Assembly: GCA_958295925.1 (NCBI GenBank)
Contig: OY282384.1
Location: 1,572 to 65,571 of the forward strand
DNA: 64,000 bases
Direction: 5' to 3'
Source of the DNA: an uncultured Acidimicrobiales bacterium
GTDB taxonomy: Bacteria > Actinomycetota > Acidimicrobiia > Acidimicrobiales > CATQHL01
In this document: positions 1 through 64,000 of the stretch, one piece after another
How the letters are laid out: every line of letters starts with the position of its first letter
Position numbering within the stretch: position 1 is the first letter of the stretch
Position numbers and translations under genes: made by a program
Notes under the pieces: generated by a model
The model's database searches: none
Seen by the model: only the letters and a program-made list of their open reading frames with translations
What the model was told of the DNA's origin: nothing

Positions 1-1
1 A

Positions 2-139
2 CTCCGCGGCTACGTGCCGGGATTCCTGGAAGGATTTCATATCGGCATCGCCGAGGAGCTGGCCGACCAGGCCTGGGAGAGCCGAACCATCGACTACGAC
101 GACGTCTATAAGGGCATCAGCTACCGGTACACCGCGTAG
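2..139 (+). CDS. 3-prime end of a gene truncated by the window edge, function unknown
   Basis: Frame open from position 2 (..GYVPGFLEGFHIGIAEELADQAWESRTIDYDDVYKGISYRYTA), ends TAG 137-139. Confidence 0.4.
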   Translation, partial: LRGYVPGFLEGFHIGIAEELADQAWESRTIDYDDVYKGISYRYTA

Positions 140-304
140 CCGTAGAGCTGCCCAGCCATAGACCCGCCCAGCAGGGAAACCGACCCCACCGGGCGGCCCA
201 AGGCCCCATCCCAACGCCCCATGCCGTCAAATCAGTAAAGTGAAAGAAGGAGGCAGCCCGCCACGAACTATCCCAAACTCCTGGACCTGGGCGACCCCAA
301 GGAG

Positions 305-751
305 GTGAACCGGCTCTACTCGGAGCAGGACTTCGAACAACTCAGCCCGGGCCGGCAGGAGCACCTGCTCAAGCGGCTGATCACCGACCTGGCCGAGTTC
401 AAGAGCCTGAAAGCCTCCACCCTGTGGCTCAGCGACCCGGCCCAGAGCGGCGACACCGGACAATACGGGAACTTCCCCGAACCCCTGGTCCAGGCCGGAG
501 TGGGAGCCAGCTTCCACGTCCGCAACCTGACCGGAATCTTCAACCAGAAGGGCAAATACTGGAGCATCGGCATGGCGCTGCACGGCAGCTACGTCGCCGA
601 CCACGTCGCCGCCGACAAGCTGGCCAACCTGCACCAGCACCTGCCAAGGATGCTGGAACTCTTCCGGACCCGCGCCGACCGGGCCGGGACCTTCGAGTAC
701 GCCGGACCGACCCAGCAACTGGCAGCAGGAGGCGCCCCGCCATGGAGCTGA
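305..751 (+). CDS. hypothetical protein, family A copy 1
   Basis: Track ORF; aligns with next gene (KEVNRLYSEQDF/KEVHRLYPEQEF, STLWLSDP/STLWLTDP, PEPLVQAG in both). Conserved LDLGDPKEV lies upstream of GTG 305, and AGGAGG 248-253 is followed only by in-frame ACG 263, so the real start is probably 5-prime of 305. Confidence 0.6.
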   Translation: MNRLYSEQDFEQLSPGRQEHLLKRLITDLAEFKSLKASTLWLSDPAQSGDTGQYGNFPEPLVQAGVGASFHVRNLTGIFNQKGKYWSIGMALHGSYVADHVAADKLANLHQHLPRMLELFRTRADRAGTFEYAGPTQQLAAGGAPPWS

Positions 752-1227
752 CCAGCCCGACCCGGATAGACCTGGACAACCCCAAGGAAGTCCACCGACT
801 CTACCCGGAACAGGAGTTCAACCGACTGACCCCAGACCAGCAGGCCCAGCTGCTCCAACAGCTGCTCGACGACCTGACGAAAGAAGACAAGCTGGACCAG
901 TCCACCCTCTGGCTCACCGACCCCGGGCGAGTGGGCTACGCCGGCCCCCGCGGCACCTACCCGGAACCGCTGGTCCAAGCCGGAGCAGGCACCAGCTTCA
1001 GCGTCCGCAAGCTCTCCCCAATACTCTACGGCGGAGGCCACGACTCTCACAGCATCGGATATGCGCTGCCGAACAGCTGGGTCGACGACCGCTGGAGAGC
1101 CGTCAGCCCGCTGAACGACCTGCACCGGCACATCCCGGAGCTGCTGGAAGAACGTCGACCGCGCAGGGTGGAACTAGGCGTAGACCACCGCCCACCGAAG
1201 GAAGGAACCCCCACCCCAGGCAGGTAA
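742..1227 (+). CDS. hypothetical protein, family A copy 2
   Basis: ATG 742 inside track ORF 424..1227 (upstream part is Arg/Pro-rich off-frame junk); paralog of 305..751; overlaps previous stop by 10 nt. Confidence 0.65.
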   Translation: MELTSPTRIDLDNPKEVHRLYPEQEFNRLTPDQQAQLLQQLLDDLTKEDKLDQSTLWLTDPGRVGYAGPRGTYPEPLVQAGAGTSFSVRKLSPILYGGGHDSHSIGYALPNSWVDDRWRAVSPLNDLHRHIPELLEERRPRRVELGVDHRPPKEGTPTPGR

Positions 1228-1269
1228 AACCGTATCCTAAACGCTATATAAAGAAGGAGGAACTAAACG

Positions 1270-1434
1270 ATGCTACATCAACTTTCCGAAGGCCGCATCC
1301 CCGGACGGCCGAACACCCAAGGGACCAGCCCCCAGGAAGAACTGATCCGGCTCCGGCTGGAAGAGATTAAGCGCGAACGCCGGGAGCACGTCCGCCATCA
1401 GCGGCAACTCGGCCAAGCCCAGGAGTCCGCCTAA
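1270..1434 (+). CDS. small hypothetical protein (54 aa)
   Basis: AAGGAGG at about 1253-1259, ATG 1270, MLHQLSEGRIPGRPNTQGTSPQEELIRLRLEEIKRERREHVRHQRQLGQAQESA, TAA 1432-1434; below the track length cutoff. Confidence 0.45.
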   Translation: MLHQLSEGRIPGRPNTQGTSPQEELIRLRLEEIKRERREHVRHQRQLGQAQESA

Positions 1435-1458
1435 GGGCAGAGTCCCTCAGGGACGACA

Positions 1459-1480
1459 CAGGGGGCCATACCGCCCCCTG
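1459..1480. terminator. GC hairpin between convergent genes
   Basis: CAGGGGG-N8-CCCCCTG perfect 7-bp stem between + stop 1434 and - stop 1488; no clear U-tract. Confidence 0.35.
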
Positions 1481-1487
1481 ACGCCCC

Positions 1488-2597
1488 CTAGGCCACCACT
1501 ACGCCGCCCAGGAGTAGGCCCACGCCCCAGCCACCCACAGAGCCAGGGCCAAGCCCCAACCAGGCCGCCAGCCGCCCCGAAACCAGGTTGACCATGAGAT
1601 TGGCCGCCACAATGGCCGCCGTCCCCACGATGAGAAAGTCCACCCGGGCCACCCCGATGCCCAGGAAAAAGGCCAGCCAGACCAGACTGGCCGCCGGCGT
1701 CACATACCCCAGGGCATTCACTCCCAGATTGTCAGTCAACGTATTGGCGATGCGGAACAGGACGCCCCCGGCGGCAATCAACAGCCCGCCCCCGCCGGCA
1801 ACGACCACCAGGTCCAGGGACATGGCTTCACCCCAGGCCACGCCCAGACCCAGCGTGACCACCCCGCTGGCCAAGCTGCTCAGCATATAGCCCACGATAA
1901 CGCCGAAAATCGCCAGCGAACCCGGAGTGTAACCGGCCACCGGGGCACCCCCAAGGCCAGCGACTGGAACAGCCCGCAACCGGTCAACCAAGTCCCGCGC
2001 CCAGCGGAAGGTGAACGCGGAAAAAGAAGAAGCCAACGCCGCGGCTACCGCCAGGCCCAAGCCGACCGCCAGCGTAGAGAAACCAGCATCTCCCAGCGCC
2101 AGCCCGCCGGTCTGACTGGCCACCACGAACCCCACCCCGGCGAAGACTACGACCAGAGAAGGCGCCATCGCCCGAAAGTTCCGCCGGTACTGGCCCAGCC
2201 GAAAGAGCCGAGCCATGAGTATTATCATCAAGATCGGCCAGAGCTCATACAAGACCGCCGATACTGATATATCAACGAACTGCGCCGACGCGGCCAGAAA
2301 AGCCAGGTCGAAGTAGCTCAGCAGCGAGAAGAACATGGTCCAGCGGACCGCGCTGCGGGCTATTATTGAACATACCCCCGCATTAACCAGCAAAGACCGA
2401 TACCCGGCCGCCAGCGCCACCAAACAGCCCAGGACTATGCCCATCCGCATCGTCGCATTGAACAAGAGCGGGCTATCCACACCGCCGCTGCGGGCCACCG
2501 CCAACGGCAGAAAGGGCAATAACAGAACGGCGACGAACATCAAAGCCGTCGCCTTCAGATTGGCCCCGCCCTGTATTGGTTGCTGCGCTGCTACCAC
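1488..2597 (-). CDS. polytopic membrane protein, DMT/EamA-like transporter (copy 1 of 3)
   Basis: 369 aa, about 10 hydrophobic helices in two halves; protein-level conservation with 23700..24848 and 36379..37495 (TDNLGVNALGYVTPAASLVWL / TDNLGINGLAYLVPVLSLAWL / TDNVGVLSLAYLAPLFTLAWL). Family assignment by resemblance only. Confidence 0.65.
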   Translation of the reverse strand: MVAAQQPIQGGANLKATALMFVAVLLLPFLPLAVARSGGVDSPLLFNATMRMGIVLGCLVALAAGYRSLLVNAGVCSIIARSAVRWTMFFSLLSYFDLAFLAASAQFVDISVSAVLYELWPILMIILMARLFRLGQYRRNFRAMAPSLVVVFAGVGFVVASQTGGLALGDAGFSTLAVGLGLAVAAALASSFSAFTFRWARDLVDRLRAVPVAGLGGAPVAGYTPGSLAIFGVIVGYMLSSLASGVVTLGLGVAWGEAMSLDLVVVAGGGGLLIAAGGVLFRIANTLTDNLGVNALGYVTPAASLVWLAFFLGIGVARVDFLIVGTAAIVAANLMVNLVSGRLAAWLGLGPGSVGGWGVGLLLGGVVVA

Positions 2598-2715
2598 AAT
2601 GGCAAGTATAATTGCACCGACCGGCCTGGATTACTAAACCCCAGCTAAACGGCCGGCAAGCTACCCAGCAGAACCCCACGGCCAACGGGGCTCCACCGCG
2701 ATACGAAGGATGTAA

Positions 2716-3231
2716 ATGGACATGACCACCCTGGAAACCCCGACTCTGGGGCCCGAGAGGAAAGAGGAGATAGCCCTCCTGGACAACGAGCTCTTCCACC
2801 AGCACCCCCGCAGCCAGCAGCTGGCCATACTGGCCACGCTAGGCACACCCTTCCCGGAGCAGCCCGACCTGGAACGCGCCACCCTGCTGCTGACCGACCC
2901 GGAGCTGACCGAGAAGCTGACCAGGAAACGGGAAGCCGGCGAACCAATCCAGGACCAGGACAAGAGCTACGGCGGCGTGATAGTTGAATTCTTCGTCGAA
3001 AGATTGATGGACGACGAGGAAGGCGCCGGCGACCCCCATCCCGCCAAAGCCGAAGGCTACTACTACACCGTCGGCTGGTCGGAGGACTCCAGCATCAGCT
3101 GGGATTATTTGCACAACCTGGACGAACTCCAAGGCCCCATCCTGGCGAAGCTCCTGGAAGACTACCTGACCCAGAAGGAAATCGGCTGGGAGGCCTATTG
3201 GTCCCAGCGACCCGCCGACAAGGAGGAATAA
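2716..3231 (+). CDS. hypothetical acidic protein, family B copy 1
   Basis: Track ORF; tandem paralog of 3234..3698 (METPTxG, LFHQ, ATLG, VGW, LDxL, ILxxLLEDYL/LEEILDDYL). Confidence 0.65.
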   Translation: MDMTTLETPTLGPERKEEIALLDNELFHQHPRSQQLAILATLGTPFPEQPDLERATLLLTDPELTEKLTRKREAGEPIQDQDKSYGGVIVEFFVERLMDDEEGAGDPHPAKAEGYYYTVGWSEDSSISWDYLHNLDELQGPILAKLLEDYLTQKEIGWEAYWSQRPADKEE

Positions 3232-3233
3232 GC

Positions 3234-3698
3234 ATGACACCGACCATGGAAACCCCGACTTACGGGGAACAAGCCACGCCCTGCAGAGAAGAGAGAGCCT
3301 ACCTGCCAGCGAAGCTCTTCCACCAGCAGACCCGCACCAAGCAGCTGGAACTGCTAGCCACCCTGGGCAATCCCCTAGCCCGGAACCCGGAATTGAACCG
3401 CACGGTTCTCTACTTGACCAAGTCCGGGCAGTCCGAAAAACCGATCGCCGAGTTCTTCATCGAACGCAAGCGCCAACCGCCCGGCTGCCCCTGGGTCATC
3501 GTCGGCTGGGACCAGGAAGTCAGCTCCACTCTCAGTAGCGAGTGCCTGCCCAGCCTGGACGACCTGGACCGCGCCAAGCTGGAGGAGATACTGGACGACT
3601 ACCTGGACCAGCGCGCCCAGGCAAAAGCCGAACAGCGGGAACGCAAGCGGTCCAAGGCCGCGCAACTACTGCTGGCCCCGCTGTTGGGCGGCTTCTAG
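3234..3698 (+). CDS. hypothetical protein, family B copy 2
   Basis: ATG 3234 seven nt after AAGGAGG 3220-3226 (inside the end of the previous gene); MTPTMETPTYGE parallels MDMTTLETPTLGPE. Confidence 0.65.
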   Translation: MTPTMETPTYGEQATPCREERAYLPAKLFHQQTRTKQLELLATLGNPLARNPELNRTVLYLTKSGQSEKPIAEFFIERKRQPPGCPWVIVGWDQEVSSTLSSECLPSLDDLDRAKLEEILDDYLDQRAQAKAEQRERKRSKAAQLLLAPLLGGF

Positions 3699-3727
3699 CC
3701 AGAGAGAACAAGGCGCTGCCTTTTTTC

Positions 3728-3775
3728 TTTCCCGGTTTGGGGCCGTGTTGGGGTCCCGCGTTTCGGCGGGGTTCC
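3728..3775 (+). repeat. intergenic TTTCCCGGTT element, copy 1 (long form)
   Basis: tttcccggtttggggccgtgttggggtcccgcgtttcggcggggtt; about 80% identical to copies at 61766 and 62561. Confidence 0.6.
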
Positions 3776-3813
3776 CGACAGGGCAGAGAGACTTGACCAA
3801 CAGACCATCCGCC

Positions 3814-3860
3814 GCTGGGCGAAGGGAGTTAAGCCTTCCTTCGCCCAGCGGCCTTTTTTT
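3814..3860 (+). terminator. rho-independent terminator
   Basis: GCTGGGCGAAGG / CCTTCGCCCAGC perfect 12-bp stem, 12-nt loop, then 7 T (3854-3860). Confidence 0.75.
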
Positions 3861-3911
3861 ACTGCCCCGCATTGTACCGGCCTACCCACCGGCCGGAAAG
3901 GAGAACTAACT

Positions 3912-4151
3912 ATGAGAACCACCCAAGCGACCATCACCGCCACGGAGCAGGCCGACCTGGAGCGGGTCCGCCGCCTGATTACCCGGAACTCGGACGGCCT
4001 GGCCAGTTGCTACGAATGCAACCGCGACTTCCCCGCCCGGGAACTCATCATCACCCGCTACTACGACGCTCACCGCATCGAATGCGAGGAGTGCCAAGCC
4101 CGCCGGGAGATGATAGAAGAACAAACCGACGTCTTCTACGCGTCAAGATAA
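3912..4151 (+). CDS. small zinc-ribbon-like protein
   Basis: GGAAAGGAG SD; 79 aa with CYEC..(36 aa)..CEEC. Confidence 0.6.
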   Translation: MRTTQATITATEQADLERVRRLITRNSDGLASCYECNRDFPARELIITRYYDAHRIECEECQARREMIEEQTDVFYASR

Positions 4152-4363
4152 CCGCCCGGCGTAGAAAAGACCCTCCGGCCCATCCTTACGAATTCCATTC
4201 ATTGGAAACAACGAAACATCCACGTTTCGTCCCCTGACGGGAATCACGGATTTCGTAAGGATGAGACCATGAGCATACTATTGAGGACCACCAGCCCCAA
4301 CGCTAAACCGCCGGCCCACCCCCCAGGGCTAACCAGCCCGACGCCGGCCATAAGGAGGCAGAT

Positions 4364-4837
4364 ATGCCCGCACCGCGAAATACCGAAGCCCCGGCCCACT
4401 ACGAAGACATCCTGCACCAGTGGCCCGACTGCCCCGGCTGCCAGGCCGCACAGCCCATACCCTACGGCTGCTACGTATGCCGCCAGACCGACCGGCCCAG
4501 CGCGACCTGGTCCGCCTTCCATCCGGGAGCCTGGCTCTGCCGGGAATGCCGGAGCAGCGTCTACGCCGCCGACCCGGTGCGCTACCAGTTCGACTTGGAA
4601 AGCATCCTGGCGCTGCCCGACTTCGACCGCTTCCTGCAGGGCGCCGTCCCCCTGGGCCGGCAGCTCCGCGAGGAGCTGGAGAACCAGGCCCAGGGCTGCC
4701 ATACCTGCGGCAACGACAAGGTAGACAACAGCCACCGGCTGACCATCGCCGCCGGCGGCTATTGGCTCTGCCCCAATTGCGTCTATGCCATGTCGCTGGA
4801 GAACATCGCCCGCGCCGCCGGAGTGCCTACCAACTAG
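4364..4837 (+). CDS. Cys-rich (multi CxxC) protein
   Basis: TAAGGAGG SD, ATG 4364; CPGC, CYVC, CREC, CHTC, CPNC pairs. Confidence 0.6.
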   Translation: MPAPRNTEAPAHYEDILHQWPDCPGCQAAQPIPYGCYVCRQTDRPSATWSAFHPGAWLCRECRSSVYAADPVRYQFDLESILALPDFDRFLQGAVPLGRQLREELENQAQGCHTCGNDKVDNSHRLTIAAGGYWLCPNCVYAMSLENIARAAGVPTN

Positions 4838-4889
4838 GCCCCGGCCGGCCCCGGCAGGACCCAAACTAGATTCTCAGGAGGTGAACCCT

Positions 4890-5042
4890 ATGCCTACCCT
4901 AGCGCAACGGGAAGCTGCCGCCGCCCGCGTCCGGCAGTCGCAAGCCCAAGAGGAAAACGCCCGCCAGGGGCTTCTTCCCGGTTTGCCGCCGAGTTACACC
5001 AGACTTGGTGGGAACCAGTATTTTGGGAACCCAGTATTATAG
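4890..5042 (+). CDS. small hypothetical protein (50 aa)
   Basis: AGGAGG 4876-4881 + 8 nt + ATG 4890 (the optimal pattern in this window); its 3-prime half overlaps element copy at 4984 so the product is uncertain. Confidence 0.4.
   Translation: MPTLAQREAAAARVRQSQAQEENARQGLLPGLPPSYTRLGGNQYFGNPVL
4984..5003 (+). repeat. intergenic TTTCCCGGTT element, short copy
   Basis: gcccgccaggggc hairpin then cttcttcccggtttgccgccg. Confidence 0.45.
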
Positions 5043-5065
5043 AATTTCAGGAGGTGAGAACCATC

Positions 5066-5656
5066 ATGACTCAAGCAACTCTCAGCGGCGGGACCATCAC
5101 CGCGCCCGCCGGAACCAACGTCGTCGTCAATGGCCTCAACATCACCGTGCCCGAAGGCGGGACCGTCAGCTGGGGCGACCAAGCCGCCCAGGCCCCGGCG
5201 GCCTACCCGGGGGCGCAGCACGGCAGCTACCCGTGCCAGACCTTGCCCCGCGTCCAGCGGAACGGCGAAGTGAACCATCCCGGAGTCCACTGGTGCATCT
5301 ACGCCGAGGGCGAGGAGGACCGCATGGACGCCGGCAAGCCCTTCGCCAACCACGACGCCTGGGTCGCGGCCTTCGACGACCTGGTCCTGGACACCAAGAC
5401 CGCCGCCCCCGACGGGATTCATAATTTCACCCTGCGGGGCGACCGCGGCAAGCAGCACCACGGCATCGTGGTCAACAAGGGCCACATCGAGGCCGCCTTC
5501 GCCTGCCAGGCGATTTATATGGCCCACTGCCGGGACAACGACGTCAAGCAGGAGGCCAGCAAAGGCGAGCACCTGCTGAAGAAGTCCGGCTTCCTGCTGG
5601 AGAGAATCGAGTGGGACAGCCTCAAGGGCATCTTCGTCATCGAACTCGGCTGCTAG
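5066..5656 (+). CDS. hypothetical protein, family C copy 1
   Basis: AGGAGGTGAGAACC then ATG 5066 (GTG 5054 is part of the SD); shares APDGxHxF..HG(I/C)VV(N/K)(K/D)G..(I/F)xxL(E/T)WD with 5765 and 6239 genes. Confidence 0.65.
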   Translation: MTQATLSGGTITAPAGTNVVVNGLNITVPEGGTVSWGDQAAQAPAAYPGAQHGSYPCQTLPRVQRNGEVNHPGVHWCIYAEGEEDRMDAGKPFANHDAWVAAFDDLVLDTKTAAPDGIHNFTLRGDRGKQHHGIVVNKGHIEAAFACQAIYMAHCRDNDVKQEASKGEHLLKKSGFLLERIEWDSLKGIFVIELGC

Positions 5657-5764
5657 CCAGCCCCAGGCACCGGCCGCCCCTGGAGAGAGATTACAGCGCA
5701 ACGCTCTATTCCCTTCCCGGGGGCGGCCGCCGGCCCCAAATCTGCACACCAGGAGGTAAGAGTG

Positions 5765-6160
5765 ATGAAGCTCAGCCAATTCAAGCATGAAGTGATGCAA
5801 TGGTCCATATATATGCCCAGCGCCATGGACAACCTACCGAAGTACGGCACGGATAAGCAGTGGCGGGAGGCCTACGACGCCATCGACCTGGATTTGTCGA
5901 CCAACGCCCCAGACGGGAACCACCCCTTCGTCTTCGACGGCGGAGTGCCCGGCCGCTGTCACGGCTGCATCGTCGTCAAGGACGGCCAATTCGACGCCAT
6001 GGCCACCGCCGAGGCCATCCACCAGGCCAGCCTGGCCGAAAAGGAATCCCCCGGCTACAATGAGATGCTCGGCCACGTGGTGCCCTACCACCACCGTTTC
6101 ATCGAGGACCTGACCTGGGACCCGGAGACGGAACTCTTCACCGTGGGACTGGGGTCCTAG
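5765..6160 (+). CDS. hypothetical protein, family C copy 2
   Basis: AGGAGG 5751-5756 + 8 nt + ATG 5765; paralog of 5066 gene; stop TAG 6158 lies in a tandem repeat. Confidence 0.65.
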   Translation: MKLSQFKHEVMQWSIYMPSAMDNLPKYGTDKQWREAYDAIDLDLSTNAPDGNHPFVFDGGVPGRCHGCIVVKDGQFDAMATAEAIHQASLAEKESPGYNEMLGHVVPYHHRFIEDLTWDPETELFTVGLGS

Positions 6161-6192
6161 AGCCCTGGGGTCCTAGAGCCCTGGGGTCCTAG
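6149..6192 (+). repeat. perfect 16-nt tandem repeat, 2.75 copies
   Basis: CTGGGGTCCTAGAGCC at 6149, 6165 and partial at 6181; each unit contains TAG. Confidence 0.9.
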
Positions 6193-6238
6193 CCCAGCCC
6201 CCACAGGGCCATTCCGACAATCAGGAGGAACTAACCTT

Positions 6239-6811
6239 ATGAACAACGCCGAACTGAACCGGCTGCTGGCCCGTCCCACCCAGCTGATCTGGCCGGCCGT
6301 AAAAGTCGCCGGCTTCAGCGAATGGAACACCAGCGCCACCGAGTACGCCGCCGCCAAGCTGCATACCCTGACCGACGCCCCGCCGGGAGTCCACGAGTAC
6401 TATCACCAGACCGGCCGGGAAGACGAAGGCGAAGTACGCCACCAAGGCATCCTGGTCCAAGACAACGGCCACATAGAGCCCTGCTTCTCCATCGGGCAGA
6501 TCTACCGGGAGACCTACCAGCACCTGGTCGAGCACGCCTGGGCCGGCGCCACCGGCGACTACCTGGTCTGGCTGGCGATATATTACATCGACTGGAACCC
6601 GGAACAGCAGGCCTTCAAGGTCATGCTGGAGGCCGCCACCGGCGCGGAGCCGTGGGAACGGAAGCACGTCCGGGAGCAGCCCAACCGCAAGCTGGACCCC
6701 CGCATCAACCACCGGCTGCTGGACTACGCGAAATGGCCCAATGAGGCGCAGCGCCGCCGGCGGGAGTTGAACCTCCCGGCAGAGCTGATGGACGTGGAAT
6801 TCGTCCACTAG
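6239..6811 (+). CDS. hypothetical protein, family C copy 3 (longer C-terminus)
   Basis: AGGAGG + 10 nt + ATG; APPGVHEYY..RHQGILVQDNGHIEP..IDWNPEQQAFKVMLEA aligns to family C. Confidence 0.6.
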   Translation: MNNAELNRLLARPTQLIWPAVKVAGFSEWNTSATEYAAAKLHTLTDAPPGVHEYYHQTGREDEGEVRHQGILVQDNGHIEPCFSIGQIYRETYQHLVEHAWAGATGDYLVWLAIYYIDWNPEQQAFKVMLEAATGAEPWERKHVREQPNRKLDPRINHRLLDYAKWPNEAQRRRRELNLPAELMDVEFVH

Positions 6812-6922
6812 GGAAAGCCTTGATCCCGGCCCCCACGGGCGGTAGAATAGCAGCAGAAAGCCATAGAAGGACACCCAGGCCATTCCACCGCCCCCACCGG
6901 GCCCGAGGAGCCGCCCTGCGCC

Positions 6923-7714
6923 ATGCCGGAAGTGATAAACGACCTGCCTGCGAAGTTTCACCAGCGACTGTTCCAGGAAGACGTGACAGCAGTCCTGAAA
7001 CGCCTGCCCGACGCCTGCCTGGACGTAGTCTACGGCGACCCCGACTACAACGTCGGGATCAAGTATTCAGGCCATTCCTATACCACCGAGTGGCAGGAAT
7101 ACGTGGACTGGTACGTGGAACTGGCTACCCAGTGCCTGCGGGTATTGAAGCCTACGGGTAATTTATTCCTCATCAACTACCCGAAGCAGAACGCCTACCT
7201 CCGAGTCCTGGCCTTGGATAGATTGGCCCACGCGGTCCACGACTACGTCTGGGTCTTCAATACCAACGTGGGGCACTCGCCCCAGCGATTCACGACTGCG
7301 CACCGGTCAATCCTTCACGCGGTGAAGTCGCCGGACAACAACTGGCACAAGGACGCCGTGGCCCAGCCCTACCTGAACCCCCGGGACAAGCGCATCCAGA
7401 CGCGCATCGCCCAAGGCGAAACGGGCCGGATGCCCTACTCCTGGCTGAACTTCGAACTGGTCAAGAACGTCGCCAAGGACAAGACCGAGCATCCCTGCCA
7501 GATTCCGGAAGGCCTTTCGGAGTTATTGCTGAAGGCCGCCGCCCGGCCCGGCGACTCCGCTTTCATCCTATTCGGCGGCTCCGGCTCGGAGGTGCTGCAG
7601 GCAGAGCGACTAGGACTCACCTGGCTGAGCTGCGAACTCTCCACCGAGTTCTGTGAATTGATCGAAAACCGGCTGGCCAAGCAGCGTCAGCTGGAACGCA
7701 GCCGGCTGCTTTAG
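6923..7714 (+). CDS. DNA methyltransferase, beta-class N6-adenine/N4-cytosine type
   Basis: VVYGDPDYNV (DPPY-type motif IV) early, then HPCQIPEGL and FGGSGSE (SAM motif I region) near the C-terminus. Confidence 0.8.
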   Translation: MPEVINDLPAKFHQRLFQEDVTAVLKRLPDACLDVVYGDPDYNVGIKYSGHSYTTEWQEYVDWYVELATQCLRVLKPTGNLFLINYPKQNAYLRVLALDRLAHAVHDYVWVFNTNVGHSPQRFTTAHRSILHAVKSPDNNWHKDAVAQPYLNPRDKRIQTRIAQGETGRMPYSWLNFELVKNVAKDKTEHPCQIPEGLSELLLKAAARPGDSAFILFGGSGSEVLQAERLGLTWLSCELSTEFCELIENRLAKQRQLERSRLL

Positions 7715-7761
7715 GGCGGACACCCCCGCCGCCTTATTAGACTACTTCCCCGAACTCCGCG

Positions 7762-7790
7762 TTTCCCGGTTTCCCAGGCTGTGGCTGAAA
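7762..7790 (+). repeat. intergenic TTTCCCGGTT element, copy
   Basis: ccgcgtttcccggtttcccaggctgtggc in the 200-nt gap after the methylase gene. Confidence 0.5.
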
Positions 7791-7914
7791 GGGAAAACCA
7801 CCCCCCTTACCCCTCCGCTACCGGACACTTCCCCAACTTTATTCATTCCTACCGCCCAAGCCTACTTTCAACACGCCCCTGCTTTAGAAGCCTTCACCGA
7901 AGGAGGAATCACTC

Positions 7915-9504
7915 ATGTTCGTAGAACAGCCACCCCAAGACAGCCGAAGCGCCCCGCGGACCGAAACCCGGCCCCCGAGGCAGAAGAACCCCCAGAAGGG
8001 CCAGCAACCCGACATCAAGCGCGGCCAGCAGATGCCCTTCCCCAAGAAGTTCCCCCGCACCATCGAGCTGACCGGAGATCTGACCACCAGACTGACCCTC
8101 AGCCTGGCCCTCACGGTCCGCCTGTACCGCAGCGTCAATCCCAACGGCATCGACCTGGTCATCGCCGAGGTTGAATCCATCCAAGAATCGGTCCACGGCG
8201 ACAGCGAGGAGCAGGCCATCGACCGGCTGCGCCTGCATCTGGCCGAGCTGTACCACACGCTGAACGACAGCCAGCACCTGCTGGGCGCCGCCCAGGAGCG
8301 CACCCGACTGACGTTGAACGGCTACATCGCAGTCAAGCAAAGGACCGCGCCACCGGCGCCACCGGCCCCCGAAGCAGCGCAAACCGCAGCACCAGCTGGA
8401 GAGAGCGAGAAGAAGAAGAGTAGCGCCGGAGCCCTATGGATAATCGCCCTCCTGCTCATTGCAGGCGGCGGCGGCGGATACTGGGGCTTCCTCGAATACA
8501 TGATCGTGATCGAAGCCAACCGGGCGTACGCGGCTAACTACGTTGCCGTCCAGCGGCACGTCAAGAACATGGAAGCAACCCAGGCCGCGTACCATTCAGA
8601 AATAGCGGCAAGCCACGCCGCATACGAGAACCTGCGAGGCAAGCACAACTCACTCGTCGGCGAATTCAACGTCCTCGCTGGAGACTACAACCAGCTGCAC
8701 GAAGAGTACAACACGCTGACCAACAGCTTCAACAGCATGGTCGGATACCGTAGCGGCACCAGCAGCCAAGGCCGCCACACCACCAGAGTGACCACCTATA
8801 AAGGAGCCGAAGTAGACATAACCGTCGAAGGGTTCAACAACAACCAGAAGCGGTTCTGGGAACTCCGGGACGCCATCAACGGCCTGGAAGGCTTGCTCAA
8901 CAAGCCTTATCCTACCCCGGCAGTAACGATGTCAGCCGTCCACGCATTCCAAGAGGACAACAGCATTTGCGGAGTGCATTCCAGGCAGTGGCAAACGACC
9001 TACTCGGGCCACTACCACATTATGCCTTCCCACATCCAGGTCGCCACCAACCAGGACTGCAGCGATACCATCTCCGGGACCATCATCCACGAAGCAGCCC
9101 ACGGCTTCTTCACGAATAAAGGCAGCGACTTCAACCATCCCGACTGGACCGAGGAGGGACTAGTGGAAGACCTCGTCTTCCAGCTACTGCCGTCAGACCG
9201 GCAGAGCACACGCTGCCCTTACCATCGGAACCTCCACGAGCTGGAGCAAGCAATGCTGGGCACCAACTTCGCGGGGGAATGCGCCTACAACCTGGGCACC
9301 GGGCTCTACCGAGAACTACGCCACCATTACGGCGACACCGCCTTCAACCGAATGGCCGCCAGCTTGGCCATAAGGCGAAGCGGATGGGAGAGCGCACTCG
9401 AAGCGCGAGACGTCCACGACATCGCCAACATCTTCGCCCGCAACGACCAGGCAGCCGCCGAGATCATCGGCAAATGGTACTACGGCAACCCCAACCGCCA
9501 TTAA
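7915..9504 (+). CDS. membrane-anchored coiled-coil protein with C-terminal HExxH (Peptidase_MA-like) domain, copy 1
   Basis: GAAGGAGG SD; TM ALWIIALLLIAGGGGGYWGF; heptad-like N/Y-rich repeats; TIIHEAAHGFF..DWTEEGLVE; C-terminal domain paralogous to 13055..14764. Confidence 0.7.
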   Translation: MFVEQPPQDSRSAPRTETRPPRQKNPQKGQQPDIKRGQQMPFPKKFPRTIELTGDLTTRLTLSLALTVRLYRSVNPNGIDLVIAEVESIQESVHGDSEEQAIDRLRLHLAELYHTLNDSQHLLGAAQERTRLTLNGYIAVKQRTAPPAPPAPEAAQTAAPAGESEKKKSSAGALWIIALLLIAGGGGGYWGFLEYMIVIEANRAYAANYVAVQRHVKNMEATQAAYHSEIAASHAAYENLRGKHNSLVGEFNVLAGDYNQLHEEYNTLTNSFNSMVGYRSGTSSQGRHTTRVTTYKGAEVDITVEGFNNNQKRFWELRDAINGLEGLLNKPYPTPAVTMSAVHAFQEDNSICGVHSRQWQTTYSGHYHIMPSHIQVATNQDCSDTISGTIIHEAAHGFFTNKGSDFNHPDWTEEGLVEDLVFQLLPSDRQSTRCPYHRNLHELEQAMLGTNFAGECAYNLGTGLYRELRHHYGDTAFNRMAASLAIRRSGWESALEARDVHDIANIFARNDQAAAEIIGKWYYGNPNRH

Positions 9505-9516
9505 CCTGCCCGCAGA

Positions 9517-9584
9517 GGGCAAAGAAGAAAAGGAGGTAATTACCGTGGGAAGAACCCTCAGATTCTAGCTGATATTCTTTGCCC
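9517..9584 (+). promoter_or_regulatory. hairpin enclosing an SD and a 7-codon mini-ORF
   Basis: GGGCAAAGAA 9517-9526 / TTCTTTGCCC 9575-9584; inside it AGGAGG 9531-9536 + 8 nt + GTG 9545 (MGRTLRF, TAG 9566-9568). Confidence 0.4.
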
Positions 9585-9749
9585 TCACCCTAGCAACAGT
9601 GAACATCACGAGTTGAATATCACGAGGCGAAGCCAGCACGGAGCTGCTGGAAGAGCAGGGAGTAGCCCCCACCACACAAGCCATCCCAAGCCACTAGGCA
9701 CCCGGAGACCCATTGACCCCAATCCCAACAATCGAAGGAGGTAGAAAAG

Positions 9750-10058
9750 ATGAAGAGACTTGCCATAGGCATAGCAATGCTGGTCATCAGCACGAGCCTA
9801 GCCTGCGGGACCATAACCGGCCCTTGGCTATCCAGCTACGACTGCCACGAATTAGCCGAAATGGCGGTGGAGCTGTCGGCTGAGAAGAACACAAACCCCA
9901 GGGTCAGGAGTATCAGCAGAGTCAGCGAGACCTACCGGAGCAGCCACCAAGTGGAATGCGCCGGGGAGGCGCACCTTTCCTCGGGATATACCAGAGACAT
10001 CATCGTCCACGCAGAAAAGAAGGGAGACAGCCTACAGTACGGCTACCGCAGTAAGTAG
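9750..10058 (+). CDS. small lipoprotein
   Basis: GAAGGAGG SD; MKRLAIGIAMLVISTSLAC = signal peptide with lipobox (SLAC). Confidence 0.65.
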   Translation: MKRLAIGIAMLVISTSLACGTITGPWLSSYDCHELAEMAVELSAEKNTNPRVRSISRVSETYRSSHQVECAGEAHLSSGYTRDIIVHAEKKGDSLQYGYRSK

Positions 10059-10095
10059 TTAACCCCATGACCTAAAATCGAAGGAGGTGAGAACA

Positions 10096-10962
10096 ATGTG
10101 GAGGTTAAAAACCATCCTACCCTGGTCGCTGGCCGCAGCAGCCATAATGGTGGCCGCCTACACGACCCACCAATACACCCAGGCAGTGGAAGCCCGCACG
10201 GACTACCACCAGGCCAACCTGAAGTGGAAGCAAGCCTATAACGAACTGCTGGGCGACTACAACGGCATCGTCCGCCAGTTCAACCGGCAGCACGCCAACA
10301 AAGGCGTCCTCGAAGATGGCTACCAGAGCCAACTGACCCGGAAGGAAGCCCTGGAAAAGGAATTGGAAACTCTGACCACCCAGAACGTCAAGCTAACCAG
10401 CGAGGTCGAAAGCATCCAGCAGAGGAACCGAAACCTGACGCAGCGGCTACAGGGCGCAGAATCCGACCTGAGCAGCCTCCGGCAGGTAATAGACCGCCTG
10501 CAGAAGACAAAGGCGCCGGCCAGGGAGAGCACAGTGAGCCTAGCCCAGTACGAACGCCTCCAAAAGCGTTACGACACCAAGTCGCGAGAGCTCACAGCCC
10601 TGGAGAAGAAATACAACCAGGTCCGCTGGCAAAGGACGAGCACTCCCACGCAGGGAGTCGCTACTGCCACGCACAACACGCTGGTACGGGAACACGAGGA
10701 GCTAAAGCGGTCCTACAACGGGCTATTAAGCCAATTCAAAGGACTCAAGAGCTACGCCATACTCCTGCAAGCGGACAACCGAGAGCTGCAGGCCAACGGA
10801 AACCGGCGAAGAGCAGCAACGGCCCTTTGGGACATAGCCTTCCAAGCCGTTGGCCCCGCCCTAGCGGACATCGCTTGCGCCCACTTCGGTGCATCTCCGG
10901 GAATATGCAGCAGCATAGTCCACAAAATAGGAGAGAAGCTCATCGACGCGTGGAGCAACTGA
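10096..10962 (+). CDS. N-terminally anchored coiled-coil protein
   Basis: AAGGAGGTGAGAACA then ATG 10096; TM LPWSLAAAAIMVAAY, then long heptad-like region (LEKELETLTTQNVKLTSEVESIQQRNRNL). Confidence 0.65.
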   Translation: MWRLKTILPWSLAAAAIMVAAYTTHQYTQAVEARTDYHQANLKWKQAYNELLGDYNGIVRQFNRQHANKGVLEDGYQSQLTRKEALEKELETLTTQNVKLTSEVESIQQRNRNLTQRLQGAESDLSSLRQVIDRLQKTKAPARESTVSLAQYERLQKRYDTKSRELTALEKKYNQVRWQRTSTPTQGVATATHNTLVREHEELKRSYNGLLSQFKGLKSYAILLQADNRELQANGNRRRAATALWDIAFQAVGPALADIACAHFGASPGICSSIVHKIGEKLIDAWSN

Positions 10963-11084
10963 ACTAAAGAAGGTGAGCCACCCGCCTACGGGACACCCCA
11001 AGGCGGGCGTAAACCGCAAGTCTGGTGGCAAGCCCAGACTGAAGAACCAACCCCTACCAGGGCAGAACGAGGAGAATAACCACA

Positions 11085-11249
11085 ATGAAGCAAGTAAAGC
11101 AAAACCTGCTGAACACCGCCATCGGCGCCGTCTTCGGAGTATTCCTGGGAATCGCAGTCATCGGGCTGACATACGACGACCAGGCGCCGACCAAGGCAGA
11201 CTACGAAAAGCTGGAGTCCAGAATAACCACCCTGGAACAGCAGAACTAG
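11085..11249 (+). CDS. small single-pass membrane protein (54 aa)
   Basis: GAGGAG SD, ATG 11085; MKQVKQNLLNTAIGAVFGVFLGIAVIGLTYDD..; TAG 11247-11249; below track cutoff. Confidence 0.5.
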   Translation: MKQVKQNLLNTAIGAVFGVFLGIAVIGLTYDDQAPTKADYEKLESRITTLEQQN

Positions 11250-11285
11250 CCGGCAGCCGATCAGAGGAGAAAAGAGAGGCCGACC

Positions 11286-12365
11286 ATGCCATTGACCACC
11301 CCAGGAGCCGACCCCAAGGCCGTAGAGCTAAACCAGTACCTGCAAGCCCTGCACCCATCCCCAGCCATGATATTATTCGGCGCCCACGCCCGAGGCGACC
11401 ACCGCCCCGGCCAGACCTGGATCCACGTCGTCATCTACGACGGCCTGCGCCGGCCGCAGGACCGCTGGGCCCTGGACGAGCAGAGTGAGGCCAAAGCCGA
11501 AGAACTATACGGCCACACCCAGCGCGTCTGGCTGCACGACTACCAACCCGAACGCTGGGCGGAGGAACGCCGCTTCTGGAACTCCACCGCCAGCAACGCC
11601 TACCACGAAGGCATCTTCGTTCCGCCACCGACCGAACCGACCGCCGGCCAGGACCTCCTGACCCCCGACCTACAGGAACGACTGCGACAGACGGTCGCCA
11701 TCGCCGGCCCGGTGGAACAACTCTACGACTGGACCAGGTTCGACGACCACCTGAGACACGCCGAAAAATTAGGCCGCTGGCTACGGAAGAAGCCCCGCGA
11801 GGCCCGCCTCCCGTTGAACAATTCCACGGAAGACCAGGAAGCGCGAGCCGGAGACGCCCAGCTCTACCCCGAAGCCCACGCGATAATCAAGAACATGATG
11901 CGGGGCCACGCCGTGCGCGCCGACGCCGCCCTGGGCCACTGGGCCGCCGAAATGGTCAGCCAAGCCCTCAGAGCCCGCGCCCTGGCCGCCGGCTACCACT
12001 ACGACGCCCACCCCATGAGCAACCGCGGGCACAGCTTGCCTATACTCACCACCGCCTGGGAGGTGGACTGGGACTTCCCAGGAATTACATGGCCCATCCC
12101 GGCCCGGATCTACGACCAGTACGTGGAACACGAAGGCGGCGACCTGGCGGAAAGGCTGACCGACCAGCCGTATTGGGAACGCGCCACCATGCAGCTGGTC
12201 AAAGAACTACTCCAAGCCGCGAAACAAGACCGCGCCTACCACGAACCCCGCGGCGGCCCGCCCAAGGCGAACTATCTTTATCGAACACCCCAGGCCCTGG
12301 CGGAGCGAAGTCGCTACGGCGAGATTCCAGCGTTCCCCGCTGCTTTTCCCGGTTCGCGGCGGTAA
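11286..12365 (+). CDS. nucleotidyltransferase-like + HEPN-like fusion protein
   Basis: MILFGAHARGDHRPGQTWIHVVIY resembles the MNT motif LFGSxARGD..DxD (DxD not conserved); C-terminal half has AAGYHYDAHPMSNRGHSLPIL resembling the HEPN (PF05168-type) helix. Confidence 0.5.
   Translation: MPLTTPGADPKAVELNQYLQALHPSPAMILFGAHARGDHRPGQTWIHVVIYDGLRRPQDRWALDEQSEAKAEELYGHTQRVWLHDYQPERWAEERRFWNSTASNAYHEGIFVPPPTEPTAGQDLLTPDLQERLRQTVAIAGPVEQLYDWTRFDDHLRHAEKLGRWLRKKPREARLPLNNSTEDQEARAGDAQLYPEAHAIIKNMMRGHAVRADAALGHWAAEMVSQALRARALAAGYHYDAHPMSNRGHSLPILTTAWEVDWDFPGITWPIPARIYDQYVEHEGGDLAERLTDQPYWERATMQLVKELLQAAKQDRAYHEPRGGPPKANYLYRTPQALAERSRYGEIPAFPAAFPGSRR
12344..12362 (+). repeat. intergenic TTTCCCGGTT element, copy overlapping a gene end
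   Basis: cagcgttccccgctg hairpin then cttttcccggttcgcggcgg; overlaps the last codons of 11286..12365. Confidence 0.5.
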
Positions 12366-12471
12366 GTCTTCCGTGGCTTCCCTTCATTGCCGGCGTGATT
12401 GCCGTTATGATTGCGTCAACTGGAAAACGCGGAGAACTACCGACATTCTTCATAGAAAGGAGCAATGCATC

Positions 12472-12876
12472 ATGAGCGACGACACCAATACCAGCAACGG
12501 CAACAGCAGCCGCACGGCCGTCCTGGCCCAGCCCAGCGCCCCGCTGGACGACCGCCTGGCCGACCAGCCCCGCCCCGACGCCATCGTCAACCTGGACTTC
12601 ACCGCAGTGAAGGAGAACCGAGGCGACCACTGGGCCGCCTATATCGACCCCACCGGGACCACCGTCTACGCCGACGACGAGGCCGCCCTGGACGCCCGCG
12701 TGGAGCAATTCATCAGCCTCTTCCTGAGCGTCGCCCCCGACGTCATGGGCTATCTGCACGCCCACCACGTGCCCCATACGGTGGAGTACGACGGCCATCA
12801 AGTAAACCCGCTGGCCCAGCGGTACCCGACGACGGTTATCATACCCGGCGCCCCGCCAGTGACTGACGCCGCCTAG
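12472..12876 (+). CDS. hypothetical protein, possibly HicB/UPF0150-like fold
   Basis: AAAGGAG SD, ATG 12472; DHWAAYIDPTGTTVYADDEAALDARVEQFISLFL resembles the HicB N-terminal pattern (weak). Confidence 0.5.
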   Translation: MSDDTNTSNGNSSRTAVLAQPSAPLDDRLADQPRPDAIVNLDFTAVKENRGDHWAAYIDPTGTTVYADDEAALDARVEQFISLFLSVAPDVMGYLHAHHVPHTVEYDGHQVNPLAQRYPTTVIIPGAPPVTDAA

Positions 12877-12906
12877 CGGTTAAACACTGCAACCACGGAA
12901 CCCCAC

Positions 12907-12958
12907 AGCCCACCGGGCTTGGCCTTCATTGGCCGAACCCGGTGGGCTTAAATTTTTA
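12907..12958 (+). terminator. rho-independent terminator
   Basis: AGCCCACCGGG / CCCGGTGGGCT 11-bp stem, then TAAATTTTT. Confidence 0.75.
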
Positions 12959-13054
12959 CGCTGCCCCGCAGCCGGTTCCCATCCGAAACCCCGTGGAAGG
13001 AGAAGCGAACCCGGGAGCATAAAGGCAGCTACGCCTATTTAGGAGGTGAGAACC

Positions 13055-14764
13055 ATGACCGCCGCACGCCCGCGCCGCCGGCTCACGCCGGAACGCAGCC
13101 AACAGATACTCCAAGCTATGCAGGATAGCAAGAACCAAGCCAGCTACCAGCAGGAGCAGGAAGCCACCGAGGCCAGGAGCAGAGCCCAAGCATCGGCTCA
13201 GGCCGCCGCCCCGCCGGCGAAGCCCCGCACCCCGGGGCGAGGCGGCAAGTTCCTGCTTACCTCCGGCGTCGCCGCCGGCACCTGCGCCATAGTACTGGCC
13301 GGGTGGCTGACGCTGGCCAGCACCTTCGGTGGGAATGAACCGGAAAACTACGCGGCTATCGCCGACAACCCGTACTATGCCGCCGCAACGGCACCGCCCC
13401 AGGCCCCGGCCGCTGAGCTATGCCGCTACGGCGAGGAATGGGCTGCTTGCGCCGCGCCCACGCCGGAGACCACAGCACCCAGATACAGCGAACCGGAAAT
13501 GGGAAATCTGACCATCCACCCCGAGGTATGGAACGAAGGCATCATCACCGGTGAGTACCAGGCCGAGAGCCGTGCCCACAGCCCAGCACCGGACAACGAA
13601 CCTAAGCCGACCCAGGCAGAACCGGAAACGCCGGCAGAGGCAGCCCAGGCCCTTACATCCCTGGCCCAGGCTGAAACCGAAGACCCAGCCGCGCTGGAAA
13701 CGGCCGCAGAAGCCGCCCCAGAAGCCGCAGCGGAGACCACCCCGGTGGAGCTTCCCAGCAATGAGGGAACTACTCCAGAGACGACCCCGGAGTGGAACCC
13801 AGAGACCGATGCCAGCATCGACGTGACCCTGGTCACGGAAGTACCCGCCGAATGGCAAGAGCCTTTCACCGTCGCAGGCACGGCCGAAGAAACAGACAGC
13901 TATGCGCCGACCAGCGCCGTCAGCCAACCGGCCTACCTGGCCTACCTGGACCCCACAATGATAGAGGAGATCTTCGGCAACCCGGAGAAGAGGGACGGAG
14001 GAGAGGAGCCCCTATGCACCAAGGCCCAACCCGAGCACGTGGAAACACTGGTCACCAGCAAATCGGAAGTGGAGACCATCGTCACTGGGTTCCACTGCAA
14101 CCACAGCAGATACCTACAGCTAGGTAACGCCATTGCGCAGCTGGAAAGCATGCTCGGTAGAGCCTACCCTCTGAGCAAGACCGTTCTACTGAACACCCCC
14201 GCAGAGGGGCACGACACTTGCGGGTTCCTACCCCACCCAGACTACAATGTATATTCAGGCAACGTGGTTTGGGACAAGAGCACCATCGTGGTCCACACAA
14301 CCCGGCATGGAGCAGACACCAGCTGCGGAAGAATGGAAGCAACCATCATCCATGAGGTAGCGCACGCTTGGTTCCACGGAAACGAGCTCTGGTTCGATGA
14401 GGGAATGGCCGACCACTTGGAGCGCAAGCTCACCGAGACACGAGCCAGGCCGGTCTGCACCCAGTTCAAGAACCTAAAGGAGTTAGAACGAGCCCTCGAC
14501 GACGGAGAGGAAACCAGCAACTGCGAGTACTCCATGGGCGGCGCGCTCTTCGACGAGCTAGAAATGCACTTCCGGTCAAAGCGAGGAGCGAACTTCTACA
14601 CTCTGATGGGAGAACTAGCCCGCCAGACGGTCGAGAGCAGCAATCATGGCTGGCTGGACTACCGTAAAGGCAAAGCCAACCTCTGGATGGCAGATGGGAT
14701 GGATTCCAAGGCCCGCGAGATCATCGACAGATGGTGGGACGGAGACCCATACAAGCCCAGATAG
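13055..14764 (+). CDS. membrane-anchored protein with C-terminal HExxH (Peptidase_MA-like) domain, copy 2
   Basis: AGGAGGTGAGAACC then ATG 13055; TM FLLTSGVAAGTCAIVLAGWLTLA; acidic A/E/T/P linker; TIIHEVAHAWFHGNELWFDEGMADHLE. Confidence 0.7.
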   Translation: MTAARPRRRLTPERSQQILQAMQDSKNQASYQQEQEATEARSRAQASAQAAAPPAKPRTPGRGGKFLLTSGVAAGTCAIVLAGWLTLASTFGGNEPENYAAIADNPYYAAATAPPQAPAAELCRYGEEWAACAAPTPETTAPRYSEPEMGNLTIHPEVWNEGIITGEYQAESRAHSPAPDNEPKPTQAEPETPAEAAQALTSLAQAETEDPAALETAAEAAPEAAAETTPVELPSNEGTTPETTPEWNPETDASIDVTLVTEVPAEWQEPFTVAGTAEETDSYAPTSAVSQPAYLAYLDPTMIEEIFGNPEKRDGGEEPLCTKAQPEHVETLVTSKSEVETIVTGFHCNHSRYLQLGNAIAQLESMLGRAYPLSKTVLLNTPAEGHDTCGFLPHPDYNVYSGNVVWDKSTIVVHTTRHGADTSCGRMEATIIHEVAHAWFHGNELWFDEGMADHLERKLTETRARPVCTQFKNLKELERALDDGEETSNCEYSMGGALFDELEMHFRSKRGANFYTLMGELARQTVESSNHGWLDYRKGKANLWMADGMDSKAREIIDRWWDGDPYKPR

Positions 14765-14795
14765 GAAACTACACCCCGAAGACGGGGAGGAGAAT

Positions 14796-15488
14796 ATGCA
14801 TGAATTCATCGGCACGATAGGAACAGTTGCCGGCGCCGCACTGAGCGGCGCCGGCATCGTATATCTCCACAGGATCACCAGAGCCCTCCGCCCCGAGACC
14901 AACGAGTACTCGCTGACGCTAAGCGACGGAGAGGGAGAGTTCAAGGACCCCGCGAAGGTATTAGACTTGATCAACGGGATCAAGCCGGATACCGGATACC
15001 ATCCCATATGGAAGGGCAAGCTGCCCAGGCACGACGACACCTGGCTGGGGACGAGGACGGCCAACCAGCCGTTCCATTTCACCCTGAAAGCCGATGGGAG
15101 GGAAGTACAAGGGAGGCTCCGCCTGGAGGTAAGTGAGCACATTCGGCAAGAAGAGGCTCACCACCGGACCATGCCTGCCAACCTTCGAACGAACCTTCCG
15201 TTATCCGAAAGGACAGATTGGGATTACGTCCAACTATCCTTCAAGCCCGAACCAACGGGAAAGAATACTCCACCCAGCGCGGACGAAGTCCACTTCGCCA
15301 TCCCCATCACCTACAAGTTTCGCAGGAAGCATTACGCCCGACAGTGGAAGAAGGCGGAACGGAACACCAAGCGGCGGAATCTATTAGCAAGATTATGCCC
15401 CCGCTGCATACACACGCGGGAGTCGGAGATCACCAGGGAGCTCCGGGCCGCGGAACTGGAAGCCGAAAAGGAGGAGTTCCAGAACTGA
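14796..15488 (+). CDS. N-terminally anchored hypothetical protein
   Basis: GGGGAGGAG SD, ATG 14796; MHEFIGTIGTVAGAALSGAGIVYL TM; C-terminal CPRC. Confidence 0.55.
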   Translation: MHEFIGTIGTVAGAALSGAGIVYLHRITRALRPETNEYSLTLSDGEGEFKDPAKVLDLINGIKPDTGYHPIWKGKLPRHDDTWLGTRTANQPFHFTLKADGREVQGRLRLEVSEHIRQEEAHHRTMPANLRTNLPLSERTDWDYVQLSFKPEPTGKNTPPSADEVHFAIPITYKFRRKHYARQWKKAERNTKRRNLLARLCPRCIHTRESEITRELRAAELEAEKEEFQN

Positions 15489-15575
15489 ACGGAACCAGTA
15501 TGGCCGGAGCAACAGGACACACGCCCCGCCGGACGGAAGAGCCGGGAGACTACCAAAAACGAACCCACCCAATGG

Positions 15576-15581
15576 TAGAAT
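15576..15581 (+). promoter_or_regulatory. candidate extended -10 (TGGTAGAAT) giving a leaderless dcm mRNA
   Basis: TAGAAT 15576-15581 preceded by TGG; ATG 15589 is 7 nt downstream and has no SD, unlike nearly all other genes here. Confidence 0.35.
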
Positions 15582-15588
15582 AGAGAAG

Positions 15589-16842
15589 ATGAAGAAAGAA
15601 AATGAACCGAAATTCCTTGCCGTGGACTTTTACTGCGGCGCCGGCGGAACCACCCGCGGGCTGAGCGACGCCGGTGGATACGTGATCGCCGGCGTAGACA
15701 AGGACCCGGCCTGCCGCCGCACCTACCAGGAGAACAACCCCAACTGGACACTCGACCGGGGAACCCCCGAATACCTAGAGATGGACATGTTCCCAGCAGC
15801 CCCAGACCATCCCGAGGGCCAGCAGGACGAAATCATGTCCGAACTCAACCGGCTACTCGGCCCAGCCAAAGAGAATCATCCGCAGCTCCCCCTGCTTTTC
15901 GCCATCTGCGCCCCGTGCCAATCCTTCACAAAGTATCCGCAGCCGCACATGTCGGAAGGGAGAACGCGGGCCCGGGCGACAGACAGCAGCCTGATCGCCC
16001 AGTCCCTGCCCTTCATCGAACGGTTCAAGCCCGAGATGATACTCTGCGAGAACGTAGCCGGCATCGAAAAGAGCAGGTACGCCGCAGTCTGGACCGACTT
16101 CATCGAGCAGCTAAAAGAGAAAGGGTACCGAGTGGGAACCAGCACCGTGTGCGCCGCCGACCACGGCGTCCCGCAGAACCGCAAGCGCTCCATCATAATG
16201 GCCGTCAAACGCAAAGACGGCGACGAGGCGAAGAACGAACCCATCGCAATGCCGCAGCCAACCGGAGAAGGCCGAAAGCCGACGGTGGCTGACGCCATAT
16301 CACACCTGCCGGCACTGCAAGCCGGGGAGAAAGACGAGAAACTAAGCAACCATGCGTGCCTGAACCTCTCGGAGACGAACAAGAGCCGACTACGCGCCCT
16401 CGCGCCCGGACAGCCGAACCACCTGCTCCCCGACGAACTGGCGCTCCCCTGCCACCGCCGGCTAGAGAAGAAAGGGAGAAAAGGATTCGAGGATCCCTAC
16501 ACCCGCCTGCGGCCGGACCGCCCGGCCCCGACGATAACGACGCGGTTCAACAGCGTGTCCAACGGGAGATTCGGACATTACGACCCGGAGCAGACGAGGG
16601 GACTATCCCTGCTGGAAGGAGCGCTGCTCCAATCCTTCCCAGAAGGATACCGGTTCCGCGGAGGAAGTGCGGAGACCGTCGCCCGGATGATCGGAAACTC
16701 AGTCCCGCCGAAGCTGGCAGCCAGCATGGCGGAGCACCTATGCGCCGCGTACGGCAAGAACCCGTCCCAGGAGAACCCATACGACGCCTGCGAGGCGGAA
16801 CCAAGGAGGACGCAATGCCTGAAGAGGGAAAAGAGACCATAG
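15589..16842 (+). CDS. dcm: DNA (cytosine-5)-methyltransferase
   Basis: Motifs I FYCGAGG, IV CAPCQSFT, VI LCENVAGI, VIII QNRKR, X GNSVPP. Confidence 0.95.
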   Translation: MKKENEPKFLAVDFYCGAGGTTRGLSDAGGYVIAGVDKDPACRRTYQENNPNWTLDRGTPEYLEMDMFPAAPDHPEGQQDEIMSELNRLLGPAKENHPQLPLLFAICAPCQSFTKYPQPHMSEGRTRARATDSSLIAQSLPFIERFKPEMILCENVAGIEKSRYAAVWTDFIEQLKEKGYRVGTSTVCAADHGVPQNRKRSIIMAVKRKDGDEAKNEPIAMPQPTGEGRKPTVADAISHLPALQAGEKDEKLSNHACLNLSETNKSRLRALAPGQPNHLLPDELALPCHRRLEKKGRKGFEDPYTRLRPDRPAPTITTRFNSVSNGRFGHYDPEQTRGLSLLEGALLQSFPEGYRFRGGSAETVARMIGNSVPPKLAASMAEHLCAAYGKNPSQENPYDACEAEPRRTQCLKREKRP

Positions 16843-17210
16843 AAGAAGCCGCAGACAGAGCGGCGAAGCGGATCGAGGAGCCCCCTGGAGACGACGGCAT
16901 GGACGCCGTGCTGCTCCGCGCGTTGGACGGAGGCGCGCTGGTAGGAGCACTGTGGCGAAACGCCGCGGACCAGGAAGCCGGGGCCGAGCCCGGGAAAACC
17001 AAGGACGCGAAAGGGAAGGAGCAAGGAGTGACAGGGAACGAGAACGACAACGGGAAGAAGGCGTCGCTGCCCGCGAAGGGGCTGCAGGCCCTGCTGGACT
17101 TGGCGGAAGGGTACGTCAGCGAGAACGGAGCCGAAGCTGGACGAAGATACGCCGACCCGGCCGAGCTAGAGAAGGCGATGAGGAACGCCGCCACGGCCTT
17201 GAAACGATAA
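16815..17210 (+). CDS. acidic hypothetical protein in the dcm-vsr operon
   Basis: AAGGAGG 16803-16809, ATG 16815 overlapping the dcm 3-prime end by 28 nt; 131 aa. Confidence 0.5.
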   Translation: MPEEGKETIEEAADRAAKRIEEPPGDDGMDAVLLRALDGGALVGALWRNAADQEAGAEPGKTKDAKGKEQGVTGNENDNGKKASLPAKGLQALLDLAEGYVSENGAEAGRRYADPAELEKAMRNAATALKR

Positions 17211-17223
17211 CTGCGAGGACGGA

Positions 17224-17652
17224 ATGACGGACTTCCTCACCCCGGAAGACCGCTCCCGGCTGATGTCCAAGATCAGAGGAAAGGACACCCGGCCAGAGAA
17301 AACCGTGCGCCAGCTCCTCTGGCACGCCGGATTCCGCTACCGGCTGAACGACAGGAAGCTGCCGGGAACCCCAGACCTGGCGCTAGCCCGATACCGCACC
17401 GCCGTCTTCGTCAACGGATGCTTCTGGCACCGCCACGACTGCCGGAAAGGCACGAAGCTCCCCAAGACAAACCGGCAGTACTGGCTGAAGAAATTCGCCG
17501 ACAACGCCGCGCGAGACGCCGCCAATCTCCGGATACTATCCCAGTACGGATGGACGACCACGGTGATCTGGGAATGCAGAATGGAAGAGGGGACGCAGCA
17601 CCTGCTGTTGGAGCTGTCCGAAAAGAGACGAAGGGAGAAGGACCGAACATGA
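17224..17652 (+). CDS. vsr: very short patch repair endonuclease
   Basis: RSRLMSKIRGKDTRPE..LPGTPDLALARYRTAVFVNGCFWHRHDC..TNRQYWLKKF..GWTTTVIWEC matches E. coli Vsr along its length. Confidence 0.93.
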   Translation: MTDFLTPEDRSRLMSKIRGKDTRPEKTVRQLLWHAGFRYRLNDRKLPGTPDLALARYRTAVFVNGCFWHRHDCRKGTKLPKTNRQYWLKKFADNAARDAANLRILSQYGWTTTVIWECRMEEGTQHLLLELSEKRRREKDRT

Positions 17653-19844
17653 CCACTGCGACACAACCAGAAATGCATGCTGCAGAGAGAAAGGACGTCG
17701 AGCTGCAGCTGCAGATACTGCCCAGAGCACTCACCGCCCTCGGGAAGGACTTGGTCACCGACGACATAGTCGCCATCACGGAACTGGTGAAGAACTCCTA
17801 CGACGCATTCGCTCAGGAAGTTCTCGTGAAGCTGCATATGGACGAGAACGGGGAACAAAGCCTGGAAATACGCGATGACGGTCTCGGGATGAACAGAAGG
17901 ACAATAGAAGACCAGTGGTGCAAGATCGGCACAGCCTACAAGAGAGAAAACCCCTGGGCAAGAAGGGCGGGAAAGACCCGCAGAGTATCAGGGAACAAAG
18001 GACTCGGCAGGCTTTCCATGGCCAGACTGGGCAACAGGATGACGATGGTGACCCAAGCTCTCGGAGAGAAATGCTGGGAGGTGGAAGCAAACTGGGCGAC
18101 GATCGCCGGGTCGGCAGACATGCCGACGAACGGAATCACTCTGCGAGAGGCGCGGGGTGGAAGCCCATTCGACACATCCGGCACCCGGATAACAATACAA
18201 GAACTGAGCAGCGAATGGAGCGAAGGGAAGCGGCAGGAACTGCGCGAGAACCTACGCCGGCTAATATCCCCCTTCGCAGAGGCGTCCGACTTCGGAATCA
18301 CGCTGGACCTCGCAGGAGAACAAGAAGAAGGAAAGCTGGAGGCCCAGACGTTCCTCCAAACACCCAAATACGCAATCCGCGGCGAGGCGGACAGCCAGGG
18401 AAACATAAGAGCGGAATATCGACGCCAACCGGAGGGATCAAGCGGAATCACAGCAGCGGCGAAGGTAACACTCTCCTGGAGCCAGGTATGGGAGGAGGAG
18501 ACCAAGAGGGAGCGCTGGCAGTTCGAACACGACAGGGAGACCGCAAAATGCGGAGGGTTCTCCTTCGAAATCCGCGCATGGGACATAGACACCGAGGGAA
18601 CGAAGGAGATAGCGGAGGAATACGGGCTGGCGCGAAGGGACATCCGAGAGGCCATAAGAGCCCACAAGGGCATATCCATATACAGAGACGGAGTGCTGGT
18701 ACTCCCGAAATCGGACAGAAACGCCGACTGGCTAGGCATGAACCTACGCCGGGTGAGCAATATCGGGAGAAGGCTGAGCACCAGCCAGATCGTAGGATGC
18801 ATCTCCATAACCGAAGACGGCAACCCAAGGATCCAGGACACGACGGACAGAGAACGCCTCTCCGCCAACAGGGAAACGGAAGAGTTCGAATCACTCGTGA
18901 AATACGTTCTTTACGAGGTTGAGAAGCGTCGGAACGAACAACGGGCGGAGAGAAGAGCGGCGGCGCCAGAGAGGACGATGACCCACCTCTTGGAGAACGT
19001 ATCCGCAAGCCGTCTGATCGAGGAGACGGAGGCGCTAGCGAGAGATGGAGAGAAAGCCGAAGCAGTAGTGCCCCTAGTCAGAGAGCTGGAGACAGCGCTA
19101 GCAGACAGCCGGGAGGAGATCGAAAGGAGATTGTCATACTACAGCCGGTTAGCAGCCATAGGCACGATAGCGGAAACGTTAGTCCACGAAATCAGGAACA
19201 GGACGACCGCCGTCGGACGATTCCTCAAAACCGCGGAGAAGCTACTCCAAGCACATCCCGACGACCGGGCGGAGCAGGAAAGAAAGCGGGCAGAGAAGTC
19301 GGTCCGGATCCTCGAGGACATGGCGGACCGGTTCGCACCGATGGCGAATCGGAAGTTCAAGCGCGGGACGAGACGCTCGATCCTGGAGGAGAGAATGGAG
19401 ACATGCCTAGACATGAGACAGGGAGAGTTGAAGGCCCACGGCATCACATGGTCCCGACCAGAAGGAAGGACGGAAGCGCGAGTAGACCCCGGTGAGTTGG
19501 ACATCATCTTGGACAACATGATCGCCAACGCAACGTACTGGCTACGGCACTGCGAAAATCCAACCCCACGAATGGAATTCTCCATCCAGGAGTGCGAAGA
19601 CCCAGAGAGAGCCGAATTATGGCTGCATGACAACGGCCCAGGCGTAGCGGAAGAAGACAAGAGGAGAATATTCCTAGCCGGGGTCTCCGGCAAGCCGGAC
19701 GGAATCGGCATGGGACTGACGACAGCCGCCGAGATAGTCGCCGCCTACGGCGGGAGCATGAGAGCTGAGTGCCCAGGCAAATTAGGCGGGGCATCCTTCA
19801 GATTAGACCTGCCACTAGGCAGGGAAGGAACAAAGAAAGAATGA
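17649..19844 (+). CDS. dual-GHKL protein: N-terminal MORC/HATPase_c_3-like ATPase fused to C-terminal histidine kinase
   Basis: ATGA overlap with vsr. N-terminal: ELVKNSYDA, RDDGLGM, GNKGLGRLS. C-terminal: H-box ETLVHEIRNRTTAV, N-box LDNMIANATYW, G1 DNGPGV, G2 GIGMGL. Confidence 0.85.
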   Translation: MTTATQPEMHAAERKDVELQLQILPRALTALGKDLVTDDIVAITELVKNSYDAFAQEVLVKLHMDENGEQSLEIRDDGLGMNRRTIEDQWCKIGTAYKRENPWARRAGKTRRVSGNKGLGRLSMARLGNRMTMVTQALGEKCWEVEANWATIAGSADMPTNGITLREARGGSPFDTSGTRITIQELSSEWSEGKRQELRENLRRLISPFAEASDFGITLDLAGEQEEGKLEAQTFLQTPKYAIRGEADSQGNIRAEYRRQPEGSSGITAAAKVTLSWSQVWEEETKRERWQFEHDRETAKCGGFSFEIRAWDIDTEGTKEIAEEYGLARRDIREAIRAHKGISIYRDGVLVLPKSDRNADWLGMNLRRVSNIGRRLSTSQIVGCISITEDGNPRIQDTTDRERLSANRETEEFESLVKYVLYEVEKRRNEQRAERRAAAPERTMTHLLENVSASRLIEETEALARDGEKAEAVVPLVRELETALADSREEIERRLSYYSRLAAIGTIAETLVHEIRNRTTAVGRFLKTAEKLLQAHPDDRAEQERKRAEKSVRILEDMADRFAPMANRKFKRGTRRSILEERMETCLDMRQGELKAHGITWSRPEGRTEARVDPGELDIILDNMIANATYWLRHCENPTPRMEFSIQECEDPERAELWLHDNGPGVAEEDKRRIFLAGVSGKPDGIGMGLTTAAEIVAAYGGSMRAECPGKLGGASFRLDLPLGREGTKKE

Positions 19845-20893
19845 GGATACTCTTCGTCGAGGACGAGCCGGAGAATATCGAGACGGTGCAAGAGCGCCTA
19901 CGCGAGGAAATGAGGGGAATTCAGATGAGGACCTGCGGGTTCAAAGAAGCGCAGGCGGAAATCAAGACCTTCGCTCCAAGCCTGGTAGTCCTCGACCTGA
20001 TCGGAGAGGAGGAAGAGCCAGAGGGCTTGGGAACACAGGAATACATCTGGGCATACCATTTCTGCCCGATCGTCATATACTCGGCCAAAGCCGAGATGGC
20101 ACGAAAGGAGCACCCCTTCATAAGGGAAGTCAAGAAGGGAACCGGGAGCGAAGAAAAGGTGCTGGCAGCAGTCAAAGGATTCAAGCCGCACATCGACGCG
20201 CTCGAGGAAACGAGACGACGCGTAAACAGAGAACTGACGGAATCCATGAAGGCGACAGCCCCATGGGCCTTCCAGAACCTCGAGGATGAAGAGGAGAAAA
20301 AGGACTACATAGCCAGAGCAGGAAGAAGGCGGCTGCCTGAGATGGCTGCCGAGGAAGAGGACGACAAACCCCAACCAGGATGGGAGCAATACATACACCC
20401 ACCGCGCCCGGGGGAACTGCTGACCGGAGACATAATACGCGAGACCGGCAGCGACGAGAATGCGGCAACCAGCTACCGAGTAATCTTGACGCCGTCATGC
20501 GACCTCAGCAAGCACGGAGGCGCCAAAGCAAAAACGGACAGGGTGCTGACAGCACGCTGCGTACCAACGAAACAAGCACTAAAGCGAGAAGGAACGAAAT
20601 TCAACGCAGGGGAGATCCGATCCCGCCTGAACCAAGGCTACTGGAGAACGACGCTCCCGCTCCCAAGCATGAAAGGGGCATTCCCGCCGATGGCAGTCGA
20701 CTTCCGGCAGATGGAAACGCTCCCCATAGAGGACCTAGAGGACGGGAAAGCTTTCGAAAGAATAGCCAGCCAATACAGCCCCTTCAGAGAGCTGGTATCA
20801 GAGGCGGCAGCCGCCTACGTCGGCAGAGCGGGACTGCCCGACAGGGATACGGGAGCATGGGCAAAGGAGATACTAGATGAACCAACCAAATAA
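19841..20893 (+). CDS. response-regulator receiver domain fused to an uncharacterised C-terminal domain
   Basis: ATGA overlap with the kinase gene; MRILFVEDEPEN..SLVVLDLIG..PIVIYSAK = CheY-like REC; about 220-aa C-terminus (VILTPSCDL..) with no motif I recognise. Confidence 0.8.
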   Translation: MRILFVEDEPENIETVQERLREEMRGIQMRTCGFKEAQAEIKTFAPSLVVLDLIGEEEEPEGLGTQEYIWAYHFCPIVIYSAKAEMARKEHPFIREVKKGTGSEEKVLAAVKGFKPHIDALEETRRRVNRELTESMKATAPWAFQNLEDEEEKKDYIARAGRRRLPEMAAEEEDDKPQPGWEQYIHPPRPGELLTGDIIRETGSDENAATSYRVILTPSCDLSKHGGAKAKTDRVLTARCVPTKQALKREGTKFNAGEIRSRLNQGYWRTTLPLPSMKGAFPPMAVDFRQMETLPIEDLEDGKAFERIASQYSPFRELVSEAAAAYVGRAGLPDRDTGAWAKEILDEPTK

Positions 20894-20924
20894 GAGCAAC
20901 TTCCCGCGTGAAGAAGGAGAAGAG

Positions 20925-22238
20925 ATGATCAGAGGCAGAGAGAGAGCAGAAATGCCCCAACCCCCCACCCAAGACCAAATCCAATTCCTCTGGGAGTACC
21001 TGAAGCACATCGAAGCCAAAGGCTGGTCCTACCGGGACCTGGACAGCTGGGAAGTCGACGATGACCCAGAGGTCCTCCTGGGCCAATACCTGGCCTACCG
21101 CCAGAGCGAAGCCCGCAACGCCGACCCGGCCCAGATACCCCAAGCCCCCGGCCTGCGGGTCCAGGACACCCATCTCATCCTGGACTTCCCCGACGGCTCC
21201 GTCTGCATCGAAAGGAAGGAAGGAACCGGCCCGCCCACCAACCCGGCAGTACCCAAGCCGCCGAGGACCGCGCCGGCGCCCCTAACCCAATGGTCCCAGC
21301 CCCGGCCCAATCCAATCAGCGGCATCGAAAAGGCCAAGCAAGTCTTCCACCAAACTCTCGACCGAATGCAGGACCTGCAGATCCTGGCCGGCCGCCCCGA
21401 CCCCCACGACCCCCTGGCCGAAAAGATGACGGTTGAGAGGGACAAGGCCAAACAGCAAGCGGCCGAACTCATCGCCAGCTGGGCCACCCACCACTGGGAG
21501 GAGACCGAACTGTCGGAAGAACAGCAGAAGGAATTCGTCCGCATCGACCTCTGCCGGGACTGCGGCCAGAAACGCAAGATAGTCCGCATGAGCATGCGGG
21601 AGAACCTGAAGCCTGACCAACGCCACGGGCTCATCAATACGAAGGGCGCCACGAAGAGCGCCACGAAGAACGCCGTAACCGACCCGGGGAGCGCCGACCA
21701 AGGCTGGCGGGAGTTTCACTGTCCCGGGCCCACCCCGGTGGAAGAGCGGAAAGAAGTGGAAACCGAAATCGTATTCGACGACCGGGAGCCGGCCGCCCGG
21801 GCCAACCTGGATGCGATGACCCGCAACCTCCTGCGCGGCACCCGGCAACTCCGAGAAGACCTGGACATAGACCTGGACCTAGACGCCGAGGCCGGCAGAC
21901 AGCACGAGCTGATGAGCAGACGCCACTGGAGCGTGCCGGAGCCTGAGAACACGCCGTCCAGCCAGGAACCCCGGCGACAACCGGTCCGAGTGGCCGTAAC
22001 CACCGGCGACGCCGCCGCGGACCAAGGGCCGAACCCGGAGACCAGCCAAGCGCTCCAAGCCCTGGCCGGAGTGCCCGGAGTGGAAGTGGTCACCGACCTC
22101 AGCAAGCTGGTGGAGCGGTTCAACGCCGACCGGAAGGCCCAAGGCCTGGAGCCAATAGAACCAGTGCGGCCCCTGCCCCGGAAGGACGACCAGGACAGCG
22201 ACACCACCGCGGAACCCAACGAACAGAACGGGAAATAA
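20925..22238 (+). CDS. hypothetical protein
   Basis: GAAGGAG 20913-20919, ATG 20925 (track start 20877 overlaps the previous gene); contains CRDCGQK..HCPGP. Confidence 0.55.
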   Translation: MIRGRERAEMPQPPTQDQIQFLWEYLKHIEAKGWSYRDLDSWEVDDDPEVLLGQYLAYRQSEARNADPAQIPQAPGLRVQDTHLILDFPDGSVCIERKEGTGPPTNPAVPKPPRTAPAPLTQWSQPRPNPISGIEKAKQVFHQTLDRMQDLQILAGRPDPHDPLAEKMTVERDKAKQQAAELIASWATHHWEETELSEEQQKEFVRIDLCRDCGQKRKIVRMSMRENLKPDQRHGLINTKGATKSATKNAVTDPGSADQGWREFHCPGPTPVEERKEVETEIVFDDREPAARANLDAMTRNLLRGTRQLREDLDIDLDLDAEAGRQHELMSRRHWSVPEPENTPSSQEPRRQPVRVAVTTGDAAADQGPNPETSQALQALAGVPGVEVVTDLSKLVERFNADRKAQGLEPIEPVRPLPRKDDQDSDTTAEPNEQNGK

Positions 22239-22241
22239 CCA

Positions 22242-22974
22242 ATGGACGCCTACCCGGCAACACCGCCCGCCCTGGAAACCTGGCTGCAGACCGAAGACAA
22301 CCCCGCCAACCAAGAAAAGACGCCGCCCCCGCCGCCAGCCGTCCGCCCCGGCGACCAACTCATGGCGGTCACCCTGACCATCCGCGGCCTGCAACCAGGA
22401 ATCAGCATCCCCCACTGGGCCGCCCAGCACCAGCCCCTGACCAGACAAATAACCTACCTGAACATGACCAACGCCGGCCGGCTGGCCCAGAACCACGTCA
22501 ACCTGACCCAGCCGATACGACCCGCAGCCCCACGAATACACCGCCCCCGGCGCAGCAGCCGGAGACCCCTGGCTGGAACGGCTGCACGCCAAAAGGCGCC
22601 CGCCGCCCCGGATCCTGGCGGTAACCCAGTACCAGCGCTACCGCCGGACCATGGACCACTTCATCGAACAACGCAGCAACCTCCGGCGGGAATTGATCAA
22701 GCGGATTGCCATAGATTACCAGACCACCGGCGTAGTCGGCGCCCTCACCCCGGAGCGCTGCCAGGGAATCCATGCCGAATACATCATCCAGCCAATACCG
22801 GAAGAACTCTACGAAGCCTGCATCAGGAAAGTACGCCGCCTGCCCCCGCCGGAAGAGCGACGGGAGAGGCAACTGACCGACCAGGCTCTGGAGGAGCACC
22901 CCCTCTCACGCAAGCTGGCAGAGATAACAGCGGAGACGCAGGAACATACCCAGGGCTTTTGGAAACCCGGCTGA
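22242..22974 (+). pseudogene. hypothetical gene with a frame discontinuity (frame of 22242 to frame of 22651)
   Basis: Frame of ATG 22242 looks coding to about 22505 then becomes Arg/Pro junk up to 23012. The +1 frame opens at 22507 with no canonical (ATG/GTG/TTG) start before ATG 22651 and reads YDPQPHEYTAPGAAAGDPWLERLHAKRR..MDHFIEQRSNL.. to TGA 22972-22974. Confidence 0.4.
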
Positions 22975-23032
22975 ACGGACCAGGACGACACGCACTCCTG
23001 CCAGACTCCTGAAGCGAAAGGAGAGAACCGAC

Positions 23033-23659
23033 ATGCCCACCCAGCCGACCGCCGCCTCCCGGCGCGGGACGCGGCAGCCCGACAAAACCGACCCCTTCGC
23101 CCTGAAGGCCAATCAGCAGCCCCTGCTGCCCATCCCCACCAACTCATATATGTCGGTCCAACTCTATCTCCAATCCCCCACCGTACCCCCCGACATCCAA
23201 GCCAAACTGTACCAGCCCCCCAAGCAGGCCGGCGACCTGATCGAAGAAACGCTGCGGCTGATCTACATGAACGCGCGAAGGCTGCTATCAGTGCACCTAA
23301 GGCTCACCGCCTTCTGGCTGCCCAGCGCCATCGAAGGCAGCCGCCAACCAGGACAGGAAGAATACCTGAACCAGGACTTCTACCGAGTGGAAAGCGGAGG
23401 CCAAGAACCGGCCGCCCCACCCCGGGTGTTGGCGGTGCGCACCCACGAGCACTACACTGAAAGACTACGAGAAGTAATCGAAGAACGCATCCTGATCCGC
23501 CAGGAACTATTGAAACTCTACGACCAGACCCCGGCGGAAAGACGCTGGCCCCACGCCGACCGCGCCGCGCTGGAGAGCATCGCCGCCTGGTTCCGGTTCG
23601 CGGCCATCGACGCGGAAGCCGAGGAGGCCCGGGCCAAGAAATTACAATGGATACACTAG
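23033..23659 (+). CDS. hypothetical protein
   Basis: GAAAGGAGAG SD; track ORF 208 aa. Confidence 0.6.
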   Translation: MPTQPTAASRRGTRQPDKTDPFALKANQQPLLPIPTNSYMSVQLYLQSPTVPPDIQAKLYQPPKQAGDLIEETLRLIYMNARRLLSVHLRLTAFWLPSAIEGSRQPGQEEYLNQDFYRVESGGQEPAAPPRVLAVRTHEHYTERLREVIEERILIRQELLKLYDQTPAERRWPHADRAALESIAAWFRFAAIDAEAEEARAKKLQWIH

Positions 23660-23699
23660 GAAGAAATGAGAGTGCCCCTGGCAGGATAAAAGCAGCAGG

Positions 23700-24848
23700 C
23701 TAGCCCCAGCCAAGCGTATCCCGCAGCCACCCGGCAGCCTCCCGGAGATAAGCCAACACGCCCCCGGCCCAGACCGACACCAGCACCAGCTGATAACCGG
23801 CCAGCTGCCGAGCCTGGAAGTTAATGAGTAAGTTGGAGGCCACGATAGCCGCGGCCCCGATGATCAGGTAATCCACCAATTCCACACCCACCCGGGACAG
23901 CAGGAAGAGCCAAGCCAAGCTGAGAACCGGAACCAAGTAAGCCAAGCCATTGATACCGAGATTGTCCGTGTCCAGATTGGCCTTCCGCCAAGTAATACCG
24001 GCCATCGCATAGGCCAACGCCCCGCCGAGGATAGTAATACCGAAGAGGTCGAAATCAGCCCTTTCCCCCTGGGTCAGACCAACAGCCAAGTTCAGCGGCA
24101 CCGCCACACAATTGGCCAGCAAAGTAGCGAAAATAACGCAGAACAAGTCGACCGAAGCCGGAGACCTACCGGCGACCAACCCGGCCGGCAGCGCCACCTT
24201 CAAGTCCAAGCCCCACCGGTACCCGAAGGCCGCCAGCGACCCCAGGACCACCGCCGCCAGCGCCAACGCCACGCCGAGGAGCGTCGCCCCAAGCGAAGCA
24301 GTGAAAGAAAGCAACTCACCAAACCCGCCGGACTGGCCCGCCACCACGAAGCCGAACCCGGCAAAGCCGAAGCCGAGCAACAGCAGGTCCCCCAGCGTGA
24401 AACGCCGGTAACGGCCACTGCCAATCAGCCGATGGAGGAAAAGAATCATCACCAGCGGCCACAGCTCCCAGAGCACCGCGGCTACTGACACGTCGATATA
24501 CCTGGTCGACCAGGAGAACACCGCCAGGTCCAAATAGCCCAGCAGCGCGAGGAACATGGTCCAACTACAAAGCCGCCCTAGCGCCAGCTTCCACAGGTCA
24601 ACCCGTTTCAGCAGCGACGAATAGCCCACGGCCAAGAAAGCGAAGTAGCCCACCGCCAAACCAAAACGCAGACCAGCCCCGGTAAGGAAAGGACGGTCCT
24701 GCCCACCAGCCAGCGACACCAGCAGCGGCAAGAGGGACATGCCCAAGACAGCCGCCAACATATAGCCGACCGCTGGGAGATTCCCAAAGGCACGAAGAGA
24801 AACGCCGGAAGCCGACAGCGAAGAAAGAGCACCCACGCAAGGTATCAT
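23700..24848 (-). CDS. DMT/EamA-like transporter (copy 2 of 3)
   Basis: Track ORF 23700..25253 trimmed to Met 136 (MIPCVGALSS..), because upstream codons overlap the divergent + gene and are not conserved in copy 1. Confidence 0.65.
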   Translation of the reverse strand: MIPCVGALSSLSASGVSLRAFGNLPAVGYMLAAVLGMSLLPLLVSLAGGQDRPFLTGAGLRFGLAVGYFAFLAVGYSSLLKRVDLWKLALGRLCSWTMFLALLGYLDLAVFSWSTRYIDVSVAAVLWELWPLVMILFLHRLIGSGRYRRFTLGDLLLLGFGFAGFGFVVAGQSGGFGELLSFTASLGATLLGVALALAAVVLGSLAAFGYRWGLDLKVALPAGLVAGRSPASVDLFCVIFATLLANCVAVPLNLAVGLTQGERADFDLFGITILGGALAYAMAGITWRKANLDTDNLGINGLAYLVPVLSLAWLFLLSRVGVELVDYLIIGAAAIVASNLLINFQARQLAGYQLVLVSVWAGGVLAYLREAAGWLRDTLGWG

Positions 24849-24927
24849 AACAGCAGGCCAATCCCTAACCCCGCCAGCGGCGCTACGACAAGACAACCAC
24901 CAGACCGACAAAGGAGAACCAAACAAC

Positions 24928-25455
24928 ATGCGCGACCCCAAGCCCAAGATGGCCCAGCCCCTGCCCCACACCGGCCCCCACCCCGGGGCGGACGGCAGAG
25001 TAAGAATGTTTAGACCGGAGCCCACACCACCGCCTAGCCAATTAAATACTAAACCCATCCAGCACCTGCCCAACGACTTTCGCAAGCCCCAGGCCGCAGT
25101 GGCCGACCAGGCCCAGGCCGTACTGGCCAAGCTGCCCGGCCCCAACCTGGCCCGGGAATACGACTTCAACTGGTTCTTAACCCAGTACTTCAATAATTGG
25201 TCCCCGGAGCTCCCCCAGCCCCGCCTGGGTTGCACCCCGAGCGACGAAATCATCGCGGAATGGCAGACCCAGGATTATATTTGGGAACTGATCGTCCAAC
25301 CCGGCGACCACAGCACGGAAATGTACCGGCTGGAGGACGCCGACACCCCGGAGCAACGCAGCCGTCCCCACCGGATCGAACCCGACCTGGAAACCGCCCA
25401 GGGTTGGCGGGAAGTGCTAGACTTTCTGGGACTGAGCGACACCAGAGACGAATGA
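24928..25455 (+). CDS. hypothetical protein, family D
   Basis: AAAGGAG SD; C-terminal module NWSPELPQPRL..EIIAEWQT..WELIV..GWREVLDFLGL shared with 25961, 32102 and 35450 genes. Confidence 0.65.
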   Translation: MRDPKPKMAQPLPHTGPHPGADGRVRMFRPEPTPPPSQLNTKPIQHLPNDFRKPQAAVADQAQAVLAKLPGPNLAREYDFNWFLTQYFNNWSPELPQPRLGCTPSDEIIAEWQTQDYIWELIVQPGDHSTEMYRLEDADTPEQRSRPHRIEPDLETAQGWREVLDFLGLSDTRDE

Positions 25456-25519
25456 CACAGCGCCCCCAGGCAAGTTAAAGCACGCTACTCCTACGAGAGC
25501 GAGAAGGAGCTTCACCCCC

Positions 25520-25918
25520 ATGAACCAGAACACAATTTTCTTCAGGCCCCTGAACCAGAAAGCCTTCCAGGACGGCAAAATCAAGCCGGAATTGGTGACC
25601 GCCCAGGCCTTCCTGCCCCGGCAGCAGGACCACCCCTGGCATACGCCGGTCTACGACGGCGACCGCATCACCCCCGGCGACCTGGTGGAACTGTTCCGCA
25701 GCTTCAGCCCCGGCAAGACCCAGGGCGTGGCCTGGCTGAGCCTGGCCCAATGCCGGGAGCTGGGCTGCAAAGTCGAAACTTCTCCCTATTCCGAAACACG
25801 CCAGCGCTGTGACCTGTATTTCCCTTCGCCAGCCACCTGGGAGAGAATAGAAGAGTTGGCCCAGCGGCTCACCGACCAAGCCGTAGAGAACGGAGTAATC
25901 ATCTACCCGCTGCCCTAA
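25520..25918 (+). CDS. hypothetical protein
   Basis: GAGAAGGAG SD; track ORF 132 aa. Confidence 0.6.
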   Translation: MNQNTIFFRPLNQKAFQDGKIKPELVTAQAFLPRQQDHPWHTPVYDGDRITPGDLVELFRSFSPGKTQGVAWLSLAQCRELGCKVETSPYSETRQRCDLYFPSPATWERIEELAQRLTDQAVENGVIIYPLP

Positions 25919-25960
25919 CGCCATACTGCGCCGCAGGGAAAGGAGAAGGCGCCGCCTGAC

Positions 25961-26467
25961 ATGACGCCATCGACTGCACCAGCCGAGACCCCGGCCGAGA
26001 CCCCGGCCATGACCCCCGACAACAAGGCCCACCCCCAGCACCGGAACACCCCGGCCTGCCTGCTCTTCGATGAGAACAAGTTCACCCTGGAAGAGGAAGT
26101 AGAGTTCCTCAAGGACACCAGCGTCGTCGACCTCCGCCAGGCCACCACATCCGAGCACCTGGACTGGCTGCTGGCCCAGTCCAAGAAGTACTGGCCGGAC
26201 GACCACCCCCGGCCCAACGTCGACTGCCTGACCACCGGCGACATCCGCCTCACCTGGTGCAGCCATCACGGCTGCGATTACTACCTCATCGTCTGCCCCC
26301 ACCGAGGCGACGGGACAGTCTATCGTTTCCACCAGGACGCGAACGTCGCCGGAATGGAACTGTCCCAGCCGCGGCAGAGGCTGCCGGACTTAAATCAGCG
26401 CAGCAGCTGGGCCGCCCTGGCCAAGTATATGAGGGCGCCGCTACCGCCTGAGGAACAGCGCGATTAA
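25961..26467 (+). CDS. hypothetical protein, family D
   Basis: YWPDDHPRPNV..DIRLTW..YYLIV..SWAALAKYMRA; N-terminus carries the AETP/AETP/AMTP tandem repeat (25982-26017). Confidence 0.6.
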   Translation: MTPSTAPAETPAETPAMTPDNKAHPQHRNTPACLLFDENKFTLEEEVEFLKDTSVVDLRQATTSEHLDWLLAQSKKYWPDDHPRPNVDCLTTGDIRLTWCSHHGCDYYLIVCPHRGDGTVYRFHQDANVAGMELSQPRQRLPDLNQRSSWAALAKYMRAPLPPEEQRD

Positions 26468-26489
26468 AACCGTCACCCACAGAGGGAAG

Positions 26490-26921
26490 ATGTTTATTAC
26501 ATACACAGTCGATACCGACTACACGAAACCATTCCAAACAACGGTATGGTGCCACCCAGGGAACAAGAAACCCGAGGGCGGACACACCATCATTTACTGC
26601 GCGCACCACCCAGGCGGACCACCCTCAATGCTATATGATGTAGCCGGCATCACAGGAACCAACCCAAGAGTAACTAAGGGTGAGGAAACAGAGCTACGCG
26701 CCCACGGGATAGGAACAATAAGGATAAATTACAAGCGAAGCGAGACTGCTCTACGGTCACCCATCACCTCAATGCACGTATTCAGACAGTTCTCGAGAAC
26801 CAAGAGATGGTGGATAAAACCTTGCAAACAAACACCGCCATGCGGCCTGCAAGAAATAGTCACCCAAATAATCGACTACCAACACAGGGAGCCGGAAAGA
26901 CGCGGCCAGCGACCACAATGA
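26490..26921 (+). CDS. hypothetical protein (lower-GC gene)
   Basis: Track ORF 143 aa; visibly more AT-rich than its neighbours. Confidence 0.5.
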   Translation: MFITYTVDTDYTKPFQTTVWCHPGNKKPEGGHTIIYCAHHPGGPPSMLYDVAGITGTNPRVTKGEETELRAHGIGTIRINYKRSETALRSPITSMHVFRQFSRTKRWWIKPCKQTPPCGLQEIVTQIIDYQHREPERRGQRPQ

Positions 26922-27163
26922 AAGAAACCATCCTGCACAAGCCCAGGCCACCACTGCGGTGGCCCCTGACCGCCCATTGCGGCTACAACCGAGAACGCTG
27001 GCATACACCTCCAGAACAGCGACATCGCTTTTGGCGGACGGCGCCCACCGGAGAGCCGCCCCACGGCCGGGAGCTGACCTGTCCCGACTGCTACGCGCCG
27101 GCTGGGCCACCGGCCAGGCTTAACCAGACAAGCGGAGCCAGGGAACATGAAGCTATTGCTTAA
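26918..27163 (+). CDS. small hypothetical protein (81 aa)
   Basis: ATGA overlap with the previous gene; MKETILHKPRPPLRWPL..CGYN..CPDC. Confidence 0.45.
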   Translation: MKETILHKPRPPLRWPLTAHCGYNRERWHTPPEQRHRFWRTAPTGEPPHGRELTCPDCYAPAGPPARLNQTSGAREHEAIA

Positions 27164-27234
27164 CCGGACACAGCCGGGACCACAGACGAGACCATAGACC
27201 GACACAGACCGGCCTGGAACTCACCCAGGCCAAA

Positions 27235-27264
27235 TTGACAGCCACCGCCAAAATCTGCTAGACT
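27235..27264 (+). promoter_or_regulatory. sigma70-like promoter P1
   Basis: TTGACA 27235-27240, 18-nt spacer, TAGACT 27259-27264. Confidence 0.5.
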
Positions 27265-27343
27265 GAAAGGGCAAGACTGGACGATGAAGCCGCTCAAGCT
27301 TCGAGTCCAGCGATGCATGCACAGACCGAGGCTGCGTTTTGAG

Positions 27344-27362
27344 GGTCTTACCTCTACGTTTC
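27344..27362 (+). repeat. left arm of a 19-nt perfect inverted repeat
   Basis: GGTCTTACCTCTACGTTTC, reverse complement of 27580-27598; sits in the 27-nt loop of the GCTGCG/CGCAGC hairpin. Confidence 0.9.
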
Positions 27363-27418
27363 GCGCAGCAGCGGTTGCCAAGTAAGGAGTGCGAAACCGA
27401 ACTTGGCGGGGCGGTAGG

Positions 27419-27458
27419 AACCCCGAAGGGCGAAAATAAACCCTTCGGGGTTTTTCTT
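27419..27458 (+). terminator. rho-independent terminator
   Basis: AACCCCGAAGGG / CCCTTCGGGGTT 12-bp stem, 10-nt loop, TTTTT. Confidence 0.8.
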
Positions 27459-27493
27459 ATACCAACCCACACAGATTTGCACCCCGCCAGGGA

Positions 27494-27521
27494 TTGACAT
27501 TCCACGGCATACGGCTAAAAT
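27494..27521 (+). promoter_or_regulatory. sigma70-like promoter P2
   Basis: TTGACA 27494-27499, 16-nt spacer, TAAAAT 27516-27521. Confidence 0.55.
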
Positions 27522-27579
27522 AGAAAGTGCCAGCCGAGGAAACCCTCTTCGCACGAGGGAAACCGCCACAGACGGCTGA

Positions 27580-27598
27580 GAAACGTAGAGGTAAGACC
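27580..27598 (+). repeat. right arm of the 19-nt inverted repeat, covering an SD and abutting ATG 27599
   Basis: GAAACGTAGAGGTAAGACC followed directly by ATG 27599-27601. Confidence 0.9.
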
Positions 27599-27639
27599 AT
27601 GCGACTACGCTGCAAAGCGTCAAACTTAACAATCCCCCA

Positions 27640-28190
27640 CAACCTCCCCGGTGAATCGAGCGCCGCCTCAGGCAGGGCTTCCGACCTTCAAAGGAACACG
27701 CCCAGCGAAAAGGCGGAGGAGTTCCAACTCAACCCAGCAACTGGAGCAGCAACTGGACCAGCGACTGGAGCAGCAACTGGAGCAGCAACTGGAGCAGGGC
27801 GAGCCGAATTGGCGATAATCCGCTCCAGTCGCGCAACTCACCGGGCAAATAGCACACCGCCAGGGAATTCAGCTACGAAAGTCGGCCGCGACGAAGAGCG
27901 GCTGGAGCACTGGAGCGATGGAGCAGCAATTACGAGTCGAATCTTCCCGGGAGTGGAAGAAGAGGAGGAAGAAGAGAATCTCTTCTCTCTATTCACATTA
28001 GCACCTGATCAGATCAGGATCGACCCCGAAACTCCCGCTCCAGTGCTCCAGCGCTCCAGAGACCCTCCGCTCCGCTCCAGGAAACCAGGGAACGTACCGC
28101 CCCGCACCTACCCCCGCAGCAACAACAGAATAGAAAAGCCCCAGCGACCAGGCACGGTCACCGGGGCGAAACCAAGAATAAAGGTGGCAA
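27640..28190. other. origin-of-replication-like iteron region
   Basis: Direct CTGGAGC: 5 x 12-nt units at 27735-27794, then 27902, 27910, 27919. Inverted GCTCCAG at 27822, 28037, 28045, 28053, 28074. Purine tract with hairpin 27970-27986 and palindrome CCTGATCAGATCAGG 28004-28018 lie between them. Immediately upstream of the primase-helicase gene. Confidence 0.55.
27735..27794 (+). repeat. 12-nt tandem repeat x5
   Basis: CAGCAACTGGAG x5 with variants CAGCAACTGGAC and CAGCGACTGGAG. Confidence 0.9.
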
Positions 28191-28191
28191 A

Positions 28192-28470
28192 ATGGTACAG
28201 CATCAGAACTCCCTTGACAACCCCCTGGCCGAGACGCCAGCAGGACAACCAGAGGAAAACCCGACGACCGGGGCGGGAGGCAGGCCCGCCCGCCCGACAG
28301 CCCGCACGGTAGCCGAGGCCCACAGCCGCGCCCGCTGGCTGATCACCGAGAACAAGACACCGGCCTTCGGCTGGATCCACCCCAGAGCGGCCGCGGTCCG
28401 TCCCCCGTCCTGCGAACACGTAACGGTCAGCGCGCAATTCAAGGTCACCGCCAACACCCCGCGCGCGTAG
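28192..28470 (+). CDS. small hypothetical protein upstream of, and in frame with, the primase gene
   Basis: AAGGTGG SD, ATG 28192; 92 aa; ends TAG 28468-28470 in the same frame as the downstream gene. Confidence 0.45.
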   Translation: MVQHQNSLDNPLAETPAGQPEENPTTGAGGRPARPTARTVAEAHSRARWLITENKTPAFGWIHPRAAAVRPPSCEHVTVSAQFKVTANTPRA

Positions 28471-28494
28471 CTCACCCACCAGGAGGCAATCGAC

Positions 28495-30456
28495 CTGGTC
28501 AGAGAGCTGAAGGCCAGAGGCCGTCCGGCAGCCCCCGCCTACTGCCACTCCAGCGTGAACCACACCATCGACCAGGACAATCTGGGCTTCAATTTTTTGG
28601 ACCTGGACAACGGGAGCCGGGACGACCCCGACGGCCTGGGCGCGGAATGCTTCCGCCAGGTCATCAATACCTTCCTGGAACGGTGGCCCGACGCCCCCAT
28701 AGCAGAAAGCCTCTCCGGCAACGGACGCTGCCACATCCTCCACAATGCCGACCCGAAGGACCGAGCCGCCTGGAGCAACGACAAGAAGCAAACCTACATC
28801 GCCCACGGCGCGCCGGAGTGGAAGGTGGAATTCTGGGACCCCTACGGGCAGGGACGATACCGAATCTTCACCGACCGCTGGCTGAACGGCGACGCCGACC
28901 AGGCGCCCCTGCCTACGATCACGCACACCGAATTGAGAGAGTTCTTCCAGACCATCCTCGCCCAGCTCTGGCGCCCCGAGCCGCCAAAGCGGCCGGTAGG
29001 AAGGCCGCCGGCGGCCGACCCCGACATCCCCTACCCCGATGGAACCCACCTGGCTCAGACCGAGCAGGGTGCAGCGCTGCGGGTGGCCCAGCGCCAGCTG
29101 GAACAGGAACGACCCATGGTCATGCTGGACGACGGAACCTGCTACATCGCCCGAGACAGCGGACTGCTGGTCCAAATCCGAACCGACCAGCCCCTGGGCG
29201 CCGGCTCCCGGCTCTTCGCCAGCGAAATCAGGAAAGCCAATCACGCGGCAACTCAGGAATTCACCGAAGACCGCAGCGAAGCCGAACTCCCGACCTATCG
29301 GCATTACCAGGACCAATTCATCACCTGGGCCGACTCCCGCCCAGCCAACTTTCCGGATAAAGTGCTGCGCCACCTCACGATACTAGCCGAGGACGAAGCG
29401 GAGCACCCTCAGCTGATCTGGCACCAACAGAACAGAGCCCCGCTCACTCAAGCCAACCTGAACCCGCAGCCGCCGAAGGATTCACTGTACCCGCTGGCCG
29501 ACGGCCGGATCTACTCCACCGCCCGCAGCGACGTACTCAGCCCGGAGGAGGTCTACCACGACCTCCACACCGACGACGTGGCGCGGCTCACCCGTACCTG
29601 GGTGCCCGGCGCCTTCCAGCCGGACGCGGGCAAGTGCCAGCCCCAGGGGCAAACCTACGCCGCTTGGCTGCTCCAAGCATGGGCCGACAGCTTCAAGCTC
29701 CTGGTCTTCGCCTCCACCCGCCCCCGCAAGGAATGCGGCTTCAGCATCATGATCGGACACCCCGACCGCGGAAAAACCACGATGCTGGACATCTGGCAGA
29801 CGCTGGGGCTCTGCAACAAAACCAACCAACCGCTCCGGGACCAGAGCCGCAGCGGCATCCGACCCTTCGACTACCTGGCCGCCGCCCTCTGCAAGGAGCG
29901 ACTGGTGTTTCTGGACGAACTGGCCACTCCCCTGGAGGAGAATCCCAAGCCGATCCCCAGCGGGCCGCTGAAGGCCCTCACCGGACAGACCACGCTGACG
30001 TACGAGACCAAGTTCAAAGACGAAGTAACCCGCACCCGGCGGGGCAACCTGCTGGGCGTGGGAAACCACCCGCTGCTTTTAGACGCCGCGAACCCGGCCA
30101 TCCGTGAGAGGCTGCTCTTCATCCCGGAACCGAAGGAAGTGGAAGCCCTGAAGCCCCACCACGGCCTGCCGCCGGGACTCCGCAACACCGCCGAGTGCCT
30201 GGACGCGATACTGGACGCCTACCTCCAAGAAGCCAGCCGGCAGAGCAAGAGCAAGAACGACAGCCCGCCCTTCACCGCAGCCAGCTCACGAGAGTCCCGT
30301 AAAATCCGCGCCCAGCACGAAGCCCACTACGCCGCCTGGCAGGAGCAACAGCGCAGGAAACAGGGCCGCAACGGAAAGGCGCCCACCCCAGAGAAAGCAC
30401 CCGGAAAAGAGACCAGAACCAAAACAACCGGTACCAGGAAGCAGGCCAGCCGGTAA
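28495..30456 (+). CDS. replicative primase-helicase (AEP prim-pol N-terminus + SF3/P4-D5-type helicase)
   Basis: FNFLDLDNG (DxD) and SLSGNGRCHILH (SxH); Walker A GHPDRGKTT, Walker B LVFLDE. Start uncertain: AGGAGG 28481-28486 + 8 nt + CTG 28495; track start GTG 28555 has no SD. Confidence 0.8.
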   Translation: MVRELKARGRPAAPAYCHSSVNHTIDQDNLGFNFLDLDNGSRDDPDGLGAECFRQVINTFLERWPDAPIAESLSGNGRCHILHNADPKDRAAWSNDKKQTYIAHGAPEWKVEFWDPYGQGRYRIFTDRWLNGDADQAPLPTITHTELREFFQTILAQLWRPEPPKRPVGRPPAADPDIPYPDGTHLAQTEQGAALRVAQRQLEQERPMVMLDDGTCYIARDSGLLVQIRTDQPLGAGSRLFASEIRKANHAATQEFTEDRSEAELPTYRHYQDQFITWADSRPANFPDKVLRHLTILAEDEAEHPQLIWHQQNRAPLTQANLNPQPPKDSLYPLADGRIYSTARSDVLSPEEVYHDLHTDDVARLTRTWVPGAFQPDAGKCQPQGQTYAAWLLQAWADSFKLLVFASTRPRKECGFSIMIGHPDRGKTTMLDIWQTLGLCNKTNQPLRDQSRSGIRPFDYLAAALCKERLVFLDELATPLEENPKPIPSGPLKALTGQTTLTYETKFKDEVTRTRRGNLLGVGNHPLLLDAANPAIRERLLFIPEPKEVEALKPHHGLPPGLRNTAECLDAILDAYLQEASRQSKSKNDSPPFTAASSRESRKIRAQHEAHYAAWQEQQRRKQGRNGKAPTPEKAPGKETRTKTTGTRKQASR

Positions 30457-30482
30457 CTCCGCCGATAACGGAGCAAGCAGGG

Positions 30483-31005
30483 ATGAGCAACGATCTCAGA
30501 ACCTACCAGGACACGCCCCTGGAAGAGTTGAGCATAGCGATGCAAGGCGCCGGCGCCAGGGGCAGAATGGTGAGCAACGAAGCCCGCTTCTACATCGACT
30601 GGGCCGGCGGCTGCCACGTCACCAGCCCGAGCACCGGCAACGACCCGCCGCTGGCAGTGCGAACCAACTCCGTCTCCGGCAAGACCGGCGCCTACTACTA
30701 CGCCTGCGAAAGGGAAGCACTGGACACGGTCGACGCCCTGCTCAACTGGACGCCAGCCAGAAACTCGGCCAGAACGCCAGCCAGGAACGGCGAACCCAAG
30801 GAGAAGACAAGACAGACCACCCCGAGGCACACCCCGGCCCGCCGGCGGCGGAGTAACCCACGCCGGCATCTGCCCCCAGTGCCAGGGGCCTTCCTACGCC
30901 AGGAACAAGCTCTGCGCGCCTTGCCTGAACCGGAACCGACTGGCCAAGTACACCCAACTGCTAAAAGACCTGGAACAAGAAAGAAGCCGGCCAACCGGCA
31001 GCTAA
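30483..31005 (+). pseudogene. hypothetical gene with a frame discontinuity and a zinc-ribbon C-terminus
   Basis: Frame of ATG 30483 looks coding to about 30840 then becomes RRRRSNPRRH junk. The +1 frame has no canonical (ATG/GTG/TTG) start and reads GGGVTHAGICPQCQGPSYARNKLCAPCLNRNRLAKYTQLLKDLEQERS to TAA 31003-31005. Confidence 0.4.
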
Positions 31006-31057
31006 GCACCATAAGTAAAGAAAAGCCATAAGCGGCACCCACCCGTAAAATAGCCGC

Positions 31058-31930
31058 ATGGCTGGAGCAACAACAAAACAGCGCGCCAAGCGCCTGAACG
31101 ACCTCTCCGGGAAAGAGTGGATGAAATTCAGCAAGTCCTGGTTCACCCTGCCCCCAGGCAAGCCCGACAAGGCCAAGCAGGCCCTCCACCCCGCCACGTT
31201 CCCGGACACCCTGGCCGAACAATATATTACCTTCTTCACCCAGCCCAGCCAGGCCGTCCTGGACCCCTTCCTGGGCAGCGGGACGACAATAGAAGCCGCC
31301 GAGCGCTTGGACAGAAAAGCCGTCGGCATCGAACTAGAACCCAGCTTCGCCGACTTCGCCCGCACCCGAACCGGCAGCCCTATCCTGGTCGGCGACGCCC
31401 TGACGGTACTACAGGACCACGACCGGCTCCCCAACCACTCAATAGACTACATCCTGACCTCGCCGCCTTATTGGAACACCCTGGCCCAGAGCCGCGGCGG
31501 CAACAAGGACACCCGCCACAAGAAAAGAAAAGAACGCGGCGACGCTTTAACCTACGGCGACCACCCCGCCGACCTGGGCAACCTGGATGACGCCGAGGAG
31601 TACATCGCCAAGCTGGTCGACATCCTCGCCCACGCCCACCGCGTGCTAAGACCCAAGGGCTACCTGACCGTGATCATCCAGAACCTGAACTACCAGGGCT
31701 CCTTAGTACCAATCGCCTGGCAGCTGGGGATGGCCCTGGCCAACACCGGCCTCTACGACCTGAAAGGCGAACGCATCTGGTGCAAAGAACAAGGCCGGCT
31801 GGGCATCTACGGCTACCCCACCGCGTATCAGACCAATAATTTCCATCACTACTGCCTGACCTTCCGCCGGAAAGGAGACCAAGACCAGCAACAGCGCCGG
31901 ACAGAAGTCGCGCCCAGCCCCCAAGGCTGA
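31058..31930 (+). CDS. DNA methyltransferase (SPPY type; N4-cytosine or N6-adenine)
   Basis: HPATFPDTL..VLDPFLGSGTT (motif I) precedes ILTSPPYWN (motif IV). Confidence 0.85.
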   Translation: MAGATTKQRAKRLNDLSGKEWMKFSKSWFTLPPGKPDKAKQALHPATFPDTLAEQYITFFTQPSQAVLDPFLGSGTTIEAAERLDRKAVGIELEPSFADFARTRTGSPILVGDALTVLQDHDRLPNHSIDYILTSPPYWNTLAQSRGGNKDTRHKKRKERGDALTYGDHPADLGNLDDAEEYIAKLVDILAHAHRVLRPKGYLTVIIQNLNYQGSLVPIAWQLGMALANTGLYDLKGERIWCKEQGRLGIYGYPTAYQTNNFHHYCLTFRRKGDQDQQQRRTEVAPSPQG

Positions 31931-32101
31931 GCCCCATAAAGCCAACCCCGCACTCCCTCTTTCCAGGTTGCTAAGCCCCCACTACACCACAACCAGAGCC
32001 GGAAAAGACACCGGCCAAAGCAGCCCAAATCAGCGTTCAGCGTATAGAATGGAAAGTGAAGAGCATACAGAACGCCAGCCGCCCTGAAGGAGCACACCGG
32101 A

Positions 32102-32527
32102 ATGGCCACCCAGACCAGAAGGAATCCTCCCTTCTACCACCGGGCCGCACCCCCAGGATTCGAACAGCCGGAGGACAGCATCCAGGAACAAATCGACTGG
32201 ATTATGGAAGTCAAGGACGCCGAAGCCAAGCCGTCCCTGGCGGACCTGCACTGGTTCCGCGGCCAATACGAAGCCCATTGGCCCAGCCACGCCCCCAGGC
32301 CCTACCTGAACTACACCCCCGCCGGTGAGATCCACACCGAATGGGCAACCCCGGATACCTGCTACGTCCTGGAGCTGGACCCCGAAACCCGCCTCGCCAG
32401 CGTGGTCCGCTTGGACCGAAACGAAGACCCGGACAACCGGTCGGAGCCGCCGGCAATCACTCCGGACCTGACCCGCAGCAGCGGCTGGCAGGAACTAGCC
32501 CGCTTCCTGGGAGTCCCCACCAAATGA
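32102..32527 (+). CDS. hypothetical protein, family D
   Basis: YEAHWPSHAPRPYL..EIHTEWAT..YVLEL..GWQELARFLGV. Confidence 0.65.
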   Translation: MATQTRRNPPFYHRAAPPGFEQPEDSIQEQIDWIMEVKDAEAKPSLADLHWFRGQYEAHWPSHAPRPYLNYTPAGEIHTEWATPDTCYVLELDPETRLASVVRLDRNEDPDNRSEPPAITPDLTRSSGWQELARFLGVPTK

Positions 32528-32633
32528 ACCGGACGACGCCGCTATTGCGTCAAATTGAAAGGAACGGCATACCGAAAGGCCGACTGAGCTCCCTGGTCTT
32601 CCTGCCCAAGCCAGTAAGTGAGAGAGAACAACC

Positions 32634-33089
32634 ATGACCAAAGCCCTGGACCGACACCGCCGCCGCGCCAAGCTCTATTGCTGCGACGGCGCAAACGACC
32701 GCGGCGAACTGCCCGCCGCCCTGCAAGCCCTCTGGCAAGCAGACCACGACCCCCACGGCAAACGCCGCCACGATTACATGAAGGACGAGCACTGGCGCCA
32801 TCCCTGCGACCTCTACTGGTATACCGACAATACGCTGCAGGACGAAGAGGGCTACTTTCTCTGCGAGAATTGCATGAAGGCCGCCCACCCCGGCATCGAC
32901 CTGGATTATGAGATTCGGATGGAACAGGTACTGGAAATTCTCCGCATCTTCGGCGGCAAGGCAGTCGACGACCCCCAGTACGGCCCCAGCCGAAGCGAAA
33001 TAGAAGCCTGGGAAGAATGCAAGGCGGAACGCCAAGCACAAGCGGAGAACGCGCCCACCACAACGAACCCACCGGTAACCGACGCCTAG
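32634..33089 (+). CDS. hypothetical Cys/His-containing protein
   Basis: Track ORF 151 aa; YCCDG..HPCD..FLCENC. Confidence 0.55.
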   Translation: MTKALDRHRRRAKLYCCDGANDRGELPAALQALWQADHDPHGKRRHDYMKDEHWRHPCDLYWYTDNTLQDEEGYFLCENCMKAAHPGIDLDYEIRMEQVLEILRIFGGKAVDDPQYGPSRSEIEAWEECKAERQAQAENAPTTTNPPVTDA

Positions 33090-33146
33090 CCGCCGAATAA
33101 CCGAAGCGCGCTACGGGAGGAATCCTTCCCCCAGGAGAGGCAAAGC

Positions 33147-33536
33147 ATGACCGCGCTGCCAACCGCTACTACCAACGAGGATTACCCCGACCTGATCCGC
33201 CGCTGGACCGAAGGCGGCGGCAAAGAAGAACAAGAAAGGCTGAAAGCCTGGGCCCACGACGCCAGCGAATACCTGAAAGCAGAAGCCGAAAAGAACCGGC
33301 AAGAACCGGACCAGCCGGCCCTGGCCATACTCCTCTGTTTCATGGACCAAGAGAACTACCAGGCATCCCGAGCCCTGGCCCTGCCCATCAGCGACCAAAC
33401 CAGCGCCCCGCTGAACTACCCGTCCCGGCCCCGGATTACGAAGAACGCCGTCACAATCTACTACGGCGTGCCACTAGATGCCTACTGCCTACTCCTGGGC
33501 ATCGCCATCGGCGACATCATCGACGACAACGGCTAG
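33147..33536 (+). CDS. hypothetical protein
   Basis: Track ORF 129 aa; ends TAG 33534-33536 with the same frame staying open for 68 more codons. Confidence 0.55.
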   Translation: MTALPTATTNEDYPDLIRRWTEGGGKEEQERLKAWAHDASEYLKAEAEKNRQEPDQPALAILLCFMDQENYQASRALALPISDQTSAPLNYPSRPRITKNAVTIYYGVPLDAYCLLLGIAIGDIIDDNG

Positions 33537-33892
33537 GAGCAGGAAGCAGCCAGCTATCACGCAGTCTGTCCCGCAGAACGACAGGAAGCCGCCCTGCAGG
33601 CGTTCATGAAGCTAACCCGGGATGAACAGGAAGCAGTCCTGGGCACCTTTACCACCACCCTGGACCATCAGCTCCACCGGAAGAACGTCGTCGAATTAAG
33701 ACAGCGCGAAGACGACATCATCACCTACCTCCGGCCCGCGTAGGGGGCACCAGAGCAACCCACCCCACGACCAAAGCCAGCACCCTAGCCGAAACCCGAC
33801 CCCTGGGGTGCCGAACGGCAGCAGAGAATAGCGCACACATCTCTGCAGGGCGTACTCACGCCCAGACTTCACCAGAAGAAGGAGAATCAGCC

Positions 33893-34069
33893 ATGCCGAA
33901 AGAGGAAGAAGAAAGCCGAGCCAGCGAAGAATACTGGAAATGGAAAATGGAACAGGAGAAGACAAAGAAAGCGAACACCGCCACCTGCCAGAAGGGCTGC
34001 CTCATCATCTTCGCAGCAGGCGCAGCACTATTCGTCTTGATATTCCTCATCAGCACTTTCGCCAGCTAA
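33893..34069 (+). CDS. small tail-anchored membrane protein (58 aa)
   Basis: GAAGGAG + 8 nt + ATG; MPKEEEESRASEEYWKWKMEQEKTKKANTATCQKGCLIIFAAGAALFVLIFLISTFAS; coordinates +/-1. Confidence 0.5.
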   Translation: MPKEEEESRASEEYWKWKMEQEKTKKANTATCQKGCLIIFAAGAALFVLIFLISTFAS

Positions 34070-34160
34070 AACGCGCCACCAGCCGAGACGAAGGAGAGAA
34101 GCACAGCCTAACACAGGTACAACCCCCGCGACGACAAGAGACTCCACTCACCGAGCAAAC

Positions 34161-34190
34161 CCCTGCCCAGGCAGGGGTATTTTCATTCAA
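34161..34190 (+). terminator. rho-independent terminator
   Basis: CCCCTGC / GCAGGGG stem then TATTTT. Confidence 0.55.
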
Positions 34191-34206
34191 GGAAGGAAGA
34201 TCACAA

Positions 34207-35283
34207 ATGAGAAAGACCATCGCAACCCTATTCCTGGCAGCATTGACCGCCACCGCCATGTTAGCCTGCAACATGGGAGAAACCCCGGAACCCACCGTCG
34301 ACCCTGCCATCGCTGAGATCAAGTTGGAACGTGACATCGAGGTCGCCAAAGCCAACGCCAACCAGGACGTCGCCTCCGCCCAGAACCGCGCCTTCGTCGC
34401 CGAGGCCGACCTCACAGTCGACCAAGCCGCCATCGAGACCAACCGGGCAGCAGCTGAGCTTAACGCGCAGCAATTGAGCTTAACACGCAGCCAACTGGAC
34501 GACGTACGCAAGGAGATGGCCCGGGTAGAGGCCAGCCGCGCCGACGCGGAGGCGAAAAGAGAGAAGGCCGACGCCGCCCTGAAAGCCGCCCAGGACGAAC
34601 TCAAGGAGTACCGCGCCAACGAAGTCGCAAGGGAAGCAGAACTCAAGACCAACCTCACCGCAGACATCCGAGCCGAACTGGAAGTAGGCATCAATGCCCG
34701 AGAAGAAGCAGCGCAGGACCTGGAAAACACCTTAGCCTTACAGAACGCCGAACTCACGCGGAAGGAAATCAGTTTCTCAGAGCAACTCGAAACCCTCCAG
34801 AAGGAGAAGACAGAGCTCCAGAACGAGTACAACCAGCTGTTGAAGGACCAAGAAGCACTGACTCGCGAGAGAGCCGAGCTCACCACAGAGGTAGAGAGAT
34901 TAGTAGCAGCACAAGTAACGGAAGCCACTGCCGCGGAAAGAGAAAGGCTCCGACTAGCAGAGCAGAGTGCCATCGCCAGAGAAAGCGAAGCGTCAAGAAT
35001 CATCGGAACCAGAGCAGAGCTAAACGAGGCCATCGGCCGGTACAACCTGCACCACGCAGGAGTGCTCGAACAGTGCGGAGCAACCAGAGAAGCCATCATG
35101 AGTCTCTTCAATGAGGCCAACGACGGCCTAGAAGGAGCATTGAACGACCCCGACGACAAGAGCGAAGGCCTGAACGCCATCAAGGGCACCATCAGCAAGA
35201 TGAGACAGCTGACAAGGAACCTCGAGGACCACTGCCTATCAGCATTGCAGCGGGCAGGCACGGAACAACCCTACAGCCCCTAG
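34207..35283 (+). CDS. coiled-coil lipoprotein
   Basis: ATG 34207 inside track ORF 33940..35283; MRKTIATLFLAALTATAMLAC (lipobox MLAC); about 330 aa of A/E/L/Q-rich heptad-like sequence. Confidence 0.7.
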   Translation: MRKTIATLFLAALTATAMLACNMGETPEPTVDPAIAEIKLERDIEVAKANANQDVASAQNRAFVAEADLTVDQAAIETNRAAAELNAQQLSLTRSQLDDVRKEMARVEASRADAEAKREKADAALKAAQDELKEYRANEVAREAELKTNLTADIRAELEVGINAREEAAQDLENTLALQNAELTRKEISFSEQLETLQKEKTELQNEYNQLLKDQEALTRERAELTTEVERLVAAQVTEATAAERERLRLAEQSAIARESEASRIIGTRAELNEAIGRYNLHHAGVLEQCGATREAIMSLFNEANDGLEGALNDPDDKSEGLNAIKGTISKMRQLTRNLEDHCLSALQRAGTEQPYSP

Positions 35284-35412
35284 GCAGCAATCGACCAAGG
35301 AAGAGAATCAACAGATCCGGGACAGCAGAGCCAACAGCCGTCCCGGCCAACTTCCCACCAGGTCGAGGCACGACAGAAACAACCACTCCCTGCTTCGAGA
35401 AGCATTACATTA

Positions 35413-35438
35413 TGACCACGTCACTGGTCACCTGACCA
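35413..35438 (+). promoter_or_regulatory. operator-like TGACCA/TGGTCA repeats
   Basis: TGACCA-N6-TGGTCA-N2-TGACCA just upstream of SD GAGGGAGAG and ATG 35450. Confidence 0.3.
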
Positions 35439-35449
35439 AGAGGGAGAGA

Positions 35450-36445
35450 ATGAGCATGCAAAAGCTAGAACACGAAGCCCCCGACAACATCTCCATCACC
35501 GAACAGCTAACCTGGCTGCAGGAACTGGCCCGCCGCGCCGGCAAGCCCGGCGTCGGCCGGAACTTCATTGAACGCTTCCAAGAGCTTTACAACCAGCACT
35601 GGGCGAGCAGCTGGGAGGTCGACAGCCCCCACGCCCAACTAGCCAACGGCGGCCTCTGCGTCAACGCCGATGCGGACATCACGATAGAGTGGCACACGCC
35701 CCAAGGAACCTGGCGCATGCTGGTCCAAGACCAGGGCCCCGACCACACCAGAGGCAAGGTATTTCTATTTCCCACTGCCTTCCCGGAGCATCCCAACCAT
35801 GAGGACAACAGCACCCCCGTCGACCAGACCCCGGTGCACCTGGGCAGCATGAAACTGCAGTACTTCCATTCCTGGCGGCAGCTGGCCTTCTGGATGGGCC
35901 TGCCCCAGCAGAACCTCTGGGAGGAAGCCAGCGCACCGCTGCAAGAGAAACCGCGGATCGCTGACGAAGTAGCGAAGGAATACGGCTACGCCCGGCCCAC
36001 CGACCAAGAGATAAACGACCTGCTGAAGCTGTACCGCACCCACTGGGCCCGAGGCTGGCCCCAGGGGCATAAGAACCACAGCAACGAACAAGTGAACGCC
36101 GCCGTGCCGCCTTTCGCAGCCCGCTGGCTGGAAGACACGACCTTCCACTTGGAATGGATGGGATTGCCCTTCACTTACACCCTGCGGGTCAATCCGGCCA
36201 CCAAACAAGCCAGCGTGATACGGGCGAGCGACGGTGACTGGAGTTTGACCTGGAAGTTCGAACCGGACCGGGACGAAATAGTAGACCTGGACCTGAACCA
36301 GCCAGCCGACTGGCAGAGACTGGCCAGGTTCATGCAGGAAATGCCCAACGGCATCGACGTGGACTTCGTCCGTAAGCCTTATGCATATAGATATAGCCAT
36401 GCCGAGACCGCCCAAAGCAGGACAACAGTGCCAGGCACCCCGTAG
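35450..36445 (+). CDS. hypothetical protein with two family D modules
   Basis: YNQHWASSW..ITIEWHT..SWRQLAFWMGL then YRTHWARGWP..FHLEWMG..DWQRLARFMQE. Confidence 0.65.
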   Translation: MSMQKLEHEAPDNISITEQLTWLQELARRAGKPGVGRNFIERFQELYNQHWASSWEVDSPHAQLANGGLCVNADADITIEWHTPQGTWRMLVQDQGPDHTRGKVFLFPTAFPEHPNHEDNSTPVDQTPVHLGSMKLQYFHSWRQLAFWMGLPQQNLWEEASAPLQEKPRIADEVAKEYGYARPTDQEINDLLKLYRTHWARGWPQGHKNHSNEQVNAAVPPFAARWLEDTTFHLEWMGLPFTYTLRVNPATKQASVIRASDGDWSLTWKFEPDRDEIVDLDLNQPADWQRLARFMQEMPNGIDVDFVRKPYAYRYSHAETAQSRTTVPGTP

Positions 36446-37495
36446 AGCCGCAAGGTCTCAAAGTTACTAAGCAAATTAGCTGCCACGATGCCCACTGCCC
36501 CGATGAGCAGCAGGTCAGGCCGCACGACCTGCAAGGCACCCTGCAAGACACCCAGCCAGGCCGGAGCGTGGAACAGTCCCACCAGCGCAAAGCTCCAAGC
36601 TACCGCGCCGCCAGCGGCCAATCCCAGCCAAGCCAGGGTGAACAGCGGCGCCAGGTAAGCTAAGGAAAGCACACCCACGTTATCAGTCAAGAGCAGAGCC
36701 TTCCGCATCAAAAAGGACGACGCAGGGAGCAGGACAAAGCCGCCCAGCACGCCGGACCAGGCCAGCCCGGGAGTGAGATTCTCCCCAAGGAACCAGCCTA
36801 CTATCAGGTTGGCCGGCACCGACCCGACACTGCCCAGCAGAAAGGCCGTCAACGCGCAGAACAACTCCGCCGGCCCGGGTTCCCTGACGCCCAGAGCATC
36901 CACCAGCCCCCGAGCCCAGACCAGGCTGAAGGCGGCGCAGGAACCGGCGAAGGCCGCCAGCAGGACTAGGAAGACGCCCCACAGGGTCGACCACCCGACC
37001 AACCCCGCCAGCACCAGGCTGCCGGTCTGCCCCGCGACCACGAAAGCGACGCCGGCCAGGGCGAAGAGGAGCAGCACGACCACAGAGAAGTAATTACGGC
37101 CGTAACGCCGGTGGGGAACGCCGCTACCCCTGCCGCCCTTCCGATCCCACCGGAGCCGAAAACAGGCCGTACTCTACGCCGTTGAAGACCAGCAGCAACA
37201 CCATCCAGTGGCCGGCCCGCCCCCGGACCAGCCGCCAGAACAGCTTATTGAACATCAGCCCCGGCTGGTGGATGCTGAGCAGCAGGAAGCAGCCCAACGC
37301 CGTACCCAGCCGCCACATGGCGTTGAACAGGAAGGGAGAACCCGCGCCGCCGCTGGCCACCAGCACCGGCGGCACCAGAGAGATGAGAACTACCGCTACC
37401 AGGAGCAGCGCCACAGCTTGCAGGTTGCCGCTGCGCTGCGCCATTGACCTGGAACCCAGCAAACCGGTCTTTATTACATCTGCCATCACTGGCAA
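36379..37495 (-). pseudogene. DMT/EamA-like transporter copy 3, interrupted
   Basis: Two ORFs (37124..37495 and 36379..37083) in different frames. Relative to copies 1-2, the segment equivalent to FVDISVSAVLYELWPILMIILMARL is missing and a stop follows ..GLFSAPVGSEGRQG. Confidence 0.55.
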
Positions 37496-37705
37496 TTATA
37501 GGCGGCTACTGGCTAATAGACTGAAACCACCCCACCACTCCCTTTATTTCATCGCTGCCACTGCCTTCCCTCCCCCAGCTCTGGAAACCCGGTCAGCCAC
37601 AGTCTCCCACTGGCAAACAACCCCGATTACAATGAGAATAGAAGACCGACCGACGATAACCCCACCGCCAAGCCAGACCGACGCCAAGAAGGAGAGAACC
37701 CCAGC

Positions 37706-38110
37706 ATGACACCCGCCATGGTTCAATACGGCCACATCTACGTGGCCAAACCCGACACCCCGGCCCTCAAGCCGGAAGAAGACTACCTGGACAACCAGAA
37801 CTGGTGCGCCACCAGCGGGAACGACGACATCGTCGAGTATCACATCGACAACGGGGGAATCCACGTCCGACTCCGGGCCAACTACCGCATGACGACCCAC
37901 GAAATCCTGACCGACCAGCTGACCAGCCCGGACAGCGTCTTCGCCGTAACCCTGAAAGAAGCCGACAACGTGGTCACCTACCATCCCCGGATGCGCCGCA
38001 CCACCAGCAATCGGAAGACCAATACCCCAGCGCAGCAGGAAGGCTGGGCCACCTTCGAGCCAGTCCCGCCAGTCCCACCGGCGCCAACAGAAGCGGAAAG
38101 GACAAACTAA
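37706..38110 (+). CDS. hypothetical protein, family E copy 1
   Basis: GAAGGAGAG SD; YGHIYVAKPDTP../..TYHPRM parallels the next gene. Confidence 0.6.
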   Translation: MTPAMVQYGHIYVAKPDTPALKPEEDYLDNQNWCATSGNDDIVEYHIDNGGIHVRLRANYRMTTHEILTDQLTSPDSVFAVTLKEADNVVTYHPRMRRTTSNRKTNTPAQQEGWATFEPVPPVPPAPTEAERTN

Positions 38111-38114
38111 GGCC

Positions 38115-38510
38115 ATGCCGTTGCCCGAAGTCCGACAAGGACACTTCTACGTCGCCAAGCCCGGCTACCCGCCCTTTCCCCCAGGGATGAGTTACAAAGA
38201 GACCCAGTCCACCAAGGACGGAAAAGCCGAAGGCTGGTTCGCCCTGAACCTCAAGAACGAAGCGGTCTACTACCGAGACCACGGCGACCGCCTGGAAACC
38301 CGCCTCCAACCAGTCAAAGAAGTGGAAATCAACGACCTGGACCAGGTCATGGCCTACCAGCTCACCAAACCAAATTATGCCTTCGCCCTGCTGGTGCGCA
38401 GCACCCACGGCGCCGGGACCATCTATCATCCGATGGCGCAACGCGACCCTACCACCCCACCACACACCCCCGGCCAGCAAGGCGGCGGAACCATCTTTCA
38501 CATACTATGA
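38115..38510 (+). CDS. hypothetical protein, family E copy 2
   Basis: QGHFYVAKPGYP..TIYHPMAQR; tandem paralog. Confidence 0.6.
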   Translation: MPLPEVRQGHFYVAKPGYPPFPPGMSYKETQSTKDGKAEGWFALNLKNEAVYYRDHGDRLETRLQPVKEVEINDLDQVMAYQLTKPNYAFALLVRSTHGAGTIYHPMAQRDPTTPPHTPGQQGGGTIFHIL

Positions 38511-39094
38511 GACCAATTCCCAGCACTGGGCAGAAGAGAAGCAAGTCAATGCAACTAGACACCATCAAACGGAAAGTATTCCGCACCAAGCGACCCTTCC
38601 TGAGCGTCACGCTGCAGGCAACCAGCCAAGACTACGGCGACGAACAGACCCAGGTCACCGCGACCGCAGAGATGCACAACCCCTCCAAAGCGGTAGCCCA
38701 CGTAGAAAACATCGAGTGGACCTGCCACGGGGTAGCACCCTACGCCACGGATATAATCGAAAAGAAGGTCAAGGAATACTTCAACCAACCGGACGGCCGG
38801 TCGAGAATAGAAACGGAACCGGGAGAGTTCCCCTGGGACCTGTTGGAGCGGATAACGCACTCCGATTCCCAGCGGGCACTCAACCCAGGAGAGACCCAAA
38901 CCGACACCGCTGCCTTCATCATCCCCCGATTCTGGAACACGGTACAGATAAGAATAGCCATTCCCAAAGCCCAAGACAGGAAGCAAAGGTGGGCCGCAGT
39001 AGTCACCCACGACATCCGCATCACCGGACAGAACGACCGAGCAGCCCATCGACCAGTCAATAGAGAACCCAGCCGCCTCCCGGCGCAGCAGTAG
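38507..39094 (+). CDS. hypothetical protein
   Basis: ATGA overlap with the previous gene; track ORF 195 aa. Confidence 0.55.
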   Translation: MRPIPSTGQKRSKSMQLDTIKRKVFRTKRPFLSVTLQATSQDYGDEQTQVTATAEMHNPSKAVAHVENIEWTCHGVAPYATDIIEKKVKEYFNQPDGRSRIETEPGEFPWDLLERITHSDSQRALNPGETQTDTAAFIIPRFWNTVQIRIAIPKAQDRKQRWAAVVTHDIRITGQNDRAAHRPVNREPSRLPAQQ

Positions 39095-39133
39095 CCGCCC
39101 ACTCCTACCATTACGAAGGAAAGAGAACACCGC

Positions 39134-42100
39134 ATGCAGAACGACCCCGCCCAGACCACCGACGCCACTCAAGACGCCATCCAGCAAGCCCTCCAGTCCC
39201 TGGAAGAAAACAACCCCAACCCAACCCAAGGCCGCTGGCTGGAAGCCATAACCATCAGCGCCGCGCCCCTGATTAAAGAATACGACCTAGCCGCCTGCCA
39301 TTCCTGGGCCGACTGGCCCGAGCGGGAAGACCACTTCCCGGAGACTTCCCAGCAGGACATCGGCATCGACGCCGTAGCCCAACGCCGGTCCGATGGCGCC
39401 TACGTCGCCATCCAGTGCAAAGCCCGGCAACTCAACGAAGCCGGCCAGGGCCAGGACATCCAGAAAGGCGAATTGGACAAGTTCGTCGCCGCCTCCAGCA
39501 ACCCCCTCTGGGCCGAACGCTGGCTGGTCACCAACGGCGACAACCAGATCAGCGGCAACGCCGGGCAAGTGGCAACCATGTCCGACCCCGGCCGCCCGGT
39601 CAAGCTGGTCAACCTCCACGCCGACCTGGTGGCTCAGGCCCAGAGCCAAAGCTACCAGGAAGAACCCTGCCCCCACTGCCGGGCCCAGGAGGACGCCTTC
39701 CTGCCGGATAACTACATTGACAGTAACGACGGCGCGAGCCGGCCCATCCAGACCAAGTCCTGCATGCAGCACGAGGCCGTCGCCGCCAGCGTCCGAATAC
39801 TCAAAGAGCACGAACAATCCGATACCGGCGGCCTCCCCGTCGGCCAGGCCCGCGGCCGACTGATATTACCCTGCGGCACCGGGAAGACCCGCATATCACT
39901 GCGAATAGTGGAAGAACTGACCGACCCCGGGCAGCTTTCGATAGTACTCTGTCCTTCAATCGCATTGGTCGCCCAGCTGCGGCAGGAATACCTCAACCAG
40001 GCCCACCGGCCCCTCCGCGCCCTGGCCGTCTGCTCCGACCAGACCGCCGGCTACGACCCCCGGGGCGAGGATAAGCGCAACACCGCCGAAGACCCCACCC
40101 TGGACAACAGCAACGTCAGCGCCAAGGAACTCAAAGGCAAAGTAACCACCGACTCCCAGGAGATCGCCGACTGGATACGGCAAGGACAAGCAGAGAACCA
40201 GGAAAGCGACGACAAAGCCATCAGCGTCATCTTCGGCACCTACCAATCCGGCGCCGCCGTCGCCGAAGCCCTGAAGCTGGCCGAAGCCGAGGTCCAGGTC
40301 CTCATCGCCGACGAGGCCCACCGCACCGCCGGGCTGAAAAAGAAGCAGGGCGCCTCCGCCAAGGCCTACGAGGCCGAGCAGCGCATCCGCGACTTCACCC
40401 TGTGCCACGACCAACAGGCCTTCCCGGCAAAATATCGCATCTACCAGACCGCCACCCCGCGGATCTACACGCAGCAAGCCCGCCGGGCCGTCCCCGACAG
40501 CGACTGGGTGGTCCGCTCGATGAACGACGAATCCATCTTCGGCGTGGTCCTCTACGAAAAACAGTACGTCGAAGCCGTCAGGAACGAATGGCTCAGCGAC
40601 TACAAGATAATCGCCCTGGGAGTGAACGACCACCAGGCCCTGGAACAAGCCAATCTGATGGCCCTCCAGGACACCGGAAAAGGGACCAACCAGCTGACCG
40701 TCACCAAGTACCTGAAGGGGCTGGCCTTCGCCCTGGCCATGGCCGGCGCCACTCAGTGGCCGCCCAACCCGGAAGACAAGCAGGACGACCAAGACGGCCA
40801 GAACAACCAACAGACCCAACAACAGCGCAACCAAACTGAAAAGCTCCACCTGCCGATCCAATCCTGCATCGCCTTCATGAACACGGTGGAGAAGTCCAAG
40901 AAGATGCAGCGAGAGCTGAGCACGGACACCATCCGCAGCTGGCTCCGCATCTGGATGGCAGAGAACAAGATGCCGGAAGGGCCGGCGCACTATCAACTGG
41001 AGCACCTGGACGCGAGCAGCAACATCGTCAAACGCGACAACGCCAAACGCAAACTGGCCCAAGCCACCAAAGAAGCACCCCACGCCATCATCAACGTCGG
41101 CATCTTCGGCGAAGGGACCGACTCACCCTCCCTGAACGCCATCGCCTTCCTGGAACCCCGGCGCAGCCCCATCGACGTGATTCAAGCCGTGGGAAGAGCC
41201 ATGCGGACTTCTCCAGGAAAGGAAACCGGCTACATCATCTGCCCCATCGTGATTCCGCCCAACGCCGACCCCGAACAATGGCTGAAGCACAGCGGACCCG
41301 ACGACGGCTGGAAGGAGCTGGGCGATATTCTCCTAGCGCTCAGGGCTCATGACTCCAGGATCGAAGACAACCTGGCCGACCTGCTGACCCTCTACGTCCC
41401 CAAGCCGCCGCCGGTAGTGACTAATCTAGTAGCCATCGCGATCGGAGAGGACAAGCGTTTCAGCTACCGGGAGCATACCGGAGAACCCGGCCAAGCCGTG
41501 GAAGACCTGGAACTCGTGCTGACCGACCAGATGCCGATCAATAGAAAGTTCCGGCCGGTAACCGAAAGGACCGGGAACGAAGCCGCCCGGCTCAGCGTCA
41601 CCGCCGCCAGGACCGGCCCGCTTTCCGAGGAAGACGGCCCCATGTTCCAAGGGCTGAACGGCAGCCCCGAAGGCGCCGGCCAGCCCGGCACGGCCCCCGC
41701 CGCCGAAGCAGCGGCAACGATTGAAACAACCCAAGCTATTACAGCCCATCTCCCGGAACCCACCGAGATCCTAGCCGGTAAGAAGCACAGCGACGGCTCC
41801 CTGGAAATCCGCCAGGATTGCGTGGTACGGCAGAAGCCCCAGAACGACGGCACTCCAGGGCCAATCGACCTGGACAAGTCCAAGAAGCGCGCCCAGGACA
41901 TGCTCAACAAAGGCGAAGGCCTCCGCCTGGCCACCGGCGAGAACCGGCCGCCCCGCCGCCAGCGCCGCAGCATCCACGAGGAATCAGCCTACCAGCTATT
42001 GATGCGGACCAACCTGGACGAACACGGCCAGGCCATCCAGATGAACCTCCTGGCCAAGTCGGGACTGGTCCAGAACCGGCCCCAGCGGGACGCCAACCTG

Positions 42101-44467
42101 ATCGAAGCCTCCATCAAGGAGGCCGCCCACCAACTCACCCAGGACGGACTCAAGGCGGAATTGGAACGACACCTAGGCCTGGACCTACTCAAGCCCGACG
42201 ACAAGAAGCAGCAGGCCGACGGCTGCACCATCGCCGCCCTATTACTGATGAACGCCGCCATGCTGCACCAGCGCATCGCCCAAGGGCAGTGGCTGCCCAA
42301 CGTCAGCGACCTGAAGGAAATCAAACAGGACGTCCACGTAATTAGAAGAATCAAAAGGGAATGGGACCGCATCGGCCGCGTCGACTTCCTGCCTATAATA
42401 GAACCGGCCCTCAGCGTCATCGAAACCATCGAGGACACGGAACGGGTCGCCGGCCTGGAACGGGCCCTGCGGCACCTGGCAGCCGAGGCCGAACGCCTGG
42501 CCGCCACCTACGCCGACCTGGGCGCCGACCACGCCGGAGCGCTATTCAACAAGGTACGCGGCCACCAGGCCTCCGACGGCGCCTACTTCACCCGGCCCAC
42601 GGCAGCGTCGCTATTGGCCCGACTGACCCTGGACTGCCACGAACCCCAGGACTGGACCAGCGAAGAGACCTGGCGGGAAATGAAGACGATTGATTTAGCC
42701 TGCGGCAGCGGGACGATCCTGGCCGCCGTCCTGGCCGACCTGAAACGCCGGGCTCGGCTGCAGGGAGCTAGCGAAGAGCACCTCGCCCAGCTGCAGAAAA
42801 TAGCCGTCGAAGACGTCCTCAAGGGCCTGGACATTGACCCCATCTCCCTGCAGCTGGCCGCCGCCCAGCTCACCGGCGGAACCCAGGACATCCGCTATAG
42901 AAGAATGGGCCTGTTCCAGATGCCCTACGGCCCCAACCCCGAATACCCGGACCGCGTCTCCGCCGGAACCCTGGAACTGATCAGCCAGCAGTCCCTGGTC
43001 CCCCAGCCCGGGCAGCTTGGATTCCAAGACGAAGCGATCCAGACCCGGAACGCCTGGGAGAAGCAGCAGGAGACCGCGCTGGAAGGCGCGGTGGAAGCCG
43101 CACGAAGTCCCCGGAACATCGTAATGAACCCACCCTTCAGCAACCGCACCAAGGTCGGAGAGAAATTTCCCAAGGAGATTCAGAACAAGCTGCGGCAACG
43201 GATCGACCAGATGGAGAACCTGCTGGTGAAAAGCGACCCGGGCCTGACGGAGTTCGTCGACAAGAACTCCGTCATGCCCTTGTTTGCGGCCCTAGCGGGC
43301 CAACTGCAACAAGGGCATGAGAACAACGTCCTGAGTATGATCTGCCCAACTATCTCGCTCTCCAACACATCAGGATTAAACGAGCGAAAACTACTCGCCC
43401 AGCGATACCACATCCGCACGATCCTGACTTCCCACCAACCACGCAACGTCAATATGAGCCAAGGCACGGGCATCCACGAAAGTATTGTCATCATGGACAA
43501 TCAAGCCCCAGGCTCCAGGGTGCCAACCCGTTTCGTCCACCTAGACCGGATGCCAGTGGCTGAAACCGAGGTTGCGGACTTACACCAAAATCTGCAGGAT
43601 TGCCAACAAGGCCAAATTCCAAACGGATGGGGAGAGATCTCCCAGTGGCCCGCCAATCAAATGGAACAAGGCGACTGGACGCCAGCCGTCTGGCGGTCGC
43701 CCGAATTGGCGGAAGCGGCCCGGCAATTCGCCGCCCACCCGGAAATGCGAACCATTCAGGAACACGGATATTCTTGTGAAGCCACCCGCGATATGATGAG
43801 GAAGTCCAACTTTATCCCGGCCACTCCCGGAAATAAAAGTAGCTTTCCCATCATCGACTCAAAAGGCGCCGACGGACAGAGAACCATCCGAAGCACGCCG
43901 GACGCGCAATGGCAGCCGACGAACCCGGACGAAGAGCAACGCATGCGCAAACGACTACTATCAAAAGCCGGTTTCCTGATGATAACATCAGGACAGAATA
44001 CGTCCACCGCCCGGCTGACCACCATTGCCAGTGACGAAGCCTACGTCGGACGTGGGTGGCTGCCCATCACCGGGCCTAACGCCGAGGAAGCTAAAGCCGT
44101 AGCAGTATTCCTCAACTCTACCCCAGGCCGTCTCCAAATACTGAGCAGCGCCGGTCGCACAATAGCCTTCCCCCAATACAATCCAGAGCCCCTGGAGAGC
44201 ATCCAAATCCCCAATATCAAAGAAAAAGCAACCCTGAAGACCCTAACCGACTGCTGGGAGGCAACGAAAAACATGGTAGTCCCCCAGTTCCGCGACGGAG
44301 AATGCAGAGTGCGACAACTCTGGGACGAAGCAGTCGCCGAAGCTCTAGGCTGGGACCCTGAAGAATTAACCCGGCTCCGCCTACTCTTGCACCAAGAGCC
44401 CCACGTGCGAGGACTAGGCTACAACCAGTACCAAGAAGCAGAAACGATTCACGAGGAAGGAAATTAG
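39134..44467 (+). CDS. Type ISP-like single-polypeptide restriction-modification enzyme (nuclease + SF2 helicase + N6-adenine methyltransferase + C-terminal specificity region)
   Basis: 1777 aa. N-terminal PD-(D/E)xK-like DIGIDAV..YVAIQCK; helicase motifs I PCGTGKT, II IADEAHR, III QTATP, VI QAVGRAMR; methylase motifs I DLACGSGTIL and IV NIVMNPPFS. Confidence 0.85.
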   Translation: MQNDPAQTTDATQDAIQQALQSLEENNPNPTQGRWLEAITISAAPLIKEYDLAACHSWADWPEREDHFPETSQQDIGIDAVAQRRSDGAYVAIQCKARQLNEAGQGQDIQKGELDKFVAASSNPLWAERWLVTNGDNQISGNAGQVATMSDPGRPVKLVNLHADLVAQAQSQSYQEEPCPHCRAQEDAFLPDNYIDSNDGASRPIQTKSCMQHEAVAASVRILKEHEQSDTGGLPVGQARGRLILPCGTGKTRISLRIVEELTDPGQLSIVLCPSIALVAQLRQEYLNQAHRPLRALAVCSDQTAGYDPRGEDKRNTAEDPTLDNSNVSAKELKGKVTTDSQEIADWIRQGQAENQESDDKAISVIFGTYQSGAAVAEALKLAEAEVQVLIADEAHRTAGLKKKQGASAKAYEAEQRIRDFTLCHDQQAFPAKYRIYQTATPRIYTQQARRAVPDSDWVVRSMNDESIFGVVLYEKQYVEAVRNEWLSDYKIIALGVNDHQALEQANLMALQDTGKGTNQLTVTKYLKGLAFALAMAGATQWPPNPEDKQDDQDGQNNQQTQQQRNQTEKLHLPIQSCIAFMNTVEKSKKMQRELSTDTIRSWLRIWMAENKMPEGPAHYQLEHLDASSNIVKRDNAKRKLAQATKEAPHAIINVGIFGEGTDSPSLNAIAFLEPRRSPIDVIQAVGRAMRTSPGKETGYIICPIVIPPNADPEQWLKHSGPDDGWKELGDILLALRAHDSRIEDNLADLLTLYVPKPPPVVTNLVAIAIGEDKRFSYREHTGEPGQAVEDLELVLTDQMPINRKFRPVTERTGNEAARLSVTAARTGPLSEEDGPMFQGLNGSPEGAGQPGTAPAAEAAATIETTQAITAHLPEPTEILAGKKHSDGSLEIRQDCVVRQKPQNDGTPGPIDLDKSKKRAQDMLNKGEGLRLATGENRPPRRQRRSIHEESAYQLLMRTNLDEHGQAIQMNLLAKSGLVQNRPQRDANLIEASIKEAAHQLTQDGLKAELERHLGLDLLKPDDKKQQADGCTIAALLLMNAAMLHQRIAQGQWLPNVSDLKEIKQDVHVIRRIKREWDRIGRVDFLPIIEPALSVIETIEDTERVAGLERALRHLAAEAERLAATYADLGADHAGALFNKVRGHQASDGAYFTRPTAASLLARLTLDCHEPQDWTSEETWREMKTIDLACGSGTILAAVLADLKRRARLQGASEEHLAQLQKIAVEDVLKGLDIDPISLQLAAAQLTGGTQDIRYRRMGLFQMPYGPNPEYPDRVSAGTLELISQQSLVPQPGQLGFQDEAIQTRNAWEKQQETALEGAVEAARSPRNIVMNPPFSNRTKVGEKFPKEIQNKLRQRIDQMENLLVKSDPGLTEFVDKNSVMPLFAALAGQLQQGHENNVLSMICPTISLSNTSGLNERKLLAQRYHIRTILTSHQPRNVNMSQGTGIHESIVIMDNQAPGSRVPTRFVHLDRMPVAETEVADLHQNLQDCQQGQIPNGWGEISQWPANQMEQGDWTPAVWRSPELAEAARQFAAHPEMRTIQEHGYSCEATRDMMRKSNFIPATPGNKSSFPIIDSKGADGQRTIRSTPDAQWQPTNPDEEQRMRKRLLSKAGFLMITSGQNTSTARLTTIASDEAYVGRGWLPITGPNAEEAKAVAVFLNSTPGRLQILSSAGRTIAFPQYNPEPLESIQIPNIKEKATLKTLTDCWEATKNMVVPQFRDGECRVRQLWDEAVAEALGWDPEELTRLRLLLHQEPHVRGLGYNQYQEAETIHEEGN

Positions 44468-44475
44468 ACCAAAAC

Positions 44476-45462
44476 ATGAAGGTATGGGAGCCGAACCCAA
44501 ACGCCACCCGGGAGCAGAGCAAGGCCTTCGGAAACGCAATAGGCACAATTGACCTCACTCTCAAGAGCATGCTCAAATCTCTAGAACCCCAAGACGAATA
44601 CCTAGAGCTAAGGGCCCACGTCCAGCAACCAGCTGTAGAGCTTGGGAAACTACTGCCCATCGGAAGACACGGAGGGAACCTATTAGCAGAGGTAATCCAA
44701 GACCTCTTGTTGCACCCACTGCAAGCACCCACAGAAGCTAAACCATTCATCAAGCAATTCGAGTTCGAGATGCTTTACTGCAAATGGATCACCGAGCCAA
44801 AAGCAATGCAGACTCTGAGAAGCATGGCCAGAGGCAGCCAACGCGGGATATTCCATCCACGACCGGCAGAAGTAGTACACACTACTAAGTGGCAGCTCCG
44901 CAAAGAGATCCACCCGATGCACGGGATAAAGCACACCGGCGAGGGCTTCTTCCAAACCGAGGAACGCCTCTTCCAAGATTACAAGGAACCGACAATCGAC
45001 ATCGGTGCTTGGGGAAGCCAGCCACTATACGAGACAATCACGGAGGCCGGAGAAACCAAACAATTCACCCTCCTAGAGACAATCCGTTACATTCGGAACA
45101 CAGAAGGAGCCCACAGCGACACCAGTAAGCGGAAGGAGAGGGAAATCGCCCTCATGGACGTATTTGGCGACGCCGACAGCTTCAGCTACCCTCACTGGGT
45201 AATCATCCTGACCGCAGTCTACTTACGGAACGAATACGTCCTAGCACTGGAAAGAGCACCAGAGCATTGGAAACCGTACGTAGACCAGAAGCTAGTCCTT
45301 CACCTGACCGGAAAGTTACCCGAACCAAAGAGGATGCGCGGCGTCCAAGTACTAGAACCCAAGTCAGCAATGACCATTTACCTCCCAGACAACGTCAGCT
45401 CCCTGCCGACAGAAGGACAACGCCACTGGCTACATCGCACCATCACGAACCGCCACAAGTAA
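44476..45462 (+). CDS. hypothetical protein with a HEPN-like Rx4-6H motif (lower GC)
   Basis: 328 aa; IRYIRNTEGAHSD fits RNxxxxH; gene is visibly AT-richer than its surroundings. Confidence 0.5.
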   Translation: MKVWEPNPNATREQSKAFGNAIGTIDLTLKSMLKSLEPQDEYLELRAHVQQPAVELGKLLPIGRHGGNLLAEVIQDLLLHPLQAPTEAKPFIKQFEFEMLYCKWITEPKAMQTLRSMARGSQRGIFHPRPAEVVHTTKWQLRKEIHPMHGIKHTGEGFFQTEERLFQDYKEPTIDIGAWGSQPLYETITEAGETKQFTLLETIRYIRNTEGAHSDTSKRKEREIALMDVFGDADSFSYPHWVIILTAVYLRNEYVLALERAPEHWKPYVDQKLVLHLTGKLPEPKRMRGVQVLEPKSAMTIYLPDNVSSLPTEGQRHWLHRTITNRHK

Positions 45463-45529
45463 ACCTACCCCAGAGAAACACCAACCGACATAAAATAACA
45501 CTCAAGAGCCGAGAAGGAGAACGAAAGCG

Positions 45530-46135
45530 ATGAGTAAGAAAGACACCCTTAGAAACCACGTGGACACTGAGCTCAGAGCAATCCTAAACTTGACCATAGA
45601 AGAGAATGGAATACTACATTCCATCCCAGGAGAGGAAGAAGTAATCCAGGAAGGAACCATCTCTGTATCAGAACTACTACAGATGCGTTACCCACTCAGA
45701 GGAGAGATTACGAATGCCAGAGGAGGATATACACTCTTCAATTTCAGCTTGCCCAGCAGGAAAGAAGTAAGGAGACTAAAAGACCAGTACTTCCTTGAGC
45801 ACGAAAATATGAGATACGTACGCGTCTCAGAGCTCGAAGCAGCAGATTTTCCACAATTAGAATCTGCACAGTGGAGCAACAAATACACCCTAGTAGAGGC
45901 TACAAGGTACCCACCGGAATTCCGCAACGCGATCAAATTCTCGAACGCACGAGCAACTCTGTACAAAGCCTTGATCCAAGGCTTAGACGACACCGAGGAG
46001 AAACTGGAACTAAAAGGGAATTTCGAGAATGCGTTTACCGCATTCAAGGACCAGATAAAGATCACCATAGACGGAGCGAGCCTCAAGGTAGAATGCTACT
46101 TCAAGGTCGCAAGTAAAAACAAGGAACTAACATAG
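45530..46135 (+). CDS. hypothetical protein (lowest-GC gene in the window)
   Basis: GAAGGAG SD; track ORF 201 aa; no motif recognised. Confidence 0.55.
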   Translation: MSKKDTLRNHVDTELRAILNLTIEENGILHSIPGEEEVIQEGTISVSELLQMRYPLRGEITNARGGYTLFNFSLPSRKEVRRLKDQYFLEHENMRYVRVSELEAADFPQLESAQWSNKYTLVEATRYPPEFRNAIKFSNARATLYKALIQGLDDTEEKLELKGNFENAFTAFKDQIKITIDGASLKVECYFKVASKNKELT

Positions 46136-46225
46136 AAGCGAAAACTCCCTTAACATAACCCCTACAATGAAGACTTGCCGCCTGCCTGCATCCATCCTCA
46201 CATCCACCCCCACAGGAGGCAAGTC

Positions 46226-46591
46226 ATGTCTGACCCAGACTCCAGTACCCCACTGTCCTTGCCAGCCGACGACAAGACCAACAGCCCTACCAGTGCCCCC
46301 ACCGACCTCCCCGTCCTGAAGACCGCCCACGCCGAACGAAGACTCCAGCAACGCGGCATCAACCCCGGCATCATCCAGGTCCTCCTGGACTACGGCGTCT
46401 GCCGCCGGATCCGCAACCGCGATTCGATCTCCTACTCCATGAACCGGGACGCGAGGAAGAAAGCCCGCCGCGGCCTGGGCGACGCCCAGTACAAAGTAAT
46501 CGAGAAATGGTTCCACTGCTACCTGGTGGTCTGCCCCAAGAAGGACGTAACCATCACCGTCGGACACCGGAAGCGACGCCTGCGCCGCTAG
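46226..46591 (+). CDS. DUF4258-like putative toxin
   Basis: AGGAGG 46214-46219, ATG 46226; TAHAERRLQQRGINPGIIQVLLDYG resembles the H-x-x-x-R-x-x-x-RGI signature of DUF4258. Confidence 0.5.
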   Translation: MSDPDSSTPLSLPADDKTNSPTSAPTDLPVLKTAHAERRLQQRGINPGIIQVLLDYGVCRRIRNRDSISYSMNRDARKKARRGLGDAQYKVIEKWFHCYLVVCPKKDVTITVGHRKRRLRR

Positions 46592-46689
46592 AAGAAACAA
46601 CCCAGTTTTGGGCTAAACCCAAGGATTAAACGCTATCTAAAGGAACGGATCCAGGTACTCTAAGAACCAAGCCGCTACCAACCAGAACT

Positions 46690-47271
46690 ATGAACGAAAA
46701 CAGACCTTCCCACCACCCCACTTTCGTCCACTGCCGCTACGCCGGGATGAGCCAAGCTCTCGACCGCGACACCTACCACCGCCTCACCCCGCGCCACGGG
46801 GAGCCGCCCAGCGGAGAGCTGGACCGCCATCAACTAATCATCCAGGACTATGCGTTCCTACTGACCAACCTGACCCAAGCCCTGCTGACCGCGAAGGTCC
46901 AACTACGCACCCTGCCCGGCCACCACCGGAGAAACGGCGCCAGCCCCAACGGCCAGCACCCGGAGCAAAATAACGGAGCCCAGCCTTCCACCAACGGCGC
47001 CACCCCCCAGCCCCACGGCCGGACAGTACTCAACATCATCCTGACCCTGGACTACACACAGTTACCACCGACAGGAGAAATGCTGCACCAGGACGCCTGG
47101 CACCAGCCCCGGCTGCTATACCTGGTCGACCAGGAAGACCGCAGCCTCACCGCCATCGTCCACCTGCTCTACGTCATCCAAGGCGACCGGCAGCTCTGCC
47201 TGGGCATGAGCAACCCCGCAAGAGCCAAAGCCCCGCACTGGCAGAAAGTCTCAGTAGCAACGCCAGCGTAG
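46690..47271 (+). CDS. hypothetical protein
   Basis: Track ORF 193 aa, no SD; IIQDYAFLLTNLTQALLTA resembles VIENWTYALTDATAAVLEA of the next gene. Confidence 0.45.
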   Translation: MNENRPSHHPTFVHCRYAGMSQALDRDTYHRLTPRHGEPPSGELDRHQLIIQDYAFLLTNLTQALLTAKVQLRTLPGHHRRNGASPNGQHPEQNNGAQPSTNGATPQPHGRTVLNIILTLDYTQLPPTGEMLHQDAWHQPRLLYLVDQEDRSLTAIVHLLYVIQGDRQLCLGMSNPARAKAPHWQKVSVATPA

Positions 47272-47359
47272 GAAAAGCCCGGCAAGGCAAGAGCTTTACA
47301 ATAACCAGGTTGCCCCAAACCCCCAGAACAGCCAGCAACCGCGAAGGAAACACCCCCAC

Positions 47360-47563
47360 ATGCCGGACTACACCGAATACCCGCACCAGTACGTAGGCAT
47401 CAGCCAGCCCATCGACCAAGCCGAAGCCAAGCTCATGGACAACTACGACCTGTCGGAGTGCATAAGAACCGACAACGGAATCGTCATCGAGAACTGGACC
47501 TACGCCCTGACCGACGCAACCGCAGCAGTGCTGGAAGCAACCCTGACCAAAGAGCAGGAATAG
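47360..47563 (+). CDS. small hypothetical protein
   Basis: Track ORF 67 aa; ends TAG 47561-47563 with the frame continuing open. Confidence 0.5.
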   Translation: MPDYTEYPHQYVGISQPIDQAEAKLMDNYDLSECIRTDNGIVIENWTYALTDATAAVLEATLTKEQE

Positions 47564-47617
47564 ACCAGAACGCGAAAACGCCTGCAGCTATCCCTGCAGC
47601 AGACCGGCGACGCCGCA

Positions 47618-47833
47618 GTGGACGACCTGTTTCCGACCGCGGTTCAAGGCCCCGAACTCCCGAGAATCATCCACGTGGAGCAGCAGAACGGACAGAAGCT
47701 CACCACATTGATGCGACCCAGCTCCTTCACCGGCTGGCTGGAGTCGACCAACCCCAAAGCGACCAGCACCCGAACAGTCGAGCTGGTACAACCCCCGGAA
47801 CGCAGACTGCCCCGGTGGACCGAGCGAACTTAA
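47618..47833 (+). CDS. possible small protein, start undefined
   Basis: Coding-looking frame (..IIHVEQQNGQKLTTLMRPSSFTGWLEST..), in phase with the previous gene across its TAG; no SD before GTG 47618. Confidence 0.3.
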   Translation: MDDLFPTAVQGPELPRIIHVEQQNGQKLTTLMRPSSFTGWLESTNPKATSTRTVELVQPPERRLPRWTERT

Positions 47834-47859
47834 CCCCAACTAACAAGGAGGATTGCCTC

Positions 47860-48120
47860 ATGGCAGACTTCGGCACCGCCATCAGCGACCTGAAAGCAGG
47901 ACACCGGGTCACGCGCCCCGGCTGGAACGGCCAGGGCATGTACCTGGAACTGCACAAAGCGGGCCCCGACTGCCCCATGACCAACGACTACATCTTCATG
48001 AAGACCAGCGACGACAACTTAGTACCCTGGCTAGCCAGCCAGACCGACATGCTGGCCGAAGACTGGACCCGAACCCTCAACCCGGAAACCCCGGCCGTAG
48101 CCGAACCGCAGACCAGCTAA
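47860..48120 (+). CDS. DUF2829 / Tad2-like protein (anti-Thoeris family)
   Basis: AAGGAGG 47845-47851, ATG 47860; FGTAISDLKAGHRVTRPGWNGQGMYL..IFMKTSDDNLVPWLASQTDMLAEDW matches the DUF2829 signature. Confidence 0.8.
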   Translation: MADFGTAISDLKAGHRVTRPGWNGQGMYLELHKAGPDCPMTNDYIFMKTSDDNLVPWLASQTDMLAEDWTRTLNPETPAVAEPQTS

Positions 48121-48135
48121 GGGCAAGGACGGAAG

Positions 48136-48420
48136 ATGTTCATCAAAGTGCCGGTCTACGACGACCATTCCCAGCACGACCAATGGCTGAACGCCAGGCT
48201 AATCGCCAGGATGCGCGAAGGCACCACCACGCGGGAAGGCGGCATCGGCACAATAAACTCCAGCTTCCGGGAACGGACCGAAGGCGCAGACCGCTTACCC
48301 GCAACCAGGATCGAAATGCGCCACACCAGCGAAGTGATACTGACCCCGATGCCGATGAGCGAGCTGAGCAGAGAGCTGACCAAAGCACTAAACCTGCCCC
48401 ACCCGGGCGTACCAGGGTAG
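48136..48420 (+). CDS. hypothetical protein
   Basis: Track ORF 94 aa. Confidence 0.5.
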   Translation: MFIKVPVYDDHSQHDQWLNARLIARMREGTTTREGGIGTINSSFRERTEGADRLPATRIEMRHTSEVILTPMPMSELSRELTKALNLPHPGVPG

Positions 48421-48458
48421 GCCCCAGCTACCCCAACTCCAATAGGAGCATTCCCACC

Positions 48459-49430
48459 ATGCCCATTCACCTAATCGCAATAGGCGGAGCCGTCGGAGTA
48501 GTCACCCTCGGTATCACCGCCCATGCCGCCCTGAAGAAAAGAAACGCCAAGAAACGATTCGAAGCGAAGAAGGAAGGGACCCAGCGCATCGAAGAGGAAA
48601 CGAAGAACGTCCACCGGGACTTCACCACCGCCAGCGAGACCCTGGGCCGAACCCGGGTCAAAGCCACCGAAACCCTGCAGCAAGCCGCCGATTATCTACG
48701 CGGCATAGCCAAGCAGTACGACCTGGAAGCCATCCCCGAAATACCCGACGAAGTCCTAGCGGAATGGACAGAGCTAGAACAGGACATCAAGGTCAGCCTA
48801 GGAGTCAGCACCGCCGCCGGCGCGACCAGCGGAGTAGCCGCCGCCACCCCCAGCGCCTTATATACCGCGGCCGGACTCTTCGGAGTAGCCTCCACCGGCA
48901 CCAGAATCAGCACCCTATCCGGAGCAGCGAACGAAGCTGCACGATTAGCCTGGCTGGGCGGAGGAGCCCTAACCTCCGGCGGCGGAGGAATCGCCGCCGG
49001 AGCCACCATACTGAACGTGGCCTCCCGGGCCAACATAGTACTGGCCCCCATCGCCCTGGCCACCGCCCTCTGGAGCGAGAAGAAAGCCCACGAGGCCGAA
49101 CAGGAAGTCAACGAGAAAATCGGCCAGCTCAATCAGACCGAAGCCAAACTCGGGCTGAAGGCCAGCACCATGCGCACCGCCATGCTGCGCATCAAGGAAC
49201 TCAAGACCGGAATCGAAAACGGCGACAAGGCAGTCCAGGACCTGCTGGCCAAGGCCCGCGCCCTGCCCCTGCCGGCGCTGAACGCCCCCGAGGGCAGCGT
49301 CAACGTCCCAGTGGAACCAGACCTGCACCTGCCCCACCAGGTCTACCTGGGCGCCAAGACGCTACGCAGCCTGATCGAAGAACCGGCCCTGAACAGCGCC
49401 CAACGCGCCATCCTGGAGCAGGAAATATGA
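48459..49430 (+). CDS. TM + coiled-coil + AWLGGG glycine-rich core protein (G family, member 1)
   Basis: ATG 48459 inside track ORF 47853..49430; MPIHLIAIGGAVGVVTLGITAHAALKKR; core STGTRISTLSGAANEAARLAWLGGGALTSGGGGIAAGATIL. Confidence 0.7.
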   Translation: MPIHLIAIGGAVGVVTLGITAHAALKKRNAKKRFEAKKEGTQRIEEETKNVHRDFTTASETLGRTRVKATETLQQAADYLRGIAKQYDLEAIPEIPDEVLAEWTELEQDIKVSLGVSTAAGATSGVAAATPSALYTAAGLFGVASTGTRISTLSGAANEAARLAWLGGGALTSGGGGIAAGATILNVASRANIVLAPIALATALWSEKKAHEAEQEVNEKIGQLNQTEAKLGLKASTMRTAMLRIKELKTGIENGDKAVQDLLAKARALPLPALNAPEGSVNVPVEPDLHLPHQVYLGAKTLRSLIEEPALNSAQRAILEQEI

Positions 49431-49807
49431 CCAGCCACCTGGGAAAGATAATAGGCCTCACGCCGTTAGTCGAAAGCACCCTGCAGTCCATCAGCGAGAT
49501 GTACCAAGCCCATGAGGCTGCCGCCACTCAGCAGGCCTGGATCCAGGAGTATTCCGCGGTCCTGACCCGGAAACTAGAACTGGAACAGGAGCAGATACTC
49601 CGCTACTACGAACTGAGATTCGCCGAGCGGCACGAAGCGCTGCAGGAGTTCTACGACCTGCTGCACCAAGCCGTCGCCAGCGGCAACAACCAGCATCTGC
49701 TGTTCGCCCTGCAGAGCATCCTGGGCATCATCAAGCTGGACCCCCTGGCCGACTACGACCAATTCGTTGTAGCCTACCGAGACACCAACCACGTGCTGGA
49801 GATTTAG
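49427..49807 (+). CDS. small partner protein (S family, member 1)
   Basis: ATGA overlap with 48459 gene; RFAERHEALQEFYDLLHQAV..HVLEI parallels 51026..51403. Confidence 0.65.
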   Translation: MTSHLGKIIGLTPLVESTLQSISEMYQAHEAAATQQAWIQEYSAVLTRKLELEQEQILRYYELRFAERHEALQEFYDLLHQAVASGNNQHLLFALQSILGIIKLDPLADYDQFVVAYRDTNHVLEI

Positions 49808-49808
49808 C

Positions 49809-50249
49809 TTGGAGAAGCTCAAAAGAAGATTACCCCAGGTATTAGTGACTACAGCCGCCACAGCCTTAGTAGCTATGAGCATAAACACGACACTGGAACA
49901 AGGAGACAGTCGACTGCAGCAAGCTTGGCAGGAAGCCATAGACTACGACCGAAGCCGGGAAGGGAGCGAGTACACGAAGACGCAGAACGAGGCCTGGAAG
50001 GAGTTCCTCACGAACAAGAGATACGAACTAGACGAGGAACTAAGAGAAGTAAGACAAGACATAATATCCTTTCAGAGCCGGTACCTCACCTGCTCGAGAA
50101 ACGCAATGGCTGCTGCCAACACAGAAGCCATGCAACAATGCGAGACAATGTGGGGGCCATTCCGAGACAATCAAGACCGCCAGCACCAGCTGCTCGGCGA
50201 GATAGGAATCACCAGACAACTCTACGAAACCGCCACCAAGCGACCGTAA
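49809..50249 (+). CDS. hypothetical secreted/anchored protein
   Basis: GGAG + 8 nt + TTG 49809; hydrophobic N-terminus LPQVLVTTAATALVAMSI. Confidence 0.45.
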   Translation: MEKLKRRLPQVLVTTAATALVAMSINTTLEQGDSRLQQAWQEAIDYDRSREGSEYTKTQNEAWKEFLTNKRYELDEELREVRQDIISFQSRYLTCSRNAMAAANTEAMQQCETMWGPFRDNQDRQHQLLGEIGITRQLYETATKRP

Positions 50250-50286
50250 GAGAAGAACCTGCATTGCAAGAATCAGGAAGACGAAA

Positions 50287-50997
50287 ATGGGATTCGGACG
50301 AGACCTAAGGGCCGCAGCCACCTTCGGAACAGTTCACACCAGGAAGCATAAGAACGCCGAAGACGCGCTAGAAAGGCGGACAGTCATCCACGAAGAAAGA
50401 GTAAGGCAGTTCTACGAAAGCAGAGAACGCCTCCAGACCCACGTCAAAGAAATGAACCAAGCATTCAACCAAGCCCAAGAAGTCCTCCGCACCAAAAAGC
50501 CAATAGGCCAGCCCAATGATTCCAACTCGAACCGAAGAGTAGAAGACCCAGGAATAAACTTCGACGAATTATTCGACATACACATGCTATTCCCCTGGCC
50601 ACCCTTCCTGGGCTTAGGCATAATCACACTGCCGCTCGGAGCAGCCATCGCTGGGAAACAAGAAAGAGAGTTCCTAGAAATGAGCAGGCAATCCGCGGAA
50701 CGGATGACCGCAATAGAAAGCGACTTCAACTCAATCACAGAGAAACTGCCGCCATACCAGGACCTGCAAAGGACAACGGAAGAGCTACAGACACATACGA
50801 GGGAACTAGCAGAAAGCACACCCGAGGCACCGGCAGAGGAAGAGCATGCCTACCAATTAGAACAAGCGATGCTCCAGGCATTACACCTGATACGAGCAAT
50901 CAACGAAGCGACTGGAGAACCAGACACCAGCCAGTTCTACCGCCAGCATAGGCAACAAGAAGGACCCGAGCGAGTAAACGGAGCCATACCACTCTAG
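50287..50997 (+). CDS. divergent G-family member (reduced hydrophobic core, no N-terminal TM)
   Basis: TFGTVHTRKHKNAEDALER aligns with GGLTATKHGSDRIKRAQ; core reduced to PPFLGLGIITLPLGAAIAG. Confidence 0.55.
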   Translation: MGFGRDLRAAATFGTVHTRKHKNAEDALERRTVIHEERVRQFYESRERLQTHVKEMNQAFNQAQEVLRTKKPIGQPNDSNSNRRVEDPGINFDELFDIHMLFPWPPFLGLGIITLPLGAAIAGKQEREFLEMSRQSAERMTAIESDFNSITEKLPPYQDLQRTTEELQTHTRELAESTPEAPAEEEHAYQLEQAMLQALHLIRAINEATGEPDTSQFYRQHRQQEGPERVNGAIPL

Positions 50998-51025
50998 TAA
51001 GAACCACCACGTCAAGAGGAAGCCC

Positions 51026-51403
51026 ATGGTAGCATCAGCAGCGTTCACCGGGGCCAGAATAGCCGGCCCCGCCATAGCCAGCCTACTGTTCAAGTACCTC
51101 ACCCAGGACACCGAGAAGACCGACCTGGAAGTAGCGAAACTACACGCCCAACGCGACGTCCTCATCGCCCAGATCAACGCCGAGCAGCAAGTCCTCCAGT
51201 CCTACATCGACCAACGATTCGCCGAACGCCGCGGCTCCCTGGACGACCTCTTCGGCCTCCTACACCAGGCAGTCGATAATAATAACAACGACCAGATACA
51301 CGTCATGCTAGCCGGGATCCTGAACATCATGCAGCAGAACCCCCTGGAAGAACTCAACGTCTTCATCGAACGCTGGGAGCAAGGGCACATCATAGAGATC
51401 TAA
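51026..51403 (+). CDS. small partner protein (S family, member 2)
   Basis: RFAERRGSLDDLFGLLHQAV..HIIEI. Confidence 0.65.
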   Translation: MVASAAFTGARIAGPAIASLLFKYLTQDTEKTDLEVAKLHAQRDVLIAQINAEQQVLQSYIDQRFAERRGSLDDLFGLLHQAVDNNNNDQIHVMLAGILNIMQQNPLEELNVFIERWEQGHIIEI

Positions 51404-51438
51404 ACAGAGCACAAAGTCTCAAGGAGTCGAATACGACC

Positions 51439-53829
51439 ATGCCATTCTTCATCCCCATCCTCGTTGGTATCGGAATAGCCGCCGCGTTAAGCGGCTCAGG
51501 CGCCGCAACTATCCACGCCAACGATCGTAAGAAGAAAGCCAGGAAACGCCTGAAGCGGAGCGAAACGGAATACACCAACCAAGGCCAGAAGACCCAAGAC
51601 TTCCAAGAACAAGTAAACAAAGCGATCGAGAGCTTGGGCCAAGACCGCATCGACGCCATGCGGACGATCAAGGAGGCAATCACTTTCCTGCAACAGGCCA
51701 GACTGAAGAATCCCAACCTGATCGTTGACGACCTGCTCAAAGACCTCCAGGAGCTGGAGAAGCTAGGCCAGATCTACGACCCCATACTAAGCAAGATAAC
51801 AACCAACGCCGCCGGGACCGCCGGCGGCCTGGCCGTGGGCGCCTTAGCTTCACTAGGAGCCTACGGCCTAGCCAGCACCATCGGCATCGCCTCTACCGGC
51901 GCAGCCATCTCCGGACTCAGTGGAGCCGCCGCCAGCTCAGCAGCCCTAGCCTGGCTAGGCGGAGGGGCACTAGCCGCCGGTGGCGGAGGCGCAGCCCTAG
52001 GCGCCAACCTGATACTGCCAGGAATCGCGATCATCCCCACCATTGCCGCGTGGGGCATACTGGCGGAGTTCCAGGCCGGGAACTTCGAGAAGAAAGTGGA
52101 CGACGAAGTCTCCCGCATCAGAAAGGAAATCAGCGAGCTCAAACTGCTCCATACCAAGTTCGACGGCATCCACCAACGCACCCAGGAAATCAGCCGAGCC
52201 GTAAGAGAACTGAACCAGCTACTCCAGGAACAGCTGAAGACCGAACGGCAGAAAGAAGCCGCCGGCCAGGCGACCAAAGAAGAAAAGTACGCCGGACTAC
52301 AGCGGATCGCCCTGCTGGCCAAAGCACTGCGCGACACCCTGGACATCCCGGTAATCAACAAGAACGGCGAGGCCGCCACCGGACCAGTCCGTTCCCCACA
52401 CCATCCCAACGGCTCACAGGCATCGCTACCCAGCGCCCACCCAACAAGAGTGGAGAGCTATCAAACCACCAAGACCATCACCCGCTCCGGCACCGGCGCC
52501 GCCGTCCCCCAGGTCTTCACCCTGAACAGCGGACTAGCCATCATCGAGTGCGAGCACCGCGGCGAGGGAACCTTCCAGGCCACCCTCGAACCAGCCAACA
52601 AAGAAGCCGGAGACCCGGCCGTAACATTGGCCGACACGGAAGGAAGCATCAAACGACAGCAACTCGTCATGATCCAACCCCACCCGGCCGAAACCGCCGG
52701 AAAGCCATTTCCCAAGACCTACTACCTGAGAGTCAAAGCCAGCGGCAAATGGACCGTAACCATCACCCAGCCCAGGGCCGGAGGCAGCAAAGCCCCCACC
52801 GACTGGAACGGAACAACCACCCCACCCCACCAGCCCTATTTCTCAGCGCCCTTCACCATCGGCTCCCAGCCAATCGCGCTGCATCACGAACAGAAGAACC
52901 CCTCACCATTGAGCGTCACCGCCTACCCCGTGGACGGCAGAGGCGAACCGATCGACATCATCCGCTCGGTGAATCAGAACGGCCCCGCCAGCAACCTGCT
53001 CCTCCAGCCCAACACCGAATACATGCTGGAAGTGGAAGCCGCCAGCGATTGGTCCCTCACCGTCGTCCCGCCGCCACAATCAAAAACGCTTCAGGCCCCC
53101 GACCAAAAAGCCCTGCGCAAGGCCCTGAACGCCGGCCGAAGCGTCGAACGCCGCGGCACCGACAGCCGGAAAACGACCACCACCTTCCACCTGATCCCCG
53201 GCCTAGCCCTGGTCACCACCAAGCACGAAGGCGCCGGACAATTCAAGGTAGTGCTACGCCCCAACACCGCCCCCAACGGCCATTCAACAGGCGCCACCCC
53301 GCAACCAACCCCGGTACCCCACATCGTCCTGATCGACAAGGTAGGCGCAGCCGACACCAACGACCTTTACGTCATCATGAACGAAGCGCCACCGGCACCG
53401 CCAAGCAAGGATACAACTGAAGAGACCAGCCCCACCGTGAGAACCCAGTCCATCCAGACCGGCCCCTGGCCCTGGAAGGACTACACCCTGGAAGTAACCG
53501 CCGACGGCCCCTGGAAAATCAAACTCAGCCAACCCGCCGCCGGCCTGGCCAAGCCCTGCCCCGGCTGGCAAGGCGAAGGCATGCTGCCCGGACGCAGCGT
53601 CATCACCGAGCCGGTCACCTTCCCCAGCGCCAGCCGCCAACTCTTCCTAGAGCACTCCGGCCCCGGAGCTTTCATCGTCGACGCCTACCCGGTGGACGGC
53701 AGCAGCCCGCCGGTCAACCTGGTCCGAACCAAAGGAAAATACGCCAAACGCCCCGAGACCGAACTGAAAGAGAACTTAGAATACCTACTGGAAATCCAAG
53801 CCGAAAGCGACTGGAAACTCAAAGCCTAA
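51439..53829 (+). CDS. G-family N-terminal module fused to a duplicated beta-rich C-terminal region
   Basis: MPFFIPILVGIGIAAAL; STGAAISGLSGAAASSAALAWLGGGALAAGGGGAALG; two C-terminal repeats of about 224 aa (VFTLNSGLAIIECEHRGEGTFQATL / TFHLIPGLALVTTKHEGAGQFKVVL). Confidence 0.7.
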   Translation: MPFFIPILVGIGIAAALSGSGAATIHANDRKKKARKRLKRSETEYTNQGQKTQDFQEQVNKAIESLGQDRIDAMRTIKEAITFLQQARLKNPNLIVDDLLKDLQELEKLGQIYDPILSKITTNAAGTAGGLAVGALASLGAYGLASTIGIASTGAAISGLSGAAASSAALAWLGGGALAAGGGGAALGANLILPGIAIIPTIAAWGILAEFQAGNFEKKVDDEVSRIRKEISELKLLHTKFDGIHQRTQEISRAVRELNQLLQEQLKTERQKEAAGQATKEEKYAGLQRIALLAKALRDTLDIPVINKNGEAATGPVRSPHHPNGSQASLPSAHPTRVESYQTTKTITRSGTGAAVPQVFTLNSGLAIIECEHRGEGTFQATLEPANKEAGDPAVTLADTEGSIKRQQLVMIQPHPAETAGKPFPKTYYLRVKASGKWTVTITQPRAGGSKAPTDWNGTTTPPHQPYFSAPFTIGSQPIALHHEQKNPSPLSVTAYPVDGRGEPIDIIRSVNQNGPASNLLLQPNTEYMLEVEAASDWSLTVVPPPQSKTLQAPDQKALRKALNAGRSVERRGTDSRKTTTTFHLIPGLALVTTKHEGAGQFKVVLRPNTAPNGHSTGATPQPTPVPHIVLIDKVGAADTNDLYVIMNEAPPAPPSKDTTEETSPTVRTQSIQTGPWPWKDYTLEVTADGPWKIKLSQPAAGLAKPCPGWQGEGMLPGRSVITEPVTFPSASRQLFLEHSGPGAFIVDAYPVDGSSPPVNLVRTKGKYAKRPETELKENLEYLLEIQAESDWKLKA

Positions 53830-53864
53830 AGCCAACAGCCCCACGCACTAGAAGGAAGCATCAC

Positions 53865-54257
53865 ATGCCTTTTCACACATTTACCGAGGGCCACGTAGGA
53901 CACCCCACCAGCGAATACAAAGAAGCCCACTGGGTCAAAGCAAAGAACATCCGCATCAACCTGGACCACGTCACCCACGTCTACGAAGCCGACTACGGCA
54001 GCATCGCCACCCACCAACAGAGAACCGAACACTACTTCCACCTGGTAACCGGAGAGACCATCAGAATAGACGAAGAGTACCTGCCGCCCTGCGACAATTG
54101 CCTGGAACCAATCCTACCCCAGGGCATCCAGAACGACCACGGCCTGCGCAAGTGCATCCCCGCCCCCAGCGTCATCGCCCTGCGGGAACGCGCCAAAGCC
54201 GAACACGAACAGCAGATGCAGGAAATCAGCCAAGCCAACTATCCTCAGGCCATCTGA
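53865..54257 (+). CDS. hypothetical protein
   Basis: GAAGGAAG SD; track ORF 130 aa. Confidence 0.55.
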   Translation: MPFHTFTEGHVGHPTSEYKEAHWVKAKNIRINLDHVTHVYEADYGSIATHQQRTEHYFHLVTGETIRIDEEYLPPCDNCLEPILPQGIQNDHGLRKCIPAPSVIALRERAKAEHEQQMQEISQANYPQAI

Positions 54258-54305
54258 ACCCGGTTAGACTGAAAGCACCCCCACCAGCATAAGGAGCCGC
54301 CCGCA

Positions 54306-55196
54306 ATGCCCCTACCCATAATCATCCCAATCGCCATCGGCGCCGTCACCCTGGTCGGCGGCCTCACCGCCACCAAGCACGGCTCTGACCGAATCAAACG
54401 CGCCCAAGCCCATCATCAACAGGAATACGACGCCTACGCCAACCAGCACCAGCACACCGTCGCCGCCCAGCAGGAAATCGACGAGCATTACCTGCCACTA
54501 TTGGGACAGATGCGACTGGACGCGATGGCCGCCGTCCGCGAAGCCATCAAGCTGGCCAACCAAGCCGTTCAACACCACGCCCACGCCCTGCCCGACTCGC
54601 TCCACGACGAATTAGTGGAACTCAAGAACAGCCACGGAGTCTACGACTCACTACTGGACCAGACCACCCTCCCGGGCAGCACCCTGGCTACCCAGGACAT
54701 GGCCCAACTAGGCGCCTCAGGGCCGTCTTCCGCCATCAACGCCATCAGCGCCGCCGGCACCGGAGCCGCCATCTCGGGCTTGGGCAGCCTCTACGCCGCC
54801 AAGGCCGGAATAGCCTGGCTGGGCGGCGGTACTTTAGTCGCCAGCGGAGCCGGCATCGCCGGGGGCGCAGTGCTGCTGGGCGGGTTGGCCGCCGGGCCAC
54901 TCCTGGCCATGGGAGTGCTCAAAGAGATAAAGGCCGGCCGCGTCGAAAAAGAAGTGGAAATCGAAGTGGACCAGCTGCACCGGCAGATGAACCGGCTGAC
55001 CGCGCAGCGGGAACGCATGGACAAGAGACTATTCCGCATCGGCGAACTCCAGGGCACTCTGGACCGGAAGAGCCGGGCCCTGGCCCGCTACACCCAGAAG
55101 CTAGACCTCACCCAAGCGGAGGCGCCCGAGGCGCTACACCAACTAGCTATCGGCATCCGAGAGCTGCAGCAGCTGATCAATGAACCAGTGCACTAA
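54306..55196 (+). CDS. G-family member 4
   Basis: MPLPIIIPIAIGAVTLVGGLTATKHG; GTGAAISGLGSLYAAKAGIAWLGGGTLVASGAGIAGG. Confidence 0.7.
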   Translation: MPLPIIIPIAIGAVTLVGGLTATKHGSDRIKRAQAHHQQEYDAYANQHQHTVAAQQEIDEHYLPLLGQMRLDAMAAVREAIKLANQAVQHHAHALPDSLHDELVELKNSHGVYDSLLDQTTLPGSTLATQDMAQLGASGPSSAINAISAAGTGAAISGLGSLYAAKAGIAWLGGGTLVASGAGIAGGAVLLGGLAAGPLLAMGVLKEIKAGRVEKEVEIEVDQLHRQMNRLTAQRERMDKRLFRIGELQGTLDRKSRALARYTQKLDLTQAEAPEALHQLAIGIRELQQLINEPVH

Positions 55197-55229
55197 GACA
55201 GGACAATACCCAAAGATTGGAGGGCAAAT

Positions 55230-56165
55230 ATGCCGCTACCGCTACTGATACCCATAGCCCTGGGGGCCGCCAGCATCATCACCGGCCTCACAGCCACAAA
55301 ACACGGTGAACATCGCATCAAGAAAGCGCAAGAGCACCTCCAAGCTGAGTATGACCTCTACAAAGCCCAGCACGAAGAGACAGCAGTATCAGTCAACCGA
55401 TTCAACGACGAAGCACTTCCACTCTTTGGACAATCAAGGCTCCATGCCATTGAGAACCTAAGGATGGCCTTCGAGTACACCAACCAACAGTGGGAGGAGA
55501 ACCCAGAGCTCCTCGGCGAGGAAGGGAGAGCCAAACTGGAAGACCTAGCCGCAAAGCAGGAAGCATACAACACTATCGTCGATGAGTATGCCAACGCGAA
55601 GACCGGACTAGGCACCGGGGCACTCGCGACCCTAGGCGCAGCAGGGATCGCCGGCGCGTTTGGCACTGCCGGGACCGGCGCGGCCATCAGCAGCCTAAGT
55701 GGCATCTACGCCGTAAAAGCAGGACTAGCCTGGCTAGGGGGCGGCACCCTAGCCGCCGGAGGGGCCGGAATGGCCGGCGGAGCCAGCCTACTCGGTGGAC
55801 TAGGCGGCATCCCGATACTCGCCATCGGCATCCTCAAGGAGGGAAAAGCCGACAAAGTTGAGAAAGAGGTCGAAAAAGAGGTAGCCAAGCTACAAGAGAA
55901 GAAGCACAAACTTCTGCAGGAAAAGAACAGAATAGACCAACTCAGCCTCGACTCCGCTGAACTCCATTACCGCATGAACCTAGAAGGCAAAGCAGTACTA
56001 AAGGCAATAATGCGCACAGAACGTAGCGAGAAGTGGTTAGCTTGGCTCTACCAAATCTACCAGCTCATCTGGAGACGACCATTCCCAGGGAAAGTGAAGA
56101 ACATCAATCGCATCATCACCCGCGCAGCAACACTACAAGCAACCCTGCAGCAGAAGCTGATCTAG
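55230..56165 (+). CDS. G-family member 5
   Basis: MPLPLLIPIALGAASIITGLTATKHG; GTGAAISSLSGIYAVKAGLAWLGGGTLAAGGAGMAGG. Confidence 0.7.
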   Translation: MPLPLLIPIALGAASIITGLTATKHGEHRIKKAQEHLQAEYDLYKAQHEETAVSVNRFNDEALPLFGQSRLHAIENLRMAFEYTNQQWEENPELLGEEGRAKLEDLAAKQEAYNTIVDEYANAKTGLGTGALATLGAAGIAGAFGTAGTGAAISSLSGIYAVKAGLAWLGGGTLAAGGAGMAGGASLLGGLGGIPILAIGILKEGKADKVEKEVEKEVAKLQEKKHKLLQEKNRIDQLSLDSAELHYRMNLEGKAVLKAIMRTERSEKWLAWLYQIYQLIWRRPFPGKVKNINRIITRAATLQATLQQKLI

Positions 56166-56247
56166 ACAGCTCGCCATGCCCCTTCCCAGCCTGTTGCAAA
56201 CTACAGCAGAACACAAGGACTAACACCTACCAGGAGCCGCCTACATC

Positions 56248-58131
56248 ATGACTAACGCCGCCAACAGCCAGGCAGTCCAACAGCCAGGGCATAAATCGCC
56301 TCTTACAGAGCCGATTTATGCCCAAGGTCCCCTCAATCGCGGTGTCTATATCGCCGACAACTACCATTTCCTCCAGTCCTTAAACTCAGAAAGCATCGAC
56401 CTCTGCGTCATCGACCCGCCCTTCGCCAAAAACGAAACCTTCGGCCGCCGCAATCCCAAGAACCCGGACCCGCTGAAACCGCCCCTCTCCGCCCTGGAAC
56501 AGCAGACCGAGCTGGAACTCCTGGCCCGCTGGGGCATCCACAACCAGGAACAAGCCGACCAAGCCGGCATCAACTGGCCCGAAACCCGGTACCACGACAT
56601 CTGGTCCTGGGAGAAGGACATCCATGAGAACTGGCTGACCGACTTGAAGGCCGACCACCCGGCCATCGCCGAGCTGATCGAAGCGGCCGCCCTGACCCAC
56701 AGCGACTCCACCGCCGCCTACCTCTGCTACATGGCAGTCCGCCTGCTGGAGATTCACCGCGTGCTGAAAGCCACCGGGAGCCTGTACCTCCACTGCGACC
56801 ACACCGCCAACGGGTATTTAAGAATGCTGCTGGACGCAGTATTCGGACACCAGAACTTCAGGAATGAGATCACATGGAGAAGAACCTACGCCCACAACGA
56901 ACAGAAACAATATGGCCGCACCAGCGACACCATACTGTTCTACAGCAAGTCAACAGAACATAAATGGAACAGGGTACTAACCCCCTACACAGAGGAGTAC
57001 AAAGGAAAGTATTTCAATTACTCGGACGAGAGGGGAATATTCCAGCCAATCACATTGACCGGAGCAGGAACTACCCGCGCCGAGTCCGGCAGCACCTGGA
57101 AAGGATACAACCCAACAGATTCAGGGAGACACTGGAGCATCCCTAGACGAATCATCCAACAATTAGTTGGAGAAAAAGCAAACCAACTTTCCCTGGAAGA
57201 GAAGATGAACCTACTAGAGCGGGAAGGATACATCTATTGGCCCAAGGAAGGGAACACACCCAGAGTTAAACAATATCTCCACGAGATGAAAGGGACACCA
57301 GTCCAAGACATCTGGACTGACATCGGACCACTCTCTGCACACGCAGCCGAACGCACCGGCTACCCCACCCAGAAACCAGTCGCCCTGTCCGAAAGAATAA
57401 TCAAAGCCTCCACCAACGAAGGCGACGTCGTCCTGGACTGCTTCGCCGGCTGCGCCTACGTCCCCGTCGCCGCCGAAAGATTGAATCGACGCTGGCTGGC
57501 CTGCGACCTCAACCCCCGCGCCTGGACCGTCTTCAAACGCCAATTTTCCAAGCCCTCCCTGGCTCTGCTGGACTGCCAGGAGGAGACCCACGACCAATAC
57601 ACTCTGGGCGAAGGCTTCAACGGCCTGGCCACCGTCCACGGGCCCAACGAACTGCCGGTCCGCACCGACCCGGAGCACAACGGCCACGCCAAGACCAGGA
57701 ACCTGCCCACCCCGGAACGCAAGTTCAAAGTCCCCGCCGCCAACATGCCGAACCAGCTAATGCTGCAGAAATTACTGGAACTCTCCGGCTACCAGGCCTG
57801 GTGCTGCGGCTTCGCCAATCGCAAGGCGGACGGTACAGTAGTCCAGACCACCAACAACTTTCACCTGGACCACATCAACCCTAAAAGCGTCAGCGGCTCC
57901 GGCTGGTCCAACGACATCACCAACCGCGCCCCGCTCTGCCCGCATCACAATATTCAGAAATCCAACCGCAGAGTCGGATTATACGAACTCCGCCAGGAGA
58001 TAGAAAAGGCCGGCGAGCTGCTAGTCGACTCCGTCAGGGAACTGAAAGACCTGGACCAAGCCCACCACCAGGCCCTGCAGCTGCACCTAAAAGCAGAGCT
58101 GGATAAGCAGCAGCCATTCGTACAGCTGTAG
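56248..58131 (+). CDS. beta-class DNA methyltransferase fused to a C-terminal HNH nuclease domain
   Basis: LCVIDPPFAKNE (motif IV); GYPTQKPVAL..VVLDCFAGCAY (motif I region); C-terminal FHLDHINPKS..NRAPLCPHHNIQKSN (HNH). Confidence 0.85.
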   Translation: MTNAANSQAVQQPGHKSPLTEPIYAQGPLNRGVYIADNYHFLQSLNSESIDLCVIDPPFAKNETFGRRNPKNPDPLKPPLSALEQQTELELLARWGIHNQEQADQAGINWPETRYHDIWSWEKDIHENWLTDLKADHPAIAELIEAAALTHSDSTAAYLCYMAVRLLEIHRVLKATGSLYLHCDHTANGYLRMLLDAVFGHQNFRNEITWRRTYAHNEQKQYGRTSDTILFYSKSTEHKWNRVLTPYTEEYKGKYFNYSDERGIFQPITLTGAGTTRAESGSTWKGYNPTDSGRHWSIPRRIIQQLVGEKANQLSLEEKMNLLEREGYIYWPKEGNTPRVKQYLHEMKGTPVQDIWTDIGPLSAHAAERTGYPTQKPVALSERIIKASTNEGDVVLDCFAGCAYVPVAAERLNRRWLACDLNPRAWTVFKRQFSKPSLALLDCQEETHDQYTLGEGFNGLATVHGPNELPVRTDPEHNGHAKTRNLPTPERKFKVPAANMPNQLMLQKLLELSGYQAWCCGFANRKADGTVVQTTNNFHLDHINPKSVSGSGWSNDITNRAPLCPHHNIQKSNRRVGLYELRQEIEKAGELLVDSVRELKDLDQAHHQALQLHLKAELDKQQPFVQL

Positions 58132-58255
58132 CCTACAGAGACCGGAATAGGAAACCCAACAGAGGGTGATCCAAGCCCATTTTGTCAACAGCGAGGATTT
58201 TGAGTGAGTGCAACAAAAACAGCCGATTCCCGGCCGTTTGTCAACAGCCGCCCAG

Positions 58256-60496
58256 CTACAGACCAAGCAAGGAAAGCCCGAGACGCTGCCGCGCAACATC
58301 AATCGAACAAATCCTCACCTTCATAACCTGCCCAGCAGCAAAAGCATCTGCCGCCCGCCAATCCTCCCCCGGTGGGATCTCGGTCTTATGCACCAAGCCT
58401 TTCAAACCCAGCTCAAAGCGGACGAAGATACCAAAATCAGCCAGGCCGTCATAAACCCCTACTATCACGTCCCCCACGGAATGACGCTCAGCCAGGAAGT
58501 CCCAAGGGTCCCGGAGACACGGAAGAGTCAACCGCACGTTCCCCTTCTCCGGGTCCCTACCATCCACGGAAGTCACCCGAACAACGACAGGATCGCCCAC
58601 TGAAAGCTCACCCAATTCCTGGGCAGCGAGCATAGAGAGACACTCCGAAGGAACAAGACCATCCACAACCCCCAACGAGACAAAAGCCCCATGCTCAGTA
58701 ATCGAAGACACTCTACTGCTGAACTCCTGGCCCACCTGGAAAGACTGCCGCCGCCCCCGCCGTACAGCCTCAACCCCACCGGCAGTGTCCAACTCCACCC
58801 ACGGACCCCACCCATGCCCGTTCACCGCCCGGACGCGGTAACGAGCACCAGCAACAAGGCTCCGCCCCACCATCGTAGAGAAGGCGCCAGAGCGACCACC
58901 CACTGAAACATCCCGATCCGACTGCCATTCCCCAGCATGATGCTGTACCTCAAAATGCGTCACGGGAGAATAACCGGACCACACCGGCATCTCCCAGGAG
59001 AAGCCATAAGCGTCTCCCCGCTGATAAACCAAGGACAAAGAGCGCACCGCGCCAGGAAAAGCACCTTTCACCTGCACCGACGAACCGTGCCAAGGCGTGG
59101 AATAACCCCGCCACCTTGCCCGAACACGATATTCGTAAAGAAACGTCTCCAGAGGAGGCACCAGCGGTTGATCCACAAAATCGACACCCTCGGTCTCAGG
59201 GAAGACCTCGTCCTCGCTGAACCCAGAAAGAGAAGAGACATACCGGACAACTTCAAAAACGACGCCGTCAGGACGGCAGGACAAGCTCCAAGAAAGGTCG
59301 ACCATCCCACTCCCCGGGCGGACCGCAGCCCGCAGCGGAGACAAACCCAGAACAGAAGAAACCGCCTGCACCAACTCCTCCTCAGTGAGAGAAATCAGGG
59401 CCCAAGGCCCAGGGATACCAACATCGCTAATACCCCGCACCCGAACCGAAAGACCCGACAAGTCGGTTACCTCGTAAGAATAAGGAACATCCGAACAGAC
59501 ACACTCGAACCGGACCGACCCATCGGAGAATTTTTCCACCGGACAAGAACAGGGAACCCCCGGAACGGTTTCGACGGCAGCCCAGGAACCAGAGAAAGAA
59601 TCCCAAGACTCCAACTCATACGCGCGAGTAGGAAGGATCTGCCGCGGCCCCAAGTCGCCAGAGAGTCCCCACTTCAAACCGAAAAGGAAATTTTGATTCT
59701 CCGGATCAAAGGACAGCCCAGCCGACTTCAACGCCAGCAGCGGAACCGCAGAGACACTGGTCACCTCAGCAAAGCGCGCAGCGCCAAAAACCGCCCGCTC
59801 CTGCTTATAAGCCTTCAAAGCCCATTCACACCGCCACGCCGTCTGACGACTATCTAAAGGCGGCGAAAGCCAACGAATCCGATGCTCACCCCGATTGCGA
59901 GTATCAGAATTACGAACCTTCTTCCAATGTTCGTCATAAATGAGAACAAACTCAGAGGAACGATACTCAACGACCCTAGAGCTATAGGCCCCTGGATTCC
60001 GAATATCATTACGCCCCGCCATATACAAGGCATTCTTAGCAACAACCTCATGTTGAAACTGACGAAGCGAGGGATTGTAAGTCATACCAACGTAACCAGT
60101 CTCCAGCTGGTAGACAAAGAATCCTTCACGAAGCAATGGCTTACCCTTGCACCCAGGGACAATCCCATCAACCGGCTCAACAGAACAAACATTGCTAGTG
60201 CAACTGGACGGCTTGCCCCCACAGGAGAGATCAAGCGTCACCAACCACCCAGCACAGAACGGACACATTGGAGAATCAACTTCCAGATAATGCTTTTCCT
60301 TGTGATCGGGATCGACACAAGCACGAGCGCAAGCGCCACAGACAAACTCGGACTGCGACTTAGCAGAACCGCACATGGCACAATCCAGGAGCAACAAAGG
60401 GTCCAGCAACCCCAAAACACGGTTCATCTCAGGAAGATGAGAACTCTCCCCAGCCAGGAACCGCCGCGACCAGACGTCACGATACTCAGTAGTCAT
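58256..60496 (-). CDS. multidomain protein: zinc ribbon + GIY-YIG nuclease + FN3-like repeats + two S1 RNA-binding domains
   Basis: 746 aa. CAMCGS..CGACARAC; FFVYQLETGYVGMTYNPSLRQFQHE (GIY-YIG); YEYRVRARW and ARYRVRAVNGHGWGPW (FN3-like); GQEFSSRVSSITEHGAFVSL and VGDVIVGVYDGLADFGIFVRF..GLVHKTEI..GQVMKVRICSIDVARQRLGLSL (S1). Overlapping + ORFs are Arg-rich junk. Confidence 0.75.
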   Translation of the reverse strand: MTTEYRDVWSRRFLAGESSHLPEMNRVLGLLDPLLLLDCAMCGSAKSQSEFVCGACARACVDPDHKEKHYLEVDSPMCPFCAGWLVTLDLSCGGKPSSCTSNVCSVEPVDGIVPGCKGKPLLREGFFVYQLETGYVGMTYNPSLRQFQHEVVAKNALYMAGRNDIRNPGAYSSRVVEYRSSEFVLIYDEHWKKVRNSDTRNRGEHRIRWLSPPLDSRQTAWRCEWALKAYKQERAVFGAARFAEVTSVSAVPLLALKSAGLSFDPENQNFLFGLKWGLSGDLGPRQILPTRAYELESWDSFSGSWAAVETVPGVPCSCPVEKFSDGSVRFECVCSDVPYSYEVTDLSGLSVRVRGISDVGIPGPWALISLTEEELVQAVSSVLGLSPLRAAVRPGSGMVDLSWSLSCRPDGVVFEVVRYVSSLSGFSEDEVFPETEGVDFVDQPLVPPLETFLYEYRVRARWRGYSTPWHGSSVQVKGAFPGAVRSLSLVYQRGDAYGFSWEMPVWSGYSPVTHFEVQHHAGEWQSDRDVSVGGRSGAFSTMVGRSLVAGARYRVRAVNGHGWGPWVELDTAGGVEAVRRGRRQSFQVGQEFSSRVSSITEHGAFVSLGVVDGLVPSECLSMLAAQELGELSVGDPVVVRVTSVDGRDPEKGNVRLTLPCLRDPWDFLAERHSVGDVIVGVYDGLADFGIFVRFELGLKGLVHKTEIPPGEDWRAADAFAAGQVMKVRICSIDVARQRLGLSLLGL

Positions 60497-60637
60497 AAAA
60501 CAACACCACCCCCGCCAAGAGATTACTTTCCCGATTATAGAAAAGAGAGAAAGCCTACTCTCTAAACGAAAACGCCCCCAGTCCTAAACCACTGCCCCGC
60601 AGCTGCAATCCGGCTTCCGCCGTCTGGTTTGGTTCCT

Positions 60638-60659
60638 CTTCCCCGGTTGCGGGCGGTGG
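60638..60659 (+). repeat. intergenic TTTCCCGGTT element, variant copy
   Basis: cttccccggttgcgggcggtgg upstream of 60752 gene. Confidence 0.45.
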
Positions 60660-60751
60660 CCTTGCGCCTCGTGCTTCCCTTTTCCGTTCCTGGGGAAAAG
60701 ACAGCGCCCAGCGCAAAAGCCGCCAGCTTCAACACACCCGAGGTGAGAACT

Positions 60752-61165
60752 ATGATCAAGTCAAGCAAGCCCTTCAACCCCCAGTCCCACCGGGCCGAAA
60801 AGGCCCTCGCCGAACACAGCCCGGCCGACCAACAAGCCCTGGCCAACGGCTTCCGCTCCAGCGAAGAGCAAGGCGCCTACCTGGACGCGCGCCTCAGCGG
60901 CCTGACCCACGACCAAGCCGAAGACCGCCTGACGGACCTCCGGATGTCCAGCCGCTTCCCCGTCGGCGAGTATTTCGAAGACCTGGCCACCGGCAAGGCC
61001 GCCGCCCGCGCCGGAGTAGCCCAGGCCAGAGCCGCCGCCCGGCAGAACCCCGACGTCGCCGACGCCTATAACGACATCGCCCAGGCCCGGGCCACCCTGG
61101 CCAATAGCCAGTCGCTGGACGACACCGAGGCCGCCCTGGAAAACCTGCGCCGCACGGCTTTCTAA
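60752..61165 (+). CDS. hypothetical protein
   Basis: GAGGTGAGAACT then ATG 60752 inside track ORF 60629..61165. Confidence 0.6.
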   Translation: MIKSSKPFNPQSHRAEKALAEHSPADQQALANGFRSSEEQGAYLDARLSGLTHDQAEDRLTDLRMSSRFPVGEYFEDLATGKAAARAGVAQARAAARQNPDVADAYNDIAQARATLANSQSLDDTEAALENLRRTAF

Positions 61166-61269
61166 ACGATAGGCCGCCAGGCCACAGAGAACCCCTTCCC
61201 GGGGCCAAGACGCCGCCCCAGCGACCAAAGAGCCGCCAGCCGGGAGCCAAACCAGCCCCCGGCTGCTTC

Positions 61270-61289
61270 TTTCCCGGTTCGCGGCGTGG
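61270..61289 (+). repeat. intergenic TTTCCCGGTT element, copy
   Basis: CAGCC-ccc-GGCTG hairpin then cttctttcccggttcgcggcgtgg. Confidence 0.55.
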
Positions 61290-61348
61290 GGCGTCGCCAG
61301 CCCCACGATCGACTTTCCCAACTCTTATTCATAAAGGAGGACATATTC

Positions 61349-61663
61349 ATGTCTAACAACGCCACCCCCAGCGCCACCGCAGTCGCCGACTGCACTCTGG
61401 AGAACCACTGCGCCCTCTGCGCCCGCCTCATGGCTCATCCCAAGAACACCGCCGCCGGCGTCCTGGAAATGTGCGCCGACAGCCGGCGCGACGGCCAGGC
61501 CGGCCCGGAACGCGAACACGCCGCCAACGTCAAGATGGGCCTCTGCCGCCCCGACTCCCCGCCGCATCAGCGGGCCTGCCCGGAAAAGTATTGCGTATCC
61601 TTCTCCGCCGGTGAAATATGCAGACATCAGTGCAGCGGCTGCGGCGCGCCCCTCGGCGCGTAG
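61349..61663 (+). CDS. small Cys-rich protein
   Basis: AAAGGAGG 61333-61340, ATG 61349; 104 aa with 8 Cys (CALCARL, CSGCG). Confidence 0.6.
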   Translation: MSNNATPSATAVADCTLENHCALCARLMAHPKNTAAGVLEMCADSRRDGQAGPEREHAANVKMGLCRPDSPPHQRACPEKYCVSFSAGEICRHQCSGCGAPLGA

Positions 61664-61745
61664 ACCGCCCTCCCGGCCCGACACAAGCCCCCCAGGGCCT
61701 CTCAGCAGCTACCCCGCTGCCCGGGAGCCCCCCAGGGGGCCAATC

Positions 61746-61808
61746 AACGCCTACCCCGGCGTTTCTTTCCCGGTTTCAGGCCGTTTGGTTCCGCGGTTCG
61801 GGCGGAGT
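61746..61808 (+). repeat. terminator hairpin + TTTCCCGGTT element (long form)
   Basis: AACGCC-N6-GGCGTT then tctttcccggtttcaggccgtttGGTTCCGCGGTTCGGGCGGAGT; last 22 nt identical to 62584-62605. Confidence 0.7.
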
Positions 61809-61891
61809 CGTCGTGTCTTGGAGTTTTATAGACGTGAGACCGCCCGCGCCGCAGAGAATCAGGCAAATCTTAAAGAAAGCAGGTGAAAATT

Positions 61892-62470
61892 ATGTCCTTC
61901 AAACCCTTCCACGGCATGATCATCGTCCCCCGGGAAAAGCAACCCGTCGTCTTCCAGCCGACCCAGCCGCTGGACACCCTGCCGCGCATGGTCTTCCAAA
62001 ACGACCCCGTGGCCCAGGTCATCAACTACATCAAGGCGACCCCGCCCCGGATCGCAGGCTGCCTCTATCGCGACGGCCAGGTCATCCAGGGCCTGATCGA
62101 AGAGAGCACTCGCGACCGCAACTGGAACTTCGTCATCAATCGGCCCTACGCCTTCCCGCTGCTGCACGGCGACTTGGAAAAGTGGTACGGCCCCCACATC
62201 TATGGGCTGCACGCGCCGGACCGCACCTGGCTGCTCTATATCGACCACGAATACCGCCCCCACGGGAATTCGGGCAACGTCATTCTGCATGAGAATACGC
62301 CCGGCGCCATCGACCGGCTGCTCAGCGGCGACTTCAGCCAAGGCTGGCGGATGGACAAGTCCGCCCACACAGTCGGCGGCGCCATGCGCGACGCGGCCAA
62401 GACCCACCAGTGGGTGCTGGAGAACCACCTCCGCGCGGCGGAGCAGGCTGCTGCAGCAGCATCAGCATAG
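61892..62470 (+). CDS. hypothetical protein, family F copy 1
   Basis: AGGTGA SD, ATG 61892; TWLLYIDHEY..SQGWRMDKSAHTVGGAMRDAA parallels DWLLWVNPSL..PKGWRFDAAMGWKLAGLA in the next gene. Confidence 0.6.
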   Translation: MSFKPFHGMIIVPREKQPVVFQPTQPLDTLPRMVFQNDPVAQVINYIKATPPRIAGCLYRDGQVIQGLIEESTRDRNWNFVINRPYAFPLLHGDLEKWYGPHIYGLHAPDRTWLLYIDHEYRPHGNSGNVILHENTPGAIDRLLSGDFSQGWRMDKSAHTVGGAMRDAAKTHQWVLENHLRAAEQAAAAASA

Positions 62471-62506
62471 CCGGCCAGCGGCAGCTACCGCACTGTAGTA
62501 AAGCCC

Positions 62507-62563
62507 AGTCCCCTGGGGAGCAGCACCCCCCAGGGGACTGGCAGCCCCTCCCAGGGGCTTTTT
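62507..62563 (+). terminator. double-hairpin rho-independent terminator
   Basis: AGTCCCCTGGGG / CCCCAGGGGACT (12 bp), then AGCCCCT-ccc-AGGGGCT followed by TTTTT. Confidence 0.8.
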
Positions 62564-62605
62564 CCCGGTTTTCGGCCCGGGGGGTTCCGCGGTTCGGGCG
62601 GAGTG
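62561..62605 (+). repeat. intergenic TTTCCCGGTT element (long form)
   Basis: tttcccggttttcggcccgggGGTTCCGCGGTTCGGGCGGAGT. Confidence 0.7.
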
Positions 62606-62685
62606 GCTTCGCTTTTCGGAGTCATTCGACGGCCCAGCGCCGCCGGACCCAGACCGGCAAACTTAAAGAAAGGAAGTGAAAGAAA

Positions 62686-64000
62686 ATGAGTAACGGCAAC
62701 AACACGGGCAACCTCAACGGCAGGCCCACCCAGGTTATCGACCACGGCATCCGCGGCAAGACCGGCCAAAAGCCCGGCGAATGGACCGAAGTCCAACCCA
62801 TCCTCCAGGTCCACGAACCCATGACCACCTTCCCGGACATCTTCTACCATCCCACGCCGGTCCAGAACTTCATCGACCAGGTCGCCAACGGCCTCTACAA
62901 GCTGATGGACGACAACATGGCCCGCCTGCGGGGCGAAAGGAATCCCCGGGCCGTCTTCGACCAGGAATGGCTCAGCCAGGTGGTGGAAAGGAGCAACCAG
63001 CAGCAGCCCGGCATCTTCGCCCACGAACTCTATTTGCCGGACGCCGGCGACGTCTTCGTCATGAACGGCGACTGGCTGCTCTGGGTCAACCCGAGCCTGA
63101 ACCTCATCGCGGTGTTTCCCAACACCCAGGACTCCCTGGACTATATCCAATCCAACCAGGACGCCCCCAAAGGTTGGCGCTTCGACGCCGCCATGGGCTG
63201 GAAACTGGCCGGCCTGGCCAACGAAGTCCATTACGCCCTGATGACCGGCATCCATGCCGGTCTGCCCAGCAGCCTCAAGCGGAACGACCGGGACCGCTAT
63301 TACCACAAGCTACTGGACGCCTACGCCCAGGTCCGATACCAGAGCCTCTTCGCCGTCAATCCGACGCCGCCCTTCAACGGCGGCGGAGAATGGGACGGCT
63401 TCACGCCCAGCCAGGAAGACCTGCCCGGCGCCCAGGCCGTCCAGGAGCTTCATGACCTCCAGGCCCGCTACCAAGTCCCGCGCGGGCACCAGAAAAGCTA
63501 CAACTTCGACTACGGCGACGTAATCGAACGATGGCTGCTGGCCGACCCCCAGGCCATCACGGAACTCCCCAGGCCCCAGCGCCGCCCGCGCTACGACCTG
63601 GACCGGGCCGCCGCCCGGGCCCAGAGCCGATTCCAGGGCCAGAAATACGGCGGCCAAATGAAAGACGCCGCCGCCTTCCGCCTTAACCTGGGCGCCGCCG
63701 GCCAGTTCATCCTGTTGACTGAGCACCAGTCCTGGTACGAATGGGTCGACGGCCATGGCGAACAGCAGTTCAGCGACGACGCCTGGCTGATCATGGACCG
63801 TCCCGGCTTGGAATCGGAATTGGACGACCTACAGGTAGACCGCCCCGGCCCGAACGTCTTCCGGCATCGGCTGACCAAGCAGGGCGAAAAGCTCGCCAAC
63901 TGCATCCGCGCGGCCTTGGGAAACATCCCAAGCGCCGCCGCCACTGACGTCCCGCCCACGCCGGTAGAGCACGCGGTAGAGCACGCGGTAGAGCACGCGG
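62686..64000 (+). CDS. hypothetical protein, family F copy 2 (runs off the window; not in the ORF track)
   Basis: GGAAGTGAAAGAAA then ATG 62686; I translated 438 codons by hand with no stop (MSNGNNTGNLNGRPTQVIDHG..VEHAVEHAVEHA). Confidence 0.65.
   Translation, partial: MSNGNNTGNLNGRPTQVIDHGIRGKTGQKPGEWTEVQPILQVHEPMTTFPDIFYHPTPVQNFIDQVANGLYKLMDDNMARLRGERNPRAVFDQEWLSQVVERSNQQQPGIFAHELYLPDAGDVFVMNGDWLLWVNPSLNLIAVFPNTQDSLDYIQSNQDAPKGWRFDAAMGWKLAGLANEVHYALMTGIHAGLPSSLKRNDRDRYYHKLLDAYAQVRYQSLFAVNPTPPFNGGGEWDGFTPSQEDLPGAQAVQELHDLQARYQVPRGHQKSYNFDYGDVIERWLLADPQAITELPRPQRRPRYDLDRAAARAQSRFQGQKYGGQMKDAAAFRLNLGAAGQFILLTEHQSWYEWVDGHGEQQFSDDAWLIMDRPGLESELDDLQVDRPGPNVFRHRLTKQGEKLANCIRAALGNIPSAAATDVPPTPVEHAVEHAVEHA
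63964..64000 (+). repeat. perfect 12-nt tandem repeat, at least 3 copies, truncated by the window end
   Basis: GTAGAGCACGCG x3 in frame (VEHA repeats). Confidence 0.9.

What the first reader, a model, noticed from the sequence alone, without database searches (positions are those of the whole stretch)
1..64000. Orientation-independent T-depletion of the + strand, with gene orientation sorted by protein hydrophobicity
Seen: hand counts of 60-nt lines give A18 C20 G16 T6 at 841 (a + gene), A18 C19 G16 T7 at 24001 (inside a minus-strand gene) and A15 C22 G17 T6 at 59041 (inside a minus-strand gene). So T is about 10-12% against A about 25-30% on the same strand, whichever way genes run. Consequences visible in the window: + strand proteins are Q/E/D/P/T/A-rich; hydrophobic segments in + genes are built from Gly/Ala; the only convincing minus-strand genes are three polytopic transporters and a V/G/S/L-rich protein. 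Spurious minus-strand and alternate-frame ORFs are very long because stop codons are rare. Inference: a strong strand-specific mutational regime such as unidirectional, strand-displacement or rolling-circle-like replication.
Basis: partly seen in the sequence, partly recalled or inferred. Interest (0 to 1): 0.6.

Follow-up and report, generated by a model that had tools for sequence, protein, structure and literature searches.

The report
One DNA strand almost lacks thymine
Across all 64 kb of this bacterial-type mobile-element DNA one strand carries half as much T as A (about 4% T at silent codon positions) whichever way the genes point, so a strand-specific mutation pressure, most likely from an unusually one-sided way of copying the DNA, has reshaped codons and proteins to a degree normally seen only in animal mitochondria.

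Summary
The core observation holds. The + strand is A 26.6, C 34.0, G 26.7, T 12.7% (AT skew +0.35, GC skew -0.12). A exceeds T in all 64 one-kb bins.

At four-fold degenerate sites, read as + strand bases, T is 3.9% in 57 + genes and 4.5% in 5 minus-strand ORFs. Intergenic DNA is skewed too. So the bias acts on the DNA strand, not through amino acids, translation or transcription direction.

A transitions-only equilibrium implies that A>G and C>T changes are together about 7-fold commoner on the minus strand (about 2.7x each if equal). That strand is the template for 92% of the genes. The polarity matches vertebrate mtDNA and is opposite to the closest relative found, whose orthologous primase module has ordinary composition.

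Weaker sub-claims:
- The three minus-strand membrane proteins are paralogues of one orphan family, one of them frameshift-split. "Sorting by hydrophobicity" therefore rests on two independent families.
- Stop codons are only about 13% rarer than in symmetric 60% GC DNA.

The replication mode is untested. The 643,545-bp source contig could not be retrieved, and the window has no skew switch.

The gene content points to a phage- or plasmid-like element: orphan methyltransferases, a Tad2-like gene, a DUF5906 primase and an RM fusion.

The parts
1..64000 (.). Uniformly T-depleted, A+C-rich + strand (G+T-rich minus strand), with no change of sign
   Evidence: T 12.7%, A 26.6%; A>T in 64 of 64 one-kb bins
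58256..60496 (-). Minus-strand gene for an S1 x2 + fn3 protein, with inverted codon usage (gene-strand A3 5%, T3 38%)
   Evidence: (S1, E 4e-16): four-fold sites on the + strand T .035, A .415
1488..2597 (-). Polytopic membrane protein, orphan family, copy 1 (8 TM-like segments, GRAVY 1.18)
   Evidence: listed in the protein database as P0002; four-fold + strand T .055
23700..25253 (-). Polytopic membrane protein, copy 2. The N-terminal ~150 aa of the ORF are doubtful because they overlap the + ORF 24928-25455
   Evidence: 42% identity, E 4e-57; differences by codon position .47/.36/.57, T .025
36379..37495 (-). Copy 3 of the same family, split by a frameshift: N-terminal part 37124-37495, C-terminal part 36379-37083
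   Evidence: blastp to copies 1 and 2, E 1e-8 to 3e-20, covering complementary parts
28192..30456 (+). DUF5906 primase-helicase-like gene, T-depleted (four-fold T .040). It is interrupted by an in-frame TAG at 28468-28470 where homologues have a conserved Trp
39134..44467 (+). 1777-aa Mrr-like nuclease + ResIII helicase + methyltransferase fusion (type IIG/ISP-like). It is the largest + gene and supplies most of the codon statistics
15589..17652 (+). C5 cytosine methyltransferase plus Vsr endonuclease pair. These are widely distributed families, here fully T3-depleted
44476..46135 (+). Two AT-richer genes with weaker T-depletion (T/(T+C) .15 and .27). They may be younger acquisitions still drifting toward the local composition
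3700..3860 (+). T-rich, A-poor intergenic module: a hairpin plus T-run terminator and a TTTCCCGGTTT box. Similar copies lie at 4946-5046, 7734-7834, 12317-12417, 60600-60700, 61242-61342, 61738-61838 and 62533-62633. These are the main places where T survives on the + strand

Best explanation
The window is part of a bacterial-type mobile replicon (phage- or plasmid-like, on a 643.5-kb contig). Its two strands have long experienced different mutation rates.

Transitions that start from A and from C (A>G, C>T) are together about 7-fold more frequent on the minus strand than on the + strand, or about 2.7-fold each if equal. At equilibrium this empties the + strand of T and enriches it in C and A.

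The most likely source is replication that runs one way through the whole region. In it the minus strand is always the one left single-stranded or copied in the error-prone mode (the lagging-strand template or displaced strand), and repair does little to erase the errors.

Codon usage then simply mirrors the strand. + genes avoid NNT and minus genes avoid NNA. Protein composition is dragged along: + proteins lose F/V/L-type residues and gain Q/E/T/P/A. Very hydrophobic proteins are easier to keep on the T-rich minus strand.

Shown: strand-level, orientation-independent bias at silent sites. Inferred: the rate ratios, the replication cause, and the selective placement of membrane proteins.
For: 1. 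Four-fold sites give nearly the same + strand composition in + and minus genes: T .039 against .045, G .266 against .264. Two-fold sites agree. Intergenic DNA has the same sign. Per-gene T/(T+C) is 0-0.19 in 61 of 62 ORFs, whatever the strand.

2. The skew is codon-position specific (T2 22%, T3 5%) and conserved Trp/Phe codons are kept. It is therefore evolved sequence and not a base-conversion artefact.

3. Pooled synonymous sites give T/(T+C) = .089 and A/(A+G) = .418. This implies a combined strand asymmetry of 7.3. By my arithmetic, a two-parameter transition model with about 2.7x each reproduces both the AT skew (about +0.6) and the GC skew (about -0.3) seen at four-fold sites.

4. MMR-defective E. 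coli shows the same kind of bias. [quoted passage not shown]

5. GT is the most depleted dinucleotide on the + strand (rho 0.70). This is in the direction of the 5'NAC3' hotspot.

6. The bias is lineage-specific. The closest primase relative (44% identity) lies, together with its conserved downstream gene, on a 119-kb circular contig with normal four-fold composition: A .13, C .33, G .37, T .18.

7. Protein drift. At differing aligned primase positions the window has a T-free-codon residue against a T-requiring one 63 times and the reverse 37 times (34 against 23 versus a second homologue). The control pair gives 15 against 24.
Against: - No origin, terminus or skew switch was seen, and the rest of the contig is unavailable. 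The link to replication is by analogy only.
- By the near-universal rule that the leading strand has G>C, the minus strand would be the leading strand. Then 57 of 62 ORFs would be head-on to replication, which is unknown for bacterial replicons. The alternative is that the GC-skew rule is reversed here.
- A/(A+G) varies block-wise from .17 to .67 and falls again after 60.7 kb. There is therefore no clean single-strand-time gradient.
- T-depletion at four-fold sites depends only weakly on context: T/(T+C) is .057 after G against .071-.074 after C or T. The E. coli NAC hotspot signature is not clearly present.
- Intergenic T (12.9%) is well above four-fold T (4%). This needs functional T (terminators, promoters) or missed genes to explain it.
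Confidence: 0.6

Rival explanations
1. The minus strand is exposed as single-stranded DNA outside vegetative replication, during frequent conjugative (rolling-circle) transfer. The transferred strand is the template strand of the unidirectionally oriented genes and accumulates A and C deamination.
For: The polarity fits. In plasmid leading regions the anti-defence, methyltransferase, SSB and toxin-antitoxin genes are oriented for transcription from the transferred strand (PMC11541004). The window resembles such an island: three N6/N4 methyltransferases, a C5 methyltransferase, a Tad2-like anti-Thoeris gene, a primase, and 92% of ORFs on one strand.
Against: No relaxase, oriT, T4SS, SSB or ArdA/PsiB-type family appeared among about 55 proteins scanned. 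Known conjugative plasmids are not reported to have skews of this size. A study of leading-region composition reports only higher GC and more variable GC skew (PMC13478746). The closest primase relative sits in a phage-like context with RecT.
Confidence: 0.13
2. Enzymatic editing. A host or element-encoded ssDNA deaminase (acting on adenine, with or without cytosine) repeatedly attacks one strand. This would be analogous to APOBEC acting on retroviral minus-strand DNA, and it fixes T>C and G>A on the + strand.
For: T/(T+C) is uniformly at a floor of about 0.09 in nearly every gene, while A/(A+G) varies widely. This would suit one dominant adenine-directed process on the minus strand. The element is engaged in defence and anti-defence conflict.
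Against: No deaminase family was found in the window. T-depletion shows almost no sequence-context preference, whereas known deaminases have one. Strand specificity would still need an asymmetric ssDNA stage.
Confidence: 0.07
3. Transcription-linked asymmetry. Near-continuous rightward transcription of the whole region, including antisense through the few minus genes, drives the skew through transcription-associated damage or repair.
For: 57 of 62 ORFs are on the + strand, with strong SD sites and + strand terminators. The minus genes are short islands inside + transcription units.
Against: The sign is opposite to the usual transcription signature. The relative L001 shows the ordinary pattern at four-fold sites, with the coding strand G>C and T>A. 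Minus genes, which must themselves be transcribed leftward, show the same + strand T-depletion as + genes.
Confidence: 0.05
4. Selection on mRNA or protein (purine loading, U-avoidance, hydrophilic proteome) or on translation.
For: + proteins are unusually hydrophilic (median GRAVY -0.63) and rich in residues with T-free codons. The + strand is 53% purine.
Against: Minus-strand mRNAs are U-rich and A-poor (gene-strand T3 up to 38%, A3 3-9%). This is the opposite of the + genes. The skew is largest at silent sites and is present in intergenic DNA.
Confidence: 0.03
5. Artefact: assembly from chemically or enzymatically base-converted or strand-biased reads.
For: The sequence has an extreme, uniform single-strand bias and comes from a metagenome-type contig whose proteins are singletons in the database.
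Against: ORFs are intact and have significant Pfam matches. T is kept at codon position 2 (22%) and in conserved Trp/Phe/Tyr codons, but not at position 3 (5%). Terminator T-runs are preserved. A conversion artefact would not respect codon position.
Confidence: 0.02

Closest known systems
Vertebrate mitochondrial H/L strand asymmetry (strand-displacement replication)
   Same: The sense strand of most genes is A+C-rich and the template strand is G+T-rich. The asymmetry is seen at silent sites whatever the gene orientation. The few genes on the other strand have inverted codon usage and V/G/F/L-rich products, as ND6 does. Both A and C deamination-type changes on one strand are implied (PMC3269012).
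   Different: Here T is the nearly absent base, not G. AT skew is +0.35 and GC skew -0.12, whereas the human L strand is roughly +0.1 and -0.4 (from memory). The replicon is at least 643 kb of bacterial-type DNA with SD sites, not 16 kb. No gradient with single-strand time was demonstrable.
Bacterial leading/lagging strand skew, and the transition strand bias of MMR-defective E. coli
   Same: The excess of transitions at A and C is on one template strand and about 2-fold in size (10.1101/346874), against about 2.7-fold inferred here. The G+T-rich strand corresponds to the conventional leading strand.
   Different: The magnitude is far beyond replichore skews; the background median |AT skew| is 0.04. 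AT skew greatly exceeds GC skew. The G-rich strand carries only 8% of the ORFs, the reverse of the usual co-orientation. No switch was seen.
Coding-strand purine/keto skew of one-strand phage genomes (Szybalski-type, transcription-linked), for example the relative L001
   Same: Nearly all genes are on one strand. The gene content is phage-like, and the primase plus downstream gene are syntenic.
   Different: In L001 the coding strand has G>C and T>A at four-fold sites, with T 18%. The window has C>G and A>>T, with T 4%. In the window the skew does not follow gene orientation.
ssDNA phages and rolling-circle replicons
   Same: Strong violation of Chargaff's second parity rule across the whole molecule, with no switch.
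   Different: In those the packaged or displaced strand is the coding strand and is T-rich (from memory: phiX174 about 31% T). Here the coding strand is the T-poor one. Size also differs by about two orders of magnitude.
Anti-defence leading regions of conjugative plasmids
   Same: A unidirectional block rich in orphan methyltransferases and anti-defence genes, oriented for transcription from the strand that is single-stranded during transfer (PMC11541004).
   Different: No oriT, relaxase, SSB or T4SS was detected in the window. No comparable skew is reported for such regions.

Membership tests
Replication-associated strand compositional asymmetry (bacterial type) | Skew present at synonymous and non-coding sites, independent of gene orientation | tested here: met
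Replication-associated strand compositional asymmetry (bacterial type) | Sign of skew switches at origin and terminus | not testable with these tools
   No switch within 64 kb. The 643,545-bp contig could not be retrieved.
Replication-associated strand compositional asymmetry (bacterial type) | The G>C (leading) strand carries the majority of genes | tested here: not met
   The G>C strand is the minus strand. It carries 5 of 62 ORFs.
mtDNA-like strand-displacement asymmetry | Sense strand of most genes A+C-rich and template strand G+T-rich; minority-strand genes with inverted codon usage | tested here: met
mtDNA-like strand-displacement asymmetry | Monotonic gradient of silent-site composition with time spent single-stranded | tested here: inconclusive
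   T/(T+C) is flat. A/(A+G) rises from .28 to .50 over 8-kb bins (r = .90), but per gene it is block-wise and drops again after 60.7 kb.
Transcription-associated asymmetry | Skew follows the direction of each gene | tested here: not met
   + strand T is the same at four-fold sites in + and minus genes.
ssDNA-phage / rolling-circle replicon | The exposed strand is the coding strand and is T-rich | tested here: not met
   The coding strand is T-poor.
Conjugative-plasmid leading region | Unidirectional anti-defence and orphan methyltransferase genes | tested here: met
   (three N6/N4 methyltransferases, a C5 methyltransferase, Tad2-like)
Conjugative-plasmid leading region | Adjacent oriT, relaxase or T4SS; SSB/PsiB/ArdA; ssDNA promoters | tested here: not met
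   None appeared among about 55 proteins scanned against Pfam, PADLOC or PHROGs. oriT and Frpo-type hairpins were not searched.
Huge phage | Capsid, portal, terminase and tail genes | tested here: not met
   No structural family was found in the window; the only PHROG hit to a structural category was a weak (E 7.6e-4) match to a minor head protein on a coiled-coil protein, not taken as evidence. Only 10% of the contig was seen, so the element as a whole is untested.
   No Pfam or NCBIfam hit even at E<=10. The model is too poor to search with (pLDDT 39.5). Only polytopic topology is shown.

The most novel reading that the evidence does not exclude
The 643.5-kb contig is a giant, almost entirely orphan-gene bacterial extrachromosomal element or huge phage. 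It is copied by a strictly asymmetric, mitochondrion-like (strand-displacement or one-way) mechanism with little mismatch or deamination repair. This gives the strongest departure from Chargaff's second parity rule known for a large prokaryotic dsDNA replicon. Most genes run head-on to the fork, and the proteome has adapted, including relegation of polytopic membrane proteins to the T-rich strand.
Probability: 0.3. Interest if true: 0.8.

Novelty: new variant of a known kind. Interest (0 to 1): 0.62.

Why it matters
Strand skews in bacteria and phages are normally a few per cent and are used only as markers of origins. Here the asymmetry is strong enough to invert codon usage between strands, shift amino-acid composition and possibly constrain which strand a gene can live on. 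Effects of that kind are textbook for animal mitochondria but, to my knowledge, not described for a large prokaryotic element.

If the cause is replication, the element offers a natural experiment on three things:
- what uncorrected, one-sided replication errors do to a genome at equilibrium;
- how proteins tolerate a near-ban on T-containing codons;
- whether a replicon can keep more than 90% of its genes head-on to the fork.

There is also a practical point. Standard gene callers trained on one codon model miss the minus-strand genes. Mine missed all three membrane paralogues, and the public protein set appears to lack one of them.

Tried and rejected
- Retrieving the source contig or its neighbours. 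The look-up of encoding contigs failed on four window proteins. GTDB representative genomes, JGI metagenomes, IMG/VR, INPHARED and PLSDB all returned nothing. Only the contig length (643,545 bp) and its source (NCBI/ENA) are known.
- Finding relatives that share the skew. The primase and the membrane family are singletons in the word-indexed protein search. The full HMMER search found primase relatives at 44% identity or less. The one whose DNA could be read (L001) has normal composition.
- A search with the intergenic TTTCCCGGTTT...GGCC...CCGCG motif gave only single chance hits of ordinary composition. These were re-used as a background sample.
- Structure prediction of the membrane protein to test 'transporter' gave pLDDT 39.5 and was unusable.
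- Alternative genetic code. Rejected because TAG, TAA and TGA all terminate genes (27, 18 and 12 times) and are followed by SD sites.
- UV/TT-dimer avoidance. Rejected because TT is over-represented given T content (rho 1.21).
- A Vsr-driven T>C bias. The window has a Dcm-Vsr pair, but VSP repair is site-specific and not strand-specific.
- A replication origin at the iteron-like 12-mer array upstream of the primase. There is no skew change there, so nothing was concluded.
- Literature searches for an already described T-depleted replicon found nothing relevant.

Full report
CHECK OF THE OBSERVATION

The window is A 26.6, C 34.0, G 26.7, T 12.7%, giving AT skew +0.354 and GC skew -0.120. T lies between 10.8 and 15.4% in every 2-kb bin. 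A exceeds T in all 64 one-kb bins, and only 2.9% of 100-nt windows have T>A. There is no change of sign anywhere.

For scale, I re-used 124 metagenome and viral loci that matched an unrelated GC-rich motif by chance. They have a median |AT skew| of 0.04, a 95th percentile of 0.16 and a maximum of 0.244 (one 6-kb locus). At 55-66% GC, the rarer of A and T is never below 14.3%.

GENES

I called genes with strand-specific codon models seeded on Pfam-supported ORFs. This gave 57 usable + genes, to which a 58th (30483-31031) was added from synteny with L001. Most are preceded by an AAGGAGG-type Shine-Dalgarno site, and all three stop codons serve as terminators. Translation is therefore of the ordinary bacterial type.

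The minus strand holds four genes:
- An S1 x2 + fn3 protein at 58256-60496 (Pfam E 4e-16).
- Three copies of one orphan polytopic membrane family. Copies 1488-2597 and 23700-25253 are 42% identical (E 4e-57). Their differences are concentrated at codon position 3 of the minus frame (.47/.36/.57).
- The third copy is split by a frameshift into 37124-37495 and 36379-37083.

My + trained caller missed all three membrane genes.

Identified + genes:
- three N6/N4 methyltransferases
- a C5 methyltransferase with its Vsr partner
- a GHKL-ATPase protein with a receiver-like neighbour
- a 1777-aa Mrr-helicase-methyltransferase fusion of type IIG/ISP kind
- four PDC-M09A-like proteins
- a Tad2-like anti-Thoeris protein
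- a DUF5906 primase-helicase-like protein

Most other ORFs have no family. No housekeeping gene, tRNA (apart from one doubtful ARAGORN call) or Rfam RNA is present. The content is that of a phage- or plasmid-like element rich in defence and anti-defence genes.

THE DECISIVE TEST

It does not. Four-fold degenerate sites, expressed as + strand bases, give:
- 57 + genes (n=7717): A .170, C .525, G .266, T .039
- five minus ORFs (n=1252): A .258, C .433, G .264, T .045

The S1 gene alone gives T .035.

In gene-strand terms codon usage is mirror-inverted. + genes avoid NNT, with T/(T+C) = .11 at two-fold sites. Minus genes avoid NNA, with A/(A+G) = .14, and use NNT freely at .50. Per gene, + strand T/(T+C) at silent sites is 0-0.19 in 61 of 62 ORFs on either strand. 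Intergenic DNA shows the same sign: T .129, A .277.

The skew is therefore a property of the DNA strand. It is not caused by amino-acid content, tRNA-driven codon choice, mRNA composition or the direction of each gene's transcription.

It is also not a conversion artefact:
- T is retained at codon position 2 (22%).
- T is retained in conserved Trp/Phe codons.
- T is retained in terminator T-runs.
- T is almost absent at position 3.

SIZE AND NATURE OF THE BIAS

This part is inference. Pooled silent sites give T/(T+C) = .089 and A/(A+G) = .418 on the + strand. I assume a transitions-only equilibrium without selection. Under that model, the excess of A>G on the minus strand multiplied by the excess of C>T on the minus strand is about 7.3, or about 2.7-fold each if equal.

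By my arithmetic this single asymmetry reproduces both observed four-fold skews, AT about +0.6 and GC about -0.3. The large AT skew need not mean an adenine-specific process. It is partly what any such asymmetry produces in a GC-rich background.

However, T/(T+C) is uniformly at its floor, while A/(A+G) varies block-wise from .17 to .67. The T>C component therefore looks stronger or older.

T-depletion is nearly context-free. TT is not avoided (rho 1.21), which argues against UV-type selection. GT is the most depleted dinucleotide (rho 0.70).

POLARITY

The minus strand is G+T-rich, and it is the template strand for 92% of the ORFs.

This is the polarity of vertebrate mtDNA. There the displaced H strand suffers A and C deamination while single-stranded (PMC3269012).

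It is also the polarity expected for the lagging-strand template in MMR-defective E. coli. There transitions are twice as frequent when A and C lie on that template (10.1101/346874).

It is opposite to transcription-linked skew and to ssDNA phages, where the coding strand is T-rich.

The closest relative I could read makes the contrast concrete. The primase (44% identical) and its downstream gene (53% over 118 aa) are syntenic on a 119-kb circular ENA contig, L001. On it all 36 genes lie on one strand and four-fold composition is ordinary: A .13, C .33, G .37, T .18. The orthologous primases have T4 of 21% in L001 and 4% in the window. The trait is therefore specific to this lineage.

There is a conflict. 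The usual rule that the leading strand has G>C makes the minus strand the leading strand, which puts 57 of 62 ORFs head-on to the fork. Otherwise the rule is reversed here. Either way the arrangement is unusual.

CONSEQUENCES FOR PROTEINS

Residues whose codons all need T (FLIMVYCW) make up 28% of + proteins and 43% of minus proteins. Residues whose codons all need A make up 40% and 20% respectively.

All + proteins have negative GRAVY, with a median of -0.63. TM-like segments in + genes use more G/A/I, and those in minus genes more V/F/L.

I compared the primase with its homologues at differing aligned positions. The window has a T-free-codon residue where the homologue has a T-requiring one 63 times, and the reverse 37 times. 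Against a second homologue the counts are 34 and 23. The control pair gives 15 and 24.

So the mutation pressure reaches the protein level. Descriptively, every polytopic protein is on the T-rich strand. Because the three are paralogues, this amounts to one family plus one soluble protein. Selective sorting is plausible, on the ND6 analogy, but it is not demonstrated.

The claim that stops are rare is weak. 19-28 stops per 1000 codons are observed, against 27 expected from base composition and 31 for symmetric 60.6% GC DNA.

WHAT COULD NOT BE DONE

The source is a 643,545-bp contig in NCBI/ENA. It is absent from every DNA collection available here. Cumulative skew, switch points, topology, replication and repair genes and host identity are therefore unknown. 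No other T-depleted relative was found. The searchable literature returned nothing describing such a replicon.

VERDICT

A strand-specific mutational origin is well supported. The specific replication mechanism remains an inference from polarity and analogy. I file it as an extreme new variant of a known kind, strand compositional asymmetry, and not as a new category. It has a credible chance of marking an unusual replication mode in a giant orphan element.

Noticed in passing
window 28192-28560: The DUF5906 primase gene is interrupted. Its conserved N-terminal ~90 aa are encoded in frame at 28192-28467, followed by a TAG at 28468-28470. That position is where P0003 has Trp in the alignment; the other homologues read by eye mostly keep a Trp-Leu motif there. 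The change is TGG>TAG, a G>A change in the favoured direction. It could be a pseudogene, a read-through site or a sequencing error.
   Followed up: partly
window 36379-37495 (minus strand): The third copy of the orphan polytopic membrane family is split into two ORFs in different frames, 37124-37495 and 36379-37083. It is a frameshifted gene or a pseudogene.
   Followed up: partly
window 3700-3860, 4946-5046, 7734-7834, 12317-12417, 60600-60700, 61242-61342, 61738-61838, 62533-62633: These are recurrent intergenic modules, all in + orientation, which locally reverse the skew (A-free runs up to 87 nt). Each has a GC hairpin with a T-run (terminator-like) followed by a conserved TTTCCCGGTTT box. 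In three copies GGCC...CCGCGGTTCGGGCGG follows the box. Seven box matches were found against 1.9 expected. The function of the box is unknown.
   Followed up: partly
window 26468-28190: This is a 1.7-kb stretch without a convincing gene, just upstream of the primase. It contains a 12-mer tandem array (CAGCAACTGGAG x5.2 at 27735-27797) and two shorter arrays. It may be iteron-like or may code for a (QQLE)n / (ATGA)n repeat. No skew change occurs here.
   Followed up: no
window 48459-56165: There are four paralogous PDC-M09A-like proteins: 48459-49430, 51439-53829, 54306-55196 and 55230-56165. Each has an N-terminal TM helix and a glycine-zipper LAWLGGG segment. Two are followed by small paralogues (49427-49807 and 51026-51403). 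The cluster is a candidate defence or toxin cluster.
   Followed up: partly
window 47860-48120: A Tad2-like (Thoeris anti-defence 2) domain protein, Pfam E 1.5e-23. It argues for a phage or mobile-element origin.
   Followed up: no
window 44476-46135: Two AT-richer genes (local GC about 50%) have weaker T-depletion: silent-site T/(T+C) of .15 and .27 against about .09 elsewhere. They may be recent acquisitions not yet ameliorated.
   Followed up: partly
window 17001-21000: This is the only stretch with G>C on the + strand (GC skew up to +0.12), yet T is still only 11-13%. It covers the Vsr, GHKL-ATPase and receiver-like genes next to the C5 methyltransferase.
   Followed up: no
window 7915-9504 and 13118-14764: Two paralogous proteins, each with a single TM helix, a low-complexity linker and a C-terminal HExxH zinc-peptidase-like domain (weak Peptidase_M1 hit).
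   Followed up: no
window 13581-13675 (minus strand): ARAGORN calls a 95-nt tRNA-Arg(TCT) inside the + gene 13118-14764. Rfam finds no tRNA at gathering threshold, so it is probably a false positive.
   Followed up: partly
L001 (ENA ERZ19489113, contig s5679.ptg006278c, 119,419 bp): The closest relative of the primase module carries seven N6/N4 methyltransferase genes and a RecT within 22 kb, all on one strand. It is a methyltransferase-dense, phage-like circular element of ordinary base composition.
   Followed up: partly
window 1-64000, silent sites: A/(A+G) at silent sites varies in blocks: about .2-.35 at 0-8 kb and 60.7-64 kb, and .45-.67 at 44-60 kb. T/(T+C) stays flat. This suggests modules of different age or a second, non-uniform mutational component.
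   Followed up: partly

Follow-up and report, generated by a model that had tools for sequence, protein, structure and literature searches.

A single-orientation 12-nt box between the small genes of a large mobile-element-like contig as a possible transcription punctuation signal

The window analyzed here, a 64,000-nt stretch of contig OY282384.1 from an uncultured Acidimicrobiales bacterium, covers ~10 % of a strand-asymmetric contig of 643.5 kb that looks like a large, uncharacterised bacterial mobile-element-like or virus-like genome. Two proteins of the element have been tested and both are singletons in a database of 5.8 billion proteins. The window contains two arrays of small genes without a Pfam family, at 3.7-12.4 kb and 60.6-62.6 kb, and the recurring signal in these arrays is the 12-nt box TnTTTCCCGGTT, which is present in eight copies, all in one orientation and all at gene boundaries (Table 1). 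The genes downstream of the copies are not mutual paralogues, and the motif-bearing region as a whole is rich in tandem paralogues. The 13-58 kb block of the window holds no copy and has almost no intergenic space. The copy at 60639 heads its array, behind a divergently oriented gene. Related elements were not found in any of the collections searched.

Table 1. Coordinates, sequences, and surroundings of the eight motif copies (core positions used in the text are given in parentheses)
Feature	Position	Strand	Sequence or structure	Context
Copy 1, long form (3728)	3710-3771	+	box TCTTTCCCGGTT 3726-3737; GGC 3741-3743	stop 3698, 30 nt upstream; strong canonical terminator 3811-3860; next start 3912
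Copy 1, hairpin	3710-3722	+	AAGGC-gct-GCCTT	
Copy 1, second degenerate box/hairpin	3755-3770	+	CCCGC-gtttcg-GCGGG	
Copy 2 (4974/4975)	4959-4983	+	4-bp hairpin GCCC-gccag-GGGC 4959-4971; box TTCTTCCCGGTT 4972-4983	within 50-codon ORF 4890-5042; start 5066, 92 nt downstream; strong hairpin 4980-5016
Copy 3 (7762)	7760-7771	+	box CGTTTCCCGGTT; no adjacent hairpin	stop 7714, 48 nt upstream; start 7915, 153 nt downstream
Copy 4 (12345)	12328-12381	+	hairpin CAGCG-ttccc-CGCTG 12328-12342; box CTTTTCCCGGTT 12343-12354	overlaps final codons of ORF 11286-12365; start 12472, 127 nt downstream
Copy 4, second degenerate box	~12369-12379	+	TTCCGTGGCTT	
Copy 5, degenerate (60639)	60637-60648	+	box TCTTCCCCGGTT; GTTTGGTTCC before, GCGGGCGG after	divergent spacer between minus-strand S1-domain gene (start 60496) and first array gene (start 60752)
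Copy 6 (61270)	61253-61279	+	hairpin CAGCC-ccc-GGCTG 61253-61265; box TCTTTCCCGGTT 61268-61279	stop 61165, 105 nt upstream; start 61349, 79 nt downstream
Copy 6, hairpin extension	61253-61265 (core)	+	extendable to CAGCCGGG...CCCGGCTG	
Copy 7, long form (61766)	61746-61808	+	hairpin AACGCC-tacccc-GGCGTT 61746-61763; box TCTTTCCCGGTT 61764-61775	
Copy 7, second box	61790-61806		TCCGC-ggttcgg-GCGGA, inside 22-mer 61787-61808	next start 61892
Copy 8, long form (62561)	62543-62604	+	hairpin AGCCCCT-ccc-AGGGGCT 62543-62559; box TTTTTCCCGGTT 62559-62570	
Copy 8, downstream part	62583-62604		22-mer identical to that of copy 7	next start 62686

The 9-mer TTCCCGGTT occurs seven times on the plus strand and never on the minus strand, with ~0.07 occurrences expected from a third-order Markov model. 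Since the base counts of the window predict ~0.05 occurrences on the plus strand and ~0.7 on the minus strand, the strand bias runs opposite to composition. The exact 10-mer TTTCCCGGTT is found at 3728, 7762, 12345, 61270, 61766, and 62561, always on the plus strand, and ranks fourth in frequency among the 10-mers of the window despite a plus-strand T content of 12.7 %; the 9-mer brings in the copy at 4975. The eighth copy, at 60639 (TTCCCCGGTT), is degenerate and is a one-insertion variant. Scanning both strands of the window with a position weight matrix yields no copies beyond this one and the internal second boxes described below. Seven exact 9-mers and one degenerate copy, all on the plus strand, thus bear out the recurrent same-orientation intergenic element proposed in the initial annotation. 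Of its positions, 12344 and 60638 each need a shift of one nucleotide, and the copy it placed at 4984 starts at 4974/4975. Its description of the copies as lying just after a stop codon applies to 3728, 7762, 61270, 61766, and 62561 (30-105 nt) and fails for 12345, 4974, and 60639, while the overlap it reported with last codons is real, as 12345 lies within the final 7 codons and 4974 within the final 23 codons of their ORFs. Over all copies, the next start codon is 79-184 nt from the motif and the upstream stop codon is at -68 to +105 nt.

The conserved part consists of the box and a weaker GGC at +10 to +12. Pairwise identity reaches 0.87 in the box and falls to 0.31 and 0.29 in the 30-nt upstream and downstream flanks, respectively, where chance gives 0.27; the information content of the box region is ~25 bits. 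This restriction of identity to the box indicates that a short asymmetric site has probably been under selection, and not that the copies arose by recent duplication. A near-invariant box between flanks of random identity also lends support, as far as the sequence goes, to the earlier suggestion of a protein-binding type of site. A degenerate second box follows 22-24 nt downstream in three to four copies (3728, 61766, 62561, and 12345). The 22-mer GGTTCCGCGGTTCGGGCGGAGT, said to be shared by the last two long forms, is indeed identical at 61787 and 62583, and 3728 holds a diverged version of it. The second box of the long forms can be drawn as a 5-bp hairpin whose outer pair is U-A in some copies and C-G in others. 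The spacers of 61766 and 62561 are homologous over their whole extent, and GTTTGGTTCC, upstream of the box in the degenerate copy, looks like the beginning of the second box in the long forms.

A perfect hairpin of at least 5 bp, whose end lies 5-9 nt upstream of CCCGG, is present in 5 of the 8 copies compared with 5.4 % of random anchors (P ~2e-5), and the terminator-like component that had been proposed is supported by this excess. The stems are 5-7 bp long and all differ in sequence, so that the structure is kept and the sequence is not. The small GC hairpin that had been ascribed to the copies in general therefore exists in these five and, at 4 bp, in a sixth (4959-4971), but is missing at 7762 and 60639. 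Intrinsic terminators were judged by a GC-rich stem-loop upstream of a T-run, a mostly-U tract of ~7-9 nt, and a position past a co-oriented stop codon. The GC-rich stem-loop directly before a T-run is found. The hairpin energies are modest (-6 to -12 kcal/mol), and the U-runs are short, with 4-5 U in the 8 nt past the stem except at 3728 (manual count); a terminator-scan threshold of 5 T in 8 is passed only by 3710 and 61253, with 4 of 8 in the other copies (manual count). With regard to position, five copies lie past a co-oriented stop, 12345 and 4974 lie before one, and 60639 lies behind a divergent gene. By comparison, the canonical terminators of the window (3811-3860, 12910-12950, and 27419-27459) have 6-7 T, are stronger, and lack the box. 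The weak U-runs and modest hairpins at the motif fit an attenuator or a pause rather than a full stop. Also, efficient termination inside the 3' ends of two ORFs would produce non-stop mRNAs, which counts against pure termination.

These observations bear on the simplest alternative, that the copies are ordinary intrinsic terminators in which the box has no function of its own and the similarity is left from homology, or from gene conversion, after local duplication. Such an origin would agree with the hairpin and T-run found shortly past the stop codon in five copies, with the abundance of tandem paralogues in the region, and with the end-to-end homology of the 61766 and 62561 spacers. Neutral homology, however, is not expected to survive within 12 nt only, with the box 87 % identical and the flanks, stems included, at random. 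CCCGGTT lies past the expected release point and is not needed for termination, the hairpins and U-runs are weak, the box is missing from three canonical terminators in the window, two copies have no hairpin, and two precede the stop codon of the ORF that they would terminate. We consider this alternative distinctly improbable.

The reading that we prefer, with a probability of about 0.4, is that the motif combines a weak hairpin/U-run terminator or pause with an asymmetric box for an element-encoded factor, and that it insulates and co-regulates the gene cassettes. Signals that punctuate transcription and bind a regulator are well known from the genomes of phages and plasmids. The proposed signal would have three parts. 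The first, a GC hairpin of variable sequence with a short U-rich run, would serve as an intrinsic terminator of low strength or as a hairpin-stabilised pause; the second is the near-invariant box, which would be read as an asymmetric site starting inside the U-run, with GGC 3 nt further on; and the third would be a second hairpin, accompanied in three to four copies by the second degenerate box ~two helical turns downstream. RNA polymerase may be slowed or partly terminated at the hairpin/U-run, and a sequence-specific factor encoded by the element would bind the box, most likely on DNA and as one monomer per box. The bound factor could then set the read-through to the next cassette, either as an orientation-dependent roadblock, similar to a stoperator, or through the loading of an anti-terminator. 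As a result, the small ORFan cassettes would be insulated from one another and jointly regulated. Besides the copy number, the box-restricted identity, and the weak hairpins, we count the unrelated downstream genes, the second boxes, and the lack of sigma-70 promoters in the motif spacers in favour of this reading.

Several observations weigh against this punctuation signal. Unlike stoperator-type operators, no copy overlaps a sigma-70 promoter, and the copies at 7762 and 60639 have no hairpin. Among the ~60 scanned ORFs of the window (10 % of the contig), none was recognised as a candidate DNA-binding regulator, HTH protein or repressor, NusG paralogue, N-like protein, sigma factor, or RNA polymerase. 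The copies are also restricted to the two ORFan arrays and absent from the 13-58 kb block, with the qualification that this block has almost no intergenic space.

In another explanation, a hairpin of the PeSL type ends the upstream cassette and the box is all or part of a non-sigma-70 promoter for the next one, read by a phage-type single-subunit RNA polymerase or by a holoenzyme with an element-encoded sigma factor. Terminating hairpins would oblige each cassette to have its own promoter, and only the box is conserved between hairpin and start codon. The distance to the start codon is fairly narrow and that to the upstream stop is wide, and the copy at 60639 heads an array with no co-directional gene upstream. 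Sigma-70-type -35/-10 elements were not found in any motif spacer, and near-consensus ones are present elsewhere in the window (6820, 27235, and 27494), so any promoter in the spacers would be of another type. Promoters of single-subunit polymerases have a contiguous layout and sigma-70 promoters a bipartite one, and the uninterrupted stretch of 12-20 nt seen here is nearer to the former. On the other hand, a -10-like element at a fixed distance is absent, ~12 conserved nt are short for a whole promoter, transcripts begun at 3728 would be cut by the terminator at 3811-3860 before reaching the next gene, and a polymerase or sigma gene is not seen within the window. A promoter function, also among the suggestions of the initial annotation, appears rather unlikely to us.

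Read as RNA, most copies have the order hairpin, U-rich single strand, hairpin, and the box could be an endonuclease processing site or a place where an antitermination factor is loaded. RNase III and RNase E sites between the genes of phage T7 are a parallel for the former, and the boxA and boxB of lambda nut and the ops/RfaH pause element are parallels for the latter. The exchange of U-A for C-G in the outer pair of the 5-bp long-form second hairpin is in line with an RNA-level signal, as is the distance of 8-12 nt from the stem to CCC|GG, comparable with the stem-to-site spacing of hairpin-stabilised pauses. With so little U in the mRNAs (12.7 % T), a U-rich box would also stand out. Against it, the RNAalifold covariation term is positive, which is a penalty, and leaves a consensus RNA structure without support. 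Rfam has no match in the whole window at the gathering threshold, and the spacers give only noise at the permissive E<=5. Moreover, nut and ops sites are typically found once per operon and not at each gene boundary, and the window shows no N-like or NusG-like gene. We regard an RNA-level signal as quite unlikely.

The initial annotation had also offered a small REP/MITE-like repeat, which can be widened to a mobile or recombination element in general: a MITE or REP, an integron attC-like site at cassette boundaries, or a patch of homology for shuffling ORFan cassettes. Unrelated ORFan cassettes are flanked by the motif in uniform orientation, two copies appear to replace or overlap gene 3' ends, and the PeSLs of T4 have been reported as mediators of such shuffling (PMC2839356). 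The hallmarks of these elements, by contrast, are lacking: the aligned copies have neither terminal inverted repeats nor a consistent target-site duplication, a conserved palindrome is absent, and a conserved part of 12-20 nt is too short for a MITE. The candidate direct repeats CAGAGAGA (3700/3784) and AGACCGCCC (61663/61836) differ between copies in position and length, which does not suit a MITE. A REP/BIME unit is an imperfect palindrome of 20-40 nt, and here the box is not palindromic and the arms of the hairpins have no sequence in common (identity of 0.31 in the upstream flank). As for attC, the inverse core AACCGGG is not near any copy, and the window ORFs scanned include no recombinase, transposase, or integrase. 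The REP/MITE suggestion is thus not supported, and we consider mobility as a whole very improbable.

There is a small chance that the motif is new in kind, either as a factor-dependent terminator/insulator made of a weak release element and a protein bound downstream, or as a promoter read by an as yet undescribed RNA polymerase or sigma factor. For the former, the eukaryotic Pol I terminators of Reb1/TTF-I would be a mechanistic parallel, with a weak terminator conditional on a protein bound directly downstream, and a stoperator fused to a terminator would be another. Apart from the box, no non-coding signal under clear selection was seen in the ORFan arrays of this near-pure dark-matter element. 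The box offers a handle for defining the transcription units of the element and can be used as DNA or RNA bait to pull down its own regulator, antiterminator, or polymerase. Should box and hairpin indeed act jointly as a regulated terminator, the stoperator idea would extend past actinophages; if they are simply a terminator family, the gain would be a useful annotation and nothing beyond.

Among known systems, conserved elements that are short and orientation-specific are found in non-coding leaders as the ops/JUMPStart element of RfaH and the boxA-boxB of lambda nut. Pausing is associated with ops, and nut consists of a U-rich box with a small hairpin behind it, with one site per operon. The motif shares with them the short orientation-specific non-coding form and would share the pausing or the U-rich box plus hairpin, but it occurs at each cassette boundary, is unrelated in sequence, and has no cognate NusG or N factor among the scanned ORFs. 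With intrinsic (Rho-independent) terminators it has in common a GC hairpin ahead of a T-rich run and, in five copies, a place past a co-oriented stop; unlike them, its weak hairpins and U-runs are followed by an invariant CCCGGTT that termination does not require, the hairpin is missing from two copies and two others precede a stop, and the canonical terminators of the window do not carry the box.

A consensus sigma-70 -35/-10 promoter and an AT-rich upstream region define the promoter-early stem-loops (PeSLs) of T4-type phages, whose stem-loop serves as terminator or attenuator (PMC2839356, PMC4122927). Like PeSLs, the copies here are small composites of a stem-loop and a conserved sequence, and they recur between the ORFans of a plastic region, bordered on one side by the upstream stop codon and on the other by the Shine-Dalgarno sequence and start codon of the following gene. 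Their conserved part is a single 12-nt box and their spacers hold no sigma-70 promoter-like site, which sets them outside the T4-type family.

The stoperators of Cluster A mycobacteriophages are sites of the L5 gp71-type immunity repressor, each of which binds a monomer and affects the elongating polymerase (PMC9283540, PMC6550527). They are short asymmetric sites (12-14 bp) in many copies, short intergenic or at gene ends, and in a single orientation to transcription. The 12-nt box, whose eight copies are all on the coding strand, follows this pattern (~13 bp, asymmetric, multi-copy, single orientation, short intergenic). It departs from it in that no copy lies as an operator on an early, sigma-70-like promoter, no HTH or repressor gene is found in the scanned ORFs (10 % of the contig), the copies occur only in ORFan arrays, are unrelated in sequence, and are mostly joined to an upstream hairpin and U-run. 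By this comparison, the motif appears to resemble both mycobacteriophage stoperators and T4 PeSLs in function while being a member of neither family.

A scan of the window finds exact TTTCCCGGTT at 3728, 7762, 12345, 61270, 61766, and 62561, and the shorter 9-mer TTCCCGGTT also at 4975. The seven 9-mers are all on the + strand, with none on the - strand, against 0.07 copies of TTCCCGGTT expected under a third-order Markov model, which bears out the same-orientation motif described in the initial annotation. Its copy coordinates were accurate to 1 nt except 4984, which should read 4974/4975, and the 22-mer it reported as identical in two copies is indeed shared by 61787 and 62583. Among the 10-mers of the window, TTTCCCGGTT ranks fourth in frequency. 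Beyond second boxes internal to the long forms, a PWM built from the copies picks up a single further site, at 60639, where the sequence is the degenerate TTCCCCGGTT. The window has a GC content of 61%, and its + strand consists of 26.6% A, 34.0% C, 26.7% G, and 12.7% T (AT skew 0.2–0.45). By our arithmetic, base composition alone predicts ~0.05 copies on the + strand and ~0.7 on the - strand, so that with so little T on the + strand the strand bias of the box is opposite to the compositional prediction.

When the copies are anchored on CCCGG, conservation is limited to TnTTTCCCGGTT and, less strongly, a GGC at +10 to +12, and the conserved region carries ~25 bits of information. Within the 12-nt box, the copies are on average 0.87 identical in pairwise comparison, against 0.31 in the 30 nt before it and 0.29 in the 30 nt after it; composition sets a baseline of 0.27. 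Since the flanks are near random identity, recent duplication does not account for the copies, and constraint acts on the box itself. The exception is the pair 61766 and 62561, the spacers of which are homologous along their full extent. The box is a real regulatory repeat, specific to this element and statistically strong. The shorter heptamer CTTYCCC was rejected as a spacer-specific signal because it is frequent in coding sequence.

All eight copies are located at small-gene boundaries in two arrays (3.7–12.4 kb and 60.6–62.6 kb), and the array genes at the boxes have no Pfam family and no paralogy among them. The box lies 79–184 nt before the next start codon and -68 to +105 nt from the previous stop. 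Not every copy follows a stop codon: 12345 and 4974 fall within the final codons of ORFs, and 60639, at the head of its array, lies behind a divergent gene. The small GC hairpin ascribed to each copy is present in most of them. A perfect 5–7 bp hairpin (loop 3–6 nt) ends 5–9 nt before CCCGG in five of the eight copies, compared with only 5.4% of random anchors (binomial P = 2e-5); one more copy forms a stem of 4 bp, and 7762 and 60639 have no hairpin. The stem sequences differ between all hairpin-bearing copies. Hairpin energies are modest (-6 to -12 kcal/mol, percentile 5–41 of random 32-nt windows), and only a short U-run follows the stem, so that just two copies pass a generic terminator scan. 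Downstream of the box, most copies have a second hairpin. A degenerate second box (TTCCGCGGTT, TCCCGCGTTT, TTCCGTGGCTT) follows at 22–24 nt in the long forms 3728, 61766, and 62561 and, more weakly, in 12345; in the long forms it makes a 5-bp hairpin, the outer pair of which varies (U-A vs. C-G).

The combination of hairpin, U-run, and invariant 12-mer, in one orientation and at cassette boundaries, suggests a signal that punctuates transcription and includes a part recognized by a factor. Our preferred reading, at a probability of about 0.4, is a weak terminator or pause, the outcome of which would be set by a putative element-encoded protein bound to the box. The structure-conserved hairpin and U-run would form the terminator or pause, and the invariant asymmetric 12-mer, which starts in the U-run, would be the recognition site. 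Once bound, the protein could block elongation in the manner of a stoperator or provide a loading site for an antiterminator. The sequence facts are what is shown; that the signal pauses or terminates transcription, that a factor binds it, and which way the effect goes are proposals drawn from them. Plain terminators, in which the hairpin and U-run would suffice, are distinctly improbable: termination alone leaves the invariance of CCCGGTT unexplained, nearby canonical terminators are stronger than these hairpins and U-runs, and efficient termination at two copies would yield non-stop mRNAs. These same points lead us to the protein-controlled terminator or pause, as does the second box, whose offset of two helical turns suggests cooperative binding at paired boxes.

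A terminator joined to a promoter of a non-sigma-70 type is unlikely. None of the spacers carrying the box has a sigma-70-like promoter, so that any promoter there would have to be of another type. An RNA-level processing or antitermination site is quite unlikely. For the three long forms, RNAalifold returns a positive, penalizing covariation term and no supported consensus structure, so the covariation check proposed in the initial annotation comes out negative, and Rfam returns nothing at the gathering threshold, the spacers adding no more than noise hits at E<=5. A mobile or recombination element is very improbable. Terminal inverted repeats, a consistent target-site duplication, and a conserved palindrome are absent among the copies, and the inverse core AACCGGG is absent near every one of them, which argues against a MITE, REP, or attC, including the REP/MITE-like repeat suggested earlier. 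The flanking direct repeats 3700/3784 and 61663/61836 were rejected as target-site duplications because they are inconsistent between copies.

In a database of 5.8 billion proteins, 7915-9504 and 28555-30456 both encode singletons; the sole record of either product is one NCBI/ENA contig of 643,545 bp, which the viral, genome, and metagenome collections searched do not contain. Exact-product look-ups for 61349-61663, 61892-62470 (start call uncertain), and a product designated P0001 found no contig on record. YTTCTTTCCCGGTTYNNGGCS has 63 matches in genome contigs, all single and chance-like (a few tens are expected by our rough estimate), at least 120 single, chance-like matches in metagenome contigs, and none in viral contigs, where a looser box pattern gives 44 matches, all single. 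Viral contigs also show no match to a 19-mer of the long form and no relatives of the proteins adjoining the motif. Phage records returned nothing by blastn or tblastn, and plasmid records only a distant similarity to a type ISP restriction enzyme. Homologues of A4, a paralogous family unrelated to the motif, lead to chromosomal loci (61% GC) without motif enrichment. Multi-copy or skewed loci among the pattern matches (L090, L091, L107, L139, and others) were rejected on unrelated composition or context, L090 having 46% GC. Two of these, L107 (6215-6290) and L139, are soil metagenome contigs representing an unrelated 63–65% GC contig with three direct repeats of TT(T)CCCGGTT at spacings of 20 and 23 bp, directly upstream of a TTGACA hexamer and beside an hslU-like gene (judged by eye); this array of the same 9-mer is iteron-like or operator-like. 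No related element was found by motif patterns in the genome, metagenome, and viral collections or by neighbor-protein searches. The 643-kb element is an orphan, and the main value of the box is as a way into its transcription system.

Nearly all genes of the window are on the + strand; three minus-strand paralogues scattered among plus-strand operons are the main exceptions. The base asymmetry of the strands is extreme and independent of gene direction, minus-strand genes having 26–30% T on their sense strand; it suggests that mutation or replication, rather than coding, is biased along the whole strand. Recognizable products are four DNA methyltransferases, a 1777-aa Mrr/ResIII type-ISP-like enzyme, a HATPase protein, a DUF5906 primase-like protein, and an S1-domain protein. 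The remaining scanned ORFs (~50) have no Pfam or PHROG family, and no phage structural genes are recognized in the window. Four methyltransferases and the Mrr/ResIII protein within 64 kb are a heavy investment in DNA modification and restriction; the CCCGG inside the box is an NciI-type CCSGG site, maybe by coincidence. Bacterial signals include strong Shine-Dalgarno sequences as well as the near-consensus sigma-70 promoters and canonical intrinsic terminators tabulated below. Local duplication is a mode of evolution of the region. A C-terminal domain of ~250 aa is common to the large ORFan proteins 7915-9504 and 13055-14764, at 31% identity (E = 4e-22). The AWLGGG-domain profile has 1617 homologues, the closest of which (33–36% identity) are in chromosomal loci of a 61% GC bacterium (L228-L231), flanked by nitrile-hydratase subunit genes and with tRNA synthetase genes nearby, a possible hint at the host lineage. 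The 95-nt tRNA-Arg(TCT) called by ARAGORN at 13581-13675, on the minus strand and antisense within ORF 13055-14764, is suggested to be a false positive by its length and position.

Genes, repeats, and signals located in the window
Feature	Position	Remark
DNA methyltransferases (three N6/N4, one C5) and 1777-aa Mrr-nuclease/ResIII-helicase	6923-7714, 15589-16842, 31058-31930, 56248-58131, 39134-44467	
Near-consensus sigma-70 promoters	6820, 27235, 27494	
Canonical intrinsic terminators	3811-3860, 12910-12950, 27419-27459	
Tandem paralogue pairs	251-751/742-1227, 2716-3231/3234-3698, 5066-5656/5765-6160, 37706-38110/38115-38510	
Minus-strand paralogues	1488-2597, 23700-25253, 36379-37495	35–42% identity, no Pfam family
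Four paralogous proteins with AWLGGG-containing domain	48.6-49.4, 51.4-52.2, 54.3-55.2, 55.2-56.2 kb	within 47853-56165
12-nt tandem repeats CAGCAACTGGAG x5	27735-27797	
Inverted CTGGAG/CTCCAG clusters	27901-27925 vs. 28036-28059	
Second spacer motif CTGCCCCGCA	3862, 12961, 60592	exactly three copies
Direct repeat TTTGTCAACAGC	58181-58192, 58237-58248	

The segment 27200-28250 precedes the DUF5906 primase-like gene (28555-30456) and resembles a replication-control region. It contains two of the near-consensus sigma-70 promoters (27235 and 27494), the CAGCAACTGGAG repeats, and the inverted clusters. A putative sRNA of ~195 nt (27265-27460; MFE -83.5 kcal/mol, z = -4.4) has a strong terminator at its end, and its 19-nt segment 27344-27362 is perfectly complementary to 27580-27598, the Shine-Dalgarno/start region of an ORF with its ATG read at ~27600. 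Elsewhere, two CTGCCCCGCA copies directly follow the first two canonical terminators as TTTTTAC(G)CTGCCCCGCA. The three copies lie 50–160 nt ahead of the starts at 3912, 13055, and 60752, and the motif could represent another class of boundary or promoter signal. A long imperfect hairpin at 4184-4262 (CCTTACGAA...TTCGTAAGG), with no Rfam match, fills the spacer 4151-4364. Both copies of TTTGTCAACAGC lie in the convergent spacer between a methylase gene (ending at 58131) and the minus-strand S1-domain gene (ending at 58256).

Among known systems, the T4 PeSLs have the same layout, a stem-loop and a conserved sequence between ORFans, but their defining feature is a sigma-70 promoter (PMC2839356, PMC4122927), which the box spacers lack. 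Stoperators are ~13 bp, asymmetric, multi-copy sites in a single orientation at gene ends (PMC9283540, PMC6550527), and the box shares all these descriptive traits; the window showed no stoperator-type operator copy at a promoter and, among the ORFs scanned, no repressor gene. The box repeat lies outside every described family, but its kind, the gene-boundary regulatory cassettes of phages and plasmids, is familiar.

Follow-up and report, generated by a model that had tools for sequence, protein, structure and literature searches.

Why should a cytosine methyltransferase and its mismatch-repair companion be packed into a single unit with a soluble histidine kinase and a receiver protein, and what might such a unit do? 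The question is raised by a five-gene locus within the window, a 64,000-nucleotide stretch of DNA from an uncultured Acidimicrobiales bacterium. The first-pass annotation of this DNA had proposed a methylation-linked two-component restriction or abortive-infection system, and had taken the combination to be previously unknown. The proposal remains the best reading of the locus; the claim of novelty fails, the same architecture and its linkage to C5 methylases and Vsr having been described in silico in 2021 by Bellieny-Rabelo, Pretorius & Moleleki (PMC8011034). That study left the C-terminal part of the response regulator uncharacterized; our addition is to assign to this output, on the basis of structural models, a MazF/PemK-like fold and a putative effector role.

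A compact five-gene cassette

The five genes are tightly packed on the + strand, with intact reading frames and invariant catalytic residues. Their features are as follows:

15589..16842 (+): dcm, C5 cytosine DNA methyltransferase, 417 aa (PF00145, TIGR00675, PADLOC MTase_II)
16815..17210 (+): small acidic ORF, 131 aa (ATG 16815 after AGGAGG box; no family match)
17224..17652 (+): vsr, very-short-patch repair endonuclease, 142 aa (PF03852, TIGR00632)
17649..19844 (+): soluble dual-GHKL histidine kinase, 731 aa (HATPase_c_3 + DHp + HATPase_c)
17715..18308 (+): kinase residues ~23–220, N-terminal MutL/MORC/Hsp90-type GHKL ATPase module (HATPase_c_3, Bergerat motifs intact)
18309..19106 (+): kinase residues ~221–486, middle region (dense invariant columns, no recognizable family)
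19107..19835 (+): kinase residues ~487–729, HisKA-type DHp + HATPase_c catalytic core (NCBIfam and PDB profile matches)
19841..20893 (+): 350-aa REC protein (receiver, linker and predicted MazF/PemK-fold domain)
19841..20146 (+): receiver (REC) domain, residues 1–102 (Foldseek receivers, invariant D8/D52/K99)
20147..20368 (+): helical linker of the REC protein, residues ~103–176 (models and invariant columns)
20369..20893 (+): C-terminal domain of the REC protein, residues ~177–350, predicted MazF/PemK fold (model and Foldseek)

This anatomy agrees at essentially the same coordinates with that first noted, including the ATGA overlaps that couple vsr to the kinase gene (17649–17652) and the kinase gene to the REC gene (19841–19844), both read directly from the DNA. 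The downstream gene, which had been suggested as a further member and placed at 20925..22238, is to be removed from the system: the ORF in fact starts at 20877, spans 20877–22238, overlaps the REC gene by 17 nt, and no homolog of it was found among 84 related loci.

Dcm matches PF00145 (E 3e-40), TIGR00675 and PADLOC MTase_II (E 7e-66); PCQ and ENV motifs are visible in its translation, and the subtype recurs in Dehalococcoidia loci (L006–L040, E 1e-134 to 1e-150). The small acidic ORF (pI 4.8), whose true start overlaps the 3′ end of dcm by 28 nt, matched no family in profile searches that included Pfam, NCBIfam and PADLOC; three other loci (L006, L008 and L011) have a small ORF in the same place that conserves its C-terminal ~45 aa (LQALLDLAEGYVSENG..RYADP..LEKA), and the gene is probably an accessory of this cassette subtype. 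In related Dehalococcoidia loci dcm and the small ORF are separated by a GHKL-like gene of ~810 aa; the window copy lacks this gene and has therefore lost something. Vsr enzymes repair T:G mismatches arising from deamination of 5mC, and the vsr product matches both PF03852 (E 2e-31) and TIGR00632 (E 2e-41). PADLOC matched only MTase_II/DrmMII/DruM (dcm), Vsr and REase_II, and returned no model for the kinase/REC pair.

A soluble kinase with two GHKL modules

The earlier domain call for the 731-aa protein, a MORC-type GHKL ATPase joined to a full HisKA+HATPase core, is borne out by Pfam, NCBIfam and PDB profile matches. Pfam places HATPase_c_3 at residues 41–165 (E 6e-17) and HATPase_c at residues 613–724. 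The Bergerat motifs of the N-terminal module are invariant (E45, N49, D52, D76-D77-G78-x-G80 and G115-x-K117-G118-x-G120) and the module gives weak profile matches to Hsp90, MutL and PMS2. It also matches the NCBIfam BbrUII/HgiDII restriction-enzyme model (E 4e-24), although at positions 5–199 only: similarity to BbrUII/HgiDII stops after ~200 residues, and the match to PADLOC REase_II is likewise confined to the N-terminus.

At the other end of the protein, residues 478–718 match the cores of FixL, ZraS and HK853 (PDB profile E 1e-21 to 1e-11), with partial NCBIfam matches to AtoS/FixL/ZraS (E 1e-14 to 1e-20). In the homolog alignment H513-E514 is invariant and N517 nearly so; the N, G1 and G2 boxes are conserved as N623/N627, D661-x-G663-x-G665 and G687-M-G689-L690. 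Between the two modules lies a region with no PDB or Pfam sequence match that nonetheless contains invariant stretches (for example AHKGISVYRDGVLVLPKS, DWLGLDLRRVS, GRRLSTSQ and DTSDRERL), a candidate transducer or ligand/DNA-contact domain; together with the N-terminal module it takes up the sensor position of the protein. The kinase has no transmembrane segment (maximum KD19 1.0), its homologs fall into more than 1290 clusters at ~48% identity across the full length, and it is presumably the sensor and phosphodonor of the cassette.

The receiver protein ends in a predicted MazF/PemK fold

For the 350-aa protein the Pfam REC match is weak (E 0.004). Its AlphaFold model (pLDDT 85) superposes on the receivers of VicR and MicA (Foldseek, target-normalized TM 0.72–0.75; 0.67–0.75 when YycF and PhoP are included), and across 40 homologs D8, D52 (the acceptor position) and K99 are invariant and E7 and S81 nearly so: the identification as a CheY-like receiver is upheld. 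Helices at residues 103–146 and 150–162, which appear in both models, form a linker that carries an invariant R159..R163-R164 motif (R162 near-invariant in the same 40 homologs) and ends in an acidic, low-confidence loop (residues 161–180, pLDDT 60–63 in the full-length model).

The C-terminal domain, a non-standard output, had been described as unrecognizable. It is no HTH or DNA-binding domain; AlphaFold and Foldseek point to a MazF/PemK-like one. Modeled separately (pLDDT 89, pTM 0.81), its best 50 PDB matches are all MazF, EndoA, MoxT or MazF-mt structures (E 1e-4 to 8e-3, probability 0.99–1.0, target-normalized TM 0.51–0.73, rmsd 4–7 Å), and most of the best nine BFVD matches are PemK-like proteins or endoribonucleases. 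In the model the order of secondary-structure elements is that of MazF, strand for strand. No sequence match was found in the PDB, hhalign against MazF/Kid sequences was negative and none of 40 family members matched Pfam PemK; the relationship suggested by the models is thus structural only, not one at the level of sequence. MazF, PemK and Kid type II toxins are dimeric endoribonucleases that are restrained until released, and the domain is predicted to be a toxic effector of this fold.

The domain is carried by 877 representative proteins, those among the matches listed having a REC-X architecture or being shorter entries. The family has invariant motifs of its own (WEQY..PP, GD, (T/N)P(S/A)CD, C240, SPFRE and RPGLPDRD); E182, D197, C220-D221, C240 and R316-E317 are invariant, and a few members have another residue in place of R213. 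Mapped onto the fold, GD would lie on strand 1, R213 would open strand 2 and C240 would occupy the position of the MazF catalytic Thr. Because these residues differ from the classical Arg/Thr set of MazF, the chemistry may not be the same, or the domain may do no more than bind nucleic acid.

Kinase, receiver and methylase form a conserved core

Gene neighborhoods were surveyed in 80 species-level genomes, which span at least 15 phyla, with dcm and vsr counted within 5 kb of the REC gene. In 76 genomes the kinase gene immediately precedes the REC gene, and in 78 the two are linked; dcm is present in 74 and vsr in 44, and the cassette occurs in several gene orders across phyla. Linkage of the pair with dcm is far beyond chance, and the conserved core comprises three genes, encoding a C5 methyltransferase, a soluble kinase and a receiver protein. 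The view that dcm and vsr both belong to the unit therefore stands for dcm, whereas vsr, which about 55% of loci possess, is a common accessory rather than part of the core. The first-pass annotation had tied its proposal to co-conservation of the pair with dcm/vsr and to an output other than an ordinary DNA-binding domain; both were found.

Clustering of flanking ORFs returned HsdS (13/80), HsdM (10/80) and HsdR (9/80) of type I R-M as the commonest other families. No further conserved gene, including a separate nuclease, accompanies the core in the 80 loci; the effector must therefore lie inside the kinase/REC pair. The pair occurs with Dcm enzymes from two different clades, kinase similarity being nearly equal in both, as would fit a generic sensor-effector module that can be attached to one methylase or another; this strong conservation of the kinase beside a changing methylase argues against sequence-specific reading of methylation by the kinase. 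Two distant kinase relatives (L088 and L089) are accompanied by N6-methylases, a short response regulator and an MBL-fold hydrolase, and a third (L091) by an N6-methylase and an HNH nuclease. From these comparisons the system appears modular in the manner of a defense system. Copies are found on conjugative plasmids, with neighbors that include Abi, TA and type I R-M genes. None was found in GenBank phages and two in 2.9 million viral contigs, a near-absence that is neutral for a role in defense.

A proposed phosphorelay-gated toxin and its alternatives

Our favored, still tentative, interpretation is that the cassette is a toxin system linked to methylation and gated by a phosphorelay, in effect a non-canonical R-M-like defense or addiction module (probability roughly 0.45). 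The invariance of all relay signatures across families, the tight coupling of the genes and a MazF/PemK-like output domain with no HTH count in its favor. Dcm, presumably the conserved self-marking partner of the pair, would mark host DNA, and Vsr would repair the T:G damage caused by 5mC. The paraMORC-like module of the dimeric kinase would use ATP to probe DNA or some other cue linked to infection; if it met DNA that was unmarked or foreign, or if methylation lapsed after loss of the cassette, it would cause the DHp/CA core to autophosphorylate H513, from which phosphate would pass to D52 of the receiver. Phosphorylation-driven dimerization of the receiver, or release of the helical/acidic linker, could then allow the MazF-like domains to form an active dimer that cleaves RNA or otherwise poisons the cell, arresting growth and aborting propagation of phage or plasmid. 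If true, this is a defense or addiction system acting by a phosphorylation-triggered effector, rather than an ordinary gene-regulation circuit.

The locus could instead encode a two-subunit DNA restriction enzyme, in which the paraMORC-kinase, driven by ATP, scans DNA in the manner of BbrUII/HgiDII-type GHKL restriction enzymes and the C-terminal part of the REC protein, a novel DNase or DNA-clamping subunit, cuts unmethylated DNA, with phosphotransfer serving only as a license. Such an enzyme would accord with the restriction-enzyme matches of the N-terminal 200 residues (BbrUII/HgiDII and PADLOC REase_II), with a gene context equivalent to a type II M + V + R cassette, with the invariant acidic residues E182, D197, D221 and E317, which could bind metal, and with sister variants that carry genuine HNH DNA nucleases or MBL-fold hydrolases instead. 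However, the BbrUII/HgiDII match ends at position 199 of a 659-position model and scores 85 bits against a cutoff of 550, searches of both proteins detected no DNase family or fold, whether PD-(D/E)xK, HNH, GIY-YIG or any other, and the sole fold relatives are metal-independent RNases; we consider this explanation unlikely.

Somewhat less probable again is a regulatory two-component system, in which a cytoplasmic signal, for instance the level of NTPs, would be sensed by the kinase, and a non-toxic REC protein would tune the neighboring methylase/R-M genes in their expression or activity. This is the role proposed by the authors of PMC8011034, who noted up-regulation of a Pectobacterium homolog during potato infection, and bona fide two-component signatures are present. 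The output, however, is a predicted MazF fold rather than a DNA-binding or known regulatory domain, and methylases of different types accompany the pair, with nucleases in other variants, a pattern typical of effector modules and not of dedicated regulators; horizontal spread and location in defense islands also weigh against regulation. A chance neighborhood of dcm-vsr and an unrelated two-component pair, or a decayed remnant, to which the missing ~810-aa gene and the absence of vsr from 45% of loci might point, is very unlikely given linkage of dcm in 74/80 and of the kinase in 78/80 genomes across phyla and gene orders, together with intact frames, invariant catalytic residues and stop/start overlaps.

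Relationship to known systems

The closest described systems are the HEF_HK/Response_reg_2 pairs of PMC8011034, considered to be paraMORC-derived: a soluble HATPase_c_3 + DHp + HATPase_c kinase, with the DHp His followed by an acidic residue, and an adjoining response-regulator-like gene encoding the Asp, acidic pair, Ser/Thr and Lys of receivers. They show a wide, patchy phyletic spread and strong linkage to C5 methyltransferases and Vsr. The window cassette and its relatives share all of these features, and the response regulator beside such a kinase on an Enterobacter mori plasmid is homologous to the REC protein of the window (hhalign probability 96%). The corresponding Pfam models, PF19191 and PF19192, match neither the window proteins nor any relative tested, and most members of the clade to which the window cassette belongs are from uncultured Dehalococcoidia, Nitrospirota, Planctomycetota and the like rather than from Proteobacteria. 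Literature searches returned this in-silico description only, and no experiment on any member.

ParaMORC/MORC GHKL ATPases in R-M operons were described by Iyer, Abhiman & Aravind in 2008 (PMC2292703). The window kinase resembles these and BbrUII/HgiDII in its N-terminal MutL-like GHKL module, whose ATP-binding motifs are intact, and like those operons the cassette contains a cytosine methylase and Vsr. Those proteins, in contrast, carry or adjoin nucleases (RecB-like, HNH, TIR) and helicases, and none has a DHp/CA core or receiver partner (neither ‘receiver’ nor ‘two-component’ appears anywhere in the 2008 paper).

With MazF, PemK and Kid the C-terminal domain shares its predicted fold and its order of strands and helices. 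It differs in its size of ~175 residues, two helices being inserted and a further one added at the C-terminus, in its invariant residues and lack of sequence-level membership, and in being fused to a receiver rather than paired with a MazE-type antitoxin.

In Detocs, a histidine kinase phosphorylates a receiver fused to a toxic effector and so triggers an abortive response. The sensor domain there is different, the effector is a PNP-type nucleosidase and a separate receiver-only protein acts as a buffer; to our knowledge Detocs includes neither a methyltransferase nor Vsr. What the window cassette would have in common with Detocs is the logic itself: from sensor, through phosphotransfer, to an abortive response.

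The five-gene cassette

Five tightly packed genes make up the cassette. The first-pass annotation had described it as dcm, a small acidic ORF and vsr followed by a kinase gene and a receiver (REC) gene, with ATGA overlaps at 17649 and 19841, and this anatomy (genes, domains and overlaps) was confirmed. The features, together with the next ORF downstream, are:

15589-20893, + strand: the five-gene unit, from the window sequence
15589-16842, + strand: dcm, 417 aa (PF00145, E 3e-40; TIGR00675; PADLOC type II methylase models)
Start ATG 16815, + strand: small acidic ORF, 131 aa, pI 4.8, preceded by an AGGAGG box
17224-17652, + strand: vsr (PF03852; TIGR00632, E 2e-41)
Start 17649, + strand: kinase gene, 731 aa, in ATGA overlap with the vsr stop
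Start 19841, + strand: REC gene, 350 aa, in ATGA overlap with the kinase stop
20877-22238: downstream ORF, sharing 17 nt with the 350-aa gene

The dcm translation shows both catalytic motifs, PCQ and ENV, and the start at ATG 16815 gives the small ORF a 28-nt overlap with the 3' end of dcm. A consensus scan for promoters and terminators returned no signal exceeding shuffle expectation and found no + strand terminator-like site within the unit. PADLOC recognised no known defence system; its matches were to methylase (MTase_II/DrmMII/DruM, on dcm), Vsr and REase_II models, the last on the N-terminal GHKL domain of the kinase. The downstream ORF had been put forward as a possible further member, a suggestion that we drop: it has neither a family match nor a homolog in 84 related loci, and is therefore excluded from the system.

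A soluble kinase with two ATPase modules

Pfam places a HATPase_c_3 domain at residues 41-165 of the kinase and a HATPase_c domain at 613-724. A profile search of the PDB matched residues 478-718 to the DHp and CA cores of FixL, ZraS and HK853 (E 1e-21 to 1e-11), and the central DHp carries an invariant His followed by an acidic residue (H513-E514). Conservation was read from a 40-sequence alignment (mean column identity 66%). Invariant or nearly invariant columns of the kinase core comprise H513-E514, N517, the N box (N623/N627), G1 (D661-x-G-x-G) and G2 (G687-M-G-L); those of the N-terminal GHKL domain are its Bergerat motifs: E45, N49, D52, DDG-x-G at 76-80 and G-x-KG-x-G at 115-120. The same domain gives weak matches to MutL, PMS2 and Hsp90 profiles. 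The 260 residues of the middle region (221-486) had no sequence match, the PDB profile search included, and are as conserved as the rest of the kinase in the same alignment.

Neither the kinase nor the REC protein contains a hydrophobic segment (maximum 19-residue Kyte-Doolittle hydropathy 1.0 for both): judged from their sequences, both are predicted to be soluble and free of transmembrane segments.

A receiver joined to a MazF-like domain

The receiver of the 350-aa protein is only weakly matched by Pfam (E 0.004). An AlphaFold model of the full-length protein (pLDDT 85) nonetheless superposes in this domain on the receivers of VicR, MicA, YycF and PhoP (target-normalised TM 0.67-0.75 overall, 0.72-0.75 for VicR and MicA), and among 40 homologs D8, D52 and K99 are invariant while E7 and S81 are conserved. 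A helical, acidic linker, with low pLDDT at residues 161-180, leads to the C-terminal domain; we refer to this architecture of receiver, helical linker and output domain as REC-X.

Because a search with the full-length model returned receiver-domain matches only, the C-terminal part was modelled separately (residues 104-350, 120-sequence alignment; pLDDT 89, pTM 0.81). With this model all of the top 50 Foldseek matches in the PDB were MazF-type toxins (E 1e-4 to 8e-3, probability 0.99-1.0, target-normalised TM 0.51-0.73), among them S. aureus, B. subtilis EndoA/YdcE, B. anthracis MoxT, E. coli and M. tuberculosis MazFs; among predicted viral structures, 'PemK-like protein' or 'Endoribonuclease' is the name of most of the nine best matches. 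Strands and helices follow one another as in MazF, each with its counterpart, except that two helices are inserted and one more is added at the C terminus. The domain had been called unrecognisable in the first-pass annotation, a description that the structural matches overturn.

Sequence comparisons recovered none of this. The output domains of 40 members matched no Pfam family, PF02452 PemK_toxin included, and no known Pfam output domain, DNA-binding or otherwise regulatory. A profile search of the PDB by sequence gave only two insignificant, unrelated matches; hhalign against MazF/Kid sequences gave a probability of 0.04%; and the fetched loci contained no MazF homolog that could have improved the profile. 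The catalytic residues of MazF lie at the start of strand 2 (Arg) and the end of strand 3 (Thr). By the register of predicted secondary structure, strand 1 contains the family's GD motif, R213 opens strand 2 and C240 closes strand 3, so that R213 and C240 would occupy the positions of the MazF Arg and Thr, a correspondence read from this register rather than from superposition. Neither membership of the MazF/PemK toxins by sequence nor their canonical catalytic Arg/Thr pair was detected in the output domain. Its invariant residues (E182, Y184, PP187-188, D197, (T/N)P(S/A)CD 217-221, C240, SPFRE 313-317, R329, R335 and W340) are specific to the family; hence the predicted MazF/CcdB-type barrel fold is solid, but MazF-type chemistry is not.

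Throughout the REC-X family three cysteines never vary: C75, where receiver strand 4 begins (HFCP), and C220 and C240, both in the MazF-like domain. They may mark a site for redox chemistry or for a metal.

A profile of the output domain retrieved 877 representative proteins, 262 of them at E <= 1e-30. Of the 150 listed, most have a length of ~350-390 aa with the domain at ~180-365, which is the REC-X architecture; the others listed are shorter, and the domain fills most of the protein.

A conserved core of kinase, REC-X protein and Dcm

Full-length homologs fall into more than 460 clusters for the REC protein and more than 1290 for the kinase. Taking one genome per species gave 80 loci, which span at least 15 phyla and lie mostly in metagenome-assembled genomes; the groups include Dehalococcoidia, Nitrospirales, Planctomycetota, Spirochaetota, Desulfobacterota, Acidobacteriota, Bacteroidota, Gemmatimonadota, Firmicutes and Actinobacteria. 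Six-frame ORFs of these loci were searched with the window proteins. The kinase gene lies directly upstream of the REC gene, on the same strand, in 76 of 80 loci (within 5 kb in 78), and dcm lies within 5 kb of the REC gene in 74; vsr is present in 44. The recurring dcm/vsr linkage that the first-pass annotation proposed to look for in such a survey is therefore real. HK-REC-dcm and vsr-HK-REC-dcm are the orders met most often (25 and 22 loci), and the window order, dcm-[small ORF]-vsr-HK-REC, is shared with Dehalococcoidia loci that have the window Dcm subtype (E 1e-134 to 1e-150).

When 2230 flanking ORFs were clustered, no further family reached more than 13 of the 80 loci, which rules out a hidden additional conserved component such as a nuclease. 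The commonest flanking families are those of type I R-M systems: HsdS (13/80), HsdM (10/80) and HsdR (9/80). Given these counts and the lack of any further recurrent family, the core is defined as the kinase, the REC-MazF-like protein and Dcm; Vsr is accessory, and no separate nuclease is conserved with the core.

Two arrangements among the related loci are of note. At one (L001, 1844-16269) a type I R-M operon has a Fic gene and a vsr-kinase-REC-dcm cassette between its hsdM and hsdS genes. In six Dehalococcoidia loci (L008, at 2346-4781, and L011, L006, L020, L028 and L031) the window-type dcm is separated from the small ORF by a gene for a protein of ~810 aa, which carries GHKL-like motifs and, in one member, gives a weak HATPase_c_3 match (E 0.001). 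Since this gene is absent from the window, the window cassette looks like a reduced version.

Plasmid-borne and sister variants

With the N-terminal 484 residues of the kinase as query, 110 plasmid records were matched, 66 conjugative and 43 from Campylobacter. Pairs of a kinase and a REC-X-like protein are found on C. jejuni pAR-0413-1, Acaryochloris pREB1 and an Enterobacter mori plasmid; dcm adjoins the pair on the first two, and none is listed beside the third. On the conjugative pAR-0413-1 (L085, 3786-8251) the gene after that of the kinase is the REC-X-like one, at 23% identity over 95% of the query, and a divergently oriented dcm comes next. The Enterobacter mori response regulator (RR) aligns with the REC-X profile at an hhalign probability of 96%, and the PP..G..(N)P(A)CDL motifs are part of this alignment.

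Other plasmids carry different partners: N6-methylase, kinase, 228-aa RR and MBL-fold hydrolase in Burkholderia and Hymenobacter; kinase, 209-aa RR-like protein, HNH nuclease and N6 methylase in Bacteroides finegoldii. The sister loci of this type (L088, 4676-9810; L089, 4610-9779; L091, 4923-10025) each combine a dual-GHKL kinase of the same kind, an N6 adenine methylase, an RR-like protein of 209-228 aa and, as a separate protein, either an MBL-fold hydrolase or an HNH nuclease. Genes adjoining the plasmid variants include AbiE, AbiJ, ParDE, HicB, VapD, SocA/MqsR and integrase genes. Relatives of the cassette thus swap both effector and methylase, and lie in defence islands and on mobile elements. 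The system occurs in none of the GenBank phages and in 2 of 2.9 million viral contigs.

Genomic setting

The window (1-64000) shows a strong, uniform strand asymmetry (AT skew +0.11 to +0.6, GC skew mostly negative, ~60% GC). Long ORFs lie mostly on the + strand, large ORFs mostly lack a Pfam family, and one contig of 643,545 bp (NCBI/ENA) encodes the window proteins. Together these features suggest a very large, unusual replicon or an extrachromosomal element. Other features of the window are:

13046-14764, + strand: 572-aa protein, N-terminal half rich in proline, alanine and glutamate, C-terminal zincin-like HEVAH motif
13581-13675, - strand: tRNA-Arg(TCT), 95 nt, called by ARAGORN inside the preceding ORF
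28555-30456: 633-aa protein, DUF5906 (borderline in Pfam, 27.5 bits against a cutoff of 27.6)
39134-44467: 1777-aa fusion of Mrr_cat_2 nuclease and ResIII/helicase
56248-58131: 627-aa N6_N4 DNA methylase

The last two are further restriction-type genes, which makes the region rich in defence genes. Proteins of the primase-helicase type from mobile elements typically carry DUF5906. The 572-aa protein has a weak Peptidase_M1 match below cutoff (E 1e-4). Rfam, at gathering thresholds, detected no tRNA or other RNA family in the whole window, and the ARAGORN call is probably a false positive.

A proposed mechanism and its alternatives

The cassette brings together, in obligate linkage, an intact methylase, an intact kinase with two ATPases, a receiver with all catalytic residues and an output domain of toxin fold. 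The most far-reaching reading, to which we give a probability of roughly 0.3, is that of a new class of immunity in which self-marking in the style of R-M systems is coupled to an abortive-infection output: the MORC-ATPase/kinase would read DNA methylation or foreignness, and phosphotransfer would activate a receiver-fused MazF-like ribonuclease, so that the 'restriction' arm would strike the RNA of the cell and not the DNA of the invader; sister systems would have exchanged the effector for an HNH or MBL-fold protein and the methylase for an N6 enzyme. On the broader reading that we find likeliest, though at somewhat less than even odds, Dcm would mark self DNA, and the MORC-like ATPase module would sense DNA status or another infection cue and drive the kinase. 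Phosphorylation of D52 would then activate the MazF-like domain, either through receiver dimerisation or by release of the helical, acidic linker, with growth arrest, abortive infection or post-segregational killing as the outcome. Sensing is the weakest step. The kinase is ~48% identical between systems whose Dcm partners come from two different clades, and sequence-specific reading by the kinase therefore looks unlikely.

An alternative is that kinase and REC protein are the two subunits of a restriction enzyme that cuts DNA. As in the BbrUII/HgiDII type II R-M systems, a C5 methyltransferase and Vsr share an operon with a GHKL protein; unlike the enzymes of those systems, the window protein aligns, over its first ~200 residues, with positions 5-199 of 659 of the family model only (NF050001, NCBIfam; 85 bits against a cutoff of 550), and full-length membership of that family was rejected. 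We consider DNA cleavage by such a pair unlikely. A purely regulatory two-component system would account for the classical signatures, namely the H, N, G1 and G2 boxes of the kinase and the acceptor Asp of the receiver; it differs from the window pair in that the REC protein has no known regulatory output domain and has a MazF-like fold instead, and we regard this explanation as distinctly improbable. Chance adjacency, with the kinase gene directly upstream of the REC gene in nearly all surveyed loci, is scarcely credible.

The assignment of a MazF-like effector, the definition of a minimal core and the catalogue of effector variants are new here, and turn a vague 'two-component system near R-M genes' into a toxin-relay hypothesis open to test: the effector assignment allows point mutants at H513, D52, R213, C220/D221 and C240, and Campylobacter offers a culturable, clinically relevant host. 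The module is widespread (more than 1290 kinase clusters, 877 representative effector-domain proteins, at least 15 bacterial phyla), with distant versions on Campylobacter conjugative plasmids, and is absent from the defence-system catalogue searched, PADLOC-DB 2.0.0. If the toxin-relay reading is correct, this would be the first two-component phosphorelay coupled to DNA-methylation self-marking, the first MazF-type toxin under receiver phosphorylation instead of an antitoxin, and a bacterial model of how MORC-type GHKL ATPases turn DNA sensing into a signal.

Comparison with known systems

The cassette differs from Detocs, a two-component phosphorelay anti-phage system, in having no PADLOC match to the DtcA, DtcB or DtcC families and no receiver-only buffer gene. 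With MazF/PemK toxins it shares the predicted MazF/CcdB-type barrel, although PF02452 membership and the canonical catalytic Arg/Thr set those toxins apart. Like the paraMORC ATPases, the kinase has a GHKL domain with intact ATP-binding motifs; a paraMORC-methylase-Vsr linkage, without kinase or receiver, was described by Iyer et al. 2008 (PMC2292703).

The closest counterpart is the system of Bellieny-Rabelo, Pretorius & Moleleki 2021 (PMC8011034), in which the kinase combines HATPase_c_3, a new DHp ('HEF_HK') and HATPase_c (174/222 sequences), and an RR-like family, 'Response_reg_2', is adjacent (linkage 91.6% over 644 regions). C5 methylases, Vsr, HNH and type I/II R-M genes were over-represented nearby, and an origin from paraMORCs was proposed. 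The RR-like proteins had no known domain beyond the receiver, and a regulatory role was speculated (PMC8011034). Our literature searches found no experimental study of the system. The Pfam models of the two families (PF19191/PF19192) matched neither the window proteins, at E up to 10, nor 40 REC homologs and seven other kinase/RR pairs (thresholds 0.1-10), including genera named in that paper (Bacteroides, Agrobacterium, Hymenobacter); since they matched no protein tried, this negative has no discriminating power.

The likenesses are several. The window kinase has HATPase_c_3, a DHp with a His-acidic pair, and HATPase_c; the adjoining RR keeps the receiver fold with its acidic pair, Asp, Ser and Lys; dcm and vsr, frequent across the surveyed loci, are both present in the window; and transmembrane segments are lacking from both proteins. 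Architecture, context and the homology bridge through the Enterobacter RR lead us to regard the window pair as of the same kind as the 2021 system (PMC8011034). The outline of a methylation-linked phosphorelay drawn in the first-pass annotation accordingly stands, whereas its claim of novelty does not: the architecture was already in that paper, and the window cassette belongs to a kind known computationally since 2021, with a putative function.
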